Source: Schmidtea polychroa
Taxonomy: Eukaryota
Length of the DNA stretch: 64,000 bases
Assembly (NCBI GenBank): GCA_044892525.1
Contig: CM097886.1
Location: 2,790,001-2,854,000 of the forward strand
Direction: 5' to 3'
Made by a program: the position numbers and the translations under genes. Within the stretch, counting starts at the first letter, position 1. The number at the start of each line of letters is the position of its first letter. The notes below the pieces were generated by a model, which did not search any database, was not told where the DNA came from, and was given only the letters and a program-made list of their open reading frames with translations. Shown here in pieces: positions 1 through 64,000 of the stretch.

Positions 1-1660
1 TTTGCCAGAGCGAACAAGGGGCATTGACATTTTTGAAATTGTAAAAAAAACATTAATTGATTTGAACATTGATATTAAAAAATATGCTCAATTTCTACTG
101 ATGGGTACTCCAGTATGTTAGGTAAAGATTCAGGATTCCAAGTATTACTAAAAAATGAAATCGGTCACCTAGTTTTGGGTTTTCATTGTATCATTCATCT
201 CGAAGCACTTTGTGCCAAAGATGGAGTTTTTTTACTAAATCACGGGATGAATGTTGTGAGTAAGATAATTAATTATATTGTTGCCAATGATTTGTCCAAA
301 AGACAGTTTAAAAAGTTAATGGCAGATTTAAATGTACCATATGAAACTCTTCTTATGTATAATTACGTTCGATGACTTAGTCACACCTTATCTTTAGAAA
401 GATTTGTTTTATGCTTGGATGAAATTCGTCTTTTTTTTACATGACAAAAAAATATTTACAGAGCTTACCGATACTAGATTGTTACTAAAGTTAATGTTCT
501 TAACTGATTTTACTATACATTTGAATGAATTAAACCAGAAACTGCAGGGTTATGGAAAATCATTGGATATTTTATTTGGACACATTAATGCTATTGAAAT
601 GAAACTAAAATTAATTGAAAAAGGCTTAAAAAATTAGAAACAAATTATGAAGAATTGAAATATTTTTCAAATTTCAAATTTTTTTTTTAAAATACTGACA
701 TAGGAGAAGAAAACCTACAAGATATTTTTGATGAATTTCGTAAAATTATATTAAGTACACAAGAATCATTTGAAAATCGATTCAAACATTATAAAAAATC
801 GAACATTTAATTAAGTTTATCCGATATCCTGACAAGTTTATTCCGGACAATAATTTCGGTGAATTTAGATGGCTAGACTTTGACGATTTCGATAGTGAAC
901 TACTAGAATTCCAAGCCAGTTTGATTTGGCGTGAAAAATTTGTAGATTTTAGAATAATGGTCGAAAGTCAATTAAGAGAAAATGATATAACATTTAACAT
1001 GGACGATGAAAGGCTAAAGTTGTGGTAAAGTCTTCCAAATCAGTTTTCATCATTGAAAAAGCTAGCAATAGTTGTATTAACAGTATTTCCTTCAACTTAC
1101 TTTTTCGAATTCTTATTTTCTCAAATGAATGTAATTTTAACCAAAACCAGAAACAGAATGGCTAGTGACAATTCCGAGGCTTGCGTTGCTTTAAAAGTAA
1201 CCAATTGCATACCAAATATAGATCACTTAGCGTCGCAATTTATACAAAAAAGATCTGATACTGGACAACAGTAGAAAAAATATTTTGTTCCTTACTAATT
1301 TAAGTAAACTTTTATTCATTGTTTAATTTTTTATATTTTTAATTTTTCGTTATTTAATTCTTATTATGTTTTATTTAATTTAATTTTTGATATTGAAGAA
1401 TATATCTGATATTTTTTGTTTTCTTTTTATTAAATATATTTAAGTTTTTTTTATATTAATTTATATTTAAATATAAATAAAATCAAAGTATAAATGAAAT
1501 AAATAAAAATTAATATCAAAACGAATAAGTACATATTAATTTCTTACATTTCAATACTATTTTATTTTATGGAATAGATTCGGCACGCCGAAATAATGGT
1601 TTGAGGAAAATCATCTTTCTTGGCACGATACTTAAAATCTAATTGCAAAAGCTGCCCTAG
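1..1660 (+). pseudogene. Decayed hAT (Buster/GTF2IRD2/SPIN-like) transposase remnant, 5'-truncated by the window edge
   Basis: Fragmented ORFs carry hAT motifs CIIHLEALCAK, YNYVR*LS (=RWLS), FLTDFTIHLNELNQKLQG and C-terminal FPSTYFFEFLFSQMNVILTKTRNRM, with stops and frameshifts. The right boundary is approximate. Confidence 0.8.
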
Positions 1661-2329
1661 ATGCTAATATTTGTGATTATGTTGCGACGAAAGAAAATTT
1701 AATAACTTAATTTTATTTTTATACCAATAATGATTCATTTCATTTTATAATTAATTAAATTATTTTGAAATTATTTCATCTCTCAATATTTTTAAATATT
1801 TGCCAGTTGAAATGAGAAAGATCATTTGTATATGGAATGGGAATGAAAACAACTGATCTATAATTATTGAAATCAATATTTAGAGAAAATTATGTCCTTG
1901 GAGAATTGTTTTTTATTTTTTGAAATTTCTCATCATACATTTGAAAATAAAGAAATTGTAACTATAAATTTAAGTGTAAACTGCTCCAATTGATTACTGA
2001 CTTCAAAATGTTCATTAGAATAAATTCTAAACCTCTAATGGTGAATAGACTGATGCCATTAATTCACGTAACTTTTAAATTTTTTTTTGAATTTATAATA
2101 ATTAAATATAAAATTATTTTTAATAAAAACTTTCAAGGGTCACGGTAGGAACAAAGCCGGAACAAATTCCATCAATGCCTCAATAAATAAAACAAGTAGA
2201 TCGAAATAAAATAACTATACATACTTAATTTATTTAATAAACAAAAATATATATAACTAGAAAACTAATTTAAAAGTTAATTTTTCATGCATAAAACAAA
2301 ATCTTTAATTCAGCAACTTCGTGATTTCG

Positions 2330-2760
2330 TGTCCAATCCATTACATTTCTAATCATACAAGTCATTCTTGTGACATTGTAGGTCTTATATATGTTTTGAT
2401 CTGTTTAAGTTTTGAAAAGCTGCGTTCACCGCTTGCTACAGAAACTGGTAGAATTATCAAAATTTGCAAAGCAATGAAGATATTGGAAACGCTGTCCATT
2501 ATTTTACTTTTACAAATATAATTAAGTACAACCTCTGGAAATAAGTTCCTGTGAATATTTCTAGCTATAAATTGCAATTCGGTCAATATATATTTACATT
2601 CGATATCTTTAGAATAACCATAAGAAATTTAATTGACCAAAAAACCAGAACTATTTGACGCCCAATATACGTCTATCAAGTCTTTACCCTTTCACATATG
2701 CCTTAAATTGGGCCTGGTTAGTAAGGATACATCTTGGTAACATAATATATATCTCAACAG
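2330..2760 (-). pseudogene. hAT transposase C-terminal dimerisation-domain remnant (ZMYM1/Tip100-like)
   Basis: ORF 2362-2586 contains ALQILIILPVSVASGERSFSKLKQIKTYIRPTMSQE, a typical hAT dimerisation motif. Boundaries are approximate. Confidence 0.75.
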
Positions 2761-4469
2761 AGTCAGTAATAGTGATTTTTCATAATTGAATTATTTGCTC
2801 TTTTGCACATATTTAACATGGAATTTTAATACTTAATGAATAATTTAATTTGACTTTTATTTAAATTTATTTGTTTTTGATTAAAACGTAATCATTAAAT
2901 AATTGCAACATATAATTAATTGTGATTATATTATACTTTTAATAGTTTAACACTTAACTCCCCCCCGCAAATTAACTTTTAAACATAATATTTATAATTA
3001 GTTTATTTACAAATTTGTTAATTATTGATTTCAGTTTCTTAATACTTTGAATAAAAGAAATATATTATAATTTACTCACTTTTATCGCTCTTTATATAAT
3101 TCAGCGAATACCTGCATTCCTATTGGTGGAAAATATTTTCTATTCTTTTACATTTCAATTTAATTGCAAAAGAAGTTTCCTTCACCTCGTTCAAGGGAAT
3201 TATGAAATCAACGATAATAATTTATTAATAAAAATCTCACTATTTATTATTTTAATTAGTTACAAAACTTTATTAATATTTTGACTCCGATTGAACAAAA
3301 ATGTAGTCGTAATTAATCATTTGTTATTTTAGTTTAACTTGAGAATAATTATTATACTAAGTTTTAATTTTGACAGTGGTTTAATTTTATTAAATTTTGA
3401 TTAATAATAATTTATTTATTTTTTTAATTTTTATTTCTGGATTTTAGATCTGAGATTGTATAGTGTTTAGAGGGTTGTCACATGTTGAGAGGCTCAAAGT
3501 AGGACAAATCAATAACCTACTACAGTAGTACGTAGGACAAATATCTTAATTTTAGGACTGTCCTACCGAAAGTATGACGTGTGGCAACTCTAAGTTTGTA
3601 TGTAAATTTTAAACCACATTTAAATTAGTAAAGTTAAATGCTTCTTCATAAAATACATAGATGTACATATGTAAAACGTGATTATTATTAAATAGCAACA
3701 TTCTTACCAACTTACTAAAAGTCATTAAATGTAAAAGTGACATAATAAATAGATAAATTTTTACTGTTAATGTTTATCTTATTCAACTTGATTTGTAGAA
3801 GTAAATTATGAGAAATATATATGATTTATTAAGAACAATATTTAAAACAAGTAAAAATATTAATCAATATAATTTTATAAAAATCGCCATTCGTACATCT
3901 TTTTCACTATATATTTCGATAACATCACTATCATCATCAGGTTACATACATTCACTACGGATGAATAACTATACTATATTGATAATATATAAACAAATTA
4001 TAAAATCTATAAATTTTAAAATTATAAATAACAATTTTAAACAATTATAGATTTTATAATTTGTTTATATATTATTTTATTCATATTCGGGGATTTATCC
4101 CAAAATGTTTTAGAAAAATACATATTTTTGGTGATTGATTTATTTATTTAATTATAATTAAAAATATATCTGACTGACATTTTTTCGAAATAATGTACAT
4201 GGTGGTAAAGGTACCGGTTATAGCATTAACAGTTTGAAATCAAAAAAAAACTCGATTTGATGCCAGTGGTACCATCCTAAAATTATGTGAACCAAGAATT
4301 TAAAAACCTTTGCTAGAAGCATCCTATCAAGTGACGATATATAAAAAGAAAATAAAGGATTGGAAAATTCTATTTTCTGAATCACTGAATTTAACATAGA
4401 GAGGAATTGATGTTTTCAATCATATTAAAGACTTTTTTTAAAACATCAATTATCAATGAATGTGATAGG

Positions 4470-5420
4470 CTCAATATACACTGTTGGGGCTCCAACAATT
4501 TTCGGCACAAATTCAAGATTTTTTTTGACACGTGACTAGAGAATTACAATAATGCATTGCATGTTGCATCATCATGCACTTGCGTCGAAAACTTTGCTAA
4601 AAAGTTTAAAACAACACCTAATTACCTCAATAAATGTAGTAAAATATATCCATGGACGAGCGATAAATCATCACATTTTTGTTAAAAAATTCGATGCTGC
4701 TCATACTGTGCTTCTTTATCACATCAAAATACGATGGCTCTCTAAGGGTCTCATGCTAAACAGGGTTTTATAATTCCGCGAAGAAATTATTCAGTTGCTG
4801 ACTGGTCAAAACTGTGATTTAGTTGAAAGATTTTGAGAAAAAAAGATTCAATAATGAGACTATCTTACTTAGCAGATATACTTGAATGAATTGAACTTGT
4901 CAATCCAAGGATTTGGTAAAAATACAACAATAGCTAGTGAAAAATTATCTTCATTTATTAGAAAACTAGAAGTCTACCCCCATTGAGTTGAAAATTGGAA
5001 TTTTACAAACTTTCCTTTGCTTGATTCAATTGTTCTGGGAAATGTGAAAAATACAATTATACATGATATTAACAATACATTTGAAACCATTAGATAAATC
5101 ATTTAATGTCTATTTTTCTAATGGAGATATCAAGGATAAACCAAAACTAAGAGGATGGATCCATTTCTATATAACCCAAATTCCATGGATGATTGTGATT
5201 TAAAAAAATACGATATGATTAAAATGCGAGACAATGGACATATTCAAATGGAATTTGTACAATTCTGGTGTACGCAGTTAGAACGTTATCCACAGCTCCC
5301 AAAGGAAGCTTTAGAGCCACCTACCATTTGCCAACACCTACCTGTGTGAAATGGGGAAAACTAAAGCGAGAAATCGAAACACATTTTTAATGAGGTGCGG
5401 ATGCCTGTTGTCAAATTTGA
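4470..5420 (+). pseudogene. Decayed Buster/ZBED5-8-like hAT transposase remnant
   Basis: HCMLHHHALASKTL, LLYHIKIRWLSKG, YLADI...LNELNLSIQG and FVQFWCTQLERYPQL...PPT fragments in several frames. Confidence 0.7.
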
Positions 5421-5866
5421 AGGCCTGCAGCACACTTAAAAGGTTAAGAACCACTGATCTAGACCTAAATTGTAGAAAAAATATACAGATCATTAAATCT
5501 AGGTATCAAGAAATGTATAAGAGATCAGATTTCCTGAGAACAGGACAATCAACATTGCAGAAACTTTCAAAAAATAGTTTCTCAAAAGTGTAAAAACATT
5601 TTTAGAAGTGATAACAAATTTTGACAGGCAGGCCATAAAATGTTTGTGTTACTAAATAAACATTTTGTTTGTATAATCAGATCTTTTATTATTGGGTTTT
5701 ATTATTACATTTTTATACTGTTTACAAATATTGTTTTATTTTTCATTTTATACGGCTTATTAAAGCTATGGAAAATATTCTCCATCTCACATTGATGAAC
5801 CTCAATGACTTTTGTAAATCTAATTCAAACTGAATTTATTTCCATATTAATTTGTAATTTTACTAG

Positions 5867-6354
5867 ATCTGTCAAATATCTGAATTGATTCTCTGTGAAT
5901 GGGGACCCGATATTTTCGGGTTGTCAACAAAAAACGAAGGCTGTATTTTACGTAATTTGACAATGTCCATACTTGAAGTGAGTTATAAATCTATATTTTG
6001 TGTATGTTAATAATTATTGATTTGCAATTTTCAATTAATTGATTGATTTTGTATGGATCAGTAAAATAAAATTTTAATTCAGATCAGAAAAATGTTTACA
6101 AATCTTAAACTTGACACGTCAACAATGATAAACTTCCTGGAATCAGTAGAAAAGAGCTACCGATCAACAAACCGTTATCACAATAGTATTCACGCTGCCG
6201 ACGTTGTGCAATCCGTTCACGTTATTATATCAATGATGGCATTCAAGGTTCTTTATCTTTTATCAAATATTTTATGCATGCTGAGAATTCGGATTTCAAA
6301 TTTCAAATATTGTTTCCTTTGTTTATTAAACAATATTATTTTATTAGTAGTAAA

Positions 6355-6443
<89 letters not shown>

Positions 6444-6842
6444 CATTAAAACTTATATCTACAAAGATTTATTTTTTCTCGGTAGAATATATATAATATG
6501 CCATATTAAGTATGAACTATAAAATAATTAAAATAATTTAGAATGTCTTTTCTGATTTGGAAATATTTTCTGCACTTTTGGGAGCAGTCATTCATGACAT
6601 CGATCATCCTGGTGTTACTAATCAGTTTTTGATCAATACAAGTAAATGGCTTTTTATATGGCTGATATGGCTATTATTCTCTCACAGACGATTCTTTGGC
6701 CATTCTATACAATGATATATCAGTATTAGAAAATCATCACTTAGCTGTCGGGTTTTCTATAATGAAAAATGATGATTGTAATATTCTCGCATCGTTTAGC
6801 AAATCTCAGCAGCAAGTCATACGAAGAATGGTTATAGATATG
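5867..6842 (+). CDS. PDE4: Host cAMP phosphodiesterase PDE4-like, catalytic-domain exons 5867-5977, 6083-6247, 6542-6641, 6688-6842 (upstream exons not identified)
   Basis: GT-AG bounded and phase-consistent. Spliced translation gives [10 protein letters not shown]...[13 protein letters not shown]...[16 protein letters not shown]...[20 protein letters not shown]...RRMVIDM, the PDEase_I signatures. Confidence 0.92.
6355..6442. repeat. (ATT)n microsatellite in a PDE4 intron
   Basis: Direct reading; it explains the poly-I and poly-Y ORFs. Confidence 0.97.
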
Positions 6843-6868
6843 GTTAGGATTTCATAAATCTCTATTAC

Positions 6869-7057
6869 NNNNNNNNNNNNNNNNNNNNNNNNNNNNNNNN
6901 NNNNNNNNNNNNNNNNNNNNNNNNNNNNNNNNNNNNNNNNNNNNNNNNNNNNNNNNNNNNNNNNNNNNNNNNNNNNNNNNNNNNNNNNNNNNNNNNNNNN
7001 NNNNNNNNNNNNNNNNNNNNNNNNNNNNNNNNNNNNNNNNNNNNNNNNNNNNNNNNN
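6869..7057. other. Assembly gap (N run); others at 8942-9082, 42772-42947 and 51218-51354
   Basis: Runs of n. Confidence 1.
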
Positions 7058-7271
7058 TGGCGGCTCGTCCATATAAGCAATCCAAGCATTGCTTGCACTT
7101 CAATTTTGAGAAATTTTTAATATCTTTTATGGTTACTAAAGACAATTTTTATGATTTAGTAATATAAGAATTTTGTGGAAAAACAAGAAAAATTGAGTTT
7201 TTATATAAATAAATTTTTTTTTGAATTTTTTTTTATTGCTTTCACAAATCTTTGAGTACGAGCCGCCACTG
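7058..7271. mobile_element. Short non-autonomous TIR element (MITE), left end clipped by the gap
   Basis: Left tggcggctcgt and right acgagccgccactg are inverted repeats; similar termini at 53651-54206. Confidence 0.6.
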
Positions 7272-9196
7272 GTGATAATATAAGCCTTTGCTGAAAATAT
7301 GTATTAAATTAAATAAAAAATATTTCGATAATAATATAATAATTTTCGATCTCTCATAATTTCGCTGTTTCGATGTTCAAATGCTTGATGAAATTCATTT
7401 TTATATTCATTCTTAACATAAATGAAATTTTGAATAAAAATATTGTGATAAGATTATTTAATAATACGTAAAGGCTCTATTCGTGAAATGTAGAAATAAT
7501 ATAAACTGCATGTGTGTCTAGAGCACATACATCATTGGAATAAATAATAAACAATGAGATAATCTGAGAACCCCTAATCAATATACTCAATCAAACATAC
7601 AAATATTCATACACGTTAATTATAAGGTTTAACAAATCCCAGTATAGGGGACATGGAAATCAAATATCCTAAAATAGTTACATCACAGTTATCCCGTATT
7701 GATATTGATGTATGACAACACTAAATTTATGCACAATACCCACATATCAATGTATATTTTAATATTTTATTAAAATAAATTTTACCACATTCATAACTAT
7801 TTGAGATTCCTTCTTTAGATTTATATTGAAATCAGTTGTTAATGATGCATAGCGTGATTCGTTTAAATGGGATAAATCTGCCAGAGTTATTATGATTTCT
7901 AATTTCATCTACATATTGCGTACTTCATTTTTCTTAATTTCTTATTTGTGAATTTGTCATTGTTGTCTAAGCAACAATTCTAGAGTCCTTCTATGTATTC
8001 TTTGCCAAATGAAGAATTAAAATATTACGTTGTCAATTATCATGTATAATATGTATATTCATTTTATAATCGATGAAAACATATATTTTTGAAAATAATC
8101 AAATATAACCAATGGTGTATGCGCTCTTCTTACCCCTGATGTCTTCTCATCTTTTGACAAAATGTTTAATCTCACGCCTAAAGAAATTCAATTAATAAAA
8201 GCTAAGATATTTTTAACAGAATTTTCATCTTTGAATTTATTTTATGACGTGACGGAAATAAATGGTGATTCGGAAGTAACACTATCTAGGGTATATAAAG
8301 AGTTTGGTAGGACTTCCCAAATCAGGTCACAGATCTTTCTGTTAGATACATTGTTAAACATCTGGAACAAAATTCGTGGTCAAAATTTGCTGGCCTACCA
8401 CTCGCAACCGTATAAGCAATTTAAGACCAGCACTGCTGGCCTACCGTCCGCAAACGGTTAATATCAAATTATACTTACTTTCATTAATATGGTTTTTATT
8501 ATGGTTCCCTGTAGCACCGAAATAAACAGAAATAATTCTTTCAAAATTCCAAGGTTTCCATTTGCAATGGTTGAAAATAATATTAACCATGAAATTATCA
8601 GATTATAAGTTTAATTTTGATGAGTTAAAATTTAATATAAAATATGTATTATGTCACATAAATCGTTTCAGTGAATTTCCATTTATTGCCCAAGGTCTGG
8701 TTCAAATCACGCTAGTAATTGGTTGGTAATAAATAATATGTCCATTATTAGGTAGATTTCAGCCATTTAAACTTGATACCTCTCAATAAAGTTGTCCTAC
8801 TTTTCAACCTTTTGAAATATTCTCTCAATTACTCTTTTCTAGCCGCATTATTAATAGCTATTGGTAAATCTATTGAGTTTAACAAAGTAAAAATATTCGT
8901 AATAGTTATACATTAATGTAAATATTCATCATAAAACGATTNNNNNNNNNNNNNNNNNNNNNNNNNNNNNNNNNNNNNNNNNNNNNNNNNNNNNNNNNNN
9001 NNNNNNNNNNNNNNNNNNNNNNNNNNNNNNNNNNNNNNNNNNNNNNNNNNNNNNNNNNNNNNNNNNNNNNNNNNNNNNNNNNATCGTATAGTCGAAAATT
9101 CTTTCATTAAATACATTATTTGCAGCAAAAGGCTTAAATTATCATTTTATTGTTTTAAATAATAAATGCTGCTACCAAGCAATCATCATTTTATAC

Positions 9197-9280
<84 letters not shown>
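9197..9280. repeat. (AAT)n microsatellite
   Basis: Direct reading. Confidence 0.97.
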
Positions 9281-9281
<1 letters not shown>

Positions 9282-9469
9282 TTAGAAGCTGCTAACACAT
9301 CTTCTAAATTATTTTTTAAATTCGGTTTAAAAGTTAACGTCATTATTCCAAGTATTTATTTAATGAAATATTGTATAATTTTCAAACAAATTTTCAGCGT
9401 TGAATAAAATATTTTCAAAACGATTCTTGAGAATACCTAAATGAAAAATAACATAATAAATAAATAAAT

Positions 9470-10333
9470 AACCTGGCGGAAGATCGGCATGACAAACGGG
9501 ACGATCTATGGGAACTCAGAAAAGAAAATGGAAGTAAAAAGAAATTAAAAATGAGAAAGATAAATCAAATAAAAGGAAACAAACAAGAAATTAAAACAAA
9601 GGTCATTGTTAATTAAGAAGTACAAATGAAGGTGGAATTTCAAATTCCAGAAAAACAAAATAAGGGAAAAAGCCGTATCTTGACAGCTTGCCAAAGATAG
9701 CGAAATTGTCGAGAGAAGACTTAACAAAAAAGGAAAATGGAAAAATATCTTGATGTCTGTCAGAGATAAGGCTGACGTAGAGGAAAAGGAAAATGGTAAA
9801 CAGAATCTGTCGCCAGTGCCACAAATAAAATAACTATATAAAGGAAAACTGGTGGACACGAAATCAGAACAAAGGTTGGAAAAGTGAGAGACAATTTGAG
9901 AGATAAAATTACTGGAAAAAATTAGACGTCGGACGAAACGTTGTTGGAGAAACGATTGTGAAAAAGAATTGTAAAGAAAATAGTTGTTAAGAATTATTGT
10001 TTGGAGAAGATTTGAATAAAAGAATTAATTAAAAAATTAAACGAAAAGAATTTACTTAATTATTTGAATAAACTTGTGAAGAAGGTCAAAGAAAACAACC
10101 AGCTCAAAGTCCCAGTTGATAAACCAATTAGTAATTTGTAATCTTTTAATCCGGTGTTATACACAAGTGCTATTGCTCACCGAGTGTTGTAATAAGCATT
10201 GTATAGTCACCAAGCCGAGTGTTGAATTTATTGTCAGTGTACAGTGAAAATTATTTGTAATTATCAATAAAGATTTCTGTTGTCAAGTGTTATTTGTGAA
10301 TCGGTTAAAGACACGCTTGGAGTCAGAGTAACA
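9470..10333 (+). mobile_element. Probable solo LTR (5' end not resolved)
   Basis: A/G-rich body, AATAAAGATTT signal, ends ...GGAGTCAGAGTAACA; the 3' part resembles 51150-51217. No matching TG start or TSD found. Confidence 0.5.
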
Positions 10334-11193
10334 TTAAAATTTATCACCAACTCAATAACCCATCACCATTTATTAAAATTTCGATATTTAAAATATATTT
10401 ATTTAAAAATTATTTACTAATAAAACTTTTTTTTAAAAGCTTGTTTAATTTTTTCAATTTAAAAAGTTCAATTTAAAAATTATTTTAAAAGTTATTTTAA
10501 TAGTCAATTATTTAATTCTCAGCTGAAAACACCTCACAAATACTAATAACATATCTTTAACTATTTCTTGACTTAAACTTTCAGCCTTTTTAAGTTTAAT
10601 TAAACGGCCTGTTTTATTAACTTAATATATAATTGTCAACAGATTAATTAATTAGACAAAGTAATTAAAAAGTCCGTCTGAAATCACATGATTTTTTAAA
10701 ATTAATTATTGTTACCTACCAACTTTTACCCATAATGAAATATTGTTAAAATAATATTTGGTTAAAATCGAAGTAAAATGTCATGTTGTCGATTAAAATT
10801 AAAGATAGTGTTAAATAATGTAAACATTTTCTTAGCACTTGGAAACCAGTGTAAAACAGGGTGTACTCCACTCTAAAAACCTTATTAGTATAAAAATATT
10901 GTCAAAATTATAATTAGAACTGATTATGGATTTCATTCAGTTGAAAAAAATATATTTTACAAAGATTTCATTGCTAATTCGATGGTTTTAGAAAAGAGAA
11001 CAACATCCAATTATTTTAAATTGCAAAAAACAGAAATTCGTTATTTAATAATTAATTCAAAATTTTATAATTAAATTAAAGATTCGTCATAACCTAGATA
11101 CTAATCTTTTAACGCCGATTTATTTTTATTTTATGTGATTTATGTAAAAATTGTTTTTTATAAATTTGTAATTTTTAAAGTTATTTTTTAATT

Positions 11194-11350
11194 CCGTATT
11201 TACCGGCGTATAAGTCGCTACTTTTTTAATATTTAAAGGCAACTGACTTAATACAAAGCAGTGACTTATATGATGCTTTTTTCGGAATAATAGGTAATTT
11301 ACGTAGGAGTGACTAATACCACGGTGCGACTTATAACCAGAAAGATATGG
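11194..11350. mobile_element. Degenerate Tc2/pogo-like MITE
   Basis: ccgtatttaccggcgtataagtcgc ... gcgacttataaccagaaagatatgg are imperfect TIRs. Confidence 0.5.
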
Positions 11351-11360
11351 TAGTTTAGAT

Positions 11361-12023
11361 CAGAGGTCCGCAACCTTTTCTCACCCGCGGCACATCTAAA
11401 GACTTAAAAAAATTTCGCGGCACACCACAAACAAAAATTTTTAAAAATTTACGTGATAAGAAATGCACAAACAGAAAATGTATTTTTTTTATTTGATAAA
11501 TTTATTATCGCCGTTAACAACTATTTTTTATTTATAACTATAACTAATATGAACAATCACTAATGAGATACCTGTGCTTGTTTTAAGGAACATAATAGTT
11601 TTATATTGGGCTCAATATTTGAAAGAGCAACTCGAAGTTCTTGGTCAAGGCCCTTCAAGCACGACCGCTTATCATTTTTTATTAAAACTAGAGTTGAAAA
11701 ACTTTCTTCACATATGTACGTGGTTGAAAATGGGAGCAGAACTTCAATAGCCTTTTTGGAAATTCGAGGATATTCTTCCTTAACCGCAATCCAAAACGTA
11801 TCCAATGGAACGTCGGAAAATTTTATTTTTAGCGTCCCATCGTTCCTCAAGTCAAAACCATGCTTATTGACCGAATATTTTGTCAACAACGCAATTATTT
11901 GTAAACAAGATAGATATAAGCATAACGCACGTGTCCGTCATAAACCCTATATTTTTTCTCGGGTAGGCATTGCGCCGCGGCACACCTAGCATCACCTCGC
12001 GGCACACCGGTTGCGGAGCTCTG
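11361..12023 (-). mobile_element. Non-autonomous hAT/Buster deletion derivative (663 bp) with intact ends
   Basis: TIRs cagaggtccgcaacc / ggttgcggagctctg (1 mismatch); perfect 8-bp TSD gtttagat (11353-11360, 12024-12031). Internal ORF 11560-11889 is a Buster transposase C-terminus (LPFSTTYICEESFSTL...QAQVSH). Confidence 0.93.
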
Positions 12024-12330
12024 GTTTAGATTATTGCAAAGATTGAAAATTGAAAAGATTTCATTTTATAATTATGATTGTTAAACCATGTATACTTTAT
12101 TTTATCACTCGCCGATCCCATATATAAGTACTCAGATTAATAATTATTGCTAAGATAAATATTAATAAAAATATTACAGATTTTTTATTAAGACGCCATT
12201 TTCATCCTTGATAATAATTCTTTATATAATGATTCAGTTAAAATTCTGTTAACTTCCTTAGTAAACGGATCGAAAACAAACAAAAACTTTTAAAATTTAT
12301 TTTTTAAATAGAAGTTGAAAAGTTCACTAT

Positions 12331-15300
12331 TGTTGGGGTTACACCTCGGCTGACCGCTCTACCATATTGACGGGTCTAAGGGTTGATTGTCCATCTCGAA
12401 TAAAAGGTGCCACCGATTTGTCAACCTGGAGTGAAACCCCACATAATCTTTCTTCCAACATAGTGCCCGTGAATCACTTCACGTTGGTACTGCACTATGC
12501 AGGCGAGACACCAGCAAGCAGGTGAGCTTCTGCCTTGAAACTACTCCTTGCTGAGGCCTCGACTTCCCATTCACGACTGCCGATAGAAGGGCTTACGTCC
12601 ATTTCCTTACACAACCACTTATCAGGATTCGCTGAATGCAAATTGGGAATTTCTCACTAGATCCTGCGGGTTCTCTACTCAACCCACTTAATTAAAGTCT
12701 AATTATTCATGAACGAAAACGTGTAAGACAACAAGATTTATTAATTTCAACGTTATGACACAAGGATTCAGCTGTACACTTTACTAATGTTTGTCGAAAG
12801 AAGAGAAAACATCATAATCAACATAGATCGGATCCTTGTTCTTCATCCTGACCGCCACTGGGGTTCTATTGTTTCTCCCATTCAGCGTCGGCGAATAATT
12901 CGTCGAGGTTAAAAAACTCGGAAGCGTTCTCTTCCCACGTTACGCCAGCGGCTGATACGATTCGTGCTGAGGGTCCCGTTGTTAGGTCGATGGACACGTG
13001 AGAGTTACCACCGTTGGTTGAACCCTCTATTGATGGGATGGTTGGCTTTGTAGTGGCGCGTTCGCGCTGTCTCTTCTTGCGCTCTGCACGAGAGAGTTGT
13101 TTGCGCTTGGGTTTGCTTGAAGATGCCACTTGCAGAAGGGTGACAGGTACAGATGGACTAGCAGTGGGGGGCTTACTGGTACCCGTGACGACAACATCTG
13201 GTCGCTTGGGGGACAATTCGTTTTCGACGCAGTCTTGGCACGGTCTCTTGAACGGTGGAGATGGATTCGAGGAAAGGTTGTGATGGGGCGGAAAGATGTC
13301 ATCGGCCTCTCGGATGGGAATCTGCACTATTTTTCGGGTTGTAGCCGCCTGCACGTAAACCTTATGCAGTGCCTCGGATTGTTCTCTGATTAGACTTCTT
13401 TGGGCACGGCTCTCAGATATTAGCGCGTCCCGGCAATGCTCGCTACGATCGAGCTTCTTTTGGATCTCCTTCATCCGAGCGGGACTAAACCATGTCCCTT
13501 CCAGCTCGTCGATTTTTCGTTTATATCGACCGATCTGGGCTTGGAGATCTGTAATCACTGCATTTTTATCTGAGCAGGAGAAGCAGGGACGTAGAGCTGA
13601 TTTGTTGTTTGATAACATAATGGATGGCTAAAGAAGAAAACTATGGTGACTATATCTAAAAATTTCGGATCAGATATACGGTTTATTCGCTATTGGATAC
13701 TTAGTGCTGGAAGAAAACAAGACGAGTCGATGAAACAGGATCCCTCCCTTCACCCTTGATTACTAATAATTTACGTATCCTTTACAAAAATTATTCCTCA
13801 ACGCCCTGATTGCTTCCCTGACGAATGCAAATTATTTGTAAAAATTTTAATTTTCGTCTATCGCGTTCGAGTTGGATTTCTATCTATCGCACATAAAGGC
13901 AATTTACGGATTTGTTCATGCCGGAGTGAATAAACCTATTTCATTACAAATACACTATACTACACTTCGTTTAAATTTCGCTGATTATTTGTTGTTATTC
14001 TAATGCAAAATAAGGTTTTTGGACCACATGCGACTAGTAAAAACTTGCACCCTTACCTCAAGTAGCGGAATAAGTAACAACTCGTAATTTCGTATAAACT
14101 ATACGTCACTATTTTATGATTACCCCTTATCCATACCATACGGTGATATCGTCGTAGAAATATAGCATCGTAAAAATATTGTAATTACATAATAATTTGT
14201 TATCGGATTTAGTTTTCTATTACCATACGTCATTTACAGGGAATATGAGAAATTTAACTACAATATTACTAGCTATTTTATAACCCAAAAATTCCTGTAG
14301 ATACTTTAGTTAATTTAAATTTGGCTCGAAGGCTACTACTATTATTTGTAACATCTAATTAGAATTACGATAAACCTCTACAACACTTAGGTAAAACTTC
14401 CTATGGTTTAGTTATAAAGTTTGGTTTGAATTTTCGATTATTAATTAAAATACCCCTTCAACAATTTCGATTTTTATTTAGAATATTTAATTTAAGCAAA
14501 ATTATCTTTAATGAGTGCACTTTAGAGAGTCTCTTATCTTAGTAGTCGGTTACTGGTTATTTTGGCTTATCTTTTTAGTGGTACGAATGACCTTTATCAG
14601 TAGTGAAATTTAAGAGTCAGTCATCTGGAAGTCACATCTCATGTCAGCATTATCTAGTATGACCACTGATTACTACTCACACACTAAGAATCCTAGAGAG
14701 GGTGACACATGGCGGCATTCCCTGCGGTGAGAGGCATTCGGAATGATTCTGCTGTTTCTCATGCATATTTCTGACCGGATGACGCTACTCATAGTTATGT
14801 TAGCAGTATGTCTGTATGTATGGGTGCCTGTTCGATGGAAATTTTATCTGTAACTATCAACCGTACTGAGCGAACTGCAAATGTTACATCGCGTGTCGAT
14901 TCCCATCTGAGCTTATGATGTTGGATTTATTTACTACGACTCGTAATTTCCTCAATATTGGATGCTTTTGAACGATGGAAGATCTCTACGAACCAGCCAA
15001 CTAGACTCTATGAAGCATATTTCAGTAGTGGATATTTCGACGCAACAGCATGAAAATTATTCAATGGGTATTACCAGATTTTGTTAATATATGTGATTGA
15101 ATACAGTATTATTGTGGTTTTATGTTTTATTTTTCCCTTATTGTAAATTCCTCATCATATGCTAGGATTTGGATGTCGCATCTGAAAGAGATGACCTAAA
15201 TTAGAGTTACTTTTTCAAAAATCTACCGAATGCAATTTCAACTTCTCGATATGTTAGAAAACCAGCGATGGATGCTTAATGGTATTTTCCCCCACATGGT

Positions 15301-16490
15301 AAGTTCGGATTTATAGACAGAAGTGGCATGAATGTCTTGTAAGACGACTCTGGACAATACAGAGTTAATATGAGAACTCCCTCAGTCGCTGTGAAGCACA
15401 TATCCTATTTTCGAAAATTTCAGAAGGTTTCCTTTCGGTCTATATTTCGGTACTCTGACAGATTTTAAGTCCTTCAGCAATTGGACCCGTGAAGAAGCCT
15501 TCACATTTCGGCCCAATCTAGCTGCGTGATTGAAATACTCCATGTCCACCGGCTGAGCTCCCGAAGGCACCTCACACCATGACATGGAGTATCTCAACGC
15601 CACGTTTCTCGTTAATATTAGAAATCATAAAACTATCACTCAAAATAAATATCCATAAAAATTATGTAAGAGTTCACCTGTTACCAATAAATACTTTTAA
15701 ACATTTAAATTATTTACTTTATCAAAATCGTTATTCAGGATCAAATGAAAAGAGAGTCTGGTTAAATTTAAAAGTTTAATTGCTCATTAAATATACATAT
15801 TTACTATTAACTTCGAAAAACAATATCATAAATAAAAATCCCTTACTATGGAATTAGGCTGAATCGGAAAATTAACGTTAGTCGTTCCAAATTAGTCTGA
15901 TGATAGTTCGTCGAATGTCGATTGCTGTGACTGAGTTCGAATTGCTGTGAAGTTTTTCGAATTAACTGTTGCTCTACTTGTATTGCTGATCCTTGAAATA
16001 AGTCTCCGTGAGTTGTAGATGTCTATGAAATGCTCGGGGTTAACAGTAAAAACAGTAAACATTTTTCTTACCTATGAAATGCTCGGGGTTAACAGTAAAT
16101 TTAATGTTTTTGGTAGTTGTATATATATCAAATTCTTATTTGTGCGGACCAATCAGAGTTGAGTACCGCTTATTTCTATTAATTTAATATAATTTTCTTG
16201 TTTTTAGGTTGTTTTTTCCTTATTTTCTTTATTTTTAATATGTTTTTCTATTTATTTCCTTAATTTCCTTATTATTTCTTGAATTCCTCTTTATTTATTT
16301 GTCAACTTGTTCTATTTTAATCTTTTCTTAATTTTATTTTTTGTTTTAATTCTTATGTCTTAATTATTATCTTCCTTATATCTTATTCTATTTTATTTCT
16401 GATTTTATTTATTTTATTATTATTTTTCTTAATGTTCTACTTCCCTACTTTCTTATTTTTCAACGATTAAATTTCCGACTCAGCCCAACA
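12331..16490 (-). repeat. 3' LTR (4,160 bp)
   Basis: Direct repeat of 38572-42731; no difference seen in the segments compared by eye, and identical ORF sets in the ORF track. Confidence 0.97.
12866..13618 (-). CDS. LTR-encoded 250-aa protein of unknown function (3' LTR copy)
   Basis: Long GC-richer ORF: RPCxxC twice, coiled coil, basic KPKRKQLSRAERKKRQRER stretch, acidic/aromatic C-terminus. Acceptor ttttcttctttag 9 nt before the ATG; AATAAA at 12742-12737. Confidence 0.7.
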   Translation of the reverse strand: MLSNNKSALRPCFSCSDKNAVITDLQAQIGRYKRKIDELEGTWFSPARMKEIQKKLDRSEHCRDALISESRAQRSLIREQSEALHKVYVQAATTRKIVQIPIREADDIFPPHHNLSSNPSPPFKRPCQDCVENELSPKRPDVVVTGTSKPPTASPSVPVTLLQVASSSKPKRKQLSRAERKKRQRERATTKPTIPSIEGSTNGGNSHVSIDLTTGPSARIVSAAGVTWEENASEFFNLDELFADAEWEKQ

Positions 16491-16717
16491 AATCACTCGG
16501 GGACCCATCAAAATTGCGTCCCGCAATTGCATAATTAACTTAATTCATTCATTCGAAAAAAAAATATAACACGAACACGAAAAATTATACAACAATGATA
16601 AAAATTTTATTGTAAGATCAAGGTCAAAGCAAGATCAAGCAAGTATCACTTAAGGTGATAGTTTGTACATACAATAAAAGTTTCCACATATAATAACACA
16701 AATGTTTGAGTTAGAGT

Positions 16718-17374
16718 TTATGAACTGTTAACTATTGATGCTTCTGCTGGCGGCTGTTGGTTGGTTTGGGTATTAATGTTGAGATAGGTCTGACTATTAG
16801 ATTTCGGCTGGATTGGTTGATTACTCGGGGTTCGAGGTCGGTTAAGATTTGTCAGGGGCACTTCTTGAGGATTTTGGTTCGAGGTTACTCTTATTGATGT
16901 CGAGACTCTACATCTATTTCGAACTTCGTAAATTTTCATGAATATTGGTAGACATAGGAGGAGGGTTTCTGCGATCACCACATATATGAGATAATGGGTG
17001 TCATTGATTTCGGGAGGTATTTTTGGCTTTTCTACCAGATTCCCAAAATTCTCTTGTTGCATTTGTTGTTCCAACTGGTCGAATTGTTGAATTTGTTCGA
17101 GGATTTGTTTGTTTATCATTTTACAAATGGGATTCTTTTTACACATTGTTTGGATGTTGTTGATGTGTGATCGGGTTGATTGAATGGTTTGGATGATATG
17201 GGTTTTTACGGTCATCGGGTATGTGCATTGACTGGATTCTTGTTTAGGTTCTTGATTTTGATTTCGGTAATCTCGTACGATTTTCGGTTGGGCGTCTATT
17301 TGTTTGCTCTCCATCAGAATCATCAATACCATCATTGTTATCATCATCTCGCCTCGCATGATACTATTATACAT
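16718..17374 (-). CDS. 218-aa predicted type I membrane protein, unknown
   Basis: Met-rich signal MMITMMVLMILMESKQIDA|Q, Cys-containing helical ectodomain, TM YLIYVVIAETLLLCLPIFM, and a P/Q/N/T-rich tail. Confidence 0.7.
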   Translation of the reverse strand: MYNSIMRGEMMITMMVLMILMESKQIDAQPKIVRDYRNQNQEPKQESSQCTYPMTVKTHIIQTIQSTRSHINNIQTMCKKNPICKMINKQILEQIQQFDQLEQQMQQENFGNLVEKPKIPPEINDTHYLIYVVIAETLLLCLPIFMKIYEVRNRCRVSTSIRVTSNQNPQEVPLTNLNRPRTPSNQPIQPKSNSQTYLNINTQTNQQPPAEASIVNSS

Positions 17375-17414
17375 TCATTATGTTTATTTACAATTGGTTT
17401 TAATGACCCTTAAT

Positions 17415-18167
17415 TTAATGGTTCTGATTTGGATTATTTTCGCCGATTCTCATCAAGGTGGACTCTGCTTTAATTACCCTGTGTCTTAACTCGGGCAGCA
17501 TTTCCAATTGTCGGTCTTTTTCACGGGCTTCTCTCTTTAGATGTCTAATTTCTTTTTCCAAGCGTCTAATTTCTTCCCTTTTCTTTTCAAGGTTTCTTTT
17601 TAGCTCGATTTGTAGGAGATCTTGTTCGTTTTCTTGCAGGTAATTTTGTTGTTGATGTTTTCTTTCTATTTCTCTATATTTGCGGACCCACTTCCTCATT
17701 TCTTTACTTTCCCGTTGGTTTTCTTCTAGTTGTCGTTTTAATTTATTTATAGCTGTTTGGCGCTCCTTCGCCTCAGTTTTCCAGTAGTCTTGGATTACCT
17801 CCTTTGCTTTGAAGCTTGCCCTCTCTTTCCATAGTTCTTCCGCTATCTTTTCCCAGTTTTTCCCTCGCTTCCTTTGTTCGTGTAGCCATTCATTTTCCTC
17901 TTCCGTTTCTCTTTTTATTTCCCCCAACGCTTCGCACTCTTTCTTTAACACCTTTATCATTTTCCGGTCCTCCAGGTATTTGTTTATTAATCTCCCGTTT
18001 TCGTATTTCTCTTCCCGTAACTCGGCCTTTAGCGTTTGTGTTTCTGTTGTTTCTGCCTCAATCTCTCCCTCTTCTACGTCGCTCATAATTTCTATCATTT
18101 CCTCGATTTTCATATCTATAATATGTACAGTTAATGGTGCGCTATAGTGCGACTTATACGTATACAT
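17415..18167 (-). CDS. 250-aa (or 232-aa from ATG 18113) coiled-coil protein, unknown
   Basis: E/K/R-rich heptads with spaced Trp; attatag acceptor 2 nt before ATG 18113. Confidence 0.72.
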   Translation of the reverse strand: MYTYKSHYSAPLTVHIIDMKIEEMIEIMSDVEEGEIEAETTETQTLKAELREEKYENGRLINKYLEDRKMIKVLKKECEALGEIKRETEEENEWLHEQRKRGKNWEKIAEELWKERASFKAKEVIQDYWKTEAKERQTAINKLKRQLEENQRESKEMRKWVRKYREIERKHQQQNYLQENEQDLLQIELKRNLEKKREEIRRLEKEIRHLKREAREKDRQLEMLPELRHRVIKAESTLMRIGENNPNQNH

Positions 18168-18281
18168 TGATATAAAATTTAATAGTTTGGGTTACAGTCC
18201 CCTGAATACTTTTACAATACTTTAATTTTTTTGTTTGGGATATACGTCCCGGTTTTTAGTTTTTCATCTTTTCATCCATCC

Positions 18282-19337
18282 TCATACGAAGGTTTCCTCC
18301 TGGCCTACATAACCTTCATCACTATCGACCGTGGAATGTAACTGTATCGCAATAGGGTCGTATGGTAGGTAATATTGGGGAATTTGAGCTCTCAATTCAC
18401 TAACTTCGTCTCTTAGAGCTCGAGTGATATTCAATTCCTCGTCGAGCAGATAGGTGAGATACCTTGTCTCTTCATCTTTCGCCTCTATCTGTTTGTCTAG
18501 GGCCTTGATTTTCTCGTCGCCCTTCCATTTTTCAATTTCTATTTCTAAGTTTTTAATATTTTCGGTGTACATTTTCCTTTCGTTTTCTAATTTTCTGTTT
18601 TTTCCCGCTAGGACCATGTTTCTTTGTTCCAGCGATCCTTGTAATCCATTAAGGTCTCTTTTCATCTCTTCTACCTGATTTACTAATTCCACAACCCGTC
18701 CCGCTTGTTGGGTTATCATCTCTTCCATTGCGGCATTCTCGTGCTCTCTTATGTCGCACTTCATTGCCAAATGTCGCTCAAACTCCATAGCCTTTGTTTG
18801 CCAGGTTTGGCTTCGGGCGGCGACCTTTCTCAACCTTTTCAATTCTTCCTTTATTATTAAATTCTCCTCCCATTTACCTTGTTCGCTTTCATATCCGAGT
18901 CTCCTGGGCAATTCTTTCATCTCTTTTTTCATGTCTCTGTTTTGTCTTTTCCATTTTCTCGCTTCTGCCACTAAGTGCATCATTTTCCTGTCTTCTATTT
19001 GCTTTTCCGCTTCGCGCTTGGTGTTCTCATCGGTAAGTCTTTTTCTCGCTTCCTGCACTAGCTGCTTTAAGTAGTGGCTGTGTGCTTCTTGGCGGGTATT
19101 TTCTAGTGACGCCCATTTTGATGCTCTTTTGCATGCTTCTGCTTCCGCTCTTAAGTTGTGTATTAACCATTGGTATTGACTATTCTCATCTTCTCTAGTT
19201 TCTTCGATGTGATTTCGGGTGAGATTAGTTAGTTGGAACATTACTTTGTTCCATTTTTTGTTATGTTCTCGGGGAATTTGTGTCTTGTTGACATTGGTTG
19301 GGTCTATCGCAGTTTCGGTTATTTTCTCTTGTGTCAT
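18282..19337 (-). CDS. 351-aa coiled-coil protein, unknown
   Basis: Long E/K/R-rich heptad ORF; tttag acceptor 2 nt before the ATG. Confidence 0.75.
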   Translation of the reverse strand: MTQEKITETAIDPTNVNKTQIPREHNKKWNKVMFQLTNLTRNHIEETREDENSQYQWLIHNLRAEAEACKRASKWASLENTRQEAHSHYLKQLVQEARKRLTDENTKREAEKQIEDRKMMHLVAEARKWKRQNRDMKKEMKELPRRLGYESEQGKWEENLIIKEELKRLRKVAARSQTWQTKAMEFERHLAMKCDIREHENAAMEEMITQQAGRVVELVNQVEEMKRDLNGLQGSLEQRNMVLAGKNRKLENERKMYTENIKNLEIEIEKWKGDEKIKALDKQIEAKDEETRYLTYLLDEELNITRALRDEVSELRAQIPQYYLPYDPIAIQLHSTVDSDEGYVGQEETFV

Positions 19338-19530
19338 TTCTAAATCATAGACATCGATTAATCTTTTTATTATGAAAAAGGAATTTATTCATTATTTACT
19401 GTTTCTTGGGAAATTTTCGCATCATTTTTGGGTTTTCGTATTTAGGGTTTTCATACTATTATTATATAATATTTTATTAGTTATATACACCGATATATAC
19501 AGATTATTATATACAACATTATTCGATTGG

Positions 19531-20919
19531 TTATTCCGTTCTACCCTTCTCCTCTTTCCTCACGGTCATCTTGATATATATGGTATCATTTCTCGCCATA
19601 TCTTCTACTCTTTGTTGTGAGATGAACGTAGGTGCTCCTGTTGCTGATCCTTCTTCGTTGAGGGGCCTCTGGTAAGCTATTTGATTCCCCGTTGTTTTGA
19701 AGCTTTGCTCATATATACTTTGGTTGTTCATCAGAGTAATATCGATTTTTGCCTGGAACGGCCATTCTAATATTTCGTCGTATTCTCCTTTACATAACAG
19801 AAAGAAAATCGAAAAGTGCGTATCTAATCCGGTTCCGTCCCCGTTGGGATATAGCTTCATTTTCATTTTGTACCCATTTTTCCAAGAATGGAATGTAGGA
19901 CTTGTTATTCTTGTCTCTTCTCCGGTTTTTGCTTTTCGTATTCTTTCTTTTACTCCCGTTATTTTCCATATGTAGGGTGCTGTTGGGGTTATCTCATTTA
20001 GATTTATTTCCCGTATTTTCTGATGTAGCTCCTTGGCCTGATTATTACTAATTTCTGTTCGGTTTATTTGCATCTTTATGTTTGCTCGGGCTTCTTCGAA
20101 CGCTTTCCTTTCTTCTAGTAGTTCTTTGACTAACACTTTCAACGATGTTATCTCTATCTCCATTTGTTTTACTTTCTCTTCGCTTTCTTGTAACGCAGTC
20201 GACCACATTTCTGCGTGAGTTGAAGCATTTTCTACTAAATGATGTGGTAACTCACCTCGGTGTAGTAATTTCTGACAACCCCATCTACCTAGTACACATG
20301 TCATTCTTTTCTTTTCGCATTCCCTTAGATGCTGTGCCACCTTTATTGTTTCCCCTTGGTTACATCCGTTTGGGCATTCCCCACTGAACTCCGCACATAC
20401 TCTCTCCTCTTGGACATTGTGATGTTTGAGGGTGAGATTTATCCACGTATCTATTTCTCCACAGTGTTCACATCTTTCCAATCTCTCCTCACACTGCCTT
20501 TGATGCTCTTTTTCTTCGCTTGCTCGAATGGTTTTATGGCACCTTTCACACTGGCCAATTCTGTACATACATTCTCCCATATGTTGTACTACCTTCCATA
20601 TTACTCCTTTCCATTCGCATGGGGCATTTTTGCATCCCAGGTTGGTGTTTAACATGTCTTTCACTGCGGCTTTATCCTCGTTAGTGTCTTCTAAACTCGA
20701 TATTAGTGTCTCTTTACACACCGGGCACCTTTGTGGTCTATTCTTTATTGCTTCACTGATACATTCTTTACATACTCTGCATCCACATTGCGTTTGGTGA
20801 GGTTCCTTTAACAACTTTTCACATATTCCGCACATAACATGTTTGTGTATTCTGATCGTTGTAGATTTTCGGACTTGCTCGACAATCTCTCTGAACTCTT
20901 CTCTTTGTCGTTTATCCAT
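19531..20919 (-). CDS. TRAF: Intronless full-length TRAF homologue (RING, zf-TRAF repeats, coiled coil, MATH), 462 aa
   Basis: CGIC..CGCRVCKEC..CPVC; five Cys/His fingers; YIWKI...SPTF...GYKMKMKLYPNGDGTGLDTHFSIFFLLCKGEYDEILEWPF...G.PTF. Confidence 0.93.
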   Translation of the reverse strand: MDKRQREEFREIVEQVRKSTTIRIHKHVMCGICEKLLKEPHQTQCGCRVCKECISEAIKNRPQRCPVCKETLISSLEDTNEDKAAVKDMLNTNLGCKNAPCEWKGVIWKVVQHMGECMYRIGQCERCHKTIRASEEKEHQRQCEERLERCEHCGEIDTWINLTLKHHNVQEERVCAEFSGECPNGCNQGETIKVAQHLRECEKKRMTCVLGRWGCQKLLHRGELPHHLVENASTHAEMWSTALQESEEKVKQMEIEITSLKVLVKELLEERKAFEEARANIKMQINRTEISNNQAKELHQKIREINLNEITPTAPYIWKITGVKERIRKAKTGEETRITSPTFHSWKNGYKMKMKLYPNGDGTGLDTHFSIFFLLCKGEYDEILEWPFQAKIDITLMNNQSIYEQSFKTTGNQIAYQRPLNEEGSATGAPTFISQQRVEDMARNDTIYIKMTVRKEEKGRTE

Positions 20920-21004
20920 TCTATAATTATATGTACAAATAGTTCTTATCGATACAGGTTCGATATTTTATTTACAATTATTTACATTTTGAGCTAGGTT
21001 TGGT

Positions 21005-21364
21005 TTAGGGTTCGGAAGAGTCGGCTTCGTGTCCGCTCTCCTCTCTATTCATTAGCCATTCCGACCAGTCTTCTATTTCTGTCTGTTCTGCTTCCTCCAT
21101 CATTCTGTCTATTTCAATTTCCTGTCGACGGCTATATTGGGTTATCCTCTCTATCTCTCTTTGCATTTGTTCGATTTTTAACCTCTGGTCTTCAATTATC
21201 TTCAAATAACTAAATCCTCTGTTCATACTCTCGATCAGGTTTCTGTGCATCGTCAGTCCTTGTTCTTGCAAATTGGACACTAATTGTGCTAATACGGCAC
21301 ATTGTTGCTTCCATAATTCTTCAGTTACTGTATTGTGGTTCATTTCGTTATTTCCTTGATCCAT
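21005..21364 (-). CDS. 119-aa coiled-coil protein, unknown (track start is a TTG at 21388; first ATG at 21364)
   Basis: Same strand and purine-rich composition as neighbouring ORFs; TAG acceptor 2 nt before the ATG; AATAAA at 20972-20967. Confidence 0.65.
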   Translation of the reverse strand: MDQGNNEMNHNTVTEELWKQQCAVLAQLVSNLQEQGLTMHRNLIESMNRGFSYLKIIEDQRLKIEQMQREIERITQYSRRQEIEIDRMMEEAEQTEIEDWSEWLMNREESGHEADSSEP

Positions 21365-21524
21365 TCCTAATTTATATACTCTTTTCAACTCTTATGTAAA
21401 TTTAATTTTATTTTATGATTCCCGTTATTGTATAATATTGATACCGCGCTTATATAAAGATATAATACTGTTATATACATAAGATATACTTACTTTTTAC
21501 AATTATATACAGTCATATTCCTTT

Positions 21525-22526
21525 CTATATACGTGAGTTTGGAGGGCGCTGAGCGTTCCAGGCCTCCACCCACTGTTCTTGTTTGATATCACTTGGTCGT
21601 TTCACTCGATGTTGGAAATTTCTGATTCGAGTCATCTCTAGTTCTCCGCGATGTCGTTTACCCTTAATTATTTTTATTGTTCCCCCCGTTATGATTAAGA
21701 ATGCCCCTGTTATTATTATCCCACTGATCCACATCATCTGCTTCACGCTTATACTCTCTGGTTTTTCCTGGTTTGTTAATGTTGATATTGCTTCTGTACT
21801 TTTCTCGTTCCCTCTTTTGCCGTTTCCTTTCATCCTTTCCCGTATTCTTGCTATTTCCTCGTTCATACCCTCCTTTGCCATCTTTTGTATTTTTTCCATC
21901 TCTTCTTCCGAAACATAGTTGTCCTGAGCTTCCTCGCCGGTTTTCTTGTGCTTTCCTCCTTCGTCCTTTTCGTCGTGGTTTTTCCTTTTCTTTCCTCTTT
22001 TCCCCGGGTATCGTCGGCATTCTCTTTTTGATTCGTTTCTCCAGATACAAACCGTATATTCCTTCGGGGGCTGCTGCTGCGTCACATATTGATGGCATCT
22101 CTCACCCGGTCCTAATCTTGAAATACAGACTTTGTGCTCTTTTCTTGGTTGGAGCTGCGTTATTACTACTTCGCCACCTTTTCCTAGGTGTACCTCTTTT
22201 CCTTTAACGTTCGTTATTCTTTTCCCGTCTCGGTTTCGGTATGCTTCTTGTATTCTTACTTCTGTTATTGGTTCTGTGTCCTCATTTATCAGTACTAGTT
22301 TCTGATACGCTCTAGACATGCATCTTCCTAGTATGCACCTTTCCTTTAAGTCCCATTCTTCCTTTAAATCCCACTGCTGCTCTTGTGCTTGCTTTTTCTT
22401 TTCTTGTTTTAGTTCGTCCTCTTTGCTATCTTGATTCTCCGCTTCTTTGGTTTCTTTTATCGTCCTCGTCCCTCCATGAGCTGTTACTAACTCTATCATG
22501 GTAAGCATAATTATCATTAATATCAT
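21525..22526 (-). other. C-terminal second membrane-protein module (signal-like segment, Cys-containing ectodomain, TM, short tail)
   Basis: MILMIIMLTMIELVTA|HG (22526-22479); VVITQLQPRKEHKVCI, resembling an FN3 strand motif; TM MMWISGIIITGAFLIITGGTIKII (21737-21666). Confidence 0.6.
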
Positions 22527-25500
22527 ATTTGTCTCTATTTCTTTGTTAGTGAAAGGTAGGCATACCCTCTGTTTTCCATTATTCGATTTTTCCTCCTCTT
22601 TGGTCTTAGTTCCCGGGCTGTTTCCCTCTCTTTTCGTATCCGAATCCTTGTTTTCCGGTTTACCCTCCTCCGGTTCTCTTTTCTCTTTGTCCTCCTTTCG
22701 GCCTTTTCCGTTATTGTCATCGTGTTTATCTCCCCCGCTGTCGTTTAAAATGTCGTCCTCGACATTTATATCGTTCAATAATCTGCGATATGCTGTTAGC
22801 ACTCTGTTTCTTGCTAATTTTGCTTCGAATTCAAACTCTTTTCTACCCGTTGCAGCATGTCTCTTTCTATTCCATTCTTTAACTAACTCTCTCAATTGCA
22901 TACGACGATGTTTCCCAATTCGTTGTTGCTCGTTCTGATTTTGCGTGAATTTTAGGTCTTCTCTATTTAATACTATTAAAATAATTTTAGGCGTCCCCCC
23001 CTTAGTTAGGGTATTCTTTACCATCGCATTTTCTCCGTTTTCGTAGAATTCGTTTACATTTATCGCATATTTATTATTTTGTGGTACTCTCCAGGTTAAT
23101 AATAATTTCATTGCTTCTAGATTTTTCCGTACCGTATTCCATTGAAACTGAGATGTGTTTTTGCACATATTTTCAACTTCTTCTTTTGTCGCATTTTTGC
23201 AAATAAATCTGATCATTTCTAAGTTTGGCTGTATGGTTGCCCAGTCCAAGGTGGAATTTCCTTCATTGGACTTTTCGTCTAGTTTCGATCCTGATTGATG
23301 TAGGATGTGGAGTGTTTTTGGGTGTATTTTCGTTATAGCTGCATACATCATGGCGGTTTCACCTTGTTCATTTTTCGTGTTGGTTTCCTCGCCCATCTCT
23401 CCAAGGATTCTCACGATCGTTATTGCTCTATTTTCTTTCGCCGCTAGTATTGCTTGTTGTAGGGGTGTTCTGGAATCCTTCGTTACCATCGTAAATGCTC
23501 GAGGCAAGAAGGTTTTGATTTTCCCGATATCCAAATCCGTGGTTTGATCTCTTGCGTATGTGTGTACGGCTTTTATTATTTTGGACAATATTATGTCGTC
23601 TGGCAGCTCTAGCATTTCCTCAAAGAACACTTCTTTTGCTTTGCGTATTATTGCCTCTTGATCTATACTCATTGATTTGGTTTTGATGACGTTGTTTGTG
23701 ACCGTTTGGTTCGTTGTTGACTTTGATTCCCTGGATTTCTCATACCTTATTTTCGTTTTCTTTCCGTTTGGATTATTGATTCGTTCCTCTGCTGTAAGTA
23801 TTTGGATAATATCCAGGTAATTCTCGCGGATGTTATTCATTGTGTCCATCATATATAACACACTTACCGTTTCCCAATATTTATTTCGTACTTGGTTAGT
23901 AAATTGGAATAGTGATTTTTCGAATGTGTCGATTCGCTTTTTTGTTAACTGTTCGTCTTTGTGATTTGTGAAATTTATTCCTCGTTCTAGTAATTGATTC
24001 GGAATTTCGAATAAATGATGTCCTTTCATAGCTTCTCTCATCAGCGTGTTCTCTCCTCTCGTGAACGCTTCGTTTACGTTGATCATATAATCGTTTTGAA
24101 TTGGATTTCTCCATGTAATTAATATTCCGGTAATTGTCGTCAGTTTTTCTTTGATCGCTGTTAACAATCCATCATACATGTTTCCGACTTCCCGATTGTC
24201 CTCATATGATAGTAGTTCCATCAATGACGTGAACGCCTCGGTACTTCTCCCTTCGATGGCATGATGTAGAGCGTTTTTCCGCTCGTGGTCTTGTGTAGTT
24301 ATTTTCGATCCGGTATCGAGTAATGCGGTTATAATGTCTTTTGTTTTGCCTCTGTTTGCGGCTATCATTAATGGTGTGTAACCTTGGTTGTTTGTTTGTT
24401 CTGTTGATCGCTTGCAGTCGTGAAATGCTTCTATTGTTTCTAGTATTTGCTCGTTGTTACCTACTTTCATGAGTTTGTGTAATGGTGTGTCTCCGTAATG
24501 ATCTGTTATTGTAAATAATATTGGCCATTGGCTTTTGACTACTCGCAATAATGGGTGTGTCCTTTCTCTATTTGCATAGTTCTCGATCATCGTCAATAAT
24601 CCTCCTAATATTTCGAAATCTAATCGATCTTTTGCCCATCCAGGTATTTTAATTTTTACCTCCTTTACAATCTTTTCCGCTTCTGATGGTTGGATACCTA
24701 ATCGTCCAGTGATTGGTTCTGCGAGTTGTTGCATCATGTTCATTCGGTAGGTTTGCGAACGTGTGGTTAATGTACGGCCTTCTGGTTGACTAGTGGCTGT
24801 TTTTGGAATTGATTTGCATCGTGCCACGTTTACGTATATTGGTCTGGTAAAGGGGTTATTTACCAATTTCACTCTTACATTAGTTTCGCCTACGAATAAG
24901 ATCTCATATGGTCCTTTTCCGTTGCGTTGTAACTTTTTTGTGGTTCCTGGAATTAATTCCGGGGTTTCTATCATTACCCAATCACCTGTTTGGAACGTAT
25001 GTTGCTTCACGTTTTTCTTTCGATCGTGTAAATCTTTATAACTTTCCTGGTAGAACTTGATATTTAATCCCGCAGTTTCCCAAATTTCTTGCATTCTTTC
25101 CTTGAATTTCGTAACATAATCATCGATCTCCATATACTGCGATATCGGTGGTTGGTATTCCAGGTCCATTGGCATATTACATTCTCTTCCGTACATTAAT
25201 TTGAATGGGCTCATTTTCGTTGATGCGTGAATCGACATTCTGTACGCCATAAGACATAGGTTTATATATTCATCCCAATCTCGTTGGTGACGGTCAACGT
25301 AGTTTGATAACATTTGTATAAGTGTTCCATTAAATCTTTCCGTCATCCCATTGGTTTGAGGGTGGTATGGAGATGTTCTTAGTTTTGCTATTTTGAAGTA
25401 ATTTGTTACTTCGCTCATTATCTCACTCATAAAATTAGTTCCCTGATCGGTTAAGATTTGTTTTGGTGTTCCATATCGGCAACATATCTCTTCTACCAAA

Positions 25501-28500
25501 ATTTTTGCGATTGTTTTAGCTTTTTGGTCTGGCATCGCGAATGCTTCTGGGAATTTCGTAAGAAAGTCTGTGATCACTAGAATGTAAACGTTTCCTTTAT
25601 CTGACTCTGGTAGTGGACCAACTACGTCCATGGATATCATTGTCATTGGTTCTATTGGTACTGGCATTGGTGTTAAAGGTGCTTTCCATTTCGATCCAGT
25701 ATTCTTCCTGGTTGCACAAGTTAGACAATTTTTTACCCATTCAGTTACATCTTCAGTTAACGTAGGCCAAAAATATTTCTGTTTCATTCTTGCTAACGTC
25801 TTTTTCGATGACATATGTCCTCCCAATCTCCCATCGTGATATTGCGTTAGTAACTCTTTTCGTCGGTTTTCCGGTATACACATTAATCGTTTTTCCCCAT
25901 CCATTATCAGCAACCAATCTTTCTCTATAATATATCGGTGTCGGTGTTTATCCATATGTTCTTTTAATTTTTGGTCTTTCGCATATACCTCTGTCTTTCC
26001 GGTTTTTACATAATCGATAATTTGTTTTAATTCCGCGTCCTCTTGTTGGTCCTTTCGTAATTGACAGAAATCCAAATCTTCCGCTACTATTAAGCATATG
26101 CGTTGCATTTCTGGATCCACCAAATCTGGGAAAATAAATCTTGACATACAATCGGCGTTGGCATTTGCTCTTCCCGCTTTAAATTTTATAAATGGGGAGT
26201 ATTCTTGCAATTGCATGGCCCATCTCATCAGTCTACTGGACGCTTCTTTATGTTGCCCTAACCACACTAATGGTTGATGGTCTGTGGTTATGCATATCTC
26301 ATGTCCCCATAGTAAATATCGGAAGTGTTTGATAGCTTGTATTATAGCCAATGCTTCTCGTTCTGTTACCGAATAGTTCTTTTCGTGCTTTTTGAATGTT
26401 CGACTGTAATACCCGATTACTCTCTCTTTTCCCTCATCGTCCAATTGTCCCAGAATCGCGCCTGCCGCGTACCCGCTTGCATCCGTTGCCAATAGAAATG
26501 GCTTCTTAAAATCTGGGTGTACGAGGATAGGTGCTTCGATTAGTTTGTCTCTCAGCGTTTCAAACGCCTCTTGTTGTTCCTTCCCCCATAAGAACGAAAT
26601 GTCCTTCTTTACTAGTTCCTGGATTGGTTTTGCAATTCCTGCATAATTTTTGATAAATTTGCGATAGTATCCGCATAATCCTAGAAATTCCTGAACTTGG
26701 GTGACAGTTTTCGGTGCTGGACATGTTTTTATTTTCTCAATGTTTCTTGGATCTGGCTCCTTTCCTTTAGCTGACACTATGTGTCCTAAAAACGTGACTT
26801 TTTCCTTTGCCCAATCGCATTTTGATGGTTTGAGTTTGAGTTTCCACTGTCTTAATCTAATAAATACGTTTCGGATATCTTCTAGATGTTGTTCAAATGT
26901 CGCTGAATAGATTAGTAAATCATCAATATATACCATACATTGTTTGATTCCATGGGTGACAAAGTTCATACACCGTTGAAATGATGCTGGTGCGTTAGTC
27001 AGTCCAAATGGCATTTTCCTGAATTGATATAGATCTCGTCCCAACGTGAAAGCTGTTTTCTCTTTGTCCTCATCTTTGACTTTAATCTGCCAGTATCCAC
27101 TTTTTAGATCTAGAGAAGTAAAATATGCTGCCCCTTGCAACATCAATAACATCTCATTGATGTCCGGCAATGGATAGGTATCTCTCTTGGTCACTGCGTT
27201 TAACTTCCGATAATCGATACAGAATCGTTGGGTGCCATCTTTCTTTTTCACCATGACCACTGGGAATTGCCAAGGTGAGCAACTTGGTTCGATTACTTTT
27301 GCGTCTAGCATCTTTTGTACTTCTGTTTCGGCTATTTCTTTCTGCATTTCTGCTAGCTTGTATGGTCTCAATGCAATTGGGGTTTCGTCTATGAGTGGTA
27401 TTGCATGTAAGGTAACATCACATGTACCCAAGTCTAAATCTGAGATGGCGAATATATCTTTATATTCTACCAACAATCGGTGCAATTTTTTCTTTTCATC
27501 ATTCGTCAACAACATACTATCTATTGTCCATAATTCATCATCTTTGATCATCTCGTTGGTCACTTTCGGTAATTCTATGTCCATCATTGGGGTCAATCTT
27601 CCCAATTTTTCGTTCTCATAAATGATTTTGTCTTCCTCTTCGAAATTCGTGATGTTGAGCGGTATCACTCCTTCTTGGTTTATTGTGATTATTTCTCTTG
27701 CGAGTGGTAATTCTCGTCGCTTTTCGAATGACTTGCTTGGTTCAAAGATAACTTCTCCTTCCATACCCGTATCCACTTTTATCTGACAAATCATCTGCGA
27801 TTTTGCTGGTACTATTATTTTTTCTGGACATCTGATGACTGCATTCATTTTGCATATTCTACCGGTTTTGTCTTTTAAACACATGGTTGTTAAGTCAATT
27901 ACGACTTCTTTTAACAATTCTGGCATCAAATCCGTTCCGATTATGCATGGTACGCTAAGTTTTGGTATTACTGCCAAATACGTTTCAATTTCGTTGTCCT
28001 GGTATCTCAATGTAGTCCACCATCTTCCGACCACGTCCACTGTTTCTTTACTACATGCTATGATGTGAATTGTTGTTGATTCGATATCTTTCCAGTGTTT
28101 ACTGGGAATTTGATTAATCGCTATCGCTGATACATTAGCTCCTGTGTCTATCATAGCATTGGTTTCTTGACCATTGATTTGGATCATGACTGTCACTGCT
28201 GGACCTCCAGGTAAACTCATCGCTGCTATTGTTCTTACGTCATCTGCTTGATCTACACTTTTGGTACGTCGTGTTGGCATATAATGCATACCGGGTTGAC
28301 TCGGTAATTGCGGATACATATTTTGTGTCATGGTCAAAGCTGTTTGTGGTCCCACGATATCCGGTGGTATATAGCTTCCATTGGCGATCCAGGTGTTTGT
28401 CTTTTCCTTTTCCCAATATGGTGCCGTTTCCATTGGTTTTTCGTTTGGGTTTCTGTTTGGATAAAGACATTTATCGTTCCCGTTATCATCGTCGTCACTA

Positions 28501-31500
28501 TCGCTGTTAGATGATTGGCTTCTAAATCGGTCCAAGAATTTTGGCTTATTCTTTTTCAATTGTCGTCTTGTTGCTTCATCGTACATTACTTTCCGGAATC
28601 GTCTGCCTACTTCTTCGTCGGTTCCTTTAATCTTTGTTAATATTTTTATCAATCGCTTTATCCGATGGATGTCTTTTGAGTGGCCATGTAATACCATGGT
28701 TTTAGCTAAAAATGGTAAGAAGCCTACTATCATTTTCCAGTTAACTTTCTTTTCCCGCTTGTATATATCGAAACAAGCTAACATTTGTGTTAGTATTACT
28801 CTGACTATCTGAATTATGAGTATGATCCCTAATATCCCGGCCATCATTTGTCCGAAAACTAAGAATCTTCCCCACATTGCTTTCATCATGTTTGACGTAG
28901 CTTGTTGAAAATGGTCTGGCGATAATAGCAGCTCGTAATTCGGGCCTGATTGATAGTTTGTGCCCCCAGTTATTGTTACCATATTAGACAAAATGGATTC
29001 TCGTCTGGCTGGGAAGAGTACGTTAAGTCGTGCTGTTTCTAGATCTTCTGGGGAATACATACCACCGTTTGACACGTCTATAGGTTTGAAATCCAGCTCT
29101 GTGGCGAGTTCTATTAATCCAAATTTCTTGGGCTCCTCGGATATGGTTTTTCCCGGTAACATCATCCATTTCCCATCGGGCCTTTCATATAAAGGTCCGT
29201 ATGCATTAGAACAGTTAAAGAGATTTGGGTAGAAACCCACTGGATTCATAATTCTAGTGACTGGTTGGACGAATCGATTTTGTCCTTTATAACGAATTTC
29301 TAATTCATTTGCACATCTCTTTTCGGGTAGTATGGATTTTTCTGGCATTCGTGCATACGTCTTGGTACACTGGTATGTGTACATCACTTCTCCTACCATT
29401 CTACCAAAGTGTCCATCTGGTAATGGGAGTGATGGCATCGTGTTATCGGGGTGCGTTATCGCAATAGCTAGCTTTGTTTTCAATATTTCTTTATTCAATG
29501 AACAATCGTTTTGTATCAGATCGTAATATACTTTTTGCAAGGTCGTTTGTCCACGATGAAATAGAAAATCCATTTTATTATTTGCATATAAGTATAGTTT
29601 TACGTCCTCCGTTGCTATCTTTCCCACTGCTCTATCGATTATTTGTCTCGACATGTAGATACCTGCGTAATTGGTTTTATATACTATACTGTCACATTTG
29701 GTGGTTTCTTTCTCTTTGATAAATCTCATACCTAGATCTGGATCGTCTGTGATTAATGCTGTTGGTGTCTTCTGCGTTGAAAGTCTCTTTTCTCTGGGAG
29801 ATGGTGGCATTGGTTTTCCATTTCGCATTCTCACTCTGTCGTTTCCATCCTCGTCGTTCTCGTTCTCATATATTTCTCCTTTTACTTCATTGAACAAAGC
29901 ACTTTTTAACAGTTGGAGTCGGCATTTTTGGGTATTAGCTTCATAGATTATAGTTGATACTCCTGTCCTACATACGTTTTCTGTAGCTTTACACGTTGGG
30001 TTGGTCTTCATTTGATAATTATTTGCGTCAAATTGCGCTTCGTATTCTTTTAATTCAACCGTGTAAGACTCGATCACTACGACTCCCGATATTACCTCGC
30101 CTCGGATCGTATACGTACCTCCGTTACATGACCCATCTGATGATTTTACTTTTCCGGATACGTAAACACTTTCGGTTTTAATCATTCCAGTTTGTCCGTG
30201 AATCGTCACTCCGTTATGCATTTTTAGCGCTCCGGTTCTAAATAGCTCTTTACAATCCTCTCGTTGTATTGATACGATTTCTTTATCCAGACCAGGTAGT
30301 ATAAGAGTCGAATACGAATATTGTCCACAGTAATATGCGAGTACCTTTTTTGATACCACGCATTCCCTTGCTTGCGTTCTGATGAAATCTGATTCTTGAT
30401 ATACATGGTAAGTAACTTTTGTTCTCACGATGTCCAATTTGTTGGGTGAGGCTTGTCTGCATTCTTCTATGTCTCTCAACGAGTATTTGTCTCTCATTAT
30501 CATATTATCACAATCGTAGATGGTAAAACCTGTTGCTCCACTTGTGCACAACATCCATATCATCATAGTCATCATTAACGAATTTATCGATGCTTTTCGG
30601 CTTGCTGGGTCTTTCATGGGTAGTTCCCATTCTAGTTCATTCAACAACTTCTTCAATCTAACTTGCATCGACCTTTCTTGCTCATTTTTTCGTGGCGCTT
30701 GTATAAGTCTTTTCCATCCTCCGGCACGAATAATATGTGGTTCAATAGTATTCTCTATGATTGAAACGGTCATTTCCACATGATTTGCAAACTGTTTATT
30801 TGGTATTTTCCTCGCAGCTAGTCCCATCAAATTATACATCAAATAAGTGATTACCACTAGGTGATGCTCGTCATCATTTGCATTTGTCGTGAGCTGCTCA
30901 ATCACTCTCTTTGTTTCGTCCCAATCCGTTTTGGTGGTTTTCGTTTTCTCTTTGATTAACTTTGGGATTATCCCCGAAACGATGTGCCATAATTGTCTAG
31001 CTTCCGTACTGGCTACTTTCCGTTGCCACAAACGTCTAAGTTGTGGGTTTGTTATTATTAACATATCTTTGATCAATTCTCGTATCCATTTTTCTCCTCT
31101 TTCGATCGTTGGTTGGGCTTCCTTTAGATCCCATACTATTTTATCCAATTTTTCTAATCGAACTTGCCCTTGTTCTTGCTTTAATTGTTCTTTGGTTTTG
31201 AACTCAGACTTTTCTCCTTGTTTCTTAGGTCTTCCTTTTGCCCGTTTTTCCATCATCGTTCCGGCTTCTCTGGTATTTTCGTAATTCGGATTTCTTTCGT
31301 TATCCGTTCTGGGTAATGAGCTATCGTTATTTCTTAGCCACTCATTCCATTCGTCTATTATTTTATCGGTTTGACCTTCTGGTGTTACTTTCGTTGGTTC
31401 TCTTTGCTTCTGGAATTGTTCATCCGTTTCGGTTTCCGTAGTATTGTCGATGATTTCTTTGCTGTTCAGTTTCGTTGGTTGTTGATAACTCGTTGATGGC

Positions 31501-34500
31501 TGGTTATTAGTCCACATTTCGGCTCCTGTCGGCCATCTCACTAATAGCGGTGATCTTTCTCCTGGTTCATCGTCACTATCTTCCAGGATTATCTCTTCAA
31601 CTTCTTCAGTTTCATTAGATTTACTTGGTGCTTTGTTCGGACTTGGAGTACTCAAACTGCCTTTTGTTGGTTTAATAATTTTACTTTTCCTTTTTAACGG
31701 TTTTCCCAACGTTTCTGCCATTGTTAACACATTTGTCTCTTCCAATCTCATGGGTGTTATCCCGACGTCTGCATTATCGTCTAGTGATTTTCCGAACAGT
31801 TGCAGATGGAATGGAGTTTCATATGCTAATTTCTTTTTTAATTCTCTAATTTTTGTTGTTGGATGCACCTCTAGTTCCTCGATGCTCTTGTCCGGATACT
31901 TGATTCGGATGTGATACCTCTCCTGAGTGTCTTGTGCCCATTCCTGATTTCTCCATTTTCGAATAATTTGTTCTAGCTGTTCTGGATACCATTCATTATA
32001 TTGCCGGTATTCCTCTATTGCCTTTGCCATTCCTCTCAGATTGTGGATGTTCTCTGATGTCTTTAAGATGATGTTAGCCAACGCTACTACTTGGCGTTTT
32101 TGATTTTTCGCTCCCATTGCTAAGATATCGCCTAATTGTTTATATCTTTCTGTCTCTTCTCGTTCTCTTGCTTCCGTCGCTTCCTCGCCGTCCATATCAG
32201 CATATTCACGTTCCTTTTTCCTCATTGCATGAATATGTCTCGCTTCATTTTCGCTTTCTGATGTGACATCCGTCTCGCTTTCGTCATCTGATGTCTGTCC
32301 CCTTGCTTCCTCTTCATATTCTGGGGGTTCCTCTTCTTCTTCCTCCGATTCACTTTCTGTCTCACCAATGTCTGTTTCTACGAAGATTCCTTTCCGGATT
32401 TCCCATTCCTTACTTTCTGCATTCCACACTCTTTCCCATGGGGTTCGTCTGCAGGATCTGGTATTTAATTTCGTGATTTTTCCTTGTAGCTCTTTTTCTT
32501 TTAACCATTGTTGGTGGATTTCAATTATTTCTGTCGATTTTTGATACAACGTTTTCATCCGGTCTCGTATTTCTTTTTGATATGTTACATCTCTTGTTCG
32601 GAATTCATCCATTGGTACTATCCTGATTATCTGATGATTGTCCCACATACCCATTTCGCTTAACGAGGTGTCGTCCTCCGCTCGTAATATTATCTTATCG
32701 TACATCATGACTACATCATCCACCATACCATCACTACTTTCGCTACGTACCTTTTCCGTTATCTCTTGGTTTATTTTTGATACCAAGTCATCCACTGTAC
32801 TCTGATTGCTCATTCTTATTCGTCGTTTTTCTTCGTTCGGTAACCATATGGTTATTTCCAACCTCTGTGGCTGGGTTTCTTTTAACCTTCCATATTTGTG
32901 GATCAAATTTATGGTTCTCCAATCACTCATTCGGAGCATTTCTGTATCTCGCAACCGGCTCATTAGTTCGTACATGGCTGGGGCTCGTCTGGTGATGAGT
33001 AAATCCCAGTTGTCTTCTACTTGTTCTTGAATTTGTTTGATCAGCTTATCCAGGTTTCGTCTCAGAGTACATTGTTTTATTTGTTCTAATTTCAATTTGA
33101 TATTAAAATCATATTCTGCCTTGGCATCTTTAGCCCAATCGTAAAGGTGGGCTGGTTGTTTTTCTTTATGCAACTTCAGTATTTGCGTTTCTCCTGGCCA
33201 TATTAGTGCATCTACTAAGTGCATATCTGGTTTGATCCGTCCTCCTTGGTATTGATACAGATATTCTTTCTTTCTCGAACTTCCCAAATGTTCTCGTATC
33301 CAATCGAAAAGTTCGTCGGTGACTGTATTTTTTATCCACATTCTTTCAAGTCCTCTACTCGTTCCAATTTTTATTACATACCGCGTGGTATCGGCCTGCT
33401 TCATTTTTTCCATATAGTTTTTTATAATTGGTTTTTCCTCGTTTGGTATTAGATCTTTCTCGTTTCTTTCCAATTTCATCACTTTTTGCACGAATCGCCT
33501 GAATGGTATTACGTCGATGAACTCTTGGTTCCTCACTACTACTGGGAGTATTTCGGCTACCTGTTTTATCGCTTCCTCCCTTGCTTTTCTCAACTTTATT
33601 TCGATATCTTCGTCTTCACTTTCGCTGGTTATCTCGTTTCCGCTTTCTTCCTCTTTGATTTCCCCTTTTGAGGGTTCGCTTATTTCATTCGGCTGTAGTA
33701 TTTCTCCACCCAAACTACTTACATAATCTTCTTCTTCGTCTGACGATGCTACATCTTTTGTCCTTTTCATCATATTGATTTGCAAGTTTCTCATCCTTGG
33801 TACTCTCTTTAGTTTCTTTCTTTCGAATATTGTTGTTTCTTCTGATTCTGATTCTTGTAGCATTTGGTGATTTAGTTGACTGGTTTGTTCCTCGCTCTTG
33901 TTATTTTCATCTTCTGTCTCAGTTTTCGCTTTATTATGTTCTTTTTCGATTTTATCCTTTATCTTTTTCCAGAATATTTTCTGAATTCTCTGGTTTCCCT
34001 TTGAAATCGTGGTTGAATTCTCTGTTTTCATTTCCGTTGTTATTTCCTTTACTTTTTCTGGTTCAGTCATGGGTACTACCCTTGGGCTTTTCCCGTAATT
34101 GTAGCAATACTGGCTCTTCATGTCTTTTACTAACTTCATCATATTTATTCGCAATGGTTGTTCTTGTCGTTGTTGGTTGCGTTCTTGTTTTATCCTCTCT
34201 TCCTCGGCCTGTAGCCTTTGCCATTCTTGTACATGTTGATGCACTTCATAATTGTTGAGATTTTCGGTACTCCTCATCATACGTATATTCTGGGTTTGTT
34301 GTGGTGCTGATTCTTGTCTTGGTCTCATCATTTGTTGCATCATCTGTTTCATCTGCGAAATTTCCTGCATAACGTTCATTTGTTTTCCTTCGTTAGGGTT
34401 ACTTTGTCGTTGCGGATTCGCTATATAATTATTATTTCGCTGTGGTGGTCGTTGTTGTTGGCCCCTTTCTCGGCAATCTCTGGAGATGTGACCTGGCTGA

Positions 34501-35378
34501 CCACAGTTAAAACAGCCTCGCAATTGGCATACATTTTCGGTATGTCCACGCCGTCCGCAACGATTACAATTTGAATTTCTATAACAATCTCTGTCCCAGT
34601 GTCCTGGTTTACCGCATGTTCGGCACTGCTTGTTATCGTTCATATTTCGCCGATTATTGAAATTGTTCTCATTATTCGGGTTGTTACGATTACCATTATT
34701 CCCGTTTGATCGTCCTTGTGGTGGTTTGAAAATTTGGTGCGCTCCTGGTATAAATTGATTCATTTTCGGTTCTTGATTGTTGTTATCTCCGTTATCCGCT
34801 TTCGCTATTGCTGTCGCTATCCTTCCCTCCTCTTGCATAATATTCATTTGAGCTGGAAGGTGGAGCTCGCATCTTGTAGCCCAATCTATGGCTTCCTCTA
34901 ATGTTTTGCACATTTGACAACCTACTGAGGCTCTTACTTCTTCTCGGCGTAATCCCTCTATGAAATAACCAATCAGATTTTCTTCGGGTAATTTTCCATT
35001 CATTGCTTTCTTCGCTAATCTCCGCAATTCACTGGCATATAATGTTATCGATTCGTTTGCTCTTTGTTTCCTATTTGCTAGTTCGCCCAACGCCTGGTTG
35101 ATTGGCTTACTGGCTCCGAAGGTTTTCTTCAGGAATGTTTTAATATCTTCCCACTTTTCTAATTTCGTGTCTCTCTCTTTAGCTTCTAAATATACCTCTA
35201 ATGCACTATCGCACAAAAACAACGGCATCCTTTTACTAATTGCTTCGGGTGTCCATCCACACACAGTGATATAAACTTCAAAATTAGTTATGAACGTTGC
35301 TAGCTTGTTTGCATTTCCGTTGAACGGTTCTCCTCTGAACTTCTCTTTATACTCGTCGGTTTTTACGACATTCGTCAT
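21525..35378 (-). CDS. 4,617-aa single-ORF polyprotein: Gag-Ubl x3-Bcl2-like-Env-PR-RT-RH-IN-ANK-membrane module
   Basis: Uninterrupted ORF; domain motifs are itemised in the following features. Confidence 0.95.
   Translation of the reverse strand: [4617 protein letters not shown]
22995..24500 (-). other. Two ankyrin-repeat blocks (24020-24500, 22995-23475) fused downstream of integrase
   Basis: [48 protein letters not shown]. Confidence 0.85.
24800..25860 (-). other. Integrase (HHCC, DDE, GPY/F)
   Basis: HDGRLGGH...CLTC; [34 protein letters not shown]. Confidence 0.95.
26150..27420 (-). other. pol: Reverse transcriptase (YIDD 26930-26919) and RNase H
   Basis: [75 protein letters not shown]. 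Confidence 0.97.
27600..28200 (-). other. Aspartic protease (DTG at 28148) followed by a dUTPase-fold-like spacer
   Basis: [12 protein letters not shown]...IIGTDLM; spacer [15 protein letters not shown]...IPLNITNF. Confidence 0.85.
28791..30587 (-). other. env: Envelope glycoprotein, chuvirus (Jingchuvirales) G-like / class III fusogen-like, with internal signal peptide and TM anchor
   Basis: Signal [21 protein letters not shown] (30587-30528); YDC, [51 protein letters not shown]...LFPA motifs; furin-like REKR (29795-29784); TM [25 protein letters not shown] (28865-28791). Confidence 0.8.
30700..31170 (-). other. Bcl-2-like helical domain
   Basis: BH2-like [14 protein letters not shown] and a divergent BH1-position segment [16 protein letters not shown] at Bcl-2-like spacing; the NWGR motif is not conserved. 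Confidence 0.55.
31719..33386 (-). other. Three ubiquitin/SUMO-like modules (33168-33386, 32613-32861, 31719-31916)
   Basis: Each about 65-85 aa with a beta-grasp-like pattern, e.g. [30 protein letters not shown]...[10 protein letters not shown] and [29 protein letters not shown]. Recognised by eye only. Confidence 0.55.
34473..35378 (-). other. gag: Gag region: capsid-like domain plus three CCHC zinc knuckles (aa 252-302)
   Basis: [19 protein letters not shown]...W; [42 protein letters not shown]. Confidence 0.9.
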
Positions 35379-36632
35379 GATTGGTGTTCTAGGTTCGTCT
35401 GTTTCTTTTAAATTGTCTAACGATGTGACTAAACTTTGGGCTGATAATTCTTCGGTTGACGTTGCTAAACTATTAGTGATATCGGACAGACTTTCTCTAC
35501 TTCGAGATCGACTAGGGGTATATCCGAGATTTTCTTGGTCAAATATGGGTACTTGATTGGTTCTTCTGGATCCTTGTGATATTCCTCTTTGATGTTTAAT
35601 GGATCGTCCTCTTTTGAGTTGTTGTAATTCGTCTCCTGAAAATAATACGTCTCCTGGCTTACTTGAAGATCTAAGATTGGGTTTATCCGTGATTCCTTTC
35701 TTACGCTTCTTGGTAATTAGCGGCTATTGAATTGGTCGCGTTCGGTTCTGATTGTGTTTCTAATCCTTGGCAGATGGCTGCTAATACTTCTTCCGTTCGG
35801 GAGTCTTCCGGTTGCTGTGTCTCTCGGTGCGGGTTCTGAATGGATTTATCCTTGGTTGATTGTCGATTTCTTCGAATTCCTTTTGTGCAGGTTCTGGATT
35901 GTCTTGGTTGGCTGGATTGGCTTGATATCTAAAATGAAAAAATGATCTCGTGTTGCATTTGCTTACACGACTTCATCATTCTTTCTACAACGTTCAAAAA
36001 CAGACACCTTTTAGGTTTCTGTTTGTGCTTCCCCTATCTTTTGTGAAATCCTTTCTGCGGGTTATAATATCCCATCAGCCCGTATTTTCCGTCGATTTTA
36101 AATTATCTATATGGGGTAGTAACAATTATCTATAAAGTCGTAATAATTATCTATTCGTTATCAATTATAGTAAAAATAGGTCGTTGTCGGTCTCTGCTTA
36201 TTACCCCCCTTTCATTTTCCTAATCCTTTTGCGCTGTTGTCGCTATTTTACTTTTCATATTCACTATTATTACGCTCGGTTCTACTCTGGAACCAATAAA
36301 ATGCATTTTCCCGGTTTAACCAAAAAAAATATTCCGTAGAGTTTCTCTACTTCACTGGGATCCCTTTAATTAGTTAGTTACTTTCCTCTTTACTCATTAT
36401 CATCATTTCATCTACTCTTTATTTTCTATTATCTCTTTAATTCGTTTCCTTCTTCCCTTTCCTTTTTCATTATAATCTTATTTTCTTTTCCACGAGCTCG
36501 TTTATTTCCTCTCTAAACTCGAATTTTCAAAATTACATTCAATTTGTTCTAGCTAGCTTTAATATTCCATATCACTAGTAATTTAAATATTATCTCATTG
36601 TAGCTTAACTGCTATCTCTCGCTTTTCTAGGC

Positions 36633-37150
36633 CTTTACGACTGGCTGGCACTATTCAACAGCTCAATCTTCTTCCTTCTGATCGGTTGGACTATTCAACA
36701 ACTCAATCTTACGACTGGCTGGCACTATTCAACAGCTCAATCTTCCTCCTTCCTGATCGGTTGGACTTTTCACAACTCGACCTTACGACTGGCTGGCACT
36801 ATTCAACAGCTCAGTCTTCCTCCTTCCTGATCGGTTGGACTTTTCACAACTCGACCTTACGACTGGCTGGCACTATTCAACAGCTCAATCTTCCTCCTTC
36901 CTGATCGGTTGGACTTTTCACAACTCGACCTTACGACTGGCTGGCACTATTCAACAGCTCAATCTTCCTCCTTCCTGATCGGTTGGACTTTTCACAACTC
37001 GACCTTACGACTGGCTGGCACTATTCAACAGCTCAATCTTCCTCCTTCCTGATCGGTTGGACTTTTTCACAACTCGACCTTACGACTGGCTGGCACTATT
37101 CAACAGCTCAATCTTCCTCCTTGACCGGCTGGATTATTCGACAGCTCGGC
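36633..37150. repeat. Tandem array of a 74-bp unit (about 6.7 copies) in the element leader
   Basis: Unit starts at about 36634, 36707, 36781, 36855, 36929, 37003 and 37078. Confidence 0.93.
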
Positions 37151-37743
37151 TTTAATATTCCTCGCTCTGCATGCTTCTATTTCTCTTTTCTTCTTTTACT
37201 CTAGTTTACCATTTTCTCTATCTACTTTTAATTTGTCGACTTAATCTTTACCGCTTGGGAGTGTTTCCCCTTTCCCCCCTTGCTCAAAACGCACGACGAT
37301 CGCGATGATCCATTTCTACATTGGCATGGTGATCAGTCATGTCGCAAAAACTTCTCATCATATGCGATGGTACCCCGCCCTACGCTTCTTACTTGGGTTG
37401 ATCAGTTATCCCCTCCCAACGGGTTCTTGCAATAAGACGTACCGCCCGAAGGTGGCTCGGTTTGTACCCCTGCAGTCTATATTGGGACTAATTCCACGTT
37501 ATTCAACCCTCTCTTCATTTGATTCCAAAAAAAAAAAAAAAAAAAAAAAGGAATAAAACAAAATAAACACGCAAATGTTCATTCGTCATGCAAATTTTAT
37601 TAGTCCTAATCATCAAAACTTTTTAAAGACGAATTTATTTATCATAAACATAAAGATTGAATCATTAACAGTACGTGTTACTTCAACAATTTCATGCATT
37701 CTTGTTCAAACATCGTATACTTGCTGTTACATCGCCGGCCGTT

Positions 37744-38229
37744 TCATTCGCCATAATAGACCATATGGGTCTCTTTTATTTCATATTTGCACATCGTGCA
37801 TCTTTTTAGGTCTTTTACACACTCTTCACAGTGACTGAGGTGTCCACACGGCAAGAATAATACGCGAATAGGACGGAGTTTGCAGGCTATACAAGTTCGT
37901 AATTGGTTAACTTTTTCCTGTATTTTTTGTTCGATTGCATCTGGTATTGTATTTAGTGGGTCTTTTAGACGCTGATAATCTAGATTTAATGTTGGGTGGT
38001 TCAATCTCTCTTGATACCACTGATATACGGTTTCGGGGTTTATTTTTCCATCTGGGCGACTTAGGCCTGTGGCTAATATCATATGATTAGGTACGACTGG
38101 TGTTTGTCCGATTGCTTGCAGTAATATCGCGTTGATTTTTTCTCTTTTATGCGTCAGTGTTGTTAGGGAGTCGTTTTCTATATCGATAAACTTGAGCAGT
38201 TGTTGCATTTGGTTCGCGAATTCTGTCAT
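37744..38229 (-). CDS. 161-aa protein with C-terminal IAP/MDM2-type RING finger (no BIR seen)
   Basis: CIACKLRPIRVLFLPCGHLSHCEECVKDLKRCTMCKYEIKETHMVYY, near the C-terminus; acceptor ttttccaacag 2 nt before the ATG. Confidence 0.85.
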   Translation of the reverse strand: MTEFANQMQQLLKFIDIENDSLTTLTHKREKINAILLQAIGQTPVVPNHMILATGLSRPDGKINPETVYQWYQERLNHPTLNLDYQRLKDPLNTIPDAIEQKIQEKVNQLRTCIACKLRPIRVLFLPCGHLSHCEECVKDLKRCTMCKYEIKETHMVYYGE

Positions 38230-38546
38230 AGCTGTTGGAAAAGTAATGTTTTAATAATATGTAGTAAATTAATAGTTAATTCGTTAATTGGTTTCTTTAA
38301 CCATTGTTAATTATTTAATTTGACTACTTTATCTCCTTTATTTATATATATCCTTAATTTTTCTATTATCTACATTTTGATTTTCTCTACTTAGTTCCTA
38401 ATATAATTTAATAATCAATAGTCAATTTGCATTCGTCAAGCAATGGTCGGTTGAAAACAGAAAATCGATGTGATAAATCCCTTTAATTTTGTATGAAAAT
38501 CCCGGTGAATTTCGCATTCGTTAATAGAAATTTCGATCGACTGTAT

Positions 38547-38564
38547 ATCCCGGCTGAGCCCCCA
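38547..38564 (-). promoter_or_regulatory. Primer-binding site, tRNA-Pro-like
   Basis: Minus strand TGGGGGCTCAGCCGGGAT, 7 nt inside the 5' LTR; 16/18 identical to the classical MLV tRNA-Pro PBS TGGGGGCTCGTCCGGGAT. Confidence 0.85.
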
Positions 38565-39106
38565 AAAATCATGTTGGGGTTACACCTCGGCTGACCGCTC
38601 TACCATATTGACGGGTCTAAGGGTTGATTGTCCATCTCGAATAAAAGGTGCCACCGATTTGTCAACCTGGAGTGAAACCCCACATAATCTTTCTTCCAAC
38701 ATAGTGCCCGTGAATCACTTCACGTTGGTACTGCACTATGCAGGCGAGACACCAGCAAGCAGGTGAGCTTCTGCCTTGAAACTACTCCTTGCTGAGGCCT
38801 CGACTTCCCATTCACGACTGCCGATAGAAGGGCTTACGTCCATTTCCTTACACAACCACTTATCAGGATTCGCTGAATGCAAATTGGGAATTTCTCACTA
38901 GATCCTGCGGGTTCTCTACTCAACCCACTTAATTAAAGTCTAATTATTCATGAACGAAAACGTGTAAGACAACAAGATTTATTAATTTCAACGTTATGAC
39001 ACAAGGATTCAGCTGTACACTTTACTAATGTTTGTCGAAAGAAGAGAAAACATCATAATCAACATAGATCGGATCCTTGTTCTTCATCCTGACCGCCACT
39101 GGGGTT

Positions 39107-39859
39107 CTATTGTTTCTCCCATTCAGCGTCGGCGAATAATTCGTCGAGGTTAAAAAACTCGGAAGCGTTCTCTTCCCACGTTACGCCAGCGGCTGATACG
39201 ATTCGTGCTGAGGGTCCCGTTGTTAGGTCGATGGACACGTGAGAGTTACCACCGTTGGTTGAACCCTCTATTGATGGGATGGTTGGCTTTGTAGTGGCGC
39301 GTTCGCGCTGTCTCTTCTTGCGCTCTGCACGAGAGAGTTGTTTGCGCTTGGGTTTGCTTGAAGATGCCACTTGCAGAAGGGTGACAGGTACAGATGGACT
39401 AGCAGTGGGGGGCTTACTGGTACCCGTGACGACAACATCTGGTCGCTTGGGGGACAATTCGTTTTCGACGCAGTCTTGGCACGGTCTCTTGAACGGTGGA
39501 GATGGATTCGAGGAAAGGTTGTGATGGGGCGGAAAGATGTCATCGGCCTCTCGGATGGGAATCTGCACTATTTTTCGGGTTGTAGCCGCCTGCACGTAAA
39601 CCTTATGCAGTGCCTCGGATTGTTCTCTGATTAGACTTCTTTGGGCACGGCTCTCAGATATTAGCGCGTCCCGGCAATGCTCGCTACGATCGAGCTTCTT
39701 TTGGATCTCCTTCATCCGAGCGGGACTAAACCATGTCCCTTCCAGCTCGTCGATTTTTCGTTTATATCGACCGATCTGGGCTTGGAGATCTGTAATCACT
39801 GCATTTTTATCTGAGCAGGAGAAGCAGGGACGTAGAGCTGATTTGTTGTTTGATAACAT
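39107..39859 (-). CDS. LTR-encoded 250-aa protein (5' LTR copy, identical translation)
   Basis: Same as 12866-13618. Confidence 0.7.
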   Translation of the reverse strand: MLSNNKSALRPCFSCSDKNAVITDLQAQIGRYKRKIDELEGTWFSPARMKEIQKKLDRSEHCRDALISESRAQRSLIREQSEALHKVYVQAATTRKIVQIPIREADDIFPPHHNLSSNPSPPFKRPCQDCVENELSPKRPDVVVTGTSKPPTASPSVPVTLLQVASSSKPKRKQLSRAERKKRQRERATTKPTIPSIEGSTNGGNSHVSIDLTTGPSARIVSAAGVTWEENASEFFNLDELFADAEWEKQ

Positions 39860-42263
39860 AATGGATGGCTAAAGAAGAAAACTATGGTGACTATATCTAA
39901 AAATTTCGGATCAGATATACGGTTTATTCGCTATTGGATACTTAGTGCTGGAAGAAAACAAGACGAGTCGATGAAACAGGATCCCTCCCTTCACCCTTGA
40001 TTACTAATAATTTACGTATCCTTTACAAAAATTATTCCTCAACGCCCTGATTGCTTCCCTGACGAATGCAAATTATTTGTAAAAATTTTAATTTTCGTCT
40101 ATCGCGTTCGAGTTGGATTTCTATCTATCGCACATAAAGGCAATTTACGGATTTGTTCATGCCGGAGTGAATAAACCTATTTCATTACAAATACACTATA
40201 CTACACTTCGTTTAAATTTCGCTGATTATTTGTTGTTATTCTAATGCAAAATAAGGTTTTTGGACCACATGCGACTAGTAAAAACTTGCACCCTTACCTC
40301 AAGTAGCGGAATAAGTAACAACTCGTAATTTCGTATAAACTATACGTCACTATTTTATGATTACCCCTTATCCATACCATACGGTGATATCGTCGTAGAA
40401 ATATAGCATCGTAAAAATATTGTAATTACATAATAATTTGTTATCGGATTTAGTTTTCTATTACCATACGTCATTTACAGGGAATATGAGAAATTTAACT
40501 ACAATATTACTAGCTATTTTATAACCCAAAAATTCCTGTAGATACTTTAGTTAATTTAAATTTGGCTCGAAGGCTACTACTATTATTTGTAACATCTAAT
40601 TAGAATTACGATAAACCTCTACAACACTTAGGTAAAACTTCCTATGGTTTAGTTATAAAGTTTGGTTTGAATTTTCGATTATTAATTAAAATACCCCTTC
40701 AACAATTTCGATTTTTATTTAGAATATTTAATTTAAGCAAAATTATCTTTAATGAGTGCACTTTAGAGAGTCTCTTATCTTAGTAGTCGGTTACTGGTTA
40801 TTTTGGCTTATCTTTTTAGTGGTACGAATGACCTTTATCAGTAGTGAAATTTAAGAGTCAGTCATCTGGAAGTCACATCTCATGTCAGCATTATCTAGTA
40901 TGACCACTGATTACTACTCACACACTAAGAATCCTAGAGAGGGTGACACATGGCGGCATTCCCTGCGGTGAGAGGCATTCGGAATGATTCTGCTGTTTCT
41001 CATGCATATTTCTGACCGGATGACGCTACTCATAGTTATGTTAGCAGTATGTCTGTATGTATGGGTGCCTGTTCGATGGAAATTTTATCTGTAACTATCA
41101 ACCGTACTGAGCGAACTGCAAATGTTACATCGCGTGTCGATTCCCATCTGAGCTTATGATGTTGGATTTATTTACTACGACTCGTAATTTCCTCAATATT
41201 GGATGCTTTTGAACGATGGAAGATCTCTACGAACCAGCCAACTAGACTCTATGAAGCATATTTCAGTAGTGGATATTTCGACGCAACAGCATGAAAATTA
41301 TTCAATGGGTATTACCAGATTTTGTTAATATATGTGATTGAATACAGTATTATTGTGGTTTTATGTTTTATTTTTCCCTTATTGTAAATTCCTCATCATA
41401 TGCTAGGATTTGGATGTCGCATCTGAAAGAGATGACCTAAATTAGAGTTACTTTTTCAAAAATCTACCGAATGCAATTTCAACTTCTCGATATGTTAGAA
41501 AACCAGCGATGGATGCTTAATGGTATTTTCCCCCACATGGTAAGTTCGGATTTATAGACAGAAGTGGCATGAATGTCTTGTAAGACGACTCTGGACAATA
41601 CAGAGTTAATATGAGAACTCCCTCAGTCGCTGTGAAGCACATATCCTATTTTCGAAAATTTCAGAAGGTTTCCTTTCGGTCTATATTTCGGTACTCTGAC
41701 AGATTTTAAGTCCTTCAGCAATTGGACCCGTGAAGAAGCCTTCACATTTCGGCCCAATCTAGCTGCGTGATTGAAATACTCCATGTCCACCGGCTGAGCT
41801 CCCGAAGGCACCTCACACCATGACATGGAGTATCTCAACGCCACGTTTCTCGTTAATATTAGAAATCATAAAACTATCACTCAAAATAAATATCCATAAA
41901 AATTATGTAAGAGTTCACCTGTTACCAATAAATACTTTTAAACATTTAAATTATTTACTTTATCAAAATCGTTATTCAGGATCAAATGAAAAGAGAGTCT
42001 GGTTAAATTTAAAAGTTTAATTGCTCATTAAATATACATATTTACTATTAACTTCGAAAAACAATATCATAAATAAAAATCCCTTACTATGGAATTAGGC
42101 TGAATCGGAAAATTAACGTTAGTCGTTCCAAATTAGTCTGATGATAGTTCGTCGAATGTCGATTGCTGTGACTGAGTTCGAATTGCTGTGAAGTTTTTCG
42201 AATTAACTGTTGCTCTACTTGTATTGCTGATCCTTGAAATAAGTCTCCGTGAGTTGTAGATGT

Positions 42264-42390
42264 CTATGAAATGCTCGGGGTTAACAGTAAAAACAGTAAA
42301 CATTTTTCTTACCTATGAAATGCTCGGGGTTAACAGTAAATTTAATGTTTTTGGTAGTTGTATATATATCAAATTCTTATTTGTGCGGAC
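42264..42390 (-). promoter_or_regulatory. Candidate LTR promoter/leader: CCAAT box, TATA-like tract, 28-bp direct repeat x2 enclosing a GTAAG donor (also 16023-16150)
   Basis: ggaccaatcag, then a TATATA tract, then repeats at 42340-42313 and 42291-42264; minus strand reads ...catag|gtaagaa. Confidence 0.45.
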
Positions 42391-43799
42391 CAATCAGAGT
42401 TGAGTACCGCTTATTTCTATTAATTTAATATAATTTTCTTGTTTTTAGGTTGTTTTTTCCTTATTTTCTTTATTTTTAATATGTTTTTCTATTTATTTCC
42501 TTAATTTCCTTATTATTTCTTGAATTCCTCTTTATTTATTTGTCAACTTGTTCTATTTTAATCTTTTCTTAATTTTATTTTTTGTTTTAATTCTTATGTC
42601 TTAATTATTATCTTCCTTATATCTTATTCTATTTTATTTCTGATTTTATTTATTTTATTATTATTTTTCTTAATGTTCTACTTCCCTACTTTCTTATTTT
42701 TCAACGATTAAATTTCCGACTCAGCCCAACACTATACTGTTGTTTATTTTTTTGTAAACTCAAAATAAAACNNNNNNNNNNNNNNNNNNNNNNNNNNNNN
42801 NNNNNNNNNNNNNNNNNNNNNNNNNNNNNNNNNNNNNNNNNNNNNNNNNNNNNNNNNNNNNNNNNNNNNNNNNNNNNNNNNNNNNNNNNNNNNNNNNNNN
42901 NNNNNNNNNNNNNNNNNNNNNNNNNNNNNNNNNNNNNNNNNNNNNNNTTAGGCGGACATGCGAGGCGGAAATGCAGTTTCCAATAACAATTTCAGTAATA
43001 AATTTGACATAAACAATAAATAAATTTTAGGGCACTAGAAATAAACGATTTGTAAAGATTATATATTTAATAACTAACTATATCTTCATTTATATTATTT
43101 AAATTAATATGAAAATTCCTTTCTACAGAATTAATTTTTTATTTATTCAGAATCTAATTGACGATTTTTTTAGTTGCAATTTGAAATTAGTCTGATTGTG
43201 TACATTCTTGGGATGATATGCCCAAAATGCCACTGGAATGGGGAATTTTGAATTGAAACGTAAATAAACAAATTAAATTCGATTAACTGCCAGACATAAA
43301 GGTGGTCTCTATTCACGGTCTTAACCTTTTCTTTTTACTCAATTTTGTGAAGCCAAGATTATTTCCCTACTACTGTTTGAAATCAGATATATCATTAATA
43401 ATTTTATTTATGATATTTGTATCAATTTTATTTTTTCAATAATCAAACAATACAAAAATAGAAATATATTGAAATTGTGCAGTAAATTTAGTTCCTAGAG
43501 CTTTCTGTTGACAGGAATAACTCGCATAGTACAAGTTCGATCAGTGCGGTTTCAGTATATTACCTGTTTTTAATTTTTATTTTTTAAATAAATATTTACA
43601 GTAAACATTTTGATTGGTTTTTCGCAGTTTAATGTTTTTCTTAGTCGATTCTTGTGATACATGTTTTTTTGTTTTTTTTACAGTTAATTGTGCCATGCAT
43701 ATAATGTGCGTGGTTGTAACGTGGTTACGCATGTTTCGTTGTAGTTTTGTGATATTTTTCCTTTTCTATCAGCTTTCTATTTTCAACTCTAGGCTAAAG

Positions 43800-44230
43800 T
43801 CGATTTTTTGATTATTACAATATAAATATCCATTTGGAAAAAGTGAGTGGAAAAAGAAAGTGAAGATGATTCTCTAAACAAAAAATGCAATTGTCTTACT
43901 TTGGAACAAAAACTTGATTTAATTAAGCAACATTAAGAAGATGCGTTCTTTGCAAAAATAGCAAGTGAATATGGAATGAACGAATCCTCAGTTTGAAAAC
44001 TTGTAAAAAGAAAAGTTGAGTACAAATAGCAAGGTAGGGCTAACTTCTTATTTATCAAAAGTAGTGGCCAAATTTGAAGCACTCAAATGATAAATATGGA
44101 GTGGTTACGTTTCTGATCTTTGAGAAAAAGTAGAAGGATTTTTCGCTTTGATTTTTGATACTAAATGCAAAATAAATAATAAACATATATTTTAACGATG
44201 TTAACTTACAAAAGAGGTCAAGAATTCACA
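43800..44230 (+). pseudogene. Tigger/pogo (CENP-B HTH) transposase N-terminal remnant
   Basis: LTLEQKLDLIKQH...AKIASEYGMNESSV*KLVKRK. Confidence 0.6.
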
Positions 44231-44761
44231 GAGTTCGGGACCTTTTGGGAGTTTTATTAACGTTTCTTATTTTCATTTCTGTAAATGAAATTATTTTTTT
44301 AATATTTTATTAAAATTTTAAAATCATGATTATAATGAAATTAAAAAGAGAGCTTGAAGACTTGAAAAAAAGGCAGTGCCGAAAATTCGTGAGTATCAAA
44401 AAACATCGATATATTATTGATTAATAGTCTTTAAGCTCTCTTTTTAATAAATTCAATGGAAAAAATAATCAGTGGTGAAATTGGAAAAAAAGTTCTTATA
44501 ATATTATAATGAAATTCCTAATAATCTCCAATGCTGGTTATATAATTTTGTTGTTTTAGATATAGGACTAAATAATTGTAATTATCGAATCTGTTTGACT
44601 TTCACATTTTTTTATTTATTTTTATCTTTTCATTTCACAGCTTCTACATTTTCATGATAATTTTCCTTTTTCATCATCATTATATTTCTTCCTACAAAAT
44701 TTTAATAAATTTAATCATATGGAAAAATTCTATTTTCTTCATAAATGAATTTTCACTTCAG

Positions 44762-45111
44762 GTGTTAGCAACGGACATGTCGAAGCATATGACAATGTTG
44801 GCTGATTTAAAAACAATGGTAGAAACAAAAAAAGTATCGGGATCAGGAATTCTTAATTTAGATAACTATAATGATAGAATTCAGGTGAGTGCAAATTAAC
44901 AGTATGGTTTATACGGTTTGAATTTCAGATCCTTCAAAATTTAATTCATTGTGCCGATCTGAGCAATCCCACGAAACCAATATCACTCTATGTGCAATGG
45001 ACGGAAAGAGTCATGGAGGAATTTTTCAGTCAAGGAGATAAAGAGAGAGAACTTGGTATTGAAAATAGTCCGATGTGTGACCGTTTAACAGCCTCAGTTG
45101 CCAAATCTCAA
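44762..45111 (+). CDS. PDE4: Host PDE4-like gene, exons 44762-44884 and 44929-45111
   Basis: [41 protein letters not shown] | [17 protein letters not shown]...[20 protein letters not shown]...KSQ, with a 44-nt GT-AG intron. Continues VIDM|VLATDM in phase 0 from exon 6688-6842. Confidence 0.93.
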
Positions 45112-45493
45112 GTAAAAAAATATTTTTATTCTTTTATTTCGAAAATATATTCCAATTGAATAAATTAACATGATGTTTTGGTTGCAATATTTATGAGATA
45201 AATATAATACAAAGAGAAAACTATGCATTAATGAAGATATTAATTGACCTTTATCTTTACCTCACTTTCAGATTATGTTTCATCGTTAACATGAATTTTA
45301 GGCGCGATCTTAAAACAAAAGATGATTGACTGCCTAAAAAAGAAATGAAGATAAAGGATATTGAAAAAGATCACTGTGATGCTAATAGAATACACTATTA
45401 AAATTTATTAAGTTTAAAACATTCCAAAACAATTTAATTTTTTTAACTTTTCCTGAATTGTTAATACAGAATATGGAGTGTTTAAAATAACTT

Positions 45494-47530
45494 ATATTAA
45501 ATTGTTATTGTATGTTGTTTGAATGTATGCCTGTTTTTTGAAATCCTGCGTTCCGCAAACCGAAAACCATTCGGTTATATTCGAACATGCCGATAGGTGT
45601 TACGATAGCTGTCTTTTTTATGTCTTCTTTCCTAATCGGAATTTGGTGGTAGGTCTTTTGGAGGTCTATTTTTGAGAAGGACTTTACTCCTTTTAATCTT
45701 TTGATAATGTCGCGTATTATTGGCAAGGGGTAGTTGTTTACTTCTGTGATCTTGTTTAATATCCTGTAGTCACCGTAACCTCTCCATTCCCCATTTGCCT
45801 TTTGTTTGAGCATAAGTGCGGAAGACCATTCTGAGTTTTAATGTGTTACTATTTTGTTGTCCAGTAATTCTTTTAAAATTTTTTTAGTGATTTCTGTTTT
45901 TTGTGGATCCAGTTGTTTAACTTTAGAGTGTACTGGGTTGCCCAATGTTATGGTTGAGTGTTCGGTTGGGTTGTCCGAATTCTCGTTGAATGTTACTGGT
46001 TCGGTTAGTTTGTTGAAATATTTTAGTAATCGAGTTATTTCGGGACCGTGATTGGTTGTTTTGTTTTTATTGTTTGGCTTTGTTTGAATTACTCCAATGT
46101 CAATTTGTGGGTGGTAATTTGTTGTTAATTGTTTTGTTTTCGTTTTTGTGGTGATATTTTTGACTAGGTCTTTATTTCTGCAGTCTACTAGTAAGTTATA
46201 GTGTGATAAGAAATCTGCACCGATTATTGGTTGTTGTACTTCGGCTATAGTAAACGACCAGCTGTACTCTTTGTTGTTGATAGTTATCGTCGTAGTATGT
46301 TGTCCGAATGTACTTATGTTGGTACCGTTAGCTGTGGCAAGTTTGTTATTTGTTGTTTTGAGATTTTTGAAAATTTTGTGGGGTAATAGGGAGATGGCTG
46401 AACCTGTGACAATCAGGAAATTGCTGTTTTGTGATCACACCGTGAACGTTTTATTTTTGTCGCCAAATGTCGGTGCGATTATTGGTGACTTCATCAGTCT
46501 TCCTGTGTTTTGTAGATGCACTAGTTGTTGCAATTGTATGCTTTGTTCCTGAACTTTTGGTGGTAGTAGCAAATCTCATCTTTATTTTTGTATATGTTGT
46601 TGTATGAGGCTTTGTTTTTTCGGTTTCGTGAATCTGACCGATGTCTGTTATAACGGTTTGGTGAACGATTGCATTTTTGTCTTTGACATTTTTCTTTTAT
46701 TTCAGTGAGTTCACGTTTAATCTTTTTGTTTTCGATTATTACTTAATTGAATTTGCTGATCAGTGTGCTCATGAGGTTAGTTGTGAAATCGTTTATCTCG
46801 GAATTTTTGTTCTTATTGTTTGCTGCTTGTTCGTTGTGGTATGATTGGTTTTTGTACTGTTTTTTGTGCTGTAGATTGTGGAGTTAATCTCTTTGTTGAT
46901 TTGATCTGCTATTTCTGCTAATGTTTCGATGTCTGCCTTGTAATTTGCGGCTAAGATTAATCGTATTTCTTGTGGCCTAGCACGCATGAATAGTTCTCTA
47001 ACCAGCTCGTTTGATCCTGAACTAGTGATGTTTGATTGTAGTTGCTCTAGTTTGTGTTTTAGTTGTCTGGGGAAATCGGAAGGTTTATTTTCCCCTAATT
47101 GTGCGTTCTTTAAGCAGGACTCCAGCATTTGTCTTTTGTTTATTTTGTTTTTTAATATTAGTATGTGACATAGTTTGCTGTATTGGTCCTCACCTTTTGA
47201 GATTTCGTCTATTTGTTCTGCAATTTCGTTGAGCTTCTTGCTGGGGAGAGCTTCAATTATGTTTGAACACAGGGTTTTTGTTGACTTTACGCCTGATAGT
47301 GTTAACGCTAGTTTTTTTGCGGCCTTCCATTTTCATCGATGAAATAATTTGGAATATTGGGTTTCTGGTTTACAATTGAATTTATAGAAAATGGATTAGG
47401 TAATGAGTTTAAATGAGGGTTGGTGTTGTCGTTCGTTAATGGAGTATTTTCTTCACTTATTTTTGTGAATCCATTGGATATTTGGTTATCTTCTTGTTGA
47501 AAGGGGTTGTTAGTGTTTATTTGCATTGGT
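45494..47530 (-). pseudogene. Degenerate CsRn1-like Gypsy gag-PR-RT fragment
   Basis: Gag LGENKPSDF...ELFMRARPQEIRLIL; protease region ...TANGTNIST...QPIIGADFLSHYNLLVDC; RT GEWRGYGDYRILN...FSKIDLQKTYHQIP, with frameshifts. Confidence 0.8.
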
Positions 47531-47756
47531 TAGTGATGTTTGTTTATGTTTTAAAAAAATTAGTTTAATCAAGGATACGGCTTGCTATTCTTTATACTTC
47601 TATATTAGGTATTCTGAAAGCGAAAGTGGTTGAAAAACATTTTCGCGAGTGTGTTTTGCATATTTTTACTCTAGACACCAGTTATGTTATGATTGTTTAT
47701 TGCTATGTGCTTATATTTCGGCATTAATTATGTTTGTATGGTAGATCCGGATCGAA

Positions 47757-48210
47757 TTATTGAACAGCAAATGAGTCACCTCCCATACAATGCCCATATG
47801 CATAACTTTTATTTTTTCCCACCCAAACCCTTTTATCATCTGCGTTGGTAAGGGCAGTTTTTTCATTTTTTATGGTGAATAGCTGGTGATTTTTGCTAGT
47901 TATTTTAGTTTGCGGTATAGAAAAAATTTGATTAGTTTTATAAAAATCTAGGTACGACTGATGTTTTATGTCACTATCTTTCAATGTTACTAATTTAGCT
48001 TTTTTAGTCTCGTCGTCACCTAACAAACTATAACACTTTGGCCTAAGAAAACCCACTCCTTATATTTAAGACCTTTATTCTCGTCTTTGAACTTTCCAAT
48101 GACAGTATCAAGGTTCCTACTATATAAAGGATGACTAGGATCGTAATTAGATGTGTCTAGTAAATTATCACGGATCATGGCTGGTAAAAGACATGAATCT
48201 TGCAATAAAT
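47757..48210 (-). pseudogene. Protein-primed family B DNA polymerase C-terminal fragment (Polinton/Maverick-like)
   Basis: Two overlapping ORFs join as DTSNYDPSHPLYS...VIGKFKDE...(FL)RPKCYS...KKAK...SKNHQLFT..EKTAL...DDKRV...YAYGH. Confidence 0.75.
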
Positions 48211-48268
48211 TACTTCAAGAAAAAATGAATCCGTATCGCCTGCGAAATTATGAAATTGACAATGACTT

Positions 48269-49489
48269 AGATTTCTTATCACACTATAACTAACTAGTAG
48301 ACTGCAGAAATAAAGACCTAGTCAAAAATATCACCACAAAAACGAAAACAAAACAATTAACAACAAATTACTACCCACAAATTGACATTGGAGTAATTCA
48401 AACAAAGCCAAAAACAAAACAACCAATCACGGTCCCGAAATAATTCGACTACTAAAAAATTTCAACAAACTAACCGAACCAGTAACATTCAACGAGAATT
48501 CGGACAACCCAACCGAACACTCAATCATAACATTGGGCAACCCAGTACACTCTAAAGTTAGACAACTGGATCTACAAAAAACAGAAATCACTAAAAAAAT
48601 TTTAAAAGAATTACTGGACAACAAAATAGTAACACATTAAAACTCAGAATGGTCTTCCGCACTTATGCTCAAACAAAAGGCAAATGGGGAATGGAGAGGT
48701 TACGGTGACTACAGGATATTAAACAAGATCACAGAAGTAAACAACTACCCCTTGCCAATAATACGCGACATTATCAAAAGATTAAAAGGAGTAAAGTCCT
48801 TCTCAAAAATAGACCTCCAAAAGACCTACCACCAAATTCCGATTAGGAAAGAAGACATAAAAAAGACAGCTATCGTAACACCTATCGGCATGTTCGAATA
48901 TAACCGAATGGTTTTCGGTTTGCGGAACGTAGCTGCAACATACTAACGTTTCATGGACCAAATCCTGAAAAACAACCAAAACACAATTGAATACCTGGAC
49001 GACATATTGATAGCAAGCCCAAATAAAGAAACACAACTAAATGATATTGAGAAATTGTTTCAAACCCTCGATGCCGCAAATCTAAAAATCAACATCCAGA
49101 AATGTGAATTCCTTAAAAACGAAATTGATTTCCTAGAACACACATTAAATGACACACATTAAAAGCCACCCAGGAAACAGAGCCACGTACGAAACAATCC
49201 GTGATAAATATGTATGGCCGAATATGAGAACAGAAATCAAAACAAAACACCAAAAAAACTAACAACACAAAAAGTTAATTTCCAAATGACTCAACCATTT
49301 GAAATGATACATATCGATATAGTAGGACCAGTAGCACCTAACAACGGCTATCAATATCTGCTTACCATAATAGACAGGAAAACAAACTGGTTCCAAGTTG
49401 TACTACTCAAAGAAATAACAGCAAAATCATATGCAACAACCTCGAACTCAATTAGATTCCCCGCTACGGTCATTTTATTTTTAAATTAA
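48269..49489 (+). pseudogene. CsRn1-like Gypsy pol fragment (RT to integrase start); 48269-48929 is an inverted copy of 45549-46216
   Basis: Same RT peptide as 45505-45813, then YLDDILIAS and IHIDIVGP...YLLTIIDR; stops and deletions. Confidence 0.8.
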
Positions 49490-50401
49490 TTTCATTTAAT
49501 TTTAAATTAATTTTTACATTATCAAATAATAATAATAGCAACAATATACTTTTATGAATGTTCCCTTTTATTTATTTGTTCGTTACAAGGCAAAAAAATA
49601 ACTACCCTTGACCTTTCTCACAGACAAAGTACTAAAGAGCTAATATAAAGAAATATATAAATTCGATATTTACGGATAAATATATTTTTTCAAATTTTCT
49701 TTTCAATTCAATGTTCTCAAGGTGCAACCGCAAATATGCCTCTTAGGACGAGCATTGTTTTCTAAATAATGTTTGTATTACGATTTATATATCCTATAAT
49801 ACTTTGTTTTGTCTATTAATTAATTTATTATATTTTTGTTTTTATCGTATGGTGAATTTTATTGGTTTACTGAAAATATATCAGACACCCTATGTTGAGG
49901 AATACAAGCCTTCTTTAACAGTTTATAGTCGTTCCAAAAATCATGCCTCTTTGTGTAACCCTTCTTTTGAAGCTATTTGCAATAATGACGTTTTCTCGTA
50001 ATCTGGCGGTTGAGTTTAAACTCAGATATCTATATACAAAATATACAATTACTAATTGGGTCAACATAGAAAATCAGACATAAAATATTTTTAACCCACC
50101 CGAATTCGTACAACTTTGATTTTTGCTATGACATTTATTAAACATATAAATATGTATATCATTCTAATTTTACATTTTAAAATACATTTTATATTCATGA
50201 ATTTGTTTTCAATGAATCTTCTTCTCTTTTTTCCAGGATCTCAAAAAACAAAGAAATTTCTTGTTTTCAGATGCAATAAATTTGCAAATTATAGCTATCT
50301 AACATAAGGAATTTTTTCTAGGCATAGTAATAATGATAATAATATACTTATTTACATTATATAGTATATTTAATTATATTTTCATATATTTCTTTTGTAA
50401 T

Positions 50402-50404
<3 letters not shown>

Positions 50405-50457
<53 letters not shown>
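50405..50457. repeat. (AAT)n microsatellite
   Basis: Direct reading. Confidence 0.95.
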
Positions 50458-50459
<2 letters not shown>

Positions 50460-51217
50460 TTGGGGTTCAACAAGAGAGGCAAAAAAATGAGGTGAAAATC
50501 GATAAAAACACCAAATTAAAAAAAATTACAAAATATTAATTAAAAATCAAAAATTTTAAAAATGAATATTTTCTGGGAGAAACTGGTATGGGCAGATGCT
50601 AAATAATGAGACGAGTTCAGCTATAATAAAATAAAATCAATGGGGGGGGTCCCTAAAAGGAATAAATTACAAAAAACAAAAATTAATTAAAAATTAATTA
50701 ACTCATGGAAAACCCGAGCTAATGGGAAACCCGAGCTAATGGAGAACCCGAGCTAATGGGAAACCCGAGACAGTGGAAAACCCGAGCGAATTGAGAAATC
50801 CAATTTTGTGAAGGCAATTAATTTAGCCGGATAAAATAAAAGTGACAAGAGCCATCAAAGAAAATGAGCCAATTCCCTTAAATTGAATTAGACCTCCAAG
50901 AGGAAGCCCGGGGGGGAGTAAGACCAAAACTATTGGCAAAAATAAAGTCAATTACCAAGTGGGTATAAAAGCAACTTGCAAGAGAACAAAACGGCCAGTT
51001 GGTCGAAGAAAAGAAAGTCGAAGTTTAACGAGAGCGAAAAAGGAAATATTAAAGTTGAGATTTGTTGGCAATTTGAAAAGTGCAGACAAACCTGATTGTA
51101 TCAAGTGTGAGTAAACTAAATAAAAAGTGTAAAAGTGTAACTGCATCAGTGTTAATAAAGATTTTGTGTTGGGTTATTTATTTATTTTGAAAAGAACACA
51201 AAGGAGTCAGACCGTAG
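50458..51217 (+). mobile_element. Probable solo LTR, right end in a gap; internal about 18-bp tandem repeats (ggaaacccgagctaatg) at about 50707-50792
   Basis: Starts TGTTGGGGTT; AATAAAGATTT...GGAGTCAGA near the end, as at 10266-10333. Confidence 0.6.
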
Positions 51218-51383
51218 NNNNNNNNNNNNNNNNNNNNNNNNNNNNNNNNNNNNNNNNNNNNNNNNNNNNNNNNNNNNNNNNNNNNNNNNNNNNNNNNNNN
51301 NNNNNNNNNNNNNNNNNNNNNNNNNNNNNNNNNNNNNNNNNNNNNNNNNNNNNNATATTACATTAATTATAAGATATTTTAAG

Positions 51384-51536
51384 GTCAGCTTTATTGATTT
51401 TATCGTTTACCCTTTGTGGGAAACATGGGCAGAATTGGTTCAACCTGAAGCAAATGTGATGTTGAATAATTTATTTGAAAACCGCAAATACTATGAAATA
51501 ATCTCCATTGAAAACGAATCCAACATCAGTGACTGA
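51384..51536 (+). CDS. PDE4: Host PDE4-like gene, last coding exon
   Basis: Acceptor ttttaag|gtc; reads VSFIDFIVYPLWETWAELVQPEA...NISD*, matching the PDE4 VGFIDYIVHPLWETW motif. Confidence 0.9.
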   Translation, partial: VSFIDFIVYPLWETWAELVQPEANVMLNNLFENRKYYEIISIENESNISD

Positions 51537-52838
51537 TCAACTGTGATTGTAGATTACGGAAATAAATTATTCAATGATCCGCTGGTGTTTTTGTTTCACT
51601 TTTTATTTTATTGAAAATACAGCACTTTCAAGAATTTTTTTTAATATATAAATTATTTTATTTTTAGATATCATATTATTTATCTATCATGACCAGTGTT
51701 GAATCATGTAGTAAAATAACAATTTTAATTAATTAATTATTAAATAAATCAATAGAATTTAAATTGGTGTTGATAGCTTAATAATGTGAAATTGTTTCAT
51801 CGATCATAGGGTCACAACTGAAATTAATCTGAGGGTACAAAATCAAGATCTAGGTAGTAAGTGGAATTGCAAATAAAATAAGGCATTACTTGATAAAGAC
51901 AAAGCCAAAAATTTGTGTTGAATATTATTGAAATTTTATTAAAATTTTATTGAAAATTTTTGAATGAAATTTTGTAATTTAAAGTTTTAAGTTTTAATTT
52001 TAAAAATAAAATATTTATAATAAATCATAAATCATCGAAACAAAAAAGTATTTAAAAAACATTATTTAAACAAATAAATGAAATTAAAATATTAGTCACT
52101 TCATTAAAACTAAATAATCTTAATAAAACACTTCCTCGTCGAAAAAATATTTTCAAGTGGGGATTTTTACATAGAATCGTGATTCTTCTGGAAATTTTTA
52201 TCGCATAAAGATTTGTTTTTAAATAAATACACCAGCGTAACCAAAGGTTAGGAATACTCACAATTAACAATGTTTCAAGATTTTCAAAATAAAATAAAAT
52301 AAAATTTTAATAAATTTAATTTAATCAAACATTTTATTTTCTTTAAACTTAGATACTTTAATACAATCAATAATATTTGCTGGTGCTCTTTCTGTAAAAT
52401 TTCGCTTTAGTAAATTTGATTGACTCTGCTTCTGCTTATAAAGAACAGATGTGACTTTAGCCACTTCCATATGCAAGCCATATCGTTATTTTCACATATC
52501 CCATACTAAACAAATACAACAAATCTCACGTATTTTGCCACCGTCATGCTTGGGGATTTTGTTTACGAGCTCAAATAATTAACGTCGTTAATAAAATTTA
52601 ATTCCCTTACCGAATTTTCACACGTATAATCCACAATCGTGTATAGCCCACAGAAGTTTGGTAAAGTGTAAGAAAGATTACTGTATAACCAGCACTTATT
52701 AGTCATAAAAATAAATTTAGTATATATATATACAAATAAATGAAATTTCGTTATATTATAATTTTAATATTTAAATTTTAAAAATTTTTAGAAAAAATTA
52801 AAAATATTCGAGTATTGTCCGCATATTTGTTTTTTTAA

Positions 52839-53060
52839 TCTATCTATATTAACTTCACTTTGCATTTATGTTTGAATGTTTGTATGAGCCACGGAAATCT
52901 TGCGACTGAAAATTAACACACTTCCCGTGATCGGATCGACCTGAAAATATGCAGATTGATTTGTCATCGATAAATTTCAGATCGAACGAAAGTACAATAA
53001 TTAACGTTTTTGAAAATTCATAATTTTGTCACCTATCCCAATGGACAAAGGTTGCTTAAC
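52839..53060 (+). mobile_element. Possible non-autonomous Helitron-like 5' fragment
   Basis: A|TCTATCTATATTAA...tgtttgtatg...gatcggatcgacctgaaa resembles Helitron 5' ends; no 3' CTAG hairpin identified. Confidence 0.35.
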
Positions 53061-53650
53061 CTCTAAAATTTAAAATATTTACGATTTTGTGAATTTTTAA
53101 AATATTTTCATCATGGGCTCTGTACTGCAAAATTATTACCGTAAGTTATTTGTCCGATGAAAAAATGAAAAAAATTATTCTGCGCAAATTGTGCAATATT
53201 TTATGTCAGTGAGTGATTTTAAGTGAATAAAGTGAAGGGATTTTTGTTTTAGACTAGTTTGAGACTTTCAGCCTCATGATCATCAAAGAATTGAGTTTTT
53301 TTTTGAGTTTCTTTAAATTTCTTTCCTTATGTGATTATGACATCACGTAAATAATATAAATAAATATTAATAAAATGTTCATTTCAAATATTTTTCCTAA
53401 CTAGGTGATTTTTTGTAATATTAAATATTTCATATCATCGAACACGGACATTGGATTTTTAATTTTAAGAGAATGTTAAAGAATGAGATATAGAGTTTCA
53501 AAAACTGTTTTTACGGTTAGTTTTTTTATGTAGTTTTCGTGCATAACCCGAGGGTTTTAGTTTTTTAGCTTTTTTATAATCACGTTGCTTATTTACTCCA
53601 ATCAAATTATAATTATCATATTCTTATTCATCTTGTCATTTGCTACCCAC

Positions 53651-54206
53651 CAATGGCGGCTCTTTCATAAGGGCTGTAGTCCTCCCACCAAAATGAAAAC
53701 TTAAAAATTTTAATAGGCATTACATAATTATACAATTATTTTATAAAAACATATTTTTTAGCATATTTATTATTGAACTGTAGGTACTAAGTACTTTGAT
53801 ATGCGCTTTGTATGTGTGTACTGTATGAGTCAGTGTGATTTTGTATACATTAGGGCTGCAGTCAATGCAGAGCTAGTCACACCACATAGTCAGTGTATTA
53901 ACATATAGGAGTAATCCGTAATATACGTTTTTGTGATATGTATATTTCAAACATATCTGCAGACCACGCTTCTTATTTTAGCTTTACTATACTTGTGTTT
54001 TATTACGTTTAATAAATTTTTAAAGGTAAGATTTTTATGTTTTGTATTGTTTATGTATTAAATAAAAAACCTTTTGTTTTATTACATATGTATAATATAT
54101 ATGATGTTATGATGAATAATATGTCAATAAAATGCGGTTTTTTCAAATCGTTTTTATTATAATTCTTTTCAGCCCTCCCACGAAAATAATCCACGAGCCA
54201 CCACTG
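53651..54206. mobile_element. MITE (hAT-like), related in termini to 7058-7271
   Basis: caatggcggctc / gagccaccactg TIRs; flanks ctacccac and gtacccat (6/8) suggest an aged 8-bp TSD. Confidence 0.6.
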
Positions 54207-56297
54207 GTACCCATTGCATCGTTTCCCACTAGAAATATTGATTTTTCTATTTTTTTGAATTTTTAATTAATTGCTGAATATTAATTTCTTTGCATACGAA
54301 TCTGTGAATTTAAATGTTATAACAATTCATTTAACCCCAACAGCGATGATATTTCTGAAGATTTGATATTTCTTTTATATTAAAAAATACTGGCACTTTT
54401 TCAAATTTCAGTAAAGAAATTTCTTAACTTTTATTTTTTTTTTAATTTTTTTTATCTTTTTACAATATACTTTGCGTAATTATACATTTCAAAAATAAAT
54501 TCTACATTCTTTTGCATTTGAAACTTTCATTTTAATTTTTATTTCTGAATAAATTCTTCAAAATTTTTTAATTAAACTTTTTTAAAAGTTTTTAGCTACA
54601 CGTTTTAATAAATTCAATATTAATTTTAAATTTGTAACACTTAATTGTTATGTTTTTAATATTTTAAATCCTATTGAAACAATTTTTTTTCTCTTAGATA
54701 AATATTTCTCGGCATATTAAATAATTGAGTGACATGTTTAAAAATAAAAAAAAAATTTAAATAAGAAATTAAGTGACATTTTTAAAAATTATATTAATTC
54801 CAAAATTTTAATGAATCATTTAAATTTCAGTACTAATGAAAATAAAAACACAAACATTTAATTTAATTTGTACATTTTATTTACGCTACCGAGTTTAAAG
54901 TTCAAATAAATCAATAATTTGGCAGCGGATTTTATGGGAACAAAATCTACAGAGAAAATCATATTTTAATCGAATTTAATAGATTGTAAGATGTCAAAAA
55001 TTTTATAAAATTATGATTTTTAGACAAACGAAAATTGCAATAAAAAATTATTAAGCATATTTATTTGAAATAATACAATAAAAAATCATTTATCCAACGA
55101 AATCCTCATTTTCACTTTCAGGAGAATTGTCATGGAAACGGCTCTTAGAATATCTGAAATGATTTATTATTGAATAATGTGGGATTATTAGTCGAAGATC
55201 TATTACGTCTGTGACACTATTCACAACATTCCACAATTCGATACTCGATGTGATTCAATGTATTGAATAATGTACACCTTACGTAACTTGACAATTACCA
55301 ACCGAGAAAAACTTACTATCAGTTCTGTTCGAAGAATTTGCCATCGAATGAAAGTGAAACTTGTTTAAATGCGCACTATATTTATCAATAATTTTATCAT
55401 TTGATGTGTGGAATAATCGATGCAGGTCGACATTATAAAGCCTCCAAATGGATAGAGATTGTGCGATGCATGCGTGCTGTGTCAGTTAGAATTCCTGTAA
55501 CTTTTAGCAGTCATCACCAAGCACAGTTTCTTGGGCGTTTTTTTTCTAAATCCTCCTCGACAGATAGTGTAATTCTGAAAATTATCGGGAATCATAATAT
55601 TTTTCATGATGACTGGAATCGATATTTGTTCACAGGGAATAATTTCCATTGATTATTACGTAAACAAATCCAACCAATTAAAACAAAATTTCTTACAAAT
55701 CTGTGAGGTGCTCGATTTGGTGCATTTAATTTCTGATTACAAAGACATTCGAAAACAAAAAAAAAAGATTTATATTAAACTTTTCATTTGATTTTTGAAA
55801 AAAGTTAATATTTTAATGATTTTTTAATTTGTTTTAATAAATGTAGTTTTAATATTTTCTATTTCTGATTGGAAACTTATTGTTTAAATTGATTATTTTC
55901 ACATTGTAATTTTTTGTTTCAATTTGGTTTAATAATTTAAAACAATGCAAAATCTTTGTTAAAGGCTGTAGCAAATATTTATCGTTATCTGTTAAAATTT
56001 GATTTATTGTCTAAAGGGTATTTTCTTTCTGATTAATAAAATTCAGCAAAATTATAAATATTAATGATAATTAATAAATTCATCAACAATTTTCATTTAA
56101 ATTATAAGATTAATTTTAGAAATGTATATTAAAATTAGAGGAATAGTTTAGTAAAATAATTTTATTTTTTGTTTCTTGTAAAATGTAAACCTAATTTTTG
56201 TTATGAGTAGTGCATTTTAATAGAGAAAAAGATATCATTTATATAAAATTAAAAAGGATAAAACTCGAATGAGGGAAAGATGCTCTATTTCTATCGA

Positions 56298-56879
56298 TGT
56301 ATATGTTACAGTGAATTTGTATTACCAGTGAGAATATATTTTCGCTAAGCCAGTCAGTGAATGTATATCTAACAATGAAGATACAAATTCACTGGTTATA
56401 TTTAGTGAGTTTGTATTCATTGACAAGCGAGAATTCGCCGCGTGGAAATATTTGGCCCTAAGTGTCGATGTGTTGCCCTTCTTTCATCTAGCTGCGAAGT
56501 GTTTTTAAAATTTTTTAATTTTTCTAAATATGTAATTATATTTAATGTGTATGTTCAAAATAAATTAATATATCATTCAATGTTTTATTGAGCTTGTTGT
56601 ATCTCCTGTGAAATTTAAACTTTTAACTCGGGTAGTCTACAGACTAGAAATAACTGGAGCGGTTGACACAAATGAAAACAAAAAAACACGCAACTGTCAA
56701 ACTGACATTCAATTATAGGTTAGGGTAGAATACACATTCACTAAAACTTGCTAGTGAAGTTATATTTTCACCAGTAGAAATATATTTCCACTGTTGAAAA
56801 CGTATTCGGATATGAATTCACTGAAACGTTAGTGAAAATATATTCTCACTGCTAATACAAATTCACTGTAACATATACA
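56298..56879. mobile_element. Foldback MITE with about 50-bp TIRs
   Basis: tgtatatgttacagtgaatttgtattaccagtgagaatatattttcgctaa versus the inverted copy at about 56829-56879; internal sub-hairpins. Confidence 0.8.
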
Positions 56880-57299
56880 TACCCATTCGAACAATTGCTT
56901 CCATTCCTAGAATTAGATCAATGTCCATTAGAATGTTATCAACCACCAGACACGATAATGCAATTGAAGAACCTTAAATTGTGAAATCGACTGGTGAAAA
57001 TTCCCAACATCCAAATTTTCGATTATTAACTGTAACGATTCATTTACTTGATACGAAATTTCAATAAAATTTATTTTTTCGAAGAATCGAATGAGAACTG
57101 CCTTCCTTGGATTTTTTTTCGTTTAGAGTTTCTTATATACAACGTTATTTTATCGCCATGTAACTTACTGACTTTTCCTATAATATACATGCAACCCATT
57201 TCTCATAATTCACAATTTTCTTTATTGTTTACTTTCTGAATTTTTTTATTACATGTCTAGTCTCCCACAAGAGTTCATTTGGACATTTGAACAATTCAT

Positions 57300-58761
57300 G
57301 TAATTTACTACAATTTCCTTCGGAAAGCGCACTCTTGAAATTGTTTTACAAGTCCACGGAGTAATTGTGGATCTACAGTGTAAACCAGTAATTCCAAAGT
57401 GATCTATATCGATCCCCAGGGGTCTACGACAACCTACAAGTAATCCATGTCAGCGAAATAAAATGGGGGTAAACGATAGTGGATATCATATAAGCAAGTC
57501 GTGACTTTAATCTTGGCATTCCATGAATGGAATAATCAACCCATACAGATAATACCTATTTACTTACATAATCTACAAAAATGGATGTCATATTAGAAAG
57601 AGGAACTGACCTAATAAGCGCTAACGAAGAACAATCTTTCAAAGTGAGTAGGACTATACCAGATATCAAAAATTCATTTGAAGTTGATCAATTTACAAAA
57701 ACTCAATATTTATATATTAATATTTATATCATGATTGAACATGTAAGAAAATATACAGAATTAGAGACATTTCTAGTGCAATTTATATTTAAATGCAATT
57801 TATCTATTCAGAGCTATATTATGTAAAAAAATGCAAAGAGTAACAAGACTATTTAGAAAATCTGCCAGAAAAAACGATGACGTAGCACAGAAATATGTGA
57901 AAGAAGTCTCAAATAAAATATTTTATTAATTTTAGATATCTTGACTCGAAGGAACAGCTTAGAAATCATGCTAGAACGATTTTTATTGTTTAAATATGTT
58001 CGACAAAAGCCTGATAGATTTAAAGTTAGACATTTATTTTAATGACGAATAAGTAAAATTACTATCTAATATAATTTCAGCTTTATAACCTATAAAGTTG
58101 GCCGTTGAAACGCTGCAGTGAAAATGTCAATTTATACACAGCTGATGTCACGTTAACATTTATGCTAGATGAATTAAGTAGTCAAAACACATTTTAGGGT
58201 GTTAAACTGAAAAAAGCTTGAATGTGTAGCATTAAAGAAAAAAGCAAGAACATAAAGGAACTAGAATATTTTCAGCAGCCGAACTGCTTTTCACCAAAAT
58301 TACATCATCATTTAGTGATAAAACTTTCACTTAATTAAACTTTTTAAGAAATTTTTATTCATAAATAATATTTATTATCTGTATAATTTTTTGTCTACTA
58401 ACAATTCAATATTTGCATTTTTTAATATTCATTAATATTTGTATCAACTTTTTATGAAATGTTCTTTATAAGTGGGACAGTTTTATATATGAAATTTAAT
58501 AAAACTATAAATACACATAATAAATAAAGTACTATGTAACTTTGTCAATATTTAAATATTTACATTTATTATCATTTATTACTTCGTTTTCGAAATTATA
58601 ACAAAGCACAAACAAAAAATTCCTTAACCTAGTCAGTGCCTACTACCCGCCTTTTCGCTATTCACTGGGGAAAAATTACCGGTATTCAAAATTTTTATTT
58701 ACCGAATTATCGGTAAATGAAAGTCAATAAAGGAAATCATAGATGGGAGATTAATCCTTTT

Positions 58762-58847
<86 letters not shown>

Positions 58848-60350
58848 ATAAATCATTAAGCACTTTTTTTTGATTGATAAATATATTTATTTTCAACTTG
58901 AATTATGACTTATATCAAATTAAACATTTTAAAATAATAATTGTGATAATTTTTAAAAAAGTAAAAAATGATTTTATAAGTACTTTTTTTCAATTCACTT
59001 GAAAAAGACAGTGTCGAAAATTCGTGAATATCAAAAACATAGATATATTTACTGATTCATAGTCAAGCTTTTACTTTATGGTTTTATTTTTAAAACATTC
59101 ATTACTTATTATTTGACTAAATGAATATTTCCGTTTAGTTAGTCCACTATCAATGAACATAAAAATTGTATTGATGTTTTTATTTATGAACACTTACTAA
59201 CTTAAAATAAACATTGGAAAATAAATATTAAACCACTAATTTCACAAATGGGAATTTATGAAGCAATTTTAAAAAGTTTTGTTTAGAACCAATTTATTTA
59301 AATAATCAAATTTGTTTATTAAATTAAATAGTTACAGTTCTTTGAAAAATTTGAAAAATAGAGTTTAATTAAAAACAATAATATTCATTAAAATTAACTT
59401 TAGATATTTGTTTATATAAATCATTATTAATTTATTTTTCAAATAAATATTTATTCAATTGTTATCGTAAATACAATTACTTATGATTAATTTGTCAAAT
59501 AAAAATAAATTAACTTTTTATTTATTCAATTAACTGAAAATAATTATTTTATTTATTAAGTTATCTCAATGTATATTCATCATTCATGACATTCTGAAAC
59601 AATTTAGAATTTTCAGGAATTGATCGAAAATTTGCGAATCGAATGACTTGAAAAATGATAAAGATTTTTCCTGAAAACAAAAATTAAATATAAAATCAAT
59701 ATAAATTAAATTGAATTTCGAAGTTTACCAACAATGAAGACCATAATTCACGACATTCCATTAGTTACCAAAAACCCTATCGAATATCTTGAATTATGCC
59801 CGTGTGTTGTTGGAAAATGAAATTTCAAACATTGAATTGTTTTGTAAATAGATATAATATAATTTCGTTAACTAAAATTCACTTACGAAAAATGCCCAAA
59901 TTTATTCAATGACTGGTTATATAGATATTGTGCACAACTAGTAGCACATGTCACTTTGTGCTTCATCTCCGCTGGCAACAAATCGATGGGGAAAAGATAA
60001 TTTGCTGTGATATAGGTGTGCTCTCAGTTTTGATGGAAGCTTTACACAAATAAATCACCGAGGAAGCATGCTGTAAACACACTGGGTTTCGTTGGAATAT
60101 TAGTCAGACATGATGGATATGGATCTGTGTTATGACACATGTTTTGCTTATCAAATCGGTGACCTGCTGTGGGATATTTATGCAGTTCTGTAAAAGTTAA
60201 TTATGAATTTGATTCATTAACAGAGAAATATGGTACGTAATTTCTTATTTCAATTGCTGTGGTAAACACGGCTAGTACCAATCCTCAGGTACATTGCAAA
60301 TCGAACAGAAATAATATTTCAATGCAAAAGTGGAAATAACACGTAAGGAT
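57300..60350 (-). pseudogene. Possible decayed, intron-containing KDZ/CxC (HMGXB3/Zisupton-like) transposase
   Basis: GT-AG-bounded exon-like block at about 59885-60188 with a Cys cluster and stops; RLPPFYFADMDY at about 57450 resembles HMGXB3 PPVYVVDM. Weak, by-eye match. Confidence 0.35.
58766..58844. repeat. (TA)n microsatellite
   Basis: Direct reading. Confidence 0.97.
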
Positions 60351-61199
60351 TACTTGTTTATGCGGATAAATATTTATATTCGATGATTAGGTTTAATATC
60401 AATTTATAAGTTAAAATTTTGACATTTATTATTATTATTATGAACATTTGTGAAATGCAATTTAAATAAAAATATTTTATGAAATGATATTGAAAATTTA
60501 TTGAATGCAGATTGAGAGAGTTATAGTTTTGTAATTCATATAACATAATTTTGATAGAATTATTACTAGATGGAGGTGATATCGCGTCATAAATTACTGA
60601 CCCAAATTTTCATTTTTTTATTGCCTGCTAAGATAATAATTCCATTTTAAAAACGCTTTAATTTTGTTTGATTTAATTTTAATATCCAGTGCTTTTATAT
60701 ATTTTATTTCAACTCCACATGAAATACAGCCCAACTCGTTTTTTACACGGTAGATACGTTCCAACGAAAATCGTTTTTATTAAAAATAGATAATAATAAT
60801 TTTAGTCCATAAGTAAAAAACAAATAAAATTTTTGTTCATAAATACATATAAATTAAATTCAAATTGGAAATATACAATATCTACACCAACCGGCAATTG
60901 ATTATCATCAAATGGCCATTGATTTGCATATTTAATAATATAAATATTAACTTACCTATAATAAATGTGTGTGACATAGCCAGAAGGGCCACTGAATTAG
61001 CTAGGTGACATTAAATTGGCTATTACGCTATAGAAAGATAGAAAAAATCGCAGTTGGAAGAAAAATAAATAAATACATACAAACACGGTTCACAAAATTT
61101 CTATAATAAAAAATACACACTATAGGACATTGATTTATCATGCGGACATTCAATTGGCTAAATATTTTCAATTTAAAATTAGTTAATTATAAACAAATA

Positions 61200-61650
61200 T
61201 ACGAGAATGTGTCAGAAACTTCATCAGAATCGACTATTGCATTTCAAGAAATTCATAGATGAATGCTCTTCAATACATGGACGGACAAGAGATTCGGTAG
61301 GTCACGAGTAGGCAATAGCATTTATAACAATATACCAACAAATCGAGGACCCAATATCCAAAGATGAGCTAATCCATTTACAATAATATATCTTCATTGA
61401 CTATTCAAATAGAAAAGTTGCCATATAATCCATTTTTGAACCCCATCGAAAGTGTTGAGCAAAATTAAAAATGGGGTAAGGACTAAAGTTTCTTCGGCTG
61501 ATGGATTTACCAGACAGATTTACCTTCAATGAATGATTTACTGCAATATCCCAAGCAGTTAACGAGGAACTTCGAAAACCAGATCATAATAATATCAGAA
61601 ATCATATTAATAATCATATTAAAGATGCTTCCCTAAATGCTTGATATTTT
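61200..61650 (+). pseudogene. IS630/Tc1-like transposase remnant
   Basis: IEKLPYNPFLNPIE, matching the LPPYSPxLNPIE motif; surrounding frames are broken. Confidence 0.5.
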
Positions 61651-61849
61651 AGGTGAACTATGAAATATTTAATGCATATTATAATAAATAAATAAATATC
61701 TTCTTTATTCATTATTTTAACAATAAATCTTAAAATTAACTAAAATCCAAAACAAAGCTTATTTGACATAGGTAAATGAATCTCTCATTTATGGATTGTA
61801 ATCTAATGCGCTTTCGTGTATTTAGCAACTAATATTTATTATCACTACT

Positions 61850-62480
61850 TTATAATAAGCGTGCACGTTTATTATAGATTGGCTAAATTGCTTTACTCAC
61901 TCAGGTCTACCAAATCTGATATTGGTTTTCTTATGATAAAATCTGTTATAAGCTGCTGGGTTTTTGCCTTTTTAACTTCCTTATAAAGTTCTTGATAGCC
62001 AGCCATACAAACCTGTAAATTCCGTTGGAATTTTAATGCACGTTCCACGTGAGGATCATGAGTGAGAAAAAATTGTTCCATACTGGTACCAAATTTTAAG
62101 CCATCGCGAATTAAATCAGAAGTTAGTTGATGCATTTCACCTTCTCATTAATACCATTAACTGTTATAGCTTCAATCAAGTCCTCATCATCTTAAGGTAT
62201 TTCAAGCATCAACTCCTCTATATCCGCAACTTGCATATTTTGAAAGCCCTCACCACCAATTTCGTGTGAAATCGTTACTAATTTTAACACTCTATCCAAA
62301 CCAGTAAACTTTTTCCATTTTCTCCGAGATAATATTTCCGCTTTATGACGATGCTTTGGAACTGATGTTCGATCCAGAAATTACTGATCGTCGAATGGAA
62401 TCCTCACTTCTTTTGTGGTTCTGATAGTCGCTTCACTAAATCTAAAATCTTTCCCAACAGATGTGGGACCTACGCTTCTT
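61850..62480 (-). pseudogene. Tigger-like transposase C-terminal remnant
   Basis: EGFQNMQVADIEELMLE and FFLTHDPHVERALKFQRNL...YQELYKE. Confidence 0.6.
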
Positions 62481-63538
62481 TCAAGACTGTCTAAGATTTT
62501 TATTTAAATTAAAACATAAATATTTTTTTTGGAAATAGTGTTAAACCGAATATTTCGTGCAAAAAAAGATTTGTTCCTTTTTTGTGGACCGTGTTATTTC
62601 AAAATCATTGGATTGATGTCAATTTTTGCGAGTACTCACCCTCTTGATACAGTACCAACGTTGATCGCTCAAAGGGTATCAAACGGAGAAACGTTTGTTT
62701 GAATAGGTAAAATGTATGCTTACTTGTAACCCACCATAATTAATATATCGCAAACAGACATGTATGGATCAAGATTGGTCAACTAGGTACCAATAACTTG
62801 GTACTAAGAACTAGGTACTAACAACCAAGTACTTACTAACATATATCAACAACCAGGTACTAACAACTAAGTATTTACAACCAGGTACTAATAAATAAGT
62901 ATTAACAACCGGGTACTTACAAACAAATATCAACCAGCCACTAAAATATTGAGGTTGCATATTTATTCCGAATTCTTTCATTATTTGTCGTATGATATTC
63001 TCATGGAGATAACTGGAGTGTGTCGGTATATGGGTGCTGATATTAAATATATGTTTAAATATATATTTATCTACTGTTAAGAATTATGTTGTAAGTTTTT
63101 GAATACAAATTGATTGATCTTTAAAAGAAAATCTTCTTCATTGAAGTTAATTGTTAGGAAAACTCATTGGATGAAAAATTAATAAAAATGCAATAAAAAT
63201 CTATAAATGAAATACTTGTAAGATTTTCTGATAATTAGGTAAAAATAGAGGAAATTATTATAAAAATAACATGTAAAAATTAAAATTTTTCAAAAGTTAG
63301 TTAATAAATATCATAACAAAGGCAATTAATGGATAACAAAAGAACTTTAAATTCTAGTGATTAGGTAAAATTTATTCTTTGAGTTATAATTAATTTAAAT
63401 TGATAGTCACATATTTAATGTCATAAAAGCTTACCAATTGCTTTAAGATCAATTTTTATTTTATATATCCTACAATTTCTTTAATTTATTTATTGAATAA
63501 CTATTGAAATTAATTTTTAAAAAGGTTCAAAATTAAAA

Positions 63539-64000
63539 ATGGCAATTGCTAATGTAAATGATATGTGGGAAAATGATTGTCATTTGAATCGAAGAAAGCG
63601 CCATTATATTTCAGTAAAAGGATTATTATCAAGTGCTTCCAAAATTAGCGATCGTCTAGTAACAGGAAAATATCCACTTAACGTCACTGATGCTGCTTTA
63701 ACAAGCTTCATGAACAATGTCGCTGAAATATTTAATGAATGTAATGATAGTTATCTAATAAAAACTCGGAAAATTTTCAAATCGGAAAAGATTCATAAAC
63801 GAGCGAATAAATTGCAAGTAAAACTTTTCAATATGTCTTTTCAGTCGGAATTGGCGAAATATTTTAACGAAGTCATTATATCTAATTCGGATGGAAGTGA
63901 ATTTCAAGTTCGTGCCGAAAGAGCAATCTTGCGTGACGAGACACTTGAAGCTTTGGACTTTTTTAGTTTTATTATTAATTTGATTATTATGGTAATCAAC
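63539..64000 (+). CDS. Open frame of at least 154 codons running off the window; probable host gene or exon, product unknown
   Basis: Manual translation from ATG 63539 has no stop to 64000 (MAIANVNDMWENDC...FFSFIINLIIMVIN) and ends in a hydrophobic segment; possible acceptor at 63523-63524. Confidence 0.5.
   Translation, partial: MAIANVNDMWENDCHLNRRKRHYISVKGLLSSASKISDRLVTGKYPLNVTDAALTSFMNNVAEIFNECNDSYLIKTRKIFKSEKIHKRANKLQVKLFNMSFQSELAKYFNEVIISNSDGSEFQVRAERAILRDETLEALDFFSFIINLIIMVIN

Follow-up and report, generated by a model that had tools for sequence, protein, structure and literature searches.

A 30.4-kb Burro-like Ty3/gypsy element with an in-frame gB-type Env in a phosphodiesterase intron of Schmidtea polychroa

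What kind of element occupies more than 30 kb of a phosphodiesterase intron in S. polychroa, and is it an intact and recently mobile one? An earlier note on the 64,000-nucleotide stretch of contig CM097886.1 analysed here (in the following termed the window) had delimited a 30.4-kb LTR element at exactly the boundaries given in Table 1 and had regarded it as a young, competent copy, pointing to the Burro elements of >30 kb known from S. mediterranea. In the reading that we favour, with a probability of about 0.78, it is a provirus-like copy, both young and intact, of a Burro-like Ty3/gypsy element, i.e. a gB-type GAG-ENV-POL errantivirus, which was inserted by its own integrase. The anatomy, the intact enzymes, the fold of the Env protein, and the clean insertion are directly supported.

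Structure of the element and its insertion site

The element is of the Ty3/gypsy type, real and intact: TG...CA LTR ends, a target-site duplication, a tRNA primer-binding site, the order protease (PR), reverse transcriptase (RT), RNase H (RH), and integrase (IN), and the catalytic residues are all present. Pairwise alignment of the complete LTRs, which had been compared only in parts before, gave 4,160 identical bases out of 4,160 without mismatch or gap, and these zero differences bound the LTR divergence to less than 7.2e-4 per site; the bases immediately flanking the LTR pair differ between the copies. The inverted termini, duplication, and primer site recognised earlier were also recovered: TGTTGGG...CCCAACA forms a 7-bp inverted repeat, the 4-bp sequence CTAT borders both ends (chance about 0.8% at the composition of the flanks), and the 18-nt primer site is complementary to a tRNA 3' end terminating in CCA, matching a Pro site in the supplement of PMC13524379 at 11 of 12 bases in a comparison by eye. 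The internal sense strand is rich in A and purines (40.9% and 62.6%, respectively), as had been observed. A polypurine tract adjoining the 3' LTR is usual in Ty3/gypsy LTR elements; none was found here, the best stretch within 120 nt before the LTR having 8 of 10 purines and none being located at the junction. As judged from this one copy, a non-canonical plus-strand primer may be conceivable. Signals predicted from the LTR sequence comprise a candidate TATA box at 42,368, AG/GTAAG donors at 42,312 and 40,297, and AATAAA at 38,983. A full genomic RNA requires 26,241 nt plus the R region, in agreement with the tens of kilobases expected earlier.

The host exons carry on across the insertion, which lies within a single intron; introns of 44 and about 55 nt were also seen. 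Outside of TE remnants, the flanks have a GC content of 20-34% and CpG is not depleted. Since the 4-bp duplication matches and the host exons are in phase, both flanks belong together, and the intronic insertion represents a locus that can be genotyped. The host gene had been omitted from the earlier note, as had the in-frame Env, the Bcl-2/TRAF/IAP-RING cargo, the missing polypurine tract, and a nearby N run.

Table 1 Features of the element and its host locus (positions in the window)
Feature	Position	Strand	Remarks
Whole element	12,331-42,731	minus	30,401 bp; internal region 22,081 bp
5' LTR	38,572-42,731	minus	4,160 bp; alignment
3' LTR	12,331-16,490	minus	identical to 5' LTR; AATAAA at 12,742
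Target-site duplication CTAT, left copy	12,327-12,330	plus	
Target-site duplication CTAT, right copy	42,732-42,735	plus	
Primer-binding site, 18 nt, tRNA-Pro type	38,547-38,564	minus	7 nt past 5' LTR
74-bp tandem repeat in leader	36,635-37,122	unassigned	6.6 copies, 97% matches
Host phosphodiesterase intron, element antisense	6,843-44,761	plus	GT...AG, phase 0, 37,919 bp
Flanking host exons	6,693-6,842 and 44,762-44,884	plus	leave off at Pfam PF00233 position 109 and continue at 111
ORF1 polyprotein	21,525-35,378	minus	13,854 bp, 4,617 aa from first ATG
Gag: Retrotrans_gag, three CCHC knuckles	34,473-35,225	minus	Pfam E 3.1e-09, 7.7e-10
Ubiquitin-like domain (weak)	31,716-31,919	minus	Pfam ubiquitin E 0.0036, below cut-off
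Bcl-2-like domain, BH1-to-BH2 part	30,711-30,929	minus	BH1 motif diverged
Internal signal peptide 1	30,528-30,581	minus	aa ~1600-1617; hydropathy
Env ectodomain, chuvirus-type, class III (herpesvirus gB) fold	28,869-30,527	minus	Pfam PF24664 E 1.7e-70
Env membrane anchor region	28,704-28,868	minus	core aa 2178-2196
Aspartic protease	27,915-28,190	minus	DTG at aa 2411
Reverse transcriptase and RNase H	26,199-27,251	minus	YIDD at aa 2817; RNase H D-E-D-D present
Integrase	25,179-25,877	minus	HHCC and D-D-35-E
Ankyrin repeats, two blocks	23,184-24,455	minus	Pfam Ank_2 E 4.8e-16, 1.6e-06
Terminal module, candidate second surface glycoprotein	21,525-22,532	minus	signal peptide 2, segment, anchor, tail
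250-aa LTR ORF, 5' LTR copy	39,107-39,859	minus	51% GC; strong splice acceptor 9 nt upstream of ATG
250-aa LTR ORF, 3' LTR copy	12,866-13,618	minus	
161-aa ORF, C-terminal IAP-type RING	37,744-38,229	minus	Pfam zf-C3HC4_3 E 3.4e-11; cIAP RING structures E 2.6e-10
119-aa ORF	21,005-21,364	minus	no family match
462-aa full-length TRAF-like protein	19,531-20,919	minus	RING, Cys/His region, coiled coil, MATH
351-aa charged, coiled-coil-like ORF	18,282-19,337	minus	no family above cut-off
250-aa charged, coiled-coil-like ORF	17,415-18,167	minus	no family above cut-off
218-aa ORF	16,718-17,374	minus	N-terminal hydrophobic segment and one anchor

Coding capacity

The 13.9-kb ORF without a stop (ORF1) had been reported correctly; it is open for 4,732 codons from stop to stop, and each of 200 shuffled versions contained at least 282 stops. 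It encodes, in this order, Gag, a Bcl-2-like domain, a signal peptide, an Env with gB fold, a membrane anchor, PR-RT-RNase H-IN, and ankyrin repeats. Every catalytic residue of the four enzymes is in place and agrees with those of all 15 aligned relatives, which also have in common a conserved ~110-aa domain in the PR-RT interval that no Pfam or PDB match names. Three concordant sub-threshold matches point to a ubiquitin-like domain at the expected place (the Ubi2/SUMO position, before BCL2), where the aligned segment of P0092 gave an E value of 4.4e-05. For the Bcl-2-like domain, a profile of seven segments, six of them from relatives chosen for a GGW-like motif, matches Bcl-xL (E 7.8e-06); six of the seven members match Pfam Bcl-2, the element's own copy lying below the cut-off (E 0.023).

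The structure model of the Env ectodomain (mean pLDDT 79.7) retrieved herpesvirus gB in all 39 Foldseek matches listed, the best being HSV-1 gB (E 1.5e-13). Signal peptide 1 aligns with the N-terminal signals of stand-alone glycoproteins, in 79 of 90 of which the Env start motif is located within 50 residues of the N-terminus, and a hydrophobic peak ahead of this motif is present in the element and in 14 of 17 relatives. By hand count, the Env agrees with that of S. mediterranea errantivirus 5 at about 102 of 187 residues (about 55%) and with that of Smed_errantivirus_6 at about 46%; the best of the 275 database proteins compared reached 42%, below errantivirus 5. It is identical to none of the six S. 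mediterranea Env segments found in the relevant part of PMC13524379.

From its sequence, the end of ORF1 seems to be a second signal-ectodomain-anchor module and thus a candidate surface protein, composed of signal peptide 2 (aa ~4283-4302), a 257-aa segment with six Cys, an anchor from aa 4553 on, and a 53-aa tail. Of the 17 relatives, 10 show two hydrophobic segments at the end, as against 1 of 103 other polyproteins, and in P0099 and P0103 an Ig domain directly follows signal 2; no similarity was found between the terminal segment and the relatives' ectodomains. The module, of which the relevant parts of PMC6431247 and PMC13524379 make no mention, may be undescribed, though Grohme 2018, Lee 2026, and Sacco 2022 may cover it. 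Should the module prove to be a second protein of the virion, these elements would possess a two-protein entry system, which is unusual among retroelements.

All seven further intact same-strand ORFs claimed before are present (161, 119, 462, 351, 250, and 218 aa, plus a 250-aa ORF per LTR). The last of these has no family match, and the 161-aa RING ORF is followed by AATAAA at 37,639 and 37,601 and by a T-rich tract. A BIR was detected neither by Pfam in any of the eight ORFs nor as a sense-strand motif in a six-frame scan. The TRAF-like ORF matches Pfam MATH_2 (E 5.6e-27) and structures of TRAF1/2/3 (E ~1e-27), the internal 250-aa ORF matched Rad50 far below the cut-off (E 0.0069), and the product of the 218-aa ORF is probably a small membrane protein of type I. 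Four of seven accessory ORFs have a T-rich YAG no more than 10 nt from their ATG, versus 9 of 112 non-coding ATGs (p ~0.001, with a threshold picked post hoc); an adjacent splice acceptor is absent at two of the seven. Two candidate poly(A) sites are located upstream of ORF1, the expression of which needs read-through or their splicing out.

Proposed life cycle and alternative readings

In the favoured scheme, a 26-30-kb RNA would be transcribed from the 5' LTR and, primed by tRNA-Pro, reverse-transcribed inside a Gag particle. ORF1 would be translated without frameshift as one chain threading the ER membrane: the Gag/ubiquitin-like/Bcl-2-like part would be cytosolic, signal 1 would direct Env into the lumen up to its anchor, the PR-RT-RH-IN-ankyrin part would again be cytosolic, and signal 2 would place the second ectodomain, followed by its anchor, in the lumen, the parts being released by signal peptidase and the element's protease. 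The accessory ORFs would be expressed from spliced RNAs in which a short LTR exon is joined to acceptors just upstream of the start codons. Host-cell apoptosis and TNF/innate signalling might be dampened by the Bcl-2-like, IAP-RING, TRAF, and ankyrin products, and Env might permit passage of particles from cell to cell; an anti-apoptotic function of Burro1, reported second-hand in PMC13465017, speaks for the scheme. A single ORF would give equal amounts of Gag, Env, and Pol, unlike in most LTR elements, and this counts against the scheme, as do the absence of a polypurine tract and of a BIR, the sub-threshold Bcl-2 match of this copy with its diverged BH1 motif, the long tree branch (see below), the upstream poly(A) sites, and the two accessory ORFs that have no acceptor next to them.

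Youth and competence, as proposed in the earlier note, are supported by the identical LTRs and the catalytic residues; competence and recent mobility are extrapolated from one assembled copy lacking a polypurine tract. Identical LTRs can also stem from polishing or gene conversion, Burro repeats are described as an assembly problem in the part of PMC11410931 concerned, and the window contains four N runs of 137-189 bases each, one of which begins 40 bases beyond the 42,731 junction. That the assembly collapsed or polished the reads of numerous similar copies into a partly artificial one with identical LTRs and clean frames is nevertheless very unlikely: the duplication and the in-phase host exons tie the flanks together, the 74-bp array retains unit-level variants, and even a collapsed consensus would still mean a young family. 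The identical LTRs and the duplication, indicative of a replication round finished by a near-identical parent, also make it highly improbable that we are dealing with a recent dead-end copy unable to make plus-strand DNA or full-length RNA on its own, as the missing purine tract at the 3' LTR junction, which may be family-wide, and the poly(A)-like signals upstream of ORF1 could suggest.

It is possible, if doubtful, that mobility is purely intracellular and that Env and the terminal module serve particle assembly at ER membranes or as host-signalling decoys instead of infection. No infectivity is reported in the relevant literature passages, the copy numbers in PMC13524379 are, according to its authors, no direct evidence of present activity, and the terminal segment has only one N-glycosylation motif and does not resemble the relatives' ectodomains, whereas the Env signal, cysteines, anchor, and confident gB-like fold are kept clade-wide, which fits selection for fusion. 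Persistence of the family as a host-tolerated or mutualist element, whose anti-apoptotic products aid host stem cells, is quite unlikely, although the IAP-type RING, the Bcl-2-like domain, and TRAF are present and Burro1 B-IAP is reported second-hand to protect stem cells in this anti-apoptotic manner (relevant part of PMC13465017, which refers to Lee et al. 2026); of B-IAP, the BIR half is absent here, and identical LTRs indicate a new insertion rather than an old domesticated locus. Mutualism is compatible with the provirus-like reading. An unlikely extension of the latter would see in the Env-in-frame clade a lineage of genuine enveloped viruses, with RNA genomes of 26-30 kb and with two surface proteins that are both cut from a single Gag-Env-Pol chain threaded through the membrane. 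One of these would be a gB-type fusogen that is conserved, the other a terminal type I glycoprotein that changes fast, is Ig-like in some relatives, and acts in attachment or immune evasion. The lineage would also carry a set of Bcl-2, IAP-RING, TRAF, and ankyrin proteins reminiscent of DNA viruses, and the present copy would be infectious now and prime its plus strand without a purine tract.

Relatives and comparison with known elements

In an RT-RNase H tree of 111 rows, obtained by a quick search and with a long branch for the element (1.02), the latter clusters with every one of the 17 Env-in-frame polyproteins included (SH-aLRT 98). These proteins from public assemblies (P0092-P0099, P0101-P0103, P0105, P0109, P0111, P0113, P0119, P0120) carry Gag-Env-Pol in one frame, with an RT-RH up to 59% identical to that of the element (P0092); a Bcl-2-like segment precedes the Env signal in some, and the terminal module is found in most. 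They are shorter (2,627-4,057 versus 4,617 aa), some have additional protease-like copies or Ig domains, and in P0092 the ankyrins are located before PR, whereas those of the element follow IN.

Kinship to Burro is supported by the architecture. Planarians of the families Dugesiidae and Geoplanidae are the hosts of Burro elements (PMC6431247, PMC13465017). According to the relevant parts of PMC6431247, Burro1-4/GYPSM1 of S. mediterranea and a Burro-like element of Dugesia tigrina exceed 30 kb, with an interior of up to 25 kb and an ORF1 of nearly 5,000 aa, in which two or three CCHC knuckles come after Retrotrans_gag, an in-frame Env lies between BCL2 and PR, and a dUTPase-like domain lies between PR and RT. 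Shared with our element are the size, the giant ORF, Gag with three CCHC knuckles, the BCL2-like domain, in-frame Env, PR-RT-RH-IN, and ankyrins, as well as MATH/TRAF cargo, accessory ORFs, a tandem repeat, and possibly the ubiquitin-like region (sub-threshold here). The size above 30 kb is confirmed and less surprising than it had been rated, since size and layout are already known from the Burro architecture and from the GAG-ENV-POL errantiviruses, as far as described in PMC6431247 and PMC13524379. ORF1 has 4,617 aa here, 4,873 in Burro1, and 5,140 in D. tigrina, and MATH, which is inside ORF1 in Burro1 and upstream in D. tigrina, belongs here to a complete downstream TRAF ORF (PMC6431247, same parts). 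Burro1-4 in the strict sense has a BIR and an Smc-like coiled coil, for the latter of which the weak Rad50 match of the 250-aa ORF is the only hint here; our element has an IAP-type RING without BIR and is therefore filed as Burro-like and not as Burro1-4. Judged by its Env segment and the absence of a detectable BIR, it probably represents a new Burro-like family and not Burro1.

The headline features (size, in-frame Env, apoptosis cargo) have been published for Burro elements; the copy is useful in being complete, apparently very young, and defined in its LTRs and primer site. It offers a means to test how an RNA of at least 26 kb is handled by RT and packed in a Gag shell, how Gag, Env, and Pol can all come from a single ORF, and whether Burro-like elements travel between cells or animals.

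With a gB-type (class III) Env and GAG-ENV-POL in an uninterrupted frame, the element corresponds to the gB-type errantiviruses, most members of which have several near-identical genomic copies (relevant part of PMC13524379); within the 64-kb window, no second copy of the element was found. The "ancient errantiviruses" of Platyhelminthes (Smed_errantivirus_1-6) in that part share the Ty3/gypsy Pol and the gB-type Env between Gag and Pol with signal and anchor flanks; their entries there give no LTR or primer site, both of which are defined here. The plant Ogre elements (Tat clade) likewise have long LTRs and extra ORFs, but an interior of 11-13 kb (PMC6431247, in the part concerned), and Drosophila gypsy, as outlined in PMC13524379, is an Env-bearing Ty3/gypsy element with a separate F-type env after pol.

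Boundaries, age and genomic position of the element

Self-comparison of the window revealed a single long direct repeat, whose two copies form the long terminal repeats (LTRs) of the element. The earlier note had seen no LTR differences in the parts compared, and full alignment extends this to all 4,160 of 4,160 bases. Since every long ORF between the LTRs lies on the minus strand, the right-hand copy represents the 5' LTR. The remaining structural hallmarks of that note were recovered as well: the element begins with TGTTGGG and ends with CCCAACA, it is flanked on either side by CTAT (a four-base match with a chance of about 0.8% at flank composition), and 7 bases past the 5' LTR lies an 18-nt primer site complementary to the CCA-bearing 3' end of a tRNA. 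By eye, this site matches a proline primer site from the supplement of PMC13524379 at 11 of 12 bases. A 5-bp target duplication was rejected as not fitting, and a search for a polypurine tract upstream of the 3' LTR found none. The motif TGATT (sense strand), which adjoins the inner ends of both LTRs, may mark extra bases of linear cDNA ends. At 30-100 nt past a TATA-like box, both LTRs contain a perfect direct repeat of 28 bp, the first unit of which, unlike the second, ends at an AG/GTAAG donor.

The interior sense strand is rich in A (41%) and purines (63%), as noticed earlier, and the GC content of the element is about 38-40% versus about 25% in the flanks. Rfam returned no match over the element at E values up to 1 and ARAGORN no tRNA, and RNA of the primer site (z -0.9) and the 3' junction (z -0.3) folds no better than shuffled sequences; two units of a 74-bp array gave z -2.7, as expected of a repeat.

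The lack of LTR differences bounds their divergence at 7.2e-4 per site, which corresponds to an age under about 36,000-360,000 generations if rates of 1e-8 to 1e-9 are assumed, an estimate that gene conversion would bias downward. The identical bases could still include polishing, against which continuity of the flanks is no proof; the flanks contain four runs of N, one of them 40 bases off a junction.

Six plus-strand host exon stretches match Pfam PDEase_I in order (6/6), the exon to the left of the element ending at profile position 109 and that to its right matching from 111, and the intervening intron has GT and AG ends and phase 0. The element thus lies antisense in one 37.9-kb intron with no exon missing, and the uninterrupted exons together with the target duplication show that both flanks belong together. 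The host phosphodiesterase may be PDE4-like.

Features of the element and its surroundings (window coordinates)
Feature	Position (strand)	Remarks
Element	12,331-42,731 (-)	30,401 bp
3' LTR	12,331-16,490 (-)	
5' LTR	38,572-42,731 (-)	
TGATT	38,565-38,571; 16,491-16,495	after 5' LTR; before 3' LTR
TATA-like box	42,368	5' LTR
28-bp direct repeat	42,264-42,340	also in 3' LTR copy
ORF1	35,378-21,525 (-)	polyprotein
161-aa protein	upstream of ORF1 (-)	cIAP-type RING
119-aa ORF	downstream of ORF1 (-)	no family
462-aa ORF	downstream of ORF1 (-)	complete TRAF
Two charged proteins	downstream of ORF1 (-)	coiled-coil-like
218-aa protein	downstream of ORF1 (-)	signal-like start, one anchor
Host phosphodiesterase catalytic domain	6,095-51,470 (+)	cyclic-nucleotide type; at least 6 exons, introns down to 44 nt
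Host exon left of element	to 6,842 (+)	
Host exon right of element	from 44,762 (+)	
Gypsy-type remnant	45,508-49,486	broken, small, unrelated; protease, RT and integrase pieces; in next-but-one host intron
Inverted duplication in remnant	45,546-46,216; 48,269-48,932	670 bp, 97.6% identical
100 aa between inverted copies	47,760-48,059 (-)	presumably resembles family B DNA polymerase end; no such match in Pfam
hAT-like transposase fragments	79-1,271; 2,365-2,628; 4,540-4,770	judged by eye
hAT-like transposase fragment	11,563-11,937	Pfam Dimer_Tnp_hAT, E 6.6e-07
Short tandem arrays, right flank	50,705-50,791; 62,780-62,934	17-bp and 14/28-bp units
Open frame	63,521-64,000 (+)	160 codons, runs past window end; no Pfam family

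The ORF1 polyprotein and its relatives

The 13.9-kb stop-free reading frame reported earlier is borne out by ORF1, which comprises 13,854 bp and encodes 4,617 aa, shuffled versions containing at least 282 stops. Its Pfam domains run from Gag with CCHC knuckles through a chuvirus-type fusion glycoprotein (PF24664, E 1.7e-70) to protease, RT, RNase H and integrase, with ankyrins last, and the catalytic residues agree with those of 15 of 15 aligned relatives. An AlphaFold2 model of the Env region (aa 1456-2240, alignment of 77 rows, mean pLDDT 79.7) has herpesvirus glycoprotein B (gB) as its best structural match (E 1.5e-13), and gB accounts for 39 of the 39 matches listed, with low TM-scores of mostly about 0.3; as modelled, Env is a class III fusogen. 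Support for a ubiquitin-like domain near aa 1154-1221 is weak, and two further such stretches seen by eye (aa ~665-740 and 838-921) have no supporting match. The motif hydrophobic-Asn/His/Cys/Ala, a pattern picked after inspection, occurs 10 times in ORF1, four times at domain borders, versus a shuffled mean of 4.9, with 30 of 1,000 shuffles equally high; on this weak support it was rejected as a protease site.

A Bcl-2-like segment lies directly upstream of Env. Alone, it reaches E values of 0.02-0.09 in Pfam, and searches with it gave no match among PDB sequences and no usable match in the ESM Atlas. A profile including the segments of six relatives matched Bcl-xL from BH1 to BH2 (E 7.8e-06), one designed repeat protein ranking above it, and 6 of the 7 profile members match Pfam Bcl-2. 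As the relatives had been selected on a GGW-like motif, the BH2 part of this match is circular, whereas the BH1 part is not. A single-sequence model of the region (pLDDT 49; generic helical bundles only, best Z 7.1) was dropped as uninformative, and the Bcl-2 portion of the Env model was left unused since this part is misaligned in the alignment A1. None of 7,998 scored candidates among shorter proteins passed in a comparison with the Bcl-2-Env region, a blank that reflects limited sensitivity, as a profile search found 1,007.

An RT-RNase H query among proteins of 2,539-8,080 aa provided the relatives; 17 of the 120 matches listed (of 215) carry PF24664 in frame. In the RT phylogeny, which the earlier note had proposed as a check (111 rows, quick method; 10 of the 120 matches left out for short RT coverage), the element clusters with all 17 of these Env-in-frame polyproteins (SH-aLRT 98) on a long end branch, the best RT-RNase H identity in the tree set being 59%. 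For Env, identity is at best 42% among 275 database proteins; counted by hand at the 187 gap-free positions of aa 1652-1838 against the segments printed in PMC13524379, it is about 55% to Smed_errantivirus_5 and about 46% to Smed_errantivirus_6, while the printed segments of Smed_errantivirus_1-4 look more distant without a count. These identities indicate that, as far as the printed segments go, the nearest named kin is planarian and the element is none of these six S. mediterranea elements. Pairing by span with the six entries (14.5-18.0 kb) was dropped, as the listed spans may contain added flanks.

Several Env-in-frame polyproteins (P0094, P0097, P0105, P0109, P0111, P0121, P0123) have two or three aspartic-protease-like domains, some lying past the anchor of Env and some past the integrase. 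In the relative P0119, a recognisable dUTPase (E 6.9e-21) is located between Gag and Env, not after the protease.

Predicted membrane topology and expression, and accessory ORFs

ORF1 has four hydrophobic peaks (aa 1601, 2182, 4285 and 4553) and a fifth, weaker one (aa 3264) inside the integrase. The peak at aa 1601 aligns with N-terminal signals of stand-alone glycoproteins; a signal and an anchor around gB-type Env are already described in PMC13524379. The peaks at aa 4285 and 4553 bracket 257 aa with 6 cysteines, followed by a 53-aa tail. Of the 17 Env-in-frame relatives, 10 have at least two strong hydrophobic peaks in their C-terminal 700 aa, versus 1 of 103 other polyproteins, the latter being mis-predicted or fused gene models, not matched elements. 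The enclosed segments of the relatives are mostly rich in cysteine and sequons and unrelated to that of the element; two of these relatives, P0099 and P0103, have an immunoglobulin domain directly behind the signal. Given these controls and the shared ancestry of the relatives, the peaks speak for conservation, not function, of a predicted terminal membrane module in this clade. Threaded accordingly, ORF1 would place Gag and the Bcl-2-like part in the cytosol, Env in the lumen, Pol and the ankyrins in the cytosol and a candidate second ectodomain in the lumen, and the signal remaining behind the Bcl-2-like part could serve as its tail anchor.

The seven further ORFs of the same strand (119-462 aa) announced in the earlier note are present, among them the ORF within each LTR, for which no family was found in searches including Pfam (best ESM Atlas match 0.84, unnamed). 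No BIR was found in the RING protein. For the TRAF protein, 3,416 candidates yielded 7 database relatives, of which those with names are TRAF3-like (27-35%). Across the seven internal ORFs, which include those for TRAF and RING, A makes up 39-47% of third positions, versus 28% in the LTR ORF, which suggests that the cargo has long been under the base bias of the element.

From the layout of the element, the genomic RNA would comprise 26,241 nt plus R, or about 29.6 kb if it starts past the TATA-like box, in line with the outsized transcript predicted earlier. The accessory ORFs are probably supplied by splicing: a T-rich acceptor lies at most 10 nt from the ATG, a threshold chosen afterwards, in 4 of 7 of them versus 9 of 112 non-coding ATGs.

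Comparison with Burro elements and errantiviruses

The element is real and the interpretation of the earlier note holds. According to PMC6431247, Burro elements are over 30 kb long, with an ORF1 of 4,873 aa that includes Gag with three knuckles and Env in frame before the protease; MATH, Ubi/SUMO-like, BCL2-like, dUTPase-like, ankyrin and BIR domains are described, and domains shift between ORF1 and accessory ORFs. The domain layout found here resembles this description and, judged by its sequence, the element works like a Burro element. BURRO1 is further termed abundant, active and PIWI-controlled (PMC8532177), Burro is named as an assembly obstacle (PMC11410931, PMC13238120), and an anti-apoptotic BIR-RING protein is attributed to Burro1 (PMC13465017, citing Lee et al. 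2026).

The kind of element is already known; what stands out is how complete this copy is, together with the conserved membrane module predicted at the end of ORF1. GAG-ENV-POL elements of the gB type occur in nematodes, bryozoans and flatworms, S. mediterranea harbouring as many as 215 copies (PMC13524379), and every feature of these errantiviruses that was tested was found in the element. Burro1-4, in contrast, have a BIR, which the element lacks, and it is therefore filed as an apparently new Burro-like family, set apart from Burro1-4 by their descriptions.

Follow-up and report, generated by a model that had tools for sequence, protein, structure and literature searches.

A Burro-like Ty3/gypsy element with a predicted LTR leader for alternative splicing of its accessory genes

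The window, the 64,000-nucleotide stretch of Schmidtea polychroa DNA analysed here, contains a full-length LTR element on its minus strand (Table 1). The element has TG...CA ends and a 4-bp target-site duplication, ATAG. Pfam places gag and CCHC domains at the N terminus of a single giant ORF, followed by a fusion glycoprotein (PF24664, residues 1868-2207), a protease (residues 2397-2488), RT, RNase H and integrase, and it also finds ankyrin; the order PR-RT-RH-IN is that of gypsy, and the env region is in frame on the gag side of the protease. Seven accessory ORFs accompany the polyprotein. The product of the 351-aa ORF is coiled-coil-like, judged by composition, and that of the 213-aa ORF has hydrophobic stretches, N-terminal and internal, by eye.

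Table 1. Features of the element, in window coordinates
Feature	Coordinates	Strand	Remarks
Full-length Burro-like Ty3/gypsy LTR element	12331..42731	minus	30,401 bp
5' LTR	38572..42731	minus	4,160 bp; 100% identity to 3' LTR
3' LTR	12331..16490	minus	promoter, donors (16071, 15846) and LTR-ORF as in 5' LTR
CCAAT-type box; TATA-like box	within 42361..42397	minus	42397-42390; 42368-42361
Predicted exon 1 (unit X1)	42313..42340	minus	28 nt; last letters TAG
Predicted mini-intron	42264..42312	minus	49 nt; donor D1 GTAAGA at 42312
Predicted exon 2, leader without ATG	42088..42263	minus
Conserved donor D2 (ATA/GTAAGG)	42082..42087	minus	cut after ATA; predicted major donor
LTR-ORF with acceptor (G 39869)	39107..39870	minus	250 aa; no Pfam match; AG-ATG gap 9
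AATAAA past LTR-ORF	38978..38983	minus	predicted LTR poly(A) signal
RING ORF with acceptor (G 38232)	37744..38233	minus	161 aa (PF13920); gap 2
AATAAA past RING ORF	37601-37596	minus	T-rich stretch downstream
Predicted polyprotein acceptor (G 35929)	35379..35930	minus	then 550 ATG-free nt to polyprotein start
Polyprotein ORF	21525..35378	minus	4,617 aa
119-aa ORF with acceptor (G 21367)	21005..21368	minus	no Pfam match; gap 2
TRAF-like ORF with acceptor (G 20921)	19531..20922	minus	462 aa (RING + MATH); gap 1
351-aa ORF with acceptor (G 19340)	18282..19341	minus	gap 2
232-aa ORF with acceptor (G 18116)	17415..18117	minus	from ATG 18113; gap 2
213-aa ORF with acceptor (G 17364)	16718..17365	minus	from ATG 17359; gap 4
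UGUAHAUA motifs	17385..21511	minus	first copies 21511, 20986, 19515, 17392
AATAAA past last (213-aa) ORF	16611-16606	minus	T-rich stretch downstream
LTR-ORF, second copy, with acceptor (G 13628)	12866-13629	minus	gap 9

Burro and GYPSM1 are, in the available part of their published description (PMC6431247), giant gypsy-like LTR elements of planarians. They share with the window element a length of about 30 kb, a giant polyprotein in which an in-frame env separates gag from pol, ankyrin repeats, RING and MATH domains as cargo, and accessory ORFs. The window element differs in having MATH in a separate TRAF-like ORF past pol, and Pfam found no BIR domain in its eight proteins; one is found in the lineage B element. 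It is therefore filed as Burro-like rather than Burro1, its kinship to Burro and its planarian host type being judged solely by how well it resembles the published description. BCL2-like and ubiquitin-like motifs gave no Pfam match at E 0.01 in the window proteins (the published review used HHpred).

A sequence-only reading of this locus had proposed that each accessory ORF is preceded by a splice acceptor, YAG, 1-9 nt before its ATG, and that a common LTR leader is spliced to these acceptors from a candidate donor at 42312. All seven junctions that it quoted, and the donor, are present on the minus strand. It had also warned that three of the start codons were chosen post hoc; some ORFs do need a downstream ATG, but they number two (passing over ATGs at 18167 and 17374), a count that rests on ATG-only ORF calling. 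In the 232-aa ORF, the upstream ATG at 18167 is not conserved and is missing in several copies. In the last ORF, an in-frame upstream ATG is retained in all four A-type lineages, which makes the start at 17359 a tentative one. Across the element, a YAG stands 1-9 nt upstream of 147 of 604 minus-strand ATGs (24%). Against this background, a YAG before the first ATG of five of the seven accessory ORFs (p=0.011) is suggestive; the AG pattern in the window alone is modest and short of decisive. Counting against splicing, the five downstream acceptors have no polypyrimidine tract. Apparent host TRAF acceptors, at boundaries that are themselves inferred, are likewise A/T-rich with short T tracts, and one is AAG.

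The acceptors are conserved among copies, as the earlier reading had suggested checking: in five other lineages the corresponding start still has an AG 0-9 nt upstream of it, although the DNA further upstream diverges. The comparison took in six elements (window, A1, A2, D, B and C) with 37 accessory-ORF rows in all; A, A1 and A2 are so closely related (TRAF 94-100%) that the internal ORFs represent about three independent lineages. The chosen ATG, which in eight of the 37 rows is a second ATG picked by homology, is preceded by YAG at 0-9 nt in 32 rows; in four others AAG stands 0-1 nt before the ATG, and in the last TAG stands 2 nt before the second ATG. In lineage B, whose accessory proteins are 25-41% identical to those of the window, a YAG lies 0-4 nt upstream of the first ATG in five of seven ORFs (p=0.001). 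Of the remaining two, one has an AAG adjoining the ATG; in the other, a second ATG lies 18 nt further on, with a TAG 2 nt ahead of it. Among further LTR-ORF starts (20 loci), 10 of 11 scored have a T/C-rich tract followed by a YAG 0-10 nt from the start. That YAGs merely fall near ATGs in AT-rich DNA, helped by post hoc choice of start codons, agrees with the background frequency and with the two window ORFs that need a second ATG, but the recurrence in lineage B and at further LTR-ORF starts makes the odds of this negligible.

Between lineages the acceptor Y switches between C and T, and the AG-ATG gap varies within 0-9 nt without regard to frame; a non-coding leader would be expected to show this. 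The AG lies 0-4 nt before the start in all 16 spacers, and the next AG is at least 14 nt off in 15 of them. To the seven accessory sites of the earlier acceptor set, which hold, the polyprotein should be added, for which there appears to be an acceptor too, at 35929. The stretch before gag is free of ATGs for 523-693 nt in five of five elements (7-9 ATGs expected), and these stretches begin 24-27 nt ahead of an acceptor-like site. Pfam genome searches for further lineages returned a compact 3,334-aa family, degenerate elements and host TRAF genes, and added no test; in the sampled copy of the compact family the LTR is 1,061 bp long, and no accessory ORF is convincing. A pattern search for lineage D LTRs gave two loci only.

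The spacers contain other signals that bear on how the ORFs may be expressed. They are A-rich and 55-217 nt long, AATAAA occurs in 11 of 16, and ATGs are not depleted (49 observed against 38.8 expected; all 16 spacers have an upstream ATG). The spacer motif TGTATATA/TGTAAATA occurs about 12-fold above shuffles (25 against a mean of 1.98; maximum 6 in 300 shuffles). Each ORF could have its own internal promoter, with these motifs as TATA- or forkhead-like boxes and (A/T)TAG as a start just before the ATG. The motif does look like the LTR TATA box, and it presumably resembles forkhead sites, but it stands at a steady distance from the upstream stop (14-23 nt), whereas these stop-proximal copies are 32-201 nt from the 3' end of the spacer. 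Upstream ATGs in the spacers, several as near as 8-19 nt, and the acceptor-like interchange of TAG, CAG and AAG also speak against internal promoters, which we hold to be highly improbable.

UGUAHAUA, which we take to be the Pumilio consensus, starts 14, 19, 16 and 23 nt past the stops of the polyprotein, 119-aa, TRAF and 232-aa ORFs. It lies 14-23 nt past 20 of 27 internal stops, being absent after the other seven, and past none of 15 terminal stops. As a general host trait the stop-proximal motif was rejected: it occurs at +14 to +23 in none of 17 host TRAF genes, one having it at about +38. Nor is a CFIm poly(A) enhancer a favoured reading of UGUA, planarian poly(A) signals being described, in the available part of one study, as having no UGUA upstream of them (PMC5068929). 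The confinement of the motif to stops with a downstream neighbour ORF would suit a polycistronic RNA translated by termination-reinitiation or leaky scanning, in which the motif is a reinitiation signal and the AGs are incidental. Such a scheme leaves the conserved AGs and donors unexplained, and it is at odds with the undepleted spacer ATGs and with the RING ORF and LTR-ORF, which have no nearby upstream ORF and 4-41 upstream ATGs. We give it very little credence, less than internal promoters.

The structure of the LTR points instead to a spliced leader of the element's own. The TATA-to-start spacing places the predicted transcription start at about 42340. The final 28 nt of the predicted mini-intron (42291-42264) are an exact copy of exon 1, ending in an acceptor AG. 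This arrangement is widespread: among 31 distinct LTR starts, 27 have the mini-intron and four do not, a YAG/GT donor lies at TATA+53 to +58 in 27 (one at +66), and the introns are 44-54 nt long. Hits to the LTR motif number 831 across the genome. In 19 of 27 starts the last 24 nt of the intron are an exact match to the 24 nt that precede the donor (mean 97%). Between lineages, exon-1/tail units are 67% identical; 22 are distinct, and 25 of 27 are nearest to their own partner. The identity fades upstream at about -26 to -29 and falls at the donor, where position -1 matches in 27 of 27 and position +1 in 11. Plain tandem duplication was rejected as the origin of the copy, as the period is 44-54 nt and the identity, which stops at the donor, spans only about 26-28 nt of it. 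The copied-exon tail is the footprint expected if genomic RNA were spliced and reverse transcription then rewrote the tail. One mini-intron-less LTR (L074) has the sequence predicted by splicing of the A1 form, though LTRs without a mini-intron could also have arisen by deletion between the repeats.

This footprint makes it most likely that 42312 serves the mini-intron, with its acceptor 49 nt downstream at 42264, and 42087 is therefore likely to be the major donor, and a likelier partner of the distal acceptors than 42312. D1 and the start site gain support from the footprint, but splicing from D2 to the distal acceptors does not; for D2 other features are suggestive. GTAAG occurs at TATA+226 to +290 in 23 of 27 LTR starts, and T content climbs there, from roughly 0.26 to 0.48. 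Predicted leaders contain three ATGs in 4,098 nt, against 120 in equal lengths past D2. Lineages B and C have a single GTAAG donor soon after TATA, and the lineage B leader has one ATG.

The other source of a shared 5' end would be a host spliced leader: a polycistronic RNA would be cut at each AG, the leader added by trans-splicing, and 3' ends formed in the spacers, which are short and often contain AATAAA. The sequence-only reading had set this aside on the ground that a spliced-leader AUG would be out of frame for six of the seven ORFs. The arithmetic is right, but it does not exclude trans-splicing, because flatworm spliced-leader AUGs are often out of frame. Flatworm-specific literature on the frame of these AUGs was not found by title or abstract. 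The available part of one study describes operons in flatworms and, for Schmidtea mediterranea, spliced-leader trans-splicing; it also reports that in parasitic flatworms acceptors are broadly shared between cis- and trans-splicing (PMC12582326). Acceptors alone do not separate the two. However, two conserved donors and an ATG-free leader precede all the acceptors, unlike an outron, and make the operon reading unneeded; the frame of the AG-ATG gap varies freely among lineages, and the strongest poly(A)-like sites stand only behind terminal ORFs. We consider an operon resolved by trans-splicing unlikely, although trans-splicing could occur alongside cis-splicing.

The evidence best supports cis-splicing of a leader from the LTR onto alternative acceptors: the AGs and donors are conserved, the leader is ATG-free and the spacers are not ATG-depleted. 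To this extent the earlier model stands, with 42312 reassigned to the mini-intron. We think it probable that the seven accessory ORFs and the polyprotein are expressed by cis-splicing one ATG-free, two-exon 5'-LTR leader to alternative acceptors, and we infer that the spliced mRNAs would be monocistronic. The transcript would begin at about 42340, and the 49-nt intron, 42312-42264, would be excised, from full-length genomic RNA too. In minus-strand transfer the spliced 5' end would pair with the intron tail in the unspliced 3' LTR copy; the tail would thereby be rewritten from exon 1, and the intron would outlast reverse transcription. The donor at 42087 would join to 39869, 38232, 35929, 21367, 20921, 19340, 18116 or 17364, and RNA left unspliced at 42087, retaining the primer site, would be the genome. 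The mRNAs would end at any of three strong poly(A) signals (in the LTR, past the RING ORF and past the last ORF), so internal ORFs would have long 3' UTRs. In the weakest step of the scheme, UGUAHAUA may protect or regulate these mRNAs. Counting against the model, the splice from 42087 to 17364 would need a 24.7-kb intron passing over seven acceptors, and only two of the seven accessory acceptors fit UUNYAG, the motif given in PMC12582326 for trans-splice acceptors in parasitic flatworms.

Sequencing data say little on these junctions. Among 12 runs, none is an established RNA run that contains the element: four of unknown kind contain 63-66% of words, and eight that we guess to be RNA contain 0-4%. 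Contigs of uncertain kind from runs X6, X5, X3 and X1 have 15 joints on 37600-42500, with none at 42312/42264, 42087/39869 or 42087/38232, and among the contig matches listed for this interval none has a loose end at 39869 or 38232. Such contigs show presence, not absence, so their lack of splice joints is uninformative. One X6 contig, RNA by our guess, runs through the RING acceptor unspliced.

In complex retroviruses one leader is spliced onto several acceptors, and at the sequence level the window shows this layout, with its predicted major donor within the 5' leader and several acceptors ahead of accessory genes. In the available parts of published accounts, foamy viruses (PMC3694450) and HTLV-1 (10.1101/2023.01.28.526022) resemble the window element in that their major donor lies inside the LTR, ahead of the poly(A) signal, and LTRs of complex retroviruses likewise have both donor and acceptor. 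The window element appears to work like complex retroviruses while being no member of the Retroviridae: it is of Ty3/gypsy type, and its env-like region is part of the polyprotein and precedes PR, in contrast to a separate gene after pol. Further differences, likewise not described in the available parts of those accounts, are a predicted R of about 3.4 kb with an ORF inside it, three predicted poly(A) sites, and the copy of exon 1 at the end of the LTR intron. The adenovirus major late transcription unit also combines a non-coding multi-exon leader with many acceptors and several poly(A) sites, in a DNA virus free of the constraint that reverse transcription places on preserving introns. The RNA stability element of Rous sarcoma virus, as described in the available part of PMC4764554, is like the window motif position-dependent, just past a stop and before a long 3' UTR, but it is about 400 nt long and binds PTBP1, whereas its counterpart here is the 8-nt, putatively Pumilio-type UGUAHAUA. 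An adenovirus-like programme (a two-exon leader, three poly(A) sites and eight acceptors spread across 25 kb) together with a self-regenerating LTR intron and a Pumilio-type motif as a shield from nonsense-mediated decay is, taken jointly, a tentative proposal that we think less likely than not. Searches by title and abstract found no literature on Burro RNA splicing, on LTR introns that renew themselves or on motifs of Pumilio type past retroelement stops, and the main text of PMC13524379 mentions neither splicing nor Burro nor Schmidtea.

The available part of PMC6431247 does not address the means by which cargo related to apoptosis and ubiquitin is expressed from Burro-type elements, for which our map supplies exact, primer-ready junctions. 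If the model is true, a Ty3/gypsy element has independently arrived at complex-virus splicing. The copied-exon intron would then explain how the 5' end of a retroelement can be spliced with the intron still inherited, and it would be a DNA record of both start site and donor. For planarian cells, the stop-proximal motif offers a short candidate element, open to experiment, that may protect mRNAs whose 3' UTRs are long.

The window holds a single Burro-like element whose two LTRs (4,160 bp each) are identical. By Pfam, its 4,617-aa ORF encodes, in this order, gag, CCHC, fusion glycoprotein (PF24664), protease, RT, RNase H, integrase and ankyrin repeats. Seven accessory ORFs surround this polyprotein: one per LTR (250 aa), a RING ORF upstream and five downstream, among them one for a TRAF-like RING-MATH protein. 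The overall layout is shared with the planarian Burro/GYPSM1 elements described in PMC6431247, except that BIR was not detected here, which is why we say Burro-like. The TRAF ORF has at least 92 genomic copies (94-100% identity) and the LTR promoter motif 831 genomic matches; in S. mediterranea, BURRO1 is transcribed and is silenced by piwi (PMC8532177, in excerpt). The LTR-ORF (39107-39859) carries a basic tail, KPKRKQLSRAERKKRQRER, and about seven copies of a 74-bp unit form a tandem array between RING and gag (36635-37154).

Principal features of the element (window coordinates)
Feature	Position	Strand	Note
LTR element, 30,401 bp	12331-42731	minus	TG...CA ends, 4-bp target duplication
Predicted mini-intron of the window	42312-42264	minus	copied-exon pattern
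Predicted second donor	42087	minus	GTAAG, TATA+226 to +290 class

A host phosphodiesterase gene probably carries the element antisense in one of its introns, because two weak PDEase_I matches, below the Pfam cut-off, flank the element in order (6092-6247 and 44654-44896, plus strand). A hAT dimerisation-domain remnant (11560-11937, minus strand) adjoins the 3' LTR. An RT-containing gypsy fragment forms a 671-bp inverted duplication (97.6%; 45546-46216 / 48269-48932), and a 17-bp repeat array (50702-50803) resembles, by eye, the LTR repeats of the compact 3,334-aa family.

The sequence-only reading had placed a YAG 1-9 nt before a start ATG of every accessory ORF. Every junction it quoted is found in the window, with a second ATG needed for two ORFs only, not three as it had stated. 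Five of the seven first ATGs have such a YAG (p=0.011, against a background of 147 of 604 element ATGs that have one); in the window by itself, the pattern is real but modest. Five further elements were compared: A1 and A2, close to the window element (lineage A; LTR-ORF identity 79% and 64%), D (accessory proteins at 37-73% identity), and B and C (25-41%), in which MATH is present within the polyprotein too. YAG lies 0-9 nt upstream of the chosen ATG in 32 of 37 accessory-ORF rows, AAG 0-1 nt upstream in four, and TAG 2 nt ahead of a second ATG in the remaining one; for eight rows the second ATG was chosen by homology. The Y switches between C and T across lineages, and the frame of the gap from AG to ATG is not kept. 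YAG occurs 0-4 nt ahead of five of seven first ATGs in lineage B (p=0.001), and 0-10 nt upstream of ten of the 11 scorable LTR-ORF starts from 20 additional loci. The sequence-only reading had pointed to acceptor conservation among copies as a check, and in 30 near-identical copies AG is indeed kept at 30/30 TRAF starts, 26/26 scored 351-aa-ORF starts and 30/30 119-aa-ORF starts (one of them AAG). On these comparisons, the YAG-ATG pattern is real and conserved. The choice of a downstream ATG for the 232-aa ORF is supported, the upstream ATG being missing from A2 and from genomic loci L035, L145 and L148. For the last ORF the YAG junction is present at the downstream ATG, which is a tentative start because the upstream ATG is retained in A, A1, A2 and D.

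A, A1, D and B share a primer-binding-site-like sequence (38571-38546, minus strand), several nucleotides off the LTR end and possibly of tRNA-Pro type. The LTR-ORF of B and C is split in two (L048:1773-2870, L052:5449-6600) by a T-rich, stop-containing stretch that ends in an acceptor-like site, and B's first segment begins TAG/aa/ATG; the stretch is possibly an intron. In a lineage-B copy (L148:0-3135), the TRAF-like ORF is the end of an open frame of at least 1,044 aa, which suggests fusion to upstream coding sequence.

Each A- and D-type LTR opens with an A-rich tract plus CCAAT-type and TATA boxes. Of the LTR starts analysed (36), 31 were distinct. In 27 of the 31, YAG/GT is found between TATA+53 and +58, or at +66 in one case; the 26-28 nt before it recur 44-54 nt downstream, the second copy ending in AG. 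The pair is fully identical across 24 nt in 19 of these 27 LTRs (mean 97%; two weak, 71%). Between lineages the units show 67% identity, and 22 different units occur. Repeat identity begins about TATA+28 to +31, the usual distance to a transcription start, and stops at the donor; the intervening piece is absent from four of the 31 distinct LTRs. Tandem duplication was rejected as the origin of the copy, as it would predict identity across the full period, which was not observed. The simple explanation is that splicing occurs at the 5' end of genomic RNA and that strong-stop DNA then pairs with the still unspliced copy in the 3' LTR, where exon 1 would overwrite the intron tail and re-form the acceptor AG every cycle. 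Donor 42312, proposed earlier as the source of the common leader, is probably real but local, serving the mini-intron rather than the distal acceptors. Exon 2 opens with GTA or GTAA in nine of the 27 LTRs (L065, L070, L071, L076, L078, L079, L083, L085, L092), which hints at a duplicated AG/GTAAG site as the origin of the mini-intron; L092 also has a partial third copy.

The second donor is present in 23 of the 27 LTRs. At this point T content climbs (about 0.26 to 0.48), and the 4,098 nt of predicted leaders hold three ATGs, compared with 120 in stretches of the same length past the donor; B and C have a single donor, shortly 3' of TATA. The gag leader is ATG-free over 523-693 nt in 5/5 elements, starting 24-27 nt upstream of an acceptor-like site, which in the window is 35929. 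Upstream of its first ATG, the gag frame stays open over 115 codons (35723-35379, minus strand), of which the last ~100 are conserved at the protein level between lineages A and D, and a conserved ATC-ACG-G at ~35690 (minus strand) could start an N-terminally extended Gag without AUG. Three more minus-strand donor-like GTAAG sites, kept in A, A1 and D, lie 38 nt upstream of the gag acceptor (35966), within the gag leader (35662) and in U5 (38837); they may delimit a third exon of the leader, or else suppress polyadenylation by binding U1.

The best explanation, and a likely one, is cis-splicing of a two-exon LTR leader onto eight acceptors. DNA footprints support this mechanism well, and spliced RNA is its prediction. 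The common leader of the sequence-only reading keeps the support of conserved AGs and donors, with 42312 probably set aside for local use. Counting against cis-splicing are the weak pyrimidine tracts of the distal acceptors and the longest intron demanded (up to 24.7 kb), and no spliced junction was seen. Four runs whose kind is unknown or guessed gave contigs with none of the junctions predicted on 37600-42500, a result that counts neither for nor against the mechanism. A TGTA(A/C/T)A(T/A)A-like motif, often 8-20 nt 5' of acceptors 20921, 18116 and 17364 and their orthologues, is possibly a substitute for the pyrimidine tract. Spliced-leader trans-splicing at the same acceptors is a lesser possibility, since acceptors are common to both in flatworms (PMC12582326, in excerpt), and it may act together with cis-splicing. 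Conserved AGs, donors and the distribution of ATGs fit poorly with internal promoters, which are improbable, with reinitiation, slightly more so, and with chance, which is very improbable. Scanning across the spacers is unlikely, because the 16 spacers of A, D and B hold 49 ATGs against 38.8 expected, with at least one in each.

In the window, each terminal ORF (LTR-ORF, RING, last ORF) is followed by AATAAA and, downstream of that, a T- or GT-rich stretch. UGUAHAUA, which matches the Pumilio consensus, has 25 occurrences across 2,064 nt of spacers (300 dinucleotide shuffles: mean 1.98, maximum 6) and a single one across 30,846 nt of coding sequence. For internal ORFs, 20 of 27 rows have its first copy starting 14-23 nt past the stop; for terminal ORFs, none of 15 does. 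At the stop-proximal position of host TRAF genes it was found in 0 of 17. It is absent after the 351-aa ORF (A-type), the BIR-RING ORF (B, C) and one frameshifted polyprotein. A CFIm role is disfavoured, as planarian poly(A) signals are reported to have no UGUA upstream of them (PMC5068929). On the model of the RSV stability element (PMC4764554, in excerpt), UGUAHAUA may mark internal stops that precede long 3' UTRs, the weakest of our proposals.

A literature search at the level of listings and abstracts turned up no paper that describes how Burro RNAs are spliced, an LTR intron that copies an exon, or a stop-proximal motif of retroelements. Two sources offer parallels to the LTR arrangement: in foamy viruses the major donor lies in the LTR 5' of the poly(A) signal and 5' polyadenylation is suppressed via U1 binding (PMC3694450), and the HTLV-1 LTR contains a donor and an acceptor (10.1101/2023.01.28.526022). 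The window element is not a complex retrovirus, because its env sits within the polyprotein, but at the level of sequence it would appear to work like one.

What the first reader, a model, noticed from the sequence alone, without database searches (positions are those of the whole stretch)
16718..38229. A retroelement carrying a cell-death / NF-kB signalling toolkit
Seen together in one element: TRAF, an IAP-type RING, a Bcl-2-like domain, ankyrin blocks, three Ubl modules and two non-Env membrane modules. Established: TRAF2/3 and cIAP RING ligases act together in TNF-receptor/NF-kB signalling; Bcl-2 mimics and ankyrin (IkB-like) proteins are used by large DNA viruses and polydnaviruses to block apoptosis and immunity. 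Inference: a coordinated host-manipulation system that keeps carrier or infected cells alive, a large-virus strategy in an LTR element.
Basis: partly seen in the sequence, partly recalled or inferred. Interest (0 to 1): 0.85.

Follow-up and report, generated by a model that had tools for sequence, protein, structure and literature searches.

The report
Giant Burro-type planarian-like LTR retroelement
This is an intact, very young 30-kb copy of a "Burro"-type giant gypsy-like retrovirus-like element; such elements are already known to carry TRAF, RING, Bcl-2-like, ubiquitin-like and ankyrin modules, and the idea that these meddle with host cell death is already in print and still untested.

Summary
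The domain inventory is largely real. The region is the interior of one LTR element on the minus strand, 12331-42731 (30,401 bp). It has two identical 4,160-bp LTRs, TG..CA ends and a 4-bp target duplication. A single 4,617-aa ORF encodes, in order: Gag with three CCHC knuckles, cargo, a rhabdovirus-G-like fusion glycoprotein in frame, PR, RT, RNase H, IN, two ankyrin blocks and a tail. A stand-alone IAP-type RING ORF lies 5' of gag. A complete TRAF (RING, zinc fingers, coiled coil, MATH) lies 3' of pol, with four more ORFs of no recognisable family.

Strongly confirmed: TRAF, IAP-type RING, ankyrin, Env and the Ty3/gypsy core. Below threshold but specific: the Bcl-2-like module and one ubiquitin-like module. 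Unverified: the other two Ubl modules. "Membrane modules" are only hydrophobic segments.

This architecture matches the published Burro/GYPSM1 giant gypsy-like elements of planarians (PMC6431247), including env in frame between gag and pol. That review already proposes meddling with apoptosis and ubiquitination.

This copy differs in having TRAF as a separate 3' gene, and it has no BIR domain. Nothing here tests function. Verdict: real, remarkable, already known.

The parts
12331..42731 (-). Whole LTR retroelement, 30,401 bp, flanked by the 4-bp target-site duplication CTAT (12327-12330 and 42732-42735)
   Evidence: Self-BLAST and end inspection. GC is about 39% against about 25% in the flanks, and the coding strand is A-rich.
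38572..42731 (-). 5' LTR, 4,160 bp, TG..CA ends with a short terminal inverted repeat. It contains a 250-aa ORF (39107-39859) and short AT-rich tandem repeats.
   Evidence: 100% identical to the 3' LTR over 4,160 bp; ends; ORF; repeats.
12331..16490 (-). 3' LTR, 4,160 bp, with the same 250-aa ORF at 12866-13618
38547..38564 (-). Candidate primer-binding site: 18 nt starting TGG, 7 nt downstream of the 5' LTR
   Evidence: Read from the sequence. No tRNA gene in the window to compare with, so this is inferred only.
37744..38229 (-). 5' accessory ORF, 161 aa, with a C-terminal IAP-type RING (C3HC4) and no BIR domain
   Evidence: Pfam zf-C3HC4_3 E 3.4e-11; PDB cIAP2/cIAP1/XIAP RING E 2.6e-10 to 1e-7; ligand pattern.
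36635..37122 (-). Tandem array of a 74-nt unit, 6.6 copies, 97% matches, in the long leader between the RING ORF and gag
21525..35378 (-). Single intact 4,617-aa ORF: Gag, cargo, Env, PR, RT, RNase H, IN, ankyrin, tail
   Evidence: PR DTG, RT YIDD, IN HHCC and DD35E motifs are present.
34464..35378 (-). Gag: Retrotrans_gag (aa 52-145) and three CCHC knuckles (aa 252-302)
   Evidence: Pfam; PDB Arc capsid-like hit; knuckle count.
33159..33383 (-). Putative Ubl-like module 1 (aa about 666-740), unverified
   Evidence: No profile hit. Conserved with P0008. Beta-beta-alpha in a low-confidence model.
32604..32864 (-). Putative Ubl-like module 2 (aa about 839-925), unverified
   Evidence: Conserved with P0008. 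Weak hhalign to module 3, P 0.002. Low-confidence model.
31704..31916 (-). Ubl-like module 3 (aa about 1155-1225), below threshold
   Evidence: Pfam ubiquitin E 0.015. Same position as the Ubi2/SUMO-like motif reported for Burro.
30699..31169 (-). Divergent Bcl-2-like module (aa about 1404-1560), below threshold but specific
   Evidence: Pfam Bcl-2 E 0.076. Relative L002 has Bcl-2 E 0.00096 at the same place. Profile A2 hits Bcl-xL/Bcl-2. All-helical prediction.
28761..30590 (-). Env: hydrophobic signal-like segment (aa about 1597-1620), class III (rhabdovirus-G-like) fusion glycoprotein ectodomain, and membrane anchor (aa 2170-2206), in frame between gag and pol
   Evidence: PF24664 E 1.7e-70; hydrophobicity; 14 Cys in the ectodomain.
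27915..28190 (-). Aspartic protease (aa 2397-2488, DTG)
26199..27401 (-). Reverse transcriptase and RNase H (aa about 2660-3060, YIDD)
   Evidence: PDB Ty3 Gag-Pol E 8.5e-121 and Ty3 RT/RNase H E 5e-92.
25164..25877 (-). Integrase (aa 3168-3405; HHCC zinc finger and DD35E core)
24177..24509 (-). Ankyrin block 1 (aa 3624-3734)
   Evidence: Pfam Ank_2 E 1.7e-17; PDB.
23085..23489 (-). Ankyrin block 2 (aa 3964-4098)
   Evidence: Pfam Ank_2 E 1.2e-08; PDB.
21663..22538 (-). Polyprotein tail with two hydrophobic segments (aa 4281-4304 and 4545-4572) bounding a 240-aa stretch with 6 Cys. No family match.
21005..21388 (-). 127-aa ORF with a TTG start and no family match. Its length is not beyond chance.
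19531..20919 (-). 3' accessory gene: complete TRAF, 462 aa (RING with a C4C4 ligand set, TRAF zinc fingers, coiled coil, TRAF-C/MATH)
18282..19337 (-). 351-aa ORF, charged and probably coiled-coil, no family match
17415..18167 (-). 250-aa ORF, highly charged and coiled-coil-like (weak Rad50/SMC/fibrinogen coiled-coil matches only)
16718..17374 (-). 218-aa ORF with one hydrophobic segment (aa 126-151), no family match

Best explanation
The region is the interior of one intact, recently inserted Burro-type giant Ty3/gypsy (errantivirus-like) LTR retroelement. It is 30.4 kb, lies on the minus strand, and sits in an AT-rich, planarian-like genome.

Shown by the sequence.
- The LTRs are identical, and there is a target-site duplication.
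- A 4,617-aa polyprotein carries Gag, an in-frame class III fusion glycoprotein, and PR-RT-RNase H-IN with all catalytic motifs.
- Cargo modules are fused into the polyprotein: Ubl-like, Bcl-2-like and ankyrin.
- Other cargo is encoded as separate genes: an IAP-type RING-only protein 5' of gag, and a complete TRAF plus three to four orphan ORFs 3' of pol.

Inferred.
- One long LTR-driven transcript is translated into the polyprotein.
- The hydrophobic segment before Env acts as an internal signal sequence. The Env ectodomain would then enter the ER lumen and the anchor at aa 2170-2206 would return the chain to the cytosol.
- The protease releases the modules.
- The accessory ORFs are read from spliced or subgenomic RNAs.

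Most likely role of the cargo (inferred, about 40-50% likely). It consists of captured host-type adaptor and E3-ligase modules that act on host ubiquitin, TRAF and cell-death pathways in cells expressing the element, as already proposed for Burro. Nothing here shows that the modules act together, or in which direction.
For: Structure.
- LTRs 100% identical over 4,160 bp, with TG..CA ends and TSD CTAT.
- Ty3 Gag-Pol is the best solved relative, E 8.5e-121.
- Domain order Gag, CCHC x3, cargo, PF24664 Env, PR, RT, RNase H, IN, Ank.
- 84% of the interior is coding on one strand, far beyond chance.

Cargo.
- TRAF.
- IAP-type RING.
- Ankyrin.
- Bcl-2-like, below threshold but specific.
- Ubl-like, below threshold.

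Family.
- PMC6431247 describes Burro/GYPSM1 as more than 30 kb, with a 4,873-aa ORF1 holding Gag and three CCHC knuckles.
- It lists the modules MATH_TRAF_C, Ubi2/SUMO-like, BCL2-like and ankyrin, and RING/BIR motifs.
- It also reports tandem repeats and env in frame between gag and pol.
- GAG-ENV-POL order with class III Env is reported for Platyhelminthes (PMC13524379).

Long-term retention of cargo.
- The Ubl1-Ubl2 block is 29-33% identical to P0008, and a short segment is 58% identical to P0009. Both proteins also carry TRAF parts.
- L002, whose pol is 47% identical, has Ubl, Bcl-2-like and ankyrin modules.

Expression of the family. BURRO1 RNA is abundant, enriched in intestine, and controlled by the PIWI protein SMEDWI-2 (PMC8532177).
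Against: - The host species could not be identified. No reference Burro sequence was available, so assignment rests on architecture, AT-rich flanks and the literature description.
- The nearest database proteins with the cargo block are only 29-58% identical and of unnamed origin.
- No dUTPase-like domain was detected between PR and RT, although one is reported for Burro.
- TRAF is a separate 3' gene here. It is not inside ORF1 as in Burro-1, nor in an upstream ORF as in the Girardia (Dugesia) tigrina element.
- No BIR domain is present.
- The Bcl-2 and Ubl calls stay below curated thresholds, and the structure predictions failed (pLDDT 41 and 38).
- With identical LTRs the copy is too young for its intact ORFs to prove selection.
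- Close relatives L001, L003 and L004 lack the cargo, so it is dispensable for this kind of element.
- No expression or function data exist for this copy.
Confidence: 0.85

Rival explanations
1. The cargo serves the element's own replication cycle rather than host cell-death or NF-kB control. Ubl modules and the RING/TRAF ligases would work in polyprotein handling, particle assembly, budding or turnover. The ankyrin blocks directly after integrase would tether or target integration, in the place where chromoviruses carry a chromodomain.
For: - The ankyrin blocks follow IN immediately.
- The Ubl modules sit between Gag and Env, inside the structural half of the polyprotein.
- There is no BIR and no IkB-specific likeness.
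- Module positions shift among relatives while staying inside the polyprotein.
Against: - TRAF-C/MATH, the IAP-type RING and Bcl-2-like folds are, by established knowledge, signalling and cell-death modules.
- Relatives without them (L001, L003, L004) keep the same Gag-Env-Pol plan, so the replication machinery does not need them.
Confidence: 0.25
2. The cargo modules are passengers: host gene fragments captured by template switching and carried along without benefit to the element.
For: - Cargo content and position vary among relatives, and some relatives lack it.
- The identical LTRs mean this copy has had no time to decay.
- The Bcl-2-like module has lost canonical motifs other than GGW.
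Against: - The Ubl1-Ubl2 block and the TRAF parts are retained as open frames between lineages that have diverged to about 30-37% amino-acid identity.
- All zinc ligands of both RINGs are kept.
- The TRAF has its complete four-part architecture.
- Every ORF of 218 aa or more is intact on a strand where stops occur at 0.07 per codon.
Confidence: 0.15
3. The 30-kb structure is an assembly chimera or a nest of several elements and host genes between two unrelated repeats, not one element.
For: - Identical 4.16-kb repeats can arise from assembly collapse.
- An N run begins 41 bp beyond the right LTR.
- The element's proteins are not on record elsewhere in the collections searched.
Against: - The matching 4-bp duplication CTAT lies at both outer ends, and the termini are TG..CA.
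- One uninterrupted 4,617-aa frame joins gag, cargo, env and pol.
- All ORFs share one strand and a uniform composition distinct from the flanks.
- The same architecture is published for Burro.
Confidence: 0.03

Closest known systems
Burro / GYPSM1 giant gypsy-like LTR retrotransposons of dugesiid planarians (Jurka 2007; Grohme et al. 2018; reviewed in PMC6431247)
   Same: - Total length above 30 kb, with multi-kb LTRs and tandem repeats.
- One ORF of more than 4,000 aa starting with Gag and three CCHC knuckles.
- Cargo in the order Ubl-like, Bcl-2-like, then a mononegavirus-G-like env in frame before PR.
- Ankyrin repeats after IN.
- TRAF/MATH and RING motifs, and accessory ORFs.
- An AT-rich host genome.
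   Different: - ORF1 is 4,617 aa (Burro-1 4,873; the Girardia tigrina element 5,140).
- TRAF is a complete stand-alone gene 3' of pol. It is not a MATH domain inside ORF1 as in Burro-1, nor in an upstream ORF as in the G. tigrina element.
- The upstream ORF here is a RING-only IAP-like protein.
- No BIR, midasin-like or dUTPase-like match was found.
- The cargo block is only about 30% identical to the nearest database relative.
- Sequence-level membership in Burro-1 to -4 could not be tested.
Env-carrying Ty3/gypsy elements (errantiviruses) with GAG-ENV-POL order and class III (gB/G-type) Env in Platyhelminthes, Nematoda and Bryozoa (PMC13524379)
   Same: - Ty3/gypsy pol.
- Env of the class III fusogen type, placed between gag and pol.
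- Relatives L001-L004 recovered here show the same order.
   Different: - Those elements are of ordinary size and are not described with signalling cargo.
- Here gag, env and pol form one continuous frame, and about 1,300 aa of cargo lie between Gag and Env.
Cellular TRAF1/2/3/5 adaptors and cIAP/XIAP RING ligases
   Same: - The 462-aa ORF has RING, TRAF zinc fingers, coiled coil and TRAF-C.
- The 161-aa ORF ends in a RING closest to those of cIAP2, cIAP1 and XIAP.
   Different: - TRAF identity to any named TRAF is only 27-35%.
- The RING protein has no BIR domain, so it is not an IAP and lacks the known TRAF2-binding part.
Bcl-2 mimics and ankyrin (IkB-like) proteins of large DNA viruses and polydnaviruses
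   Same: A mobile, virus-like genome carries a divergent Bcl-2-like module and short ankyrin-only blocks.
   Different: - This is analogy only.
- The Bcl-2 call is below threshold.
- The ankyrin blocks have no specific IkB likeness.
- Both are parts of a retroelement polyprotein, not separate genes.

Membership tests
Ty3/gypsy LTR retroelements (Metaviridae) | PR-RT-RNase H-IN order with RT/IN of the Ty3/gypsy type | tested here: met
   Pfam order. Best PDB match is Ty3 Gag-Pol, E 8.5e-121. Catalytic motifs present.
Ty3/gypsy LTR retroelements (Metaviridae) | Direct LTRs with TG..CA ends and a short target-site duplication | tested here: met
   4,160-bp LTRs, 100% identical; TG..CA ends; 4-bp CTAT duplication.
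Ty3/gypsy LTR retroelements (Metaviridae) | tRNA primer-binding site next to the 5' LTR | tested here: inconclusive
   An 18-nt stretch starting TGG lies 7 nt from the LTR. No tRNA was available for comparison.
Burro giant gypsy-like elements | Length above 30 kb with one ORF of more than 4,000 aa joining gag and pol | tested here: met
   30,401 bp; 4,617-aa ORF.
Burro giant gypsy-like elements | Mononegavirus-G-like env in frame between gag and pol | tested here: met
   PF24664 E 1.7e-70 at aa about 1600-2207 of the same ORF, before PR.
Burro giant gypsy-like elements | Cargo set: TRAF/MATH, RING, ankyrin | tested here: met
   TRAF is in a different place (a separate 3' ORF).
Burro giant gypsy-like elements | Ubi2/SUMO-like and BCL2-like motifs upstream of env | tested here: inconclusive
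   Ubiquitin E 0.015 and Bcl-2 E 0.076, both below the Pfam cut-offs. The profile with L002 hits Bcl-xL at E 0.016.
Burro giant gypsy-like elements | dUTPase-like domain between PR and RT | tested here: not met
   No Pfam match at E up to 10 in aa 2200-2750. A 172-aa spacer exists.
Burro giant gypsy-like elements | Sequence similarity to the curated Burro-1 to -4 references; host in Dugesiidae | not testable with these tools
   No reference sequence or planarian assembly could be reached. Grohme et al. 2018 is not held. Flanks are about 75% AT, as reported for Schmidtea.
TRAF family | N-terminal RING, TRAF zinc fingers, coiled coil, C-terminal TRAF-C/MATH | tested here: met
   Pfam. PDB TRAF-C E about 1e-28 and TRAF6 RING-zinc-finger E 1.5e-14. 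The sequence shows eight zinc ligands in a C4C4 pattern.
IAP family | At least one BIR domain | tested here: not met
   No BIR match in the 161-aa ORF or anywhere else in the element.
IAP family | C-terminal RING of the IAP type | tested here: met
   zf-C3HC4_3 E 3.4e-11. cIAP2/cIAP1/XIAP are the best PDB matches, and the RING lies at the C-terminus.
Bcl-2 family | Match to the Bcl-2 family profile at the curated threshold | tested here: not met
   14 bits against a cut-off of 31.4. Relative L002 scores 20.1 bits.
Bcl-2 family | Helical-bundle fold with BH1-BH2 region | tested here: inconclusive
   All-helical but low-confidence model. The fold search was uninformative. GGW aligns with the Bcl-xL BH2; the Bcl-xL NWGR stretch is not matched.
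Ubiquitin-like (beta-grasp) domains | Profile or fold match for each of three modules | tested here: inconclusive
   Module 3: E 0.015 over half the profile. Modules 1 and 2: none.
IkB-like ankyrin proteins | Specific similarity to IkB/NF-kB-precursor ankyrin domains | tested here: not met
   The best ankyrin matches in PDB are latrotoxins, Kidins220, DARPins, NOMPC and MIB1. No IkB is among those listed.

The most novel reading that the evidence does not exclude
This copy may represent a Burro lineage not yet described in print, with three distinguishing points.
- A full-length TRAF with its own RING and a RING-only IAP-like protein are stand-alone accessory genes flanking gag-env-pol, rather than domains of the polyprotein.
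- Four further orphan ORFs and an LTR-borne ORF are present.
- The identical LTRs and intact reading frames point to very recent insertion.

If the copy census showed these accessory genes to be conserved under purifying selection and separately transcribed, it would be the clearest case of a retroelement with a complex-retrovirus-like set of host-derived regulatory genes in an invertebrate.
Probability: 0.3. Interest if true: 0.5.

Novelty: already known. Interest (0 to 1): 0.3.

Why it matters
Burro-type elements are the largest LTR retroelements known. They make up a large share of planarian genomes and carry an unusual load of host-type adaptor, E3-ligase and cell-death modules, together with a viral fusion glycoprotein. 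If these modules really act on host pathways, this would be a retroelement using a strategy otherwise typical of large DNA viruses, in an animal whose biology depends on long-lived stem cells. That idea is already published. This window adds an intact, apparently very young copy with a different arrangement of the same parts, useful as a reference for comparative work but not a new kind of system.

Tried and rejected
**Searches and models that led nowhere**
- Exact-sequence look-ups of the TRAF ORF, the LTR ORF and the RING ORF found no record.
- A word-indexed search with cargo aa 620-1620, restricted to long proteins, found nothing.
- An exhaustive HMMER search of 1.84 billion representatives with the same region gave only two relatives. 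No deep alignment could therefore be built.
- Single-sequence AlphaFold2 models had mean pLDDT 41 for the Bcl-2-like piece and 38 for the three-Ubl region.
I ran no further search on the second model.
- phmmer against PDB with the whole cargo region gave no hit up to E 10.
- Profile-profile comparison among the three putative Ubl modules gave only a weak module 2 to module 3 signal, P 0.002.
- Two scans of JGI metagenome contigs with the Ubl1-Ubl2 block, as a single sequence and as alignment A3, found no relative.
- Pfam, NCBIfam and PDB searches of the 127-, 351-, 250- and 218-aa ORFs, the LTR ORF and the polyprotein tail gave only weak coiled-coil or chance matches.
- No Rfam family and no tRNA gene were found in the window.
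- Grohme et al. 2018 could not be read.

**Ideas rejected**
- *The hydrophobic segment before Env is a captured Bcl-2 tail anchor.* Relatives L001, L003 and L004 lack the Bcl-2-like module but still have a hydrophobic segment directly before Env. It therefore belongs to Env.
- *The RT fragments in the right flank are other copies of this element.* They are only 29-32% identical.

Full report
**1. What is in the sequence**

The finding's coordinates (16718-38229) are the interior of a single LTR element on the minus strand.

- Self-comparison shows two direct repeats of 4,160 bp, at 12331-16490 and 38572-42731, identical at every base.
- The repeats have TG..CA ends with a short terminal inverted repeat.
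- The same four bases, CTAT, lie outside both ends.
- The element is therefore 12331-42731, 30,401 bp.
- Its GC content is about 39% against about 25% in the flanks.
- Its coding strand is 41% A.
- An 18-nt stretch starting TGG lies 7 nt inside the 5' LTR and may be the primer-binding site. No tRNA gene was available to test this.

**2. Reading frames**

- One ORF of 4,617 aa (21525-35378) and six further minus-strand ORFs cover 84% of the interior.
- Stops are expected at 0.07 per codon on this strand. The giant ORF is far beyond chance, and so are the ORFs of 218, 250, 351 and 462 aa.
- The 161-aa ORF is borderline by length but validated by homology.
- The 127-aa ORF is not beyond chance.
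- No gene of this copy is interrupted.

**3. The polyprotein, domain by domain**

| Polyprotein aa | Feature | Evidence |
|---|---|---|
| 52-145 | Retrotrans_gag | |
| 252-302 | Three CCHC knuckles | |
| about 305-1600 | About 1,300 aa of cargo | |
| about 1600-2207 | Viral fusion glycoprotein, PF24664, E 1.7e-70 | |
| 2397-2488 | Aspartic protease | |
| 2710-2868 | Reverse transcriptase | |
| 2931-3060 | RNase H | |
| 3168-3340 | Integrase | |
| 3624-3734 and 3964-4098 | Two ankyrin blocks | |
| about 4100-4617 | Tail of about 520 aa, no match | |

- The best solved relative is the Ty3 Gag-Pol polyprotein, E 8.5e-121.
- PR DTG, RT YIDD, the IN HHCC finger and the DD35E triad are all present.
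- Env is preceded by a hydrophobic signal-like segment and followed by a strong membrane anchor at aa 2170-2206.
- I infer an internal signal sequence that places the Env ectodomain in the ER lumen while Gag-cargo and Pol stay cytosolic. This is inference, not shown.

**4. The claimed toolkit, item by item**

- **TRAF: confirmed.**
  - ORF 19531-20919 has a RING, TRAF zinc fingers, a coiled coil and a TRAF-C/MATH domain.
  - Pfam gives E 5.6e-27.
  - PDB gives TRAF1/2/3 at E about 1e-28 and the TRAF6 RING-zinc-finger region at E 1.5e-14.
- **IAP-type RING: confirmed.**
  - ORF 37744-38229 ends in a complete C3HC4 RING.
  - Its best solved relatives are cIAP2, cIAP1 and XIAP.
  - There is no BIR domain anywhere in the element, so the protein is not an IAP.
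- **Ankyrin: confirmed, but not IkB-like.** No specific likeness to IkB was seen.
- **Bcl-2-like: probable but below threshold.**
  - Pfam Bcl-2 scores E 0.076 here.
  - It scores E 0.00096 at the same position, just before Env, in the related locus L002.
  - A profile of the two sequences (A2) retrieves almost only Bcl-xL/Bcl-2 chains from PDB: 58 of 62 hits, best E 0.016, with GGW aligned to BH2.
- **Ubl-like module 3: weak.** It has a weak ubiquitin match over the N-terminal half (E 0.015).
- **Ubl-like modules 1 and 2: no profile support.** They are, however, the best-conserved cargo blocks against P0008.
- **"Membrane modules": hydrophobic segments only**.
- **Structure prediction failed.** No alignment depth was available.

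**5. Relatives**

- The cargo block is nearly an orphan. Two proteins were found among 1.84 billion representatives, both unnamed UniParc entries.
- In P0008 the same Ubl1-Ubl2 block (29-33% identity) is followed by a MATH domain inside the same protein.
- In P0009 the segment after Ubl2 (58% identity) runs straight into TRAF zinc fingers.
- So in those relatives TRAF parts are embedded in the polyprotein, whereas here TRAF is a separate gene 3' of pol.
- The pol region has relatives at 44-49% identity on environmental contigs.
- All four loci fetched (L001-L004) show Gag-Env-PR-RT-RNase H-IN order with the same Env family.
- L002 also carries Ubl, Bcl-2-like and ankyrin modules, with ankyrin in a different position. 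Its gag-to-pol region is called as several separate ORFs, so it is interrupted several times.
- L001, L003 and L004 lack the cargo.

**6. Comparison with what is known**

- The review PMC6431247 describes the Burro/GYPSM1 elements of the planarian Schmidtea mediterranea.
  - They exceed 30 kb, with an ORF1 of 4,873 aa holding Gag and three CCHC knuckles.
  - The modules listed are MATH_TRAF_C, a Ubi2/SUMO-like motif, a BCL2-like motif, a dUTPase-like motif, ankyrin repeats and RING/BIR motifs.
  - Tandem repeats are present.
  - An env related to mononegavirus glycoproteins lies in frame between gag and pol.
- The review notes that accessory ORFs may alternatively exist as subdomains of the polyprotein.
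- BURRO1 RNA is abundant and under PIWI control (PMC8532177).
- GAG-ENV-POL order with class III Env is reported for Platyhelminthes (PMC13524379).
- The Schmidtea genome is more than 70% A/T (PMC11410931), like the flanks here.

The window's element fits this family in every architectural feature tested, except three.

- No dUTPase-like match was found.
- No BIR domain is present.
- TRAF is a stand-alone 3' gene.

I could not reach a Burro reference sequence or a planarian assembly. Sequence-level membership and host identity therefore remain untested.

**7. How it most likely works**

- **Shown:** the gene content and its integrity.
- **Inferred:**
  - LTR-driven transcription of a genome-length RNA.
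  - Translation of the polyprotein, with Env translocated through an internal signal.
  - Release of modules by the protease.
  - Expression of accessory genes from spliced or subgenomic RNAs.
- **Cargo role:**
  - Action on host ubiquitin, TRAF and cell-death pathways is plausible. I rate it 40-50% likely.
  - Retention of these modules across lineages about 30% identical supports it.
  - No result here shows coordination.
  - The canonical TRAF2-cIAP contact needs a BIR domain that is absent.
- **Rivals:**
  - The cargo serves the element's own life cycle. Ankyrin after IN could work as a tether, and Ubl with E3 modules in assembly or turnover.
  - The cargo is neutral passenger sequence.
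  - The locus is an assembly chimera. The target duplication and the single continuous frame make this very unlikely.

**8. Verdict**

- The element is a member of a known family, so novelty is low, although the object itself is biologically striking.

In my working I recalled from memory a few short motif patterns as leads: a dUTPase motif, the last residues of a cIAP RING tail, and a tRNA T-loop.

Noticed in passing
window 39107-39859 and 12866-13618 (minus strand): Each LTR carries the same 250-aa ORF on the element's coding strand, about 2.9 kb into the LTR. It has no family match, only weak coiled-coil or adhesin-like hits. An LTR-borne gene would be unusual for a gypsy-like element.
   Followed up: partly
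window 36635-37122 (to about 37148): A 74-nt unit is repeated about 6.6 times at 97% identity. It lies in the 2.3-kb non-coding leader between the RING ORF and gag. Tandem repeats are drawn in the published Burro maps. Function unknown.
   Followed up: partly
window 6092-6496 (+): A 134-aa ORF with a weak match to the start of the 3'5'-cyclic nucleotide phosphodiesterase catalytic domain (E 0.0005). It may be an exon of a host gene near or around the insertion.
   Followed up: no
window 45549-46216 and 48269-48929: An inverted pair of 668-bp repeats, 97.8% identical, each encoding a reverse-transcriptase fragment. An integrase fragment lies at 49214-49489. This is another, decayed gypsy-like element only 29-32% identical to the main one.
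   Followed up: partly
window 6334-6442, 9197-9281, 50398-50458: Closely related short-period simple repeats occur at three places and in both orientations, two of them near N runs (6869-7057, 8942-9082).
   Followed up: no
L004 5945-6592: The environmental relative L004 (JGI 3300071567) has an ORF with an immunoglobulin domain (Ig_3, E 7.8e-07) directly downstream of pol. This is a different kind of cargo in the same Gag-Env-Pol lineage.
   Followed up: no
L001 1544-8434 and L002 6342-10035: Relatives carry several aspartic-protease-like domains in series (four stretches in L001). L002 has an ankyrin block between Env and the protease rather than after integrase.
   Followed up: no
window 28761-30590 (minus strand): The Env ectodomain (549 aa, 14 Cys) has only one N-x-S/T sequon, which is few for a viral surface glycoprotein.
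   Followed up: no
window 26199-28190 (minus strand), polyprotein aa 2489-2660: The 172-aa spacer between PR and RT has no Pfam match, although a dUTPase-like domain is reported at this position in Burro. By eye it might be a degenerate one. This is a lead only.
   Followed up: partly

Follow-up and report, generated by a model that had tools for sequence, protein, structure and literature searches.

The giant gypsy-like LTR retrotransposons of planarians known as Burro, or GYPSM1, are traced to Jurka (2007) and Grohme (2018) in a 2019 review, whose accessible text names MATH_TRAF_C, BIR, RING and BCL2-like domains among their cargo (PMC6431247). The MATH_TRAF_C domain is placed there in the polyprotein of Burro1 and, in Dugesia tigrina, in an accessory ORF; interference of Burro with apoptosis and ubiquitination is treated as a possibility awaiting test (PMC6431247). 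TRAF-domain cargo in Burro and TRAFs borne by viruses are already known in this sense. One of the latter, ORF111L of the megalocytivirus ISKNV, shares with the gene described here a host origin, a RING, a coiled coil and a MATH domain; it differs in its length of 296 aa, in its carrier, a fish DNA virus, and in that it binds TRADD and induces caspase-8 apoptosis, according to the part of that report consulted (PMC3352826). The two are independent captures. In the literature searched, the 2019 review was the sole link between Burro and TRAF, naming in its accessible text the MATH domain alone (PMC6431247), and neither a full-length Burro TRAF nor selection on one was found; original figures and supplements may show more.

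The present work examines such a gene in 64,000 nucleotides of the Schmidtea polychroa genome (contig CM097886.1, positions 2,790,001 to 2,854,000), the whole of which is called the window below. New are a full-length gene that occupies a conserved slot, the evidence of selection on it, a Cys RING of the host lineage and a pattern of acceptor-like sites.

The carrier element and its families

The gene lies, as the earlier note had proposed, inside a mobile element, which is intact, spans 12331-42731 (30,401 bp) and is bounded by LTRs of 4,160 bp, 100% identical to each other and with TG...CA ends. Its features, in the direction of reading, are the following:

38572..42731, minus strand: 5' LTR, 4,160 bp, TGTTGGG...CCCAACA, containing a 250-aa ORF at 39107-39859
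37744..38229, minus strand: 161-aa accessory ORF with an IAP-type C-terminal RING and no BIR (PF13920, E 3e-11)
21525..35378, minus strand: polyprotein, 4,617 aa, with gag, CCHC knuckles, fusion glycoprotein, protease, RT, RNase H, integrase and ankyrin repeats
21005..21364, minus strand: 119-aa accessory ORF (ORF119) immediately ahead of TRAF, with a family-B homologue in the same place
20921..20923, minus strand: TAG resembling a splice acceptor (putative function), ending 1 nt ahead of the TRAF ATG
19531..20919, minus strand: full-length TRAF-like accessory ORF, 462 aa, frame unbroken from ATG to stop
18282..19337, minus strand: 351-aa accessory ORF rich in coiled coil, with a homologue in family B
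17415..18167, minus strand: 250-aa accessory ORF rich in coiled coil
16718..17374, minus strand: 218-aa ORF, hydrophobic at its N-terminus, for which a single membrane helix is predicted
12331..16490, minus strand: 3' LTR, 100% identical to the 5' LTR; a 4-bp target duplication, CTAT, flanks both LTRs

The identity of the LTRs and the CTAT duplication mark the insertion as very recent. By its size, multi-kilobase LTRs, giant polyprotein, ankyrin repeats and apoptosis/ubiquitin cargo, the element is, as judged from its sequence, of the Burro type, a match made on the published description of layout and cargo. Burro and the window element have in common a length of about 30 kb, long LTRs, one polyprotein (4,600-5,100 aa in Burro), ankyrin repeats, accessory ORFs and an env-like fusion protein between gag and protease, as far as the accessible text of the review describes them (PMC6431247). 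In the window polyprotein the fusion glycoprotein (PF24664, aa 1868-2207) lies in frame between gag and the protease (aa 2397-2488), the ankyrin repeats exceed the Pfam cut-off, and weak Bcl-2-like (E 0.03) and ubiquitin-like (E 0.005) matches fall below it. Pfam finds no MATH domain in this polyprotein, and a BIR domain is likewise absent from the window element; in this the window family differs from Burro1, under which it is not filed for that reason, and from family B, which has both and the full TRAF gene besides. Whereas the MATH_TRAF_C of the review's accessible text belongs to the polyprotein or an upstream ORF (PMC6431247), here a complete RING-five-finger-coil-MATH gene stands downstream of pol.

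A full TRAF is the second ORF after pol in families A2 (86% identical), C (69%) and B (28%), the family-B gene being a RING-finger-MATH ORF of 474 aa in the same slot. Family B is Burro1-like, with a MATH domain in its polyprotein and a BIR+RING gene right after TRAF, which families A, A2 and C do not have. This IAP-like gene (392 aa, L063:2555-3733) is matched almost identically at least 150 times in the genome. No conserved ligase partner within the element is evident, since the window family has no BIR-RING gene after TRAF. A TRAF-IAP pair in family B was considered and set aside, as the BIR in question scores higher against NAIP/XIAP chains than against cIAP BIR1 chains and the window family has no BIR-RING gene. 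The idea that the membrane ORF mimics a receptor and partners TRAF was also dropped, no TRAF-binding motif being conserved in its tail across families. The second MATH domain of family B, which is RING-less, occupies aa 1080-1224 of the polyprotein (L064, L069). Since its grouping with the stand-alone element TRAFs is weak (84/50), it may have been captured separately or have arisen by an old duplication.

Several further observations concern the structure of these elements. The LTR ORFs at 39107-39859 and 12866-13618 are intact, encode 250 aa and have no Pfam match; homologues 37-63% identical occur in families C and A2, and weak ones in L074. A primer-site-like stretch (38548-38571), which in our estimation resembles a tRNA-Pro site, begins 7 nt within the 5' LTR; its conservation in family C is 97%. 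The 3' LTR has no adjoining purine tract (16491-16540), and TGATT adjoins both inner LTR ends. The leader ahead of gag (36635-37122) holds a 74-bp tandem array of 6.6 copies, 97% alike, which is present in family C too. Some elements stand in tandem and share an LTR, the copies being spaced one element length minus one LTR (C2:177699304 with 177725516; C2:156130028 with 156159971). At 45546-48932 the window also holds a separate 3.4-kb element with inverted repeats of about 670 bp, 98% complementary, which is probably a non-autonomous DNA transposon.

Domain make-up and probable host origin of the TRAF gene

The complete order of TRAF modules that had been read from the sequence, namely RING, five fingers, coil and MATH, is indeed present in one frame of 462 codons:

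20716..20832, minus strand: C4C4 RING, aa 30-68; 8 Cys invariant in 90/90 copies, omega 0.11
20215..20634, minus strand: five TRAF-type zinc fingers, aa 96-235, by ligand pattern; H-x8-C insertion in finger 3
19984..20211, minus strand: coiled-coil (TRAF-N)-like stretch, aa 237-312, by heptad pattern; precedes MATH as in TRAF3
19558..19980, minus strand: MATH/TRAF-C domain, aa 314-454, by Pfam and PDB matches

Pfam reports above its cut-off the RING (PF00097, aa 29-68) and the MATH domain (aa 316-453; PF22486, E 6e-27, and PF21355, E 9e-27). Its zf-TRAF models stay below cut-off, the five Cys/His fingers having been called from the sequence; fingers 1-2 align to TRAF5/6, and in the family-B homologue the zinc-finger model PF02176 does pass the cut-off. 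Among PDB entries, the MATH domain is matched best by TRAF1/2/3 (E 1e-27) and the RING-finger part by TRAF5/6/2; TRAF3 chains align from aa 245 on. By its MATH domain, TRAF-N coil, fingers and RING with eight zinc ligands, the predicted protein is a member of the TRAF family.

The RING, fingers, coiled coil and MATH domain are those of vertebrate TRAF2/3/5, from which the element protein departs in a longer finger 3, a shorter coiled coil, an altered groove and a Cys in place of the RING His. The last of these had been noticed earlier, and the alignment, which sets CGCRVC opposite CGHRFC of TRAF5 and TRAF6, bears it out. In the MATH groove Y357, D361, F407, G428 and P430 are retained, the serine triad S-S-S of TRAF2 is replaced by Q-I-A, and position 355, Arg in TRAF2, is K in the window copy (K/R among copies). 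In TRAF2-type grooves such residues have roles in binding PxQxT-like receptor tails.

The gene was compared with TRAFs of the host, sampled as 30 loci and a few more out of the best 150 of 1,551 MATH candidates, the lower half of those 150 being dominated by family B. Identity to the element TRAF runs from 22 to 31% among the host genes examined, the nearest reaching 30-31%; likeness at the DNA level is negligible. The near-identity to a host gene by which a recent passive capture might be recognised was not found among them; together with retention of the slot in a family 28% identical, these values uphold the proposal of an old host capture. Domain order, the C4C4 RING, the finger-3 insertion, single-frame coding (in nine genes) and loss of the serine triad are common to the element gene and planarian host TRAFs, for which PMC7586133, PMC6109357 and the Dendrocoelum lacteum TRAF-2, -4 and -5 entries were used in part. 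The element gene differs from them in being 22-31% identical, A-rich and multicopy inside a mobile element.

Two features that had been taken as marks of the element prove to be host features as well. Cys stands at the RING His position in 27/27 distinct host TRAF-like RINGs seen, and because all of them have it, the Cys RING is considered to be inherited from the host lineage rather than to characterise the element; it also occurs in three Dendrocoelum lacteum proteins and a few unrelated database rows. The absence of introns had been taken to point to an mRNA intermediate, yet nine host TRAF-like genes hold RING and MATH within a single open frame, so capture via mRNA is not demonstrated by it, plausible as that route is for a retroelement. 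The A-rich composition noted earlier is, on the other hand, that of the element (A 0.41 and T 0.185 in the TRAF ORF; A 0.41 and T 0.196 in the polyprotein), host TRAFs having T 0.27-0.32. On C2, at 105-124 Mb and 1-6 Mb (L037-L060), there is a large clustered family of host TRAF-like genes; these have a Cys RING where seen, and their RING and MATH lie in different frames, the genes being split or intron-bearing.

The finger-3 insertion, H-x8 to x11-C, is common to the element and planarian host TRAFs and appears in three database rows as well (P0064, P0094, P0134), whereas five named non-flatworm rows have H-x3/4-C. Host planarian TRAFs likewise do not carry the TRAF2 serine triad. In the trees, four database proteins fall together with the stand-alone element TRAFs in a single clade (SH-aLRT 99, quick tree; 98/81 for MATH), and a branch with support of 98 separates the element and planarian host TRAFs from 17 other rows. 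The tree with host TRAFs that the earlier note had called for thus supports an element clade and its planarian side; it does not single out a donor gene, and none is named here because the backbone among planarian TRAF clades is weak. The clade and the shared traits support a planarian host origin of the element TRAF, which has probably been carried since before the Burro families split.

The traits held in common, that is the RING Cys, the finger-3 insertion and single-frame coding, could also be read in the opposite direction, the intron-free TRAF-like genes of the planarian host having descended from an element-borne copy, and the root of the tree leaves room for this. We hold such a flow to be highly improbable: no host gene is nested within the element clade, the Dendrocoelum lacteum proteins sit in host clades, and the host genes are host-like in composition. 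Eight ten-kb loci around host genes contain no polyprotein or accessory remnants in element order, but merely scattered repeat fragments in 4/8 of them.

Copies of the gene and purifying selection

Copies of the gene were gathered in two ways. The first list, the best 92 of 2,082 candidates scored in the genome, comprises copies that are all full length (92/92) at 94-100% identity, 91/92 being stop-free. Because a list made by best score favours intact copies, a second sample was chosen through the neighbouring ORF119; it holds 150 copies, of which 141 were examined, 91 of them in the first list (most judged by stop count alone) and 50 more. Among these 141 the gene is open and full length in 121 (one with its start codon unaligned), broken or partial in 18, and affected by large in-frame deletions in two; every stop or frameshift is confined to one copy and none is shared. 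TRAF was missing at the expected place in two neighbouring copies. Broken copies exist, and the breaks have not spread. The earlier note had named frequent disabling mutations in other copies as evidence against its reading, and with 121/141 examined copies open no such frequency is seen.

Divergence between subfamilies agrees with this. Against the window copy, dN/dS is 0.11 for family A2 (0.070/0.652) and, with dS there close to saturation, 0.07-0.08 for family C; the comparison for RT/RNase H gives 0.01. Within 75 family-A copies pN/pS is 0.16 for variants present in at least two copies and 0.40 for single-copy variants (134:212 vs 106:69; Fisher p 3e-6). In a set of 90 copies, obtained from 108 after removing 18 for stops or gaps, all 28 zinc ligands are retained save for 4 single-copy changes in the fingers. 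I32, L36, P66 and a basic residue at 69 of the RING, which we take to face the E2, are kept in 89-90 of the 90. Maximum-likelihood omega on 40 representative copies, treated by the model as non-recombining, comes to 0.11 in the RING and in MATH, and to 0.18 in the fingers and in the coiled coil. The TRAF is under purifying selection, with dN/dS far below 1 in every domain, and the proposal that it is kept under selection holds up, the values of 0.07-0.11 between subfamilies being joined by disabling changes private to single copies. Conservation of the RING variant and the MATH groove, for which a check had been suggested, is found across the copies in both. Diversifying selection in the groove was considered and rejected, omega being 0.107 in its 27 codons and 0.112 in the rest.

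These data bear on whether the gene is merely a passenger, a captured host sequence that is open through the youth of its copies. The window copy is very young, its LTRs being 100% identical, and the 92 copies of the first list were selected by best score. The frame, however, is open across subfamilies at dS 0.65 to >2 and across families 28% identical, amino-acid changes are depleted among shared variants, and the composition is like the element and unlike host TRAFs. The cross-family slot, dN/dS and the depletion among shared variants refute the passenger, to which we assign next to no probability.

In L143-L191 many copies are 96-97% window-like in ORF119 (protein) and about 89% in TRAF (DNA), a mismatch hinting that rates are uneven or that subfamilies have recombined.

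Acceptor-like sites, possible function and meaning

A TAG ends 1-2 nt ahead of the TRAF ATG in 4/4 families. Over the accessory starts of the four families, counted in the window (16718-21524, 37744-38229 and 39107-39859) and in homologues in L063, L064, L106, L108, L114 and L116, a YAG ends 0-5 nt ahead of the ATG at 22/28, a count in which two of the 28 starts, both in the window, were picked only once they had been inspected, and to which families A, A2 and C do not contribute independently. The background is 33/179 at internal ATGs, 12-17% in shuffled spacers, 1/5 at host TRAF starts and 1/4 at polyprotein starts. As YAG precedes most accessory starts, each accessory gene may have an mRNA of its own, spliced or trans-spliced. 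The spacers between ORFs are very AT-rich, and 4/5 contain AATAAA. No clear leader donor was singled out in the element. One run guessed to be RNA covers 30/30 bins of 16500-36400, mostly at 90-95% likeness; no joint or loose end at the TRAF start was found among those listed for this interval (three guessed-RNA runs and one other).

Overall we favour, with moderate confidence, a selected host-derived TRAF that probably acts in Burro as an active signalling adaptor or ubiquitin ligase aiding the survival of cells in which the element is active. Translation of the ORF would proceed from a subgenomic RNA formed by splicing or trans-splicing at the TAG ahead of its ATG, and the protein would trimerise through coiled coil and MATH. 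The altered MATH groove may bind a partner other than, or a range wider than, the classic PxQxT receptor tails, while RING and fingers may recruit an E2 or scaffold a ligase; the outcome would be reduced cell death or a weakened defence response, in parallel with the other apoptosis/ubiquitin cargo of the element. A C4C4 RING whose ligands are all Cys can go with E3 activity, as in CNOT4 (PMC4431670, consulted in part), and knockdown of two planarian host TRAFs raises cell death and is lethal according to the accessible part of PMC7586133. The direction of any effect on apoptosis is not safe, because the viral TRAF of ISKNV promotes apoptosis (PMC3352826, accessible part).

A dominant-negative decoy, the other function suggested in the earlier note, would in its full-length form occupy receptor tails or join host TRAF trimers, with RING and fingers serving folding or binding. 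The host offers many TRAF-like genes as targets, and the groove is unlike that of TRAF2 (K355 for Arg, Q-I-A for S-S-S), but host TRAFs have lost the serine triad also. A84 of the element TRAF stands at a position where TRAF6 has the Phe required for RING dimers, and TRAF2-type RINGs are weak ligases; the Ala fits a weak ligase. Against this, RING and MATH are equally constrained, omega being 0.11 in both, for which reason the active adaptor or ligase is favoured over the decoy; purifying selection on the RING means that the fold matters and does not itself mean ubiquitin transfer. Known dominant-negative TRAFs are those without RING and fingers, in the accessible text of PMC2212104, and family B, which has such a RING-less MATH in its polyprotein, keeps the whole gene nonetheless, which again favours the active protein. 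The decoy is thus considered unlikely.

Distinctly unlikely, in our view, is an active ligase or scaffold that serves the element's own cycle, through polyprotein turnover, particle assembly or removal of restriction factors, and not survival signalling. Such a role would suit the position of TRAF amid element-specific coiled-coil and membrane ORFs in conserved order, as well as the weak ubiquitin-like stretch in the polyprotein (below cut-off). The groove, however, bears no sign of an arms race, and the remaining cargo, BIR and Bcl-2-like, points to control of cell death. Extending the favoured adaptor or ligase to the whole element, one may tentatively picture Burro as expressing, through spliced or trans-spliced RNAs, a cassette of cell-death regulators taken from hosts, with its complete TRAF serving as an active ubiquitin ligase that keeps host cells alive for the element, a joint reading towards which we lean less than away.

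For the biology of Burro, a stand-alone TRAF of 462 aa validated by selection is a handle for testing the role of these elements in apoptosis and ubiquitination. Counts of planarian TRAF genes and transcripts, and RNAi or piRNA results on them, can include element copies, and the Cys RING is to be studied as a trait of the planarian host, not as an invention of the element. The PIWI protein SMEDWI-3 turns traf, ankyrin and E3-ligase mRNAs into piRNAs, and the domain classes of its targets, as given in the accessible part of that report (PMC6824462), are classes carried by Burro. If the active-ligase reading is true, this would be the first active ubiquitin ligase TRAF shown for a retroelement; the element TRAFs, with hundreds of intact copies, would then form part of the reported planarian TRAF expansion, and they would help to explain why SMEDWI-3 degrades traf and ankyrin mRNAs.

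What the first reader, a model, noticed from the sequence alone, without database searches (positions are those of the whole stretch)
27600..30587. Envelope gene fused in frame between Gag and protease: a Gag-Env-Pol polyprotein
Seen: with no stop or frameshift, the ORF passes from Gag and cargo into a signal-like segment (aa ~1598-1617), a ~550-aa Cys-patterned ectodomain with an REKR site, and a TM (aa ~2172-2196). About 215 aa later come DTG, RT, RH and IN. Established: env in retroviruses, errantiviruses and env-bearing BEL/Pao elements lies 3' of integrase, and chuvirus-like glycoproteins are known to have been captured by LTR elements. Inference: co-translational ER insertion and signal-peptidase cleavage would release the Gag part and leave Pol on the cytosolic tail of a type I glycoprotein. 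That is a flavivirus/togavirus-like topology in which Pol could be packaged via Env rather than as Gag-Pol, at a 1:1:1 ratio. If not already reported, this is a distinct enveloped-retroelement architecture.
Basis: partly seen in the sequence, partly recalled or inferred. Interest (0 to 1): 0.95.

Follow-up and report, generated by a model that had tools for sequence, protein, structure and literature searches.

The report
Envelope gene inside Gag-Pol polyprotein
A giant, intact retrovirus-like element carries a chuvirus-type membrane-fusion protein in frame in the middle of its single Gag-Pol reading frame; the layout is real and conserved in relatives, but it was already described in 2019 for the planarian 'Burro' elements.

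Summary
A 4,617-codon minus-strand ORF (35378..21525) has no stop, where about 315 are expected by chance. It runs Gag/CCHC, about 1,280 unassigned residues, a signal-like stretch (aa 1598-1617), a 554-aa ectodomain with 14 Cys, a TM (aa 2172-2196), protease (DTGA at aa 2411), RT, RNase H, integrase and ankyrin repeats.

The middle part matches Pfam Monjiviricetes_fusion (E=1.7e-70). Its model (pLDDT 84) matches chu-like virus glycoproteins (E~1e-38) and herpesvirus gB (E~1e-14), so it is a class III fusogen.

The element is 30.4 kb, with identical 4,160-bp LTRs (TG..CA) and a 4-bp target duplication.

Thirteen divergent relatives have Env followed by protease in one ORF, and four also show Gag or CCHC upstream. 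All compared keep a hydrophobic stretch with small -3/-1 residues at a fixed distance before the ectodomain. Seven keep a 21-residue TM.

The second hydrophobic stretch has only 10 uncharged residues and basic flanks, so it is unlikely to span the membrane. Pol is therefore probably cytosolic.

The architecture is not new. Arkhipova and Yushenova (2019, PMC6431247) reported env in frame between gag and pol in planarian Burro elements. The topology-based mechanism was not found in the literature searched and is untested. REKR is not conserved.

The parts
12331..42731 (-). Whole LTR element, 30,401 bp, flanked by a 4-bp target-site duplication ATAG (42735-42732 and 12330-12327, read on the minus strand)
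   Evidence: Two direct repeats 100% identical over 4,160 bp. Ends read TGTTGGG...CCCAACA and the ATAG flanks were read directly. Element GC is about 39% against about 25% in the flanks.
38572..42731 (-). Upstream (5') LTR, 4,160 bp. It contains a 250-aa ORF (39107-39859). An assembly gap starts 40 bp beyond it (42772).
12331..16490 (-). Downstream (3') LTR, 4,160 bp, identical to the upstream one
38548..38564 (-). Primer-binding-site-like sequence starting TGG, 7 nt after the upstream LTR. It was not matched to a tRNA.
   Evidence: Read directly. This is inference only.
21525..35378 (-). ORF1, 4,617 codons plus stop: Gag, unassigned region, Env, PR, RT, RH, IN, Ank, C-terminal hydrophobic stretches
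34470..35378 (-). Gag part (aa 1-303): Retrotrans_gag aa 52-145 and CCHC zinc knuckles up to aa 303
   Evidence: Pfam E=3.1e-9 and 7.7e-10
30618..34469 (-). Unassigned 'cargo' (aa 304-1587). No Pfam family at E<=0.1. There is a faint ubiquitin-like stretch near aa 1157-1225.
   Evidence: A single-sequence AF2 model of aa 1380-1600 failed (pLDDT 42).
30528..30617 (-). Internal signal-peptide-like segment. It has an in-frame Met1588 and a basic n-region, a hydrophobic core I1598-C1611, and a c-region with A1615 (-3) and G1617 (-1). The predicted cut is G1617|F1618.
   Evidence: The same offset to the conserved Y-D-C holds in 12-13 relatives.
28866..30527 (-). Env ectodomain (aa 1618-2171): 554 aa, 14 Cys, class III fusion-protein fold
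   Evidence: Pfam PF24664 E=8e-72 on the piece. AF2 pLDDT 84. Foldseek finds gB in PDB and chu-like virus G in BFVD.
29784..29795 (-). R-E-K-R furin-type motif (aa 1862-1865) in a variable, low-confidence loop. It is not conserved in relatives.
   Evidence: pLDDT is 52-56 in this block of the model.
28791..28865 (-). Transmembrane segment (aa 2172-2196), with an uncharged run F2172-V2192 of 21 residues
   Evidence: Kyte-Doolittle peak 2.53. The run length of 21 is the same in all 7 sequences compared.
28689..28739 (-). Second hydrophobic stretch (aa 2214-2230), read as a membrane-proximal part of the cytosolic tail and not as a TM
   Evidence: The longest uncharged run is 10 residues in all 7 sequences. 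Net positive charge lies between it and the TM in all 7, and after it in 6 of 7, the window included. Matches to Pfam PF24664 reach profile positions 616-650 of 653 in several relatives, ending well beyond the TM, so the model appears to cover this stretch.
28191..28790 (-). Tail and linker between the TM and the protease (aa 2197-2396). It starts basic and then becomes acidic and low-complexity. No Pfam family matches.
27915..28190 (-). Retropepsin (RVP, aa 2397-2488; D-T-G-A at aa 2411)
25359..27251 (-). RT (aa 2710-2868, Y-I-D-D at 2817), RNase H (aa 2931-3060), integrase (aa 3168-3340)
23205..24455 (-). Ankyrin repeats after the integrase (aa 3642-4058)
21666..22526 (-). C-terminal region bounded by two hydrophobic stretches (aa 4285-4303 and 4545-4571)

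Best explanation
This is a full-length, apparently intact and recently inserted giant Ty3/gypsy-type endogenous retrovirus of the planarian 'Burro' kind. It sits on the minus strand in AT-rich host DNA. Its single 4,617-codon ORF1 has a captured chuvirus-type class III fusion glycoprotein in frame between Gag (plus about 1,280 unassigned residues) and PR-RT-RH-IN. All of that is shown here. The mechanism below is inferred. The glycoprotein kept its own signal peptide, which is now internal. When the ribosome reaches it, the chain is targeted to the ER, the ectodomain is threaded into the lumen, and host signal peptidase cuts after G1617. This separates Gag-cargo, which is left with a C-terminal hydrophobic anchor on the cytosolic face. 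The 21-residue TM stops transfer, so the basic tail, protease, RT, RNase H, integrase and ankyrin repeats are made in the cytosol as the tail of a type I membrane protein. The element's own protease then frees them. This resembles a flavivirus- or pestivirus-like structural polyprotein more than a retroviral Gag-Pol.
For: - Architecture: the ORF has no stop in 4,617 codons where about 315 are expected, and the Pfam domain order is as stated.
- Element integrity: the two 4,160-bp LTRs are 100% identical, with TG..CA ends and a 4-bp duplication ATAG.
- Fusogen identity: PF24664 at E=1.7e-70 and an AF2 model with pLDDT 84 and pTM 0.60. The best BFVD matches are chu-like virus glycoproteins (E=1.6e-38 to 1e-33, TM up to 0.60). 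The best PDB matches are about 50 herpesvirus gB entries (E=3e-14 and up, probability 1.0).
- Conserved order: P0001-P0003 are 37-40% identical over env, and Env is followed by PR in one ORF in P0001-3, 6, 7, 8, 9, 11, 12, 14, 17, 18 and 20. Gag or CCHC lies upstream in the same ORF in P0003, P0007, P0017 and P0022.
- Conserved signal: a hydrophobic stretch of at least 12 residues (Kyte-Doolittle 1.8-3.3) lies 10-25 residues before the conserved Y-D-C in every relative compared. Residues at Y-4 and Y-6 are small or short aliphatic (G/A/T and A/T/S/G/V/I) in the window and 12 relatives, although the stretch itself is not conserved in sequence.
- Translation start: relatives mostly lack a Met between the upstream protein and this stretch, so they cannot start translation there.
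- Membrane orientation: the TM is 21 uncharged residues in 7 of 7 sequences and is followed by net positive charge. The second stretch has only 10 uncharged residues, with positive charge between it and the TM in 7 of 7 sequences and after it in 6 of 7.
- Compartment fit (established knowledge): the 14 conserved-pattern Cys of the ectodomain suit the lumen, and PR, RT, IN and Ank are cytosolic-type domains.
- No alternative release signal: no 2A-like skipping motif is present in any of the four long ORFs.
Against: - Nothing here tests translation, cleavage or topology. No signal-peptide or topology predictor, RNA-seq or proteomics was available.
- In the window, an in-frame Met (M1588) sits 10 residues before the hydrophobic core and would make a textbook N-terminal signal peptide. 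Separate initiation from a spliced or internal transcript is therefore possible for this copy.
- All other env-bearing LTR elements known to me express env from a spliced mRNA (own knowledge).
- The window's ectodomain has only one N-x-S/T sequon.
- The host and identity with a named Burro family could not be checked, because no reference sequence was at hand.
- The 100% identical LTRs next to an assembly gap leave a small chance of assembly duplication.
Confidence: 0.6

Rival explanations
1. Env is made, as in retroviruses and errantiviruses, mainly from a spliced subgenomic mRNA. Its start codon would be its own (M1588 in this copy) or donated by an upstream exon. Gag-Pol may come from a transcript in which env is spliced out. 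On this view the in-frame arrangement is a packing solution, not a translational one.
For: M1588, a basic n-region, a hydrophobic core and an A-x-G motif together form a canonical N-terminal signal peptide. Spliced env mRNAs are the rule in known env-bearing LTR elements (own knowledge).
Against: Most relatives have no Met in the 30-60 residues before the signal (P0003 has none within 60). Both junctions, cargo to env and env to PR, stay open in frame in many relatives that are only 37-40% identical. There the upstream region cannot even be aligned, and chance gives 7e-7 to 2e-40 for the window alone. Pol has no start of its own downstream of env.
Confidence: 0.28
2. The internal hydrophobic stretch acts as an uncleaved signal-anchor. 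Gag-cargo, Env and Pol then stay one chain that crosses the membrane twice, with Gag and Pol both cytosolic and Env as a luminal loop, until the element's protease cuts on the cytosolic side.
For: The hydrophobic stretch and the TM give an even number of crossings. The relatives carry two or three protease domains, which would suit heavy cytosolic processing.
Against: Small residues at -1 and -3 are kept at a fixed offset before the ectodomain in the window and 12 relatives. The free viral homologues begin with a Met, about 20 alignment positions before the conserved Y-D-C (the tool's column report). A class III ectodomain with an anchored N-terminus would be unusual (own knowledge).
Confidence: 0.08
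3. The second hydrophobic stretch (aa 2214-2230) is a real second TM, so protease, RT and integrase end up in the ER lumen and the proposed mechanism fails.
For: The stretch is conserved (W-K-x-x-x-G-x-x-P-F/L-L/M-A-K/R) and moderately hydrophobic, with a Kyte-Doolittle 19-residue mean of 1.57 in P0001 and P0002.
Against: Its longest uncharged run is 10 residues in all 7 sequences. It contains a Pro and two basic residues. Net positive charge lies between it and the TM in all 7, and after it in 6 of 7, the window included. Matches to the Pfam model of the free viral glycoproteins, which have no downstream domains, extend well beyond the TM and so appear to cover it. Ank, RT and IN are cytosolic-type domains.
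Confidence: 0.03
4. The arrangement is an assembly artefact or a decaying, non-functional env relic.
For: The LTRs are 100% identical next to an N gap. One relative locus (L004) has the same gene order split into five called genes.
Against: A target-site duplication and proper LTR ends are present. The same order occurs in contigs from at least four separate ENA assemblies. There is no stop in 599 env codons (P=4e-19). All invariant Cys, Gly and Pro columns of a 62-sequence alignment are kept, and the fold is predicted with high confidence.
Confidence: 0.01

Closest known systems
Burro / GYPSM1 giant gypsy-like LTR retrotransposons of planarians (Jurka 2007; Grohme et al. 2018; Arkhipova and Yushenova 2019, PMC6431247)
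   Same: Both are over 30 kb with long LTRs. Both have one enormous ORF1 starting with Retrotrans_gag and CCHC knuckles, and both carry RING, MATH/TRAF and ankyrin accessory domains and tandem repeats. In both, env lies in frame between gag and PR, with hits to mononegavirus glycoproteins. The host DNA is AT-rich.
   Different: ORF1 here is 4,617 aa, against 4,873 (S. mediterranea Burro-1) and 5,140 (D. tigrina). Pfam finds no BIR, BCL2 or dUTPase here, and RING and TRAF/MATH are separate ORFs. The review relates env to gypsy Env (an F-type protein), whereas here the fold is class III (gB / chuvirus G). The review does not mention a signal peptide, TM or topology. Direct sequence comparison was not possible.
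Anakin: mosquito BEL/Pao elements with a captured chuvirus glycoprotein (Dezordi et al. 2020, PMC7642597)
   Same: The same glycoprotein family (chuvirus G) was captured by an LTR retroelement.
   Different: Anakin belongs to a different superfamily (BEL/Pao, not Ty3/gypsy). The paper shows its glycoprotein inside the LTR bounds and reports no in-frame placement between gag and pol. [quoted passage not shown]
Errantiviruses (insect gypsy-type endogenous retroviruses)
   Same: They are Ty3/gypsy elements that became enveloped by capturing a viral fusion protein.
   Different: Their env is baculovirus F-like (class I). It lies 3' of pol as its own ORF and is expressed from a spliced mRNA (own knowledge).
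Structural polyproteins of flavi-, pesti- and hepaciviruses
   Same: This is a likeness in how it would work only. A capsid-type protein is followed in one chain by an internal signal peptide, host signal peptidase makes the N-terminus of the envelope protein, and a viral protease finishes the job on the cytosolic side (own knowledge).
   Different: Those are RNA viruses with no reverse transcription and other fusion-protein classes. There is no homology, and this is not a membership claim.
Herpesvirus gB and other class III fusion proteins
   Same: The fold matches over about 640 aligned columns, with a long central helix and a single C-terminal TM followed by helical tail segments.
   Different: Identity is only 8-12% and TM-scores are 0.34-0.40. 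The closest relatives are chu-like virus G proteins, not gB.

Membership tests
Ty3/gypsy (Metaviridae) LTR retroelement | Domain order PR-RT-RH-IN, with gypsy-type RT_RNaseH and Integrase_H2C2 domains | tested here: met
   Pfam: RVP 2397-2488, RVT_1 2710-2868, RT_RNaseH 2956-3060 (E=6e-39), Integrase_H2C2 3168-3226, rve 3243-3340
Ty3/gypsy (Metaviridae) LTR retroelement | Two LTRs ending TG..CA and a 4-6 bp target-site duplication | tested here: met
   The 4,160-bp LTRs are 100% identical. Ends read TGTTGGG...CCCAACA and ATAG lies on both sides.
Burro (giant planarian gypsy-like elements) | Total length over 30 kb and one ORF1 of more than 4,000 aa that begins with Gag and CCHC | tested here: met
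   The element is 30,401 bp and ORF1 has 4,617 aa.
Burro (giant planarian gypsy-like elements) | env in frame between gag and PR | tested here: met
   published statement
Burro (giant planarian gypsy-like elements) | Accessory RING, MATH/TRAF, ankyrin, BIR and BCL2-like domains | tested here: inconclusive
   RING (ORF 37744-38229), RING+MATH TRAF3-like (ORF 19531-20919) and Ank (ORF1 aa 3642-4058) were found. BIR, BCL2 and dUTPase were not found by Pfam even at E<=5.
Burro (giant planarian gypsy-like elements) | Sequence identity to Burro-1..4 / GYPSM1, and a planarian host | not testable with these tools
   No reference sequence or host genome was reachable. The window's ORF1 is not on record and Grohme et al. 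2018 is not held. The only indirect support is the AT-rich flanks, as described for S. mediterranea.
Monjiviricetes / chuvirus-type class III fusion glycoprotein (PF24664) | Significant match to the family profile | tested here: met
   E=1.7e-70 and 238 bits against a cut-off of 27. A profile search found 1,987 relatives at E<=1e-3.
Monjiviricetes / chuvirus-type class III fusion glycoprotein (PF24664) | Class III fold (beta-rich domains around a long central helix) | tested here: met
   AF2 pLDDT 84 with a central helix at residues 339-386 of the model. Foldseek finds gB and chu-like virus G.
Monjiviricetes / chuvirus-type class III fusion glycoprotein (PF24664) | Signal peptide before and a single TM after the ectodomain (type I) | tested here: met
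   The features are present and conserved in position. This is a sequence inference only, because no dedicated predictor was available.
Monjiviricetes / chuvirus-type class III fusion glycoprotein (PF24664) | Trimer with fusion loops and membrane-fusion activity | not tested
   A monomer model only was made, and no activity data exist.
Errantivirus | F-type (class I) env as a separate ORF 3' of pol | tested here: not met
   Env is class III and lies 5' of PR within ORF1.
Anakin (BEL/Pao + chuvirus G) | BEL/Pao-type Pol | tested here: not met
   The Pol domains match the gypsy-type Pfam models RT_RNaseH (E=6e-39) and Integrase_H2C2. No phylogeny was made. The glycoprotein's exact place in Anakin was not read from the paper.

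The most novel reading that the evidence does not exclude
In a whole clade of flatworm-type giant and compact gypsy elements, the captured class III glycoprotein kept its signal peptide and TM inside the Gag-Pol frame. The polyprotein would then be a membrane-threaded precursor. Host signal peptidase would uncouple Gag from Pol, and Pol would be delivered to budding sites as the cytosolic tail of Env, a packaging logic not known for any reverse-transcribing virus. A second signal-plus-TM module after the integrase in relatives hints at a multi-pass, flavivirus-like layout for the whole ORF.
Probability: 0.45. Interest if true: 0.75.

Novelty: already known. Interest (0 to 1): 0.45.

Why it matters
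Retroviruses and env-bearing LTR elements otherwise place env after pol and link Pol to Gag. An element that translates its fusion protein in the middle of Gag-Pol would have to solve membrane insertion, processing and Pol packaging differently. It would show that a reverse-transcribing element can adopt the polyprotein logic of enveloped RNA viruses.

The layout itself has been on record since 2019, so the value here is threefold:
- It confirms the layout in an intact, apparently very young copy.
- It corrects the fold assignment to class III (chuvirus G / gB-like).
- It shows that the internal signal, its cleavage motif and the single TM are conserved across at least 13 divergent relatives. 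That turns the topology model into a concrete, checkable hypothesis.

Tried and rejected
- **2A-type skipping.** I searched the window ORF and P0001-3 for a 2A-like ribosome-skipping motif that could free the signal peptide. None was found.
- **Furin site.** I considered REKR as a conserved maturation site. I rejected it because it lies in a variable loop with an insertion and relatives lack it there.
- **PDB by sequence.** A sequence search of the PDB with env gave no hit at E<=1. Only the fold search worked.
- **Word-indexed search.** This search with env alone gave just 2 hits. The exhaustive profile search was needed.
- **Cargo upstream of env.** Pfam at E<=5 gave only a faint ubiquitin-like hit. 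A single-sequence AF2 model of aa 1380-1600 had pLDDT 42, so no fold search was made. The BCL2-like domain reported upstream of env in Burro-1 could not be confirmed here.
- **Host identification.** The window's ORF1 is not on record. The TRAF3-like ORF's best named hits are cnidarian and fish proteins at 27% identity, which is uninformative. The flanks have no long ORFs.
- **Literature.** Grohme et al. 2018 is not held. Searches for later work on the Burro env found nothing beyond the 2019 review.
- **Locus L005.** The Env-Pol ORF there has no gag in the 755 nt upstream. A truncated copy and a real variant could not be told apart.
- **Splice sites.** I did not attempt splice-site prediction, because it is too weak in AT-rich sequence to weigh.

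Full report
**Observation.** The finding sits inside one minus-strand ORF, 35378..21525, of 4,617 codons. That frame has no internal stop. The other five frames of the same stretch have 122-453 stops, and base composition predicts about 315.

The chance of an open frame is 2e-40 for the stretch between the zinc knuckles and the signal-like segment. It is 4e-19 for signal to TM and 7e-7 for TM to protease.

Pfam on the whole ORF gives this order:

| Domain | Residues |
|---|---|
| Retrotrans_gag | 52-145 |
| zf-CCHC | to 303 |
| Monjiviricetes_fusion PF24664 (E=1.7e-70) | best stretch 1868-2207 |
| RVP | 2397-2488 |
| RVT_1 | 2710-2868 |
| RT_RNaseH | 2931-3060 |
| Integrase_H2C2 and rve | 3168-3340 |
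| Ankyrin repeats | 3642-4058 |

- Nt 30587 is the first base of I1598.
- The hydrophobic core I1598-C1611 is followed by A1615-T-G1617.
- The ectodomain, F1618 to about Q2171, has 554 aa and 14 Cys.
- REKR is at aa 1862-1865.
- The TM is at aa 2172-2196.
- DTGA is at aa 2411, 215 residues after the TM.

**The element around it.** Two direct repeats, 12331-16490 and 38572-42731, are 100% identical over 4,160 bp. On the minus strand they begin TGTTGGG and end CCCAACA. The element is flanked by ATAG on both sides. A TGG-initiated, primer-binding-like sequence lies 7 nt after the upstream LTR. The element is 30,401 bp at about 39% GC, in flanks of about 25% GC. GC and GC3 are the same in gag, cargo, env and pol.

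Other parts of the element:
- A RING-finger ORF (37744-38229) and 74-bp tandem repeats lie between the LTR and gag.
- A TRAF3-like RING+MATH ORF (19531-20919) and four more ORFs lie downstream of ORF1.
- Each LTR holds a 250-aa ORF.
- An assembly gap starts 40 bp beyond the upstream LTR.

No gene of the element is broken.

**What the middle part is.** The piece aa 1527-2400 alone scores E=8e-72 against PF24664. No solved structure matches by sequence. An AlphaFold2 model built on a 62-sequence alignment has mean pLDDT 84 and pTM 0.60. It shows beta-rich domains, a 48-residue central helix and a long C-terminal helix through the TM.

Foldseek against BFVD puts chu-like virus glycoproteins first: Soybean thrips chu-like virus 4 (E=1.6e-38), Tacheng Tick Virus 4 (TM-score 0.59-0.60), Wenling crustacean virus 14 and a xinmovirus. 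Against the PDB, the first 50 matches are all herpesvirus gB (best E=3e-14, probability 1.0, about 640 aligned columns, TM-score 0.34-0.40).

**Topology features and their conservation.** I aligned the window with five relatives and then checked more.

- *Signal-like stretch.* Every sequence has a hydrophobic stretch of at least 12 residues (Kyte-Doolittle 1.8-3.3) lying 10-25 residues before the conserved Y-D-C that opens the ectodomain. The stretch is not conserved in sequence, but its position is.
- *Cleavage motif.* The residues four and six places before that Tyr are G/A/T and A/T/S/G/V/I in the window and 12 relatives. That is the -1/-3 pattern of a signal-peptidase site. By the alignment tool's own column report, the free viral homologues start with a Met, about 20 alignment positions before the conserved Y-D-C. 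The stretch thus looks like the glycoprotein's own signal peptide, now internal.
- *TM.* The TM has an uncharged run of exactly 21 residues in all seven sequences compared and is followed by net positive charge.
It is conserved, but its longest uncharged run is 10 residues in all seven, it holds a Pro and two basic residues, and net positive charge lies between it and the TM in all seven and after it in six of seven, the window included. Matches to the Pfam model of the free glycoproteins also extend well beyond the TM and so appear to cover it. I read it as a membrane-proximal part of the cytosolic tail.
- *Domains after the TM.* These are protease, RT, integrase and ankyrin repeats, which are of cytosolic type (established knowledge).
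- *No skipping motif.* None of the four long ORFs has a 2A-like motif.

**Relatives.**
- A search restricted to long proteins found three ORFs of 3,771-4,029 aa that are 37-40% identical over env and contain env with PR, RT, RH and IN.
- An exhaustive profile search found 1,987 relatives of the env part. The best are all long or cut polyproteins, followed by free proteins of about 650-690 aa. One of these is annotated 'Glycoprotein' in a beetle genome.
- Pfam shows Env followed by protease, and where the contig allows by RT, RH and IN, in one ORF in P0001, 3, 6, 7, 8, 9, 11, 12, 14, 17, 18 and 20. P0002 shows the same by its precomputed domains.
- Gag or CCHC lies upstream in the same ORF in P0003, P0007, P0017 and P0022. 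In P0017 Gag sits only about 300 residues before env, so the layout does not depend on giant cargo.
- The contigs come from at least four ENA assemblies.
- One locus (L004) keeps the same order but is split into five called genes.
- Relatives have two or three protease domains after env, whereas the window has one.

**Literature.** Arkhipova and Yushenova (2019, PMC6431247) describe the planarian giant gypsy-like Burro elements (GYPSM1; over 30 kb; ORF1 4,873 aa in Schmidtea mediterranea and 5,140 aa in Dugesia tigrina). These carry Gag and CCHC, RING, MATH/TRAF, BIR, BCL2-like and ankyrin domains. [quoted passage not shown]

The review relates the domain to gypsy Env and does not mention a signal peptide, TM or topology. 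Other searches found nothing later on this point. S. mediterranea DNA is over 70% A/T, like the window's flanks.

The window element fits the Burro description in size, ORF1, env position, RING, TRAF and Ank. Pfam finds no BIR, BCL2 or dUTPase in it. I could not compare it with a Burro reference sequence or name the host.

**Mechanism.**
- *Shown:* the architecture, the fold, element integrity and the conserved membrane features.
- *Inferred:* the internal signal targets the nascent chain to the ER, and signal peptidase cuts after G1617. The ectodomain folds in the lumen and the TM stops transfer. The tail with PR-RT-RH-IN-Ank is made in the cytosol and released by the element's protease.

Gag-cargo would be left with the signal as a C-terminal membrane anchor. 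Both halves would then stay on the same membrane patch, and Pol would be linked to Env rather than to Gag.

*Main rival:* a spliced env mRNA. The window has an in-frame Met (M1588) ten residues before the hydrophobic core, which would give a canonical N-terminal signal peptide. Most relatives have no such Met. Both junctions remain open in frame across lineages whose upstream parts cannot even be aligned, which argues for translation straight through.

*Lesser rivals:*
- An uncleaved signal-anchor.
- A second TM that would put Pol in the lumen.
- An assembly artefact or a decaying relic.

A 1:1:1 output follows from a single frame, but nothing here shows that it holds in the cell.

**Corrections to the finding.**
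- REKR lies in a low-confidence loop (pLDDT 52-56) that carries an insertion. It is not present at that place in relatives.
- The architecture is already reported.

**Verdict.** The fusogen homology and the topology logic are supported by conserved sequence features but are untested. The layout itself is already known for Burro. Interest is moderate. The new content is the class III assignment, the clade-wide conservation of the internal signal, cleavage motif and TM, and the argument that Pol is cytosolic.

Noticed in passing
window 21666-22526 (-), ORF1 aa 4285-4303 and 4545-4571; P0001 aa 3548-3974, P0002 aa 3302-3718, P0003 aa 3528-3829: ORF1 ends with two hydrophobic stretches. In relatives P0001 and P0002 the same place holds a signal-like stretch, about 390 residues rich in Cys and N-x-S/T, a strong TM and a short tail. 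That looks like a second type I membrane-protein module after the integrase, and it would make the whole ORF a multi-pass precursor. No family was matched.
   Followed up: partly
window 37744-38229 (-) and 36624-37148: A 161-aa ORF with a C3HC4 RING finger (E=3e-11) and about seven 74-bp tandem repeats lie between the upstream LTR and gag.
   Followed up: partly
window 19531-20919 (-), also 21005-21388, 18282-19337, 17415-18167, 16718-17374 (-): A TRAF3-like protein (RING + MATH, 462 aa) and four further ORFs without family matches lie between ORF1 and the downstream LTR. The best named relatives of the TRAF ORF are cnidarian and fish TRAF3 at 27% identity.
   Followed up: partly
window 12866-13618 and 39107-39859 (-): Each 4,160-bp LTR contains the same 250-aa ORF with no family match. 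The LTRs are unusually long and 100% identical.
   Followed up: no
P0001, P0003, P0006, P0007, P0008, P0009, P0012, P0017 (relatives): Relatives carry two or three aspartic-protease domains between env and RT, and P0001 has one more after the integrase. The window has a single one.
   Followed up: no
window about 31700-31910 (-), ORF1 aa about 1157-1225: A faint ubiquitin-like stretch (Pfam E=0.086) lies about 370 residues before the signal peptide. It ends in a single Gly, not Gly-Gly. The 2019 review lists a Ubi2/SUMO-like motif upstream of env in Burro-1.
   Followed up: partly
window 45549-46216 and 48269-48929; ORF 45505-45813 (-): A 668-bp inverted repeat (97.8%) lies in the flank and holds a reverse-transcriptase fragment (RVT_1, E=1e-12). 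It is probably another, rearranged retroelement.
   Followed up: no
L003 2-38 and 16741-16777: This relative contig (16.8 kb) has a 37-nt repeat near both ends and no long LTRs. It may be an assembled full-length transcript (an R-like repeat) and not genomic DNA.
   Followed up: no
L005 1-755: In this relative, the Env-PR-RT-RH-IN ORF starts about 130 residues before the signal stretch, and the 755 nt upstream are non-coding. It may be a truncated copy or a variant without gag in the same frame.
   Followed up: partly
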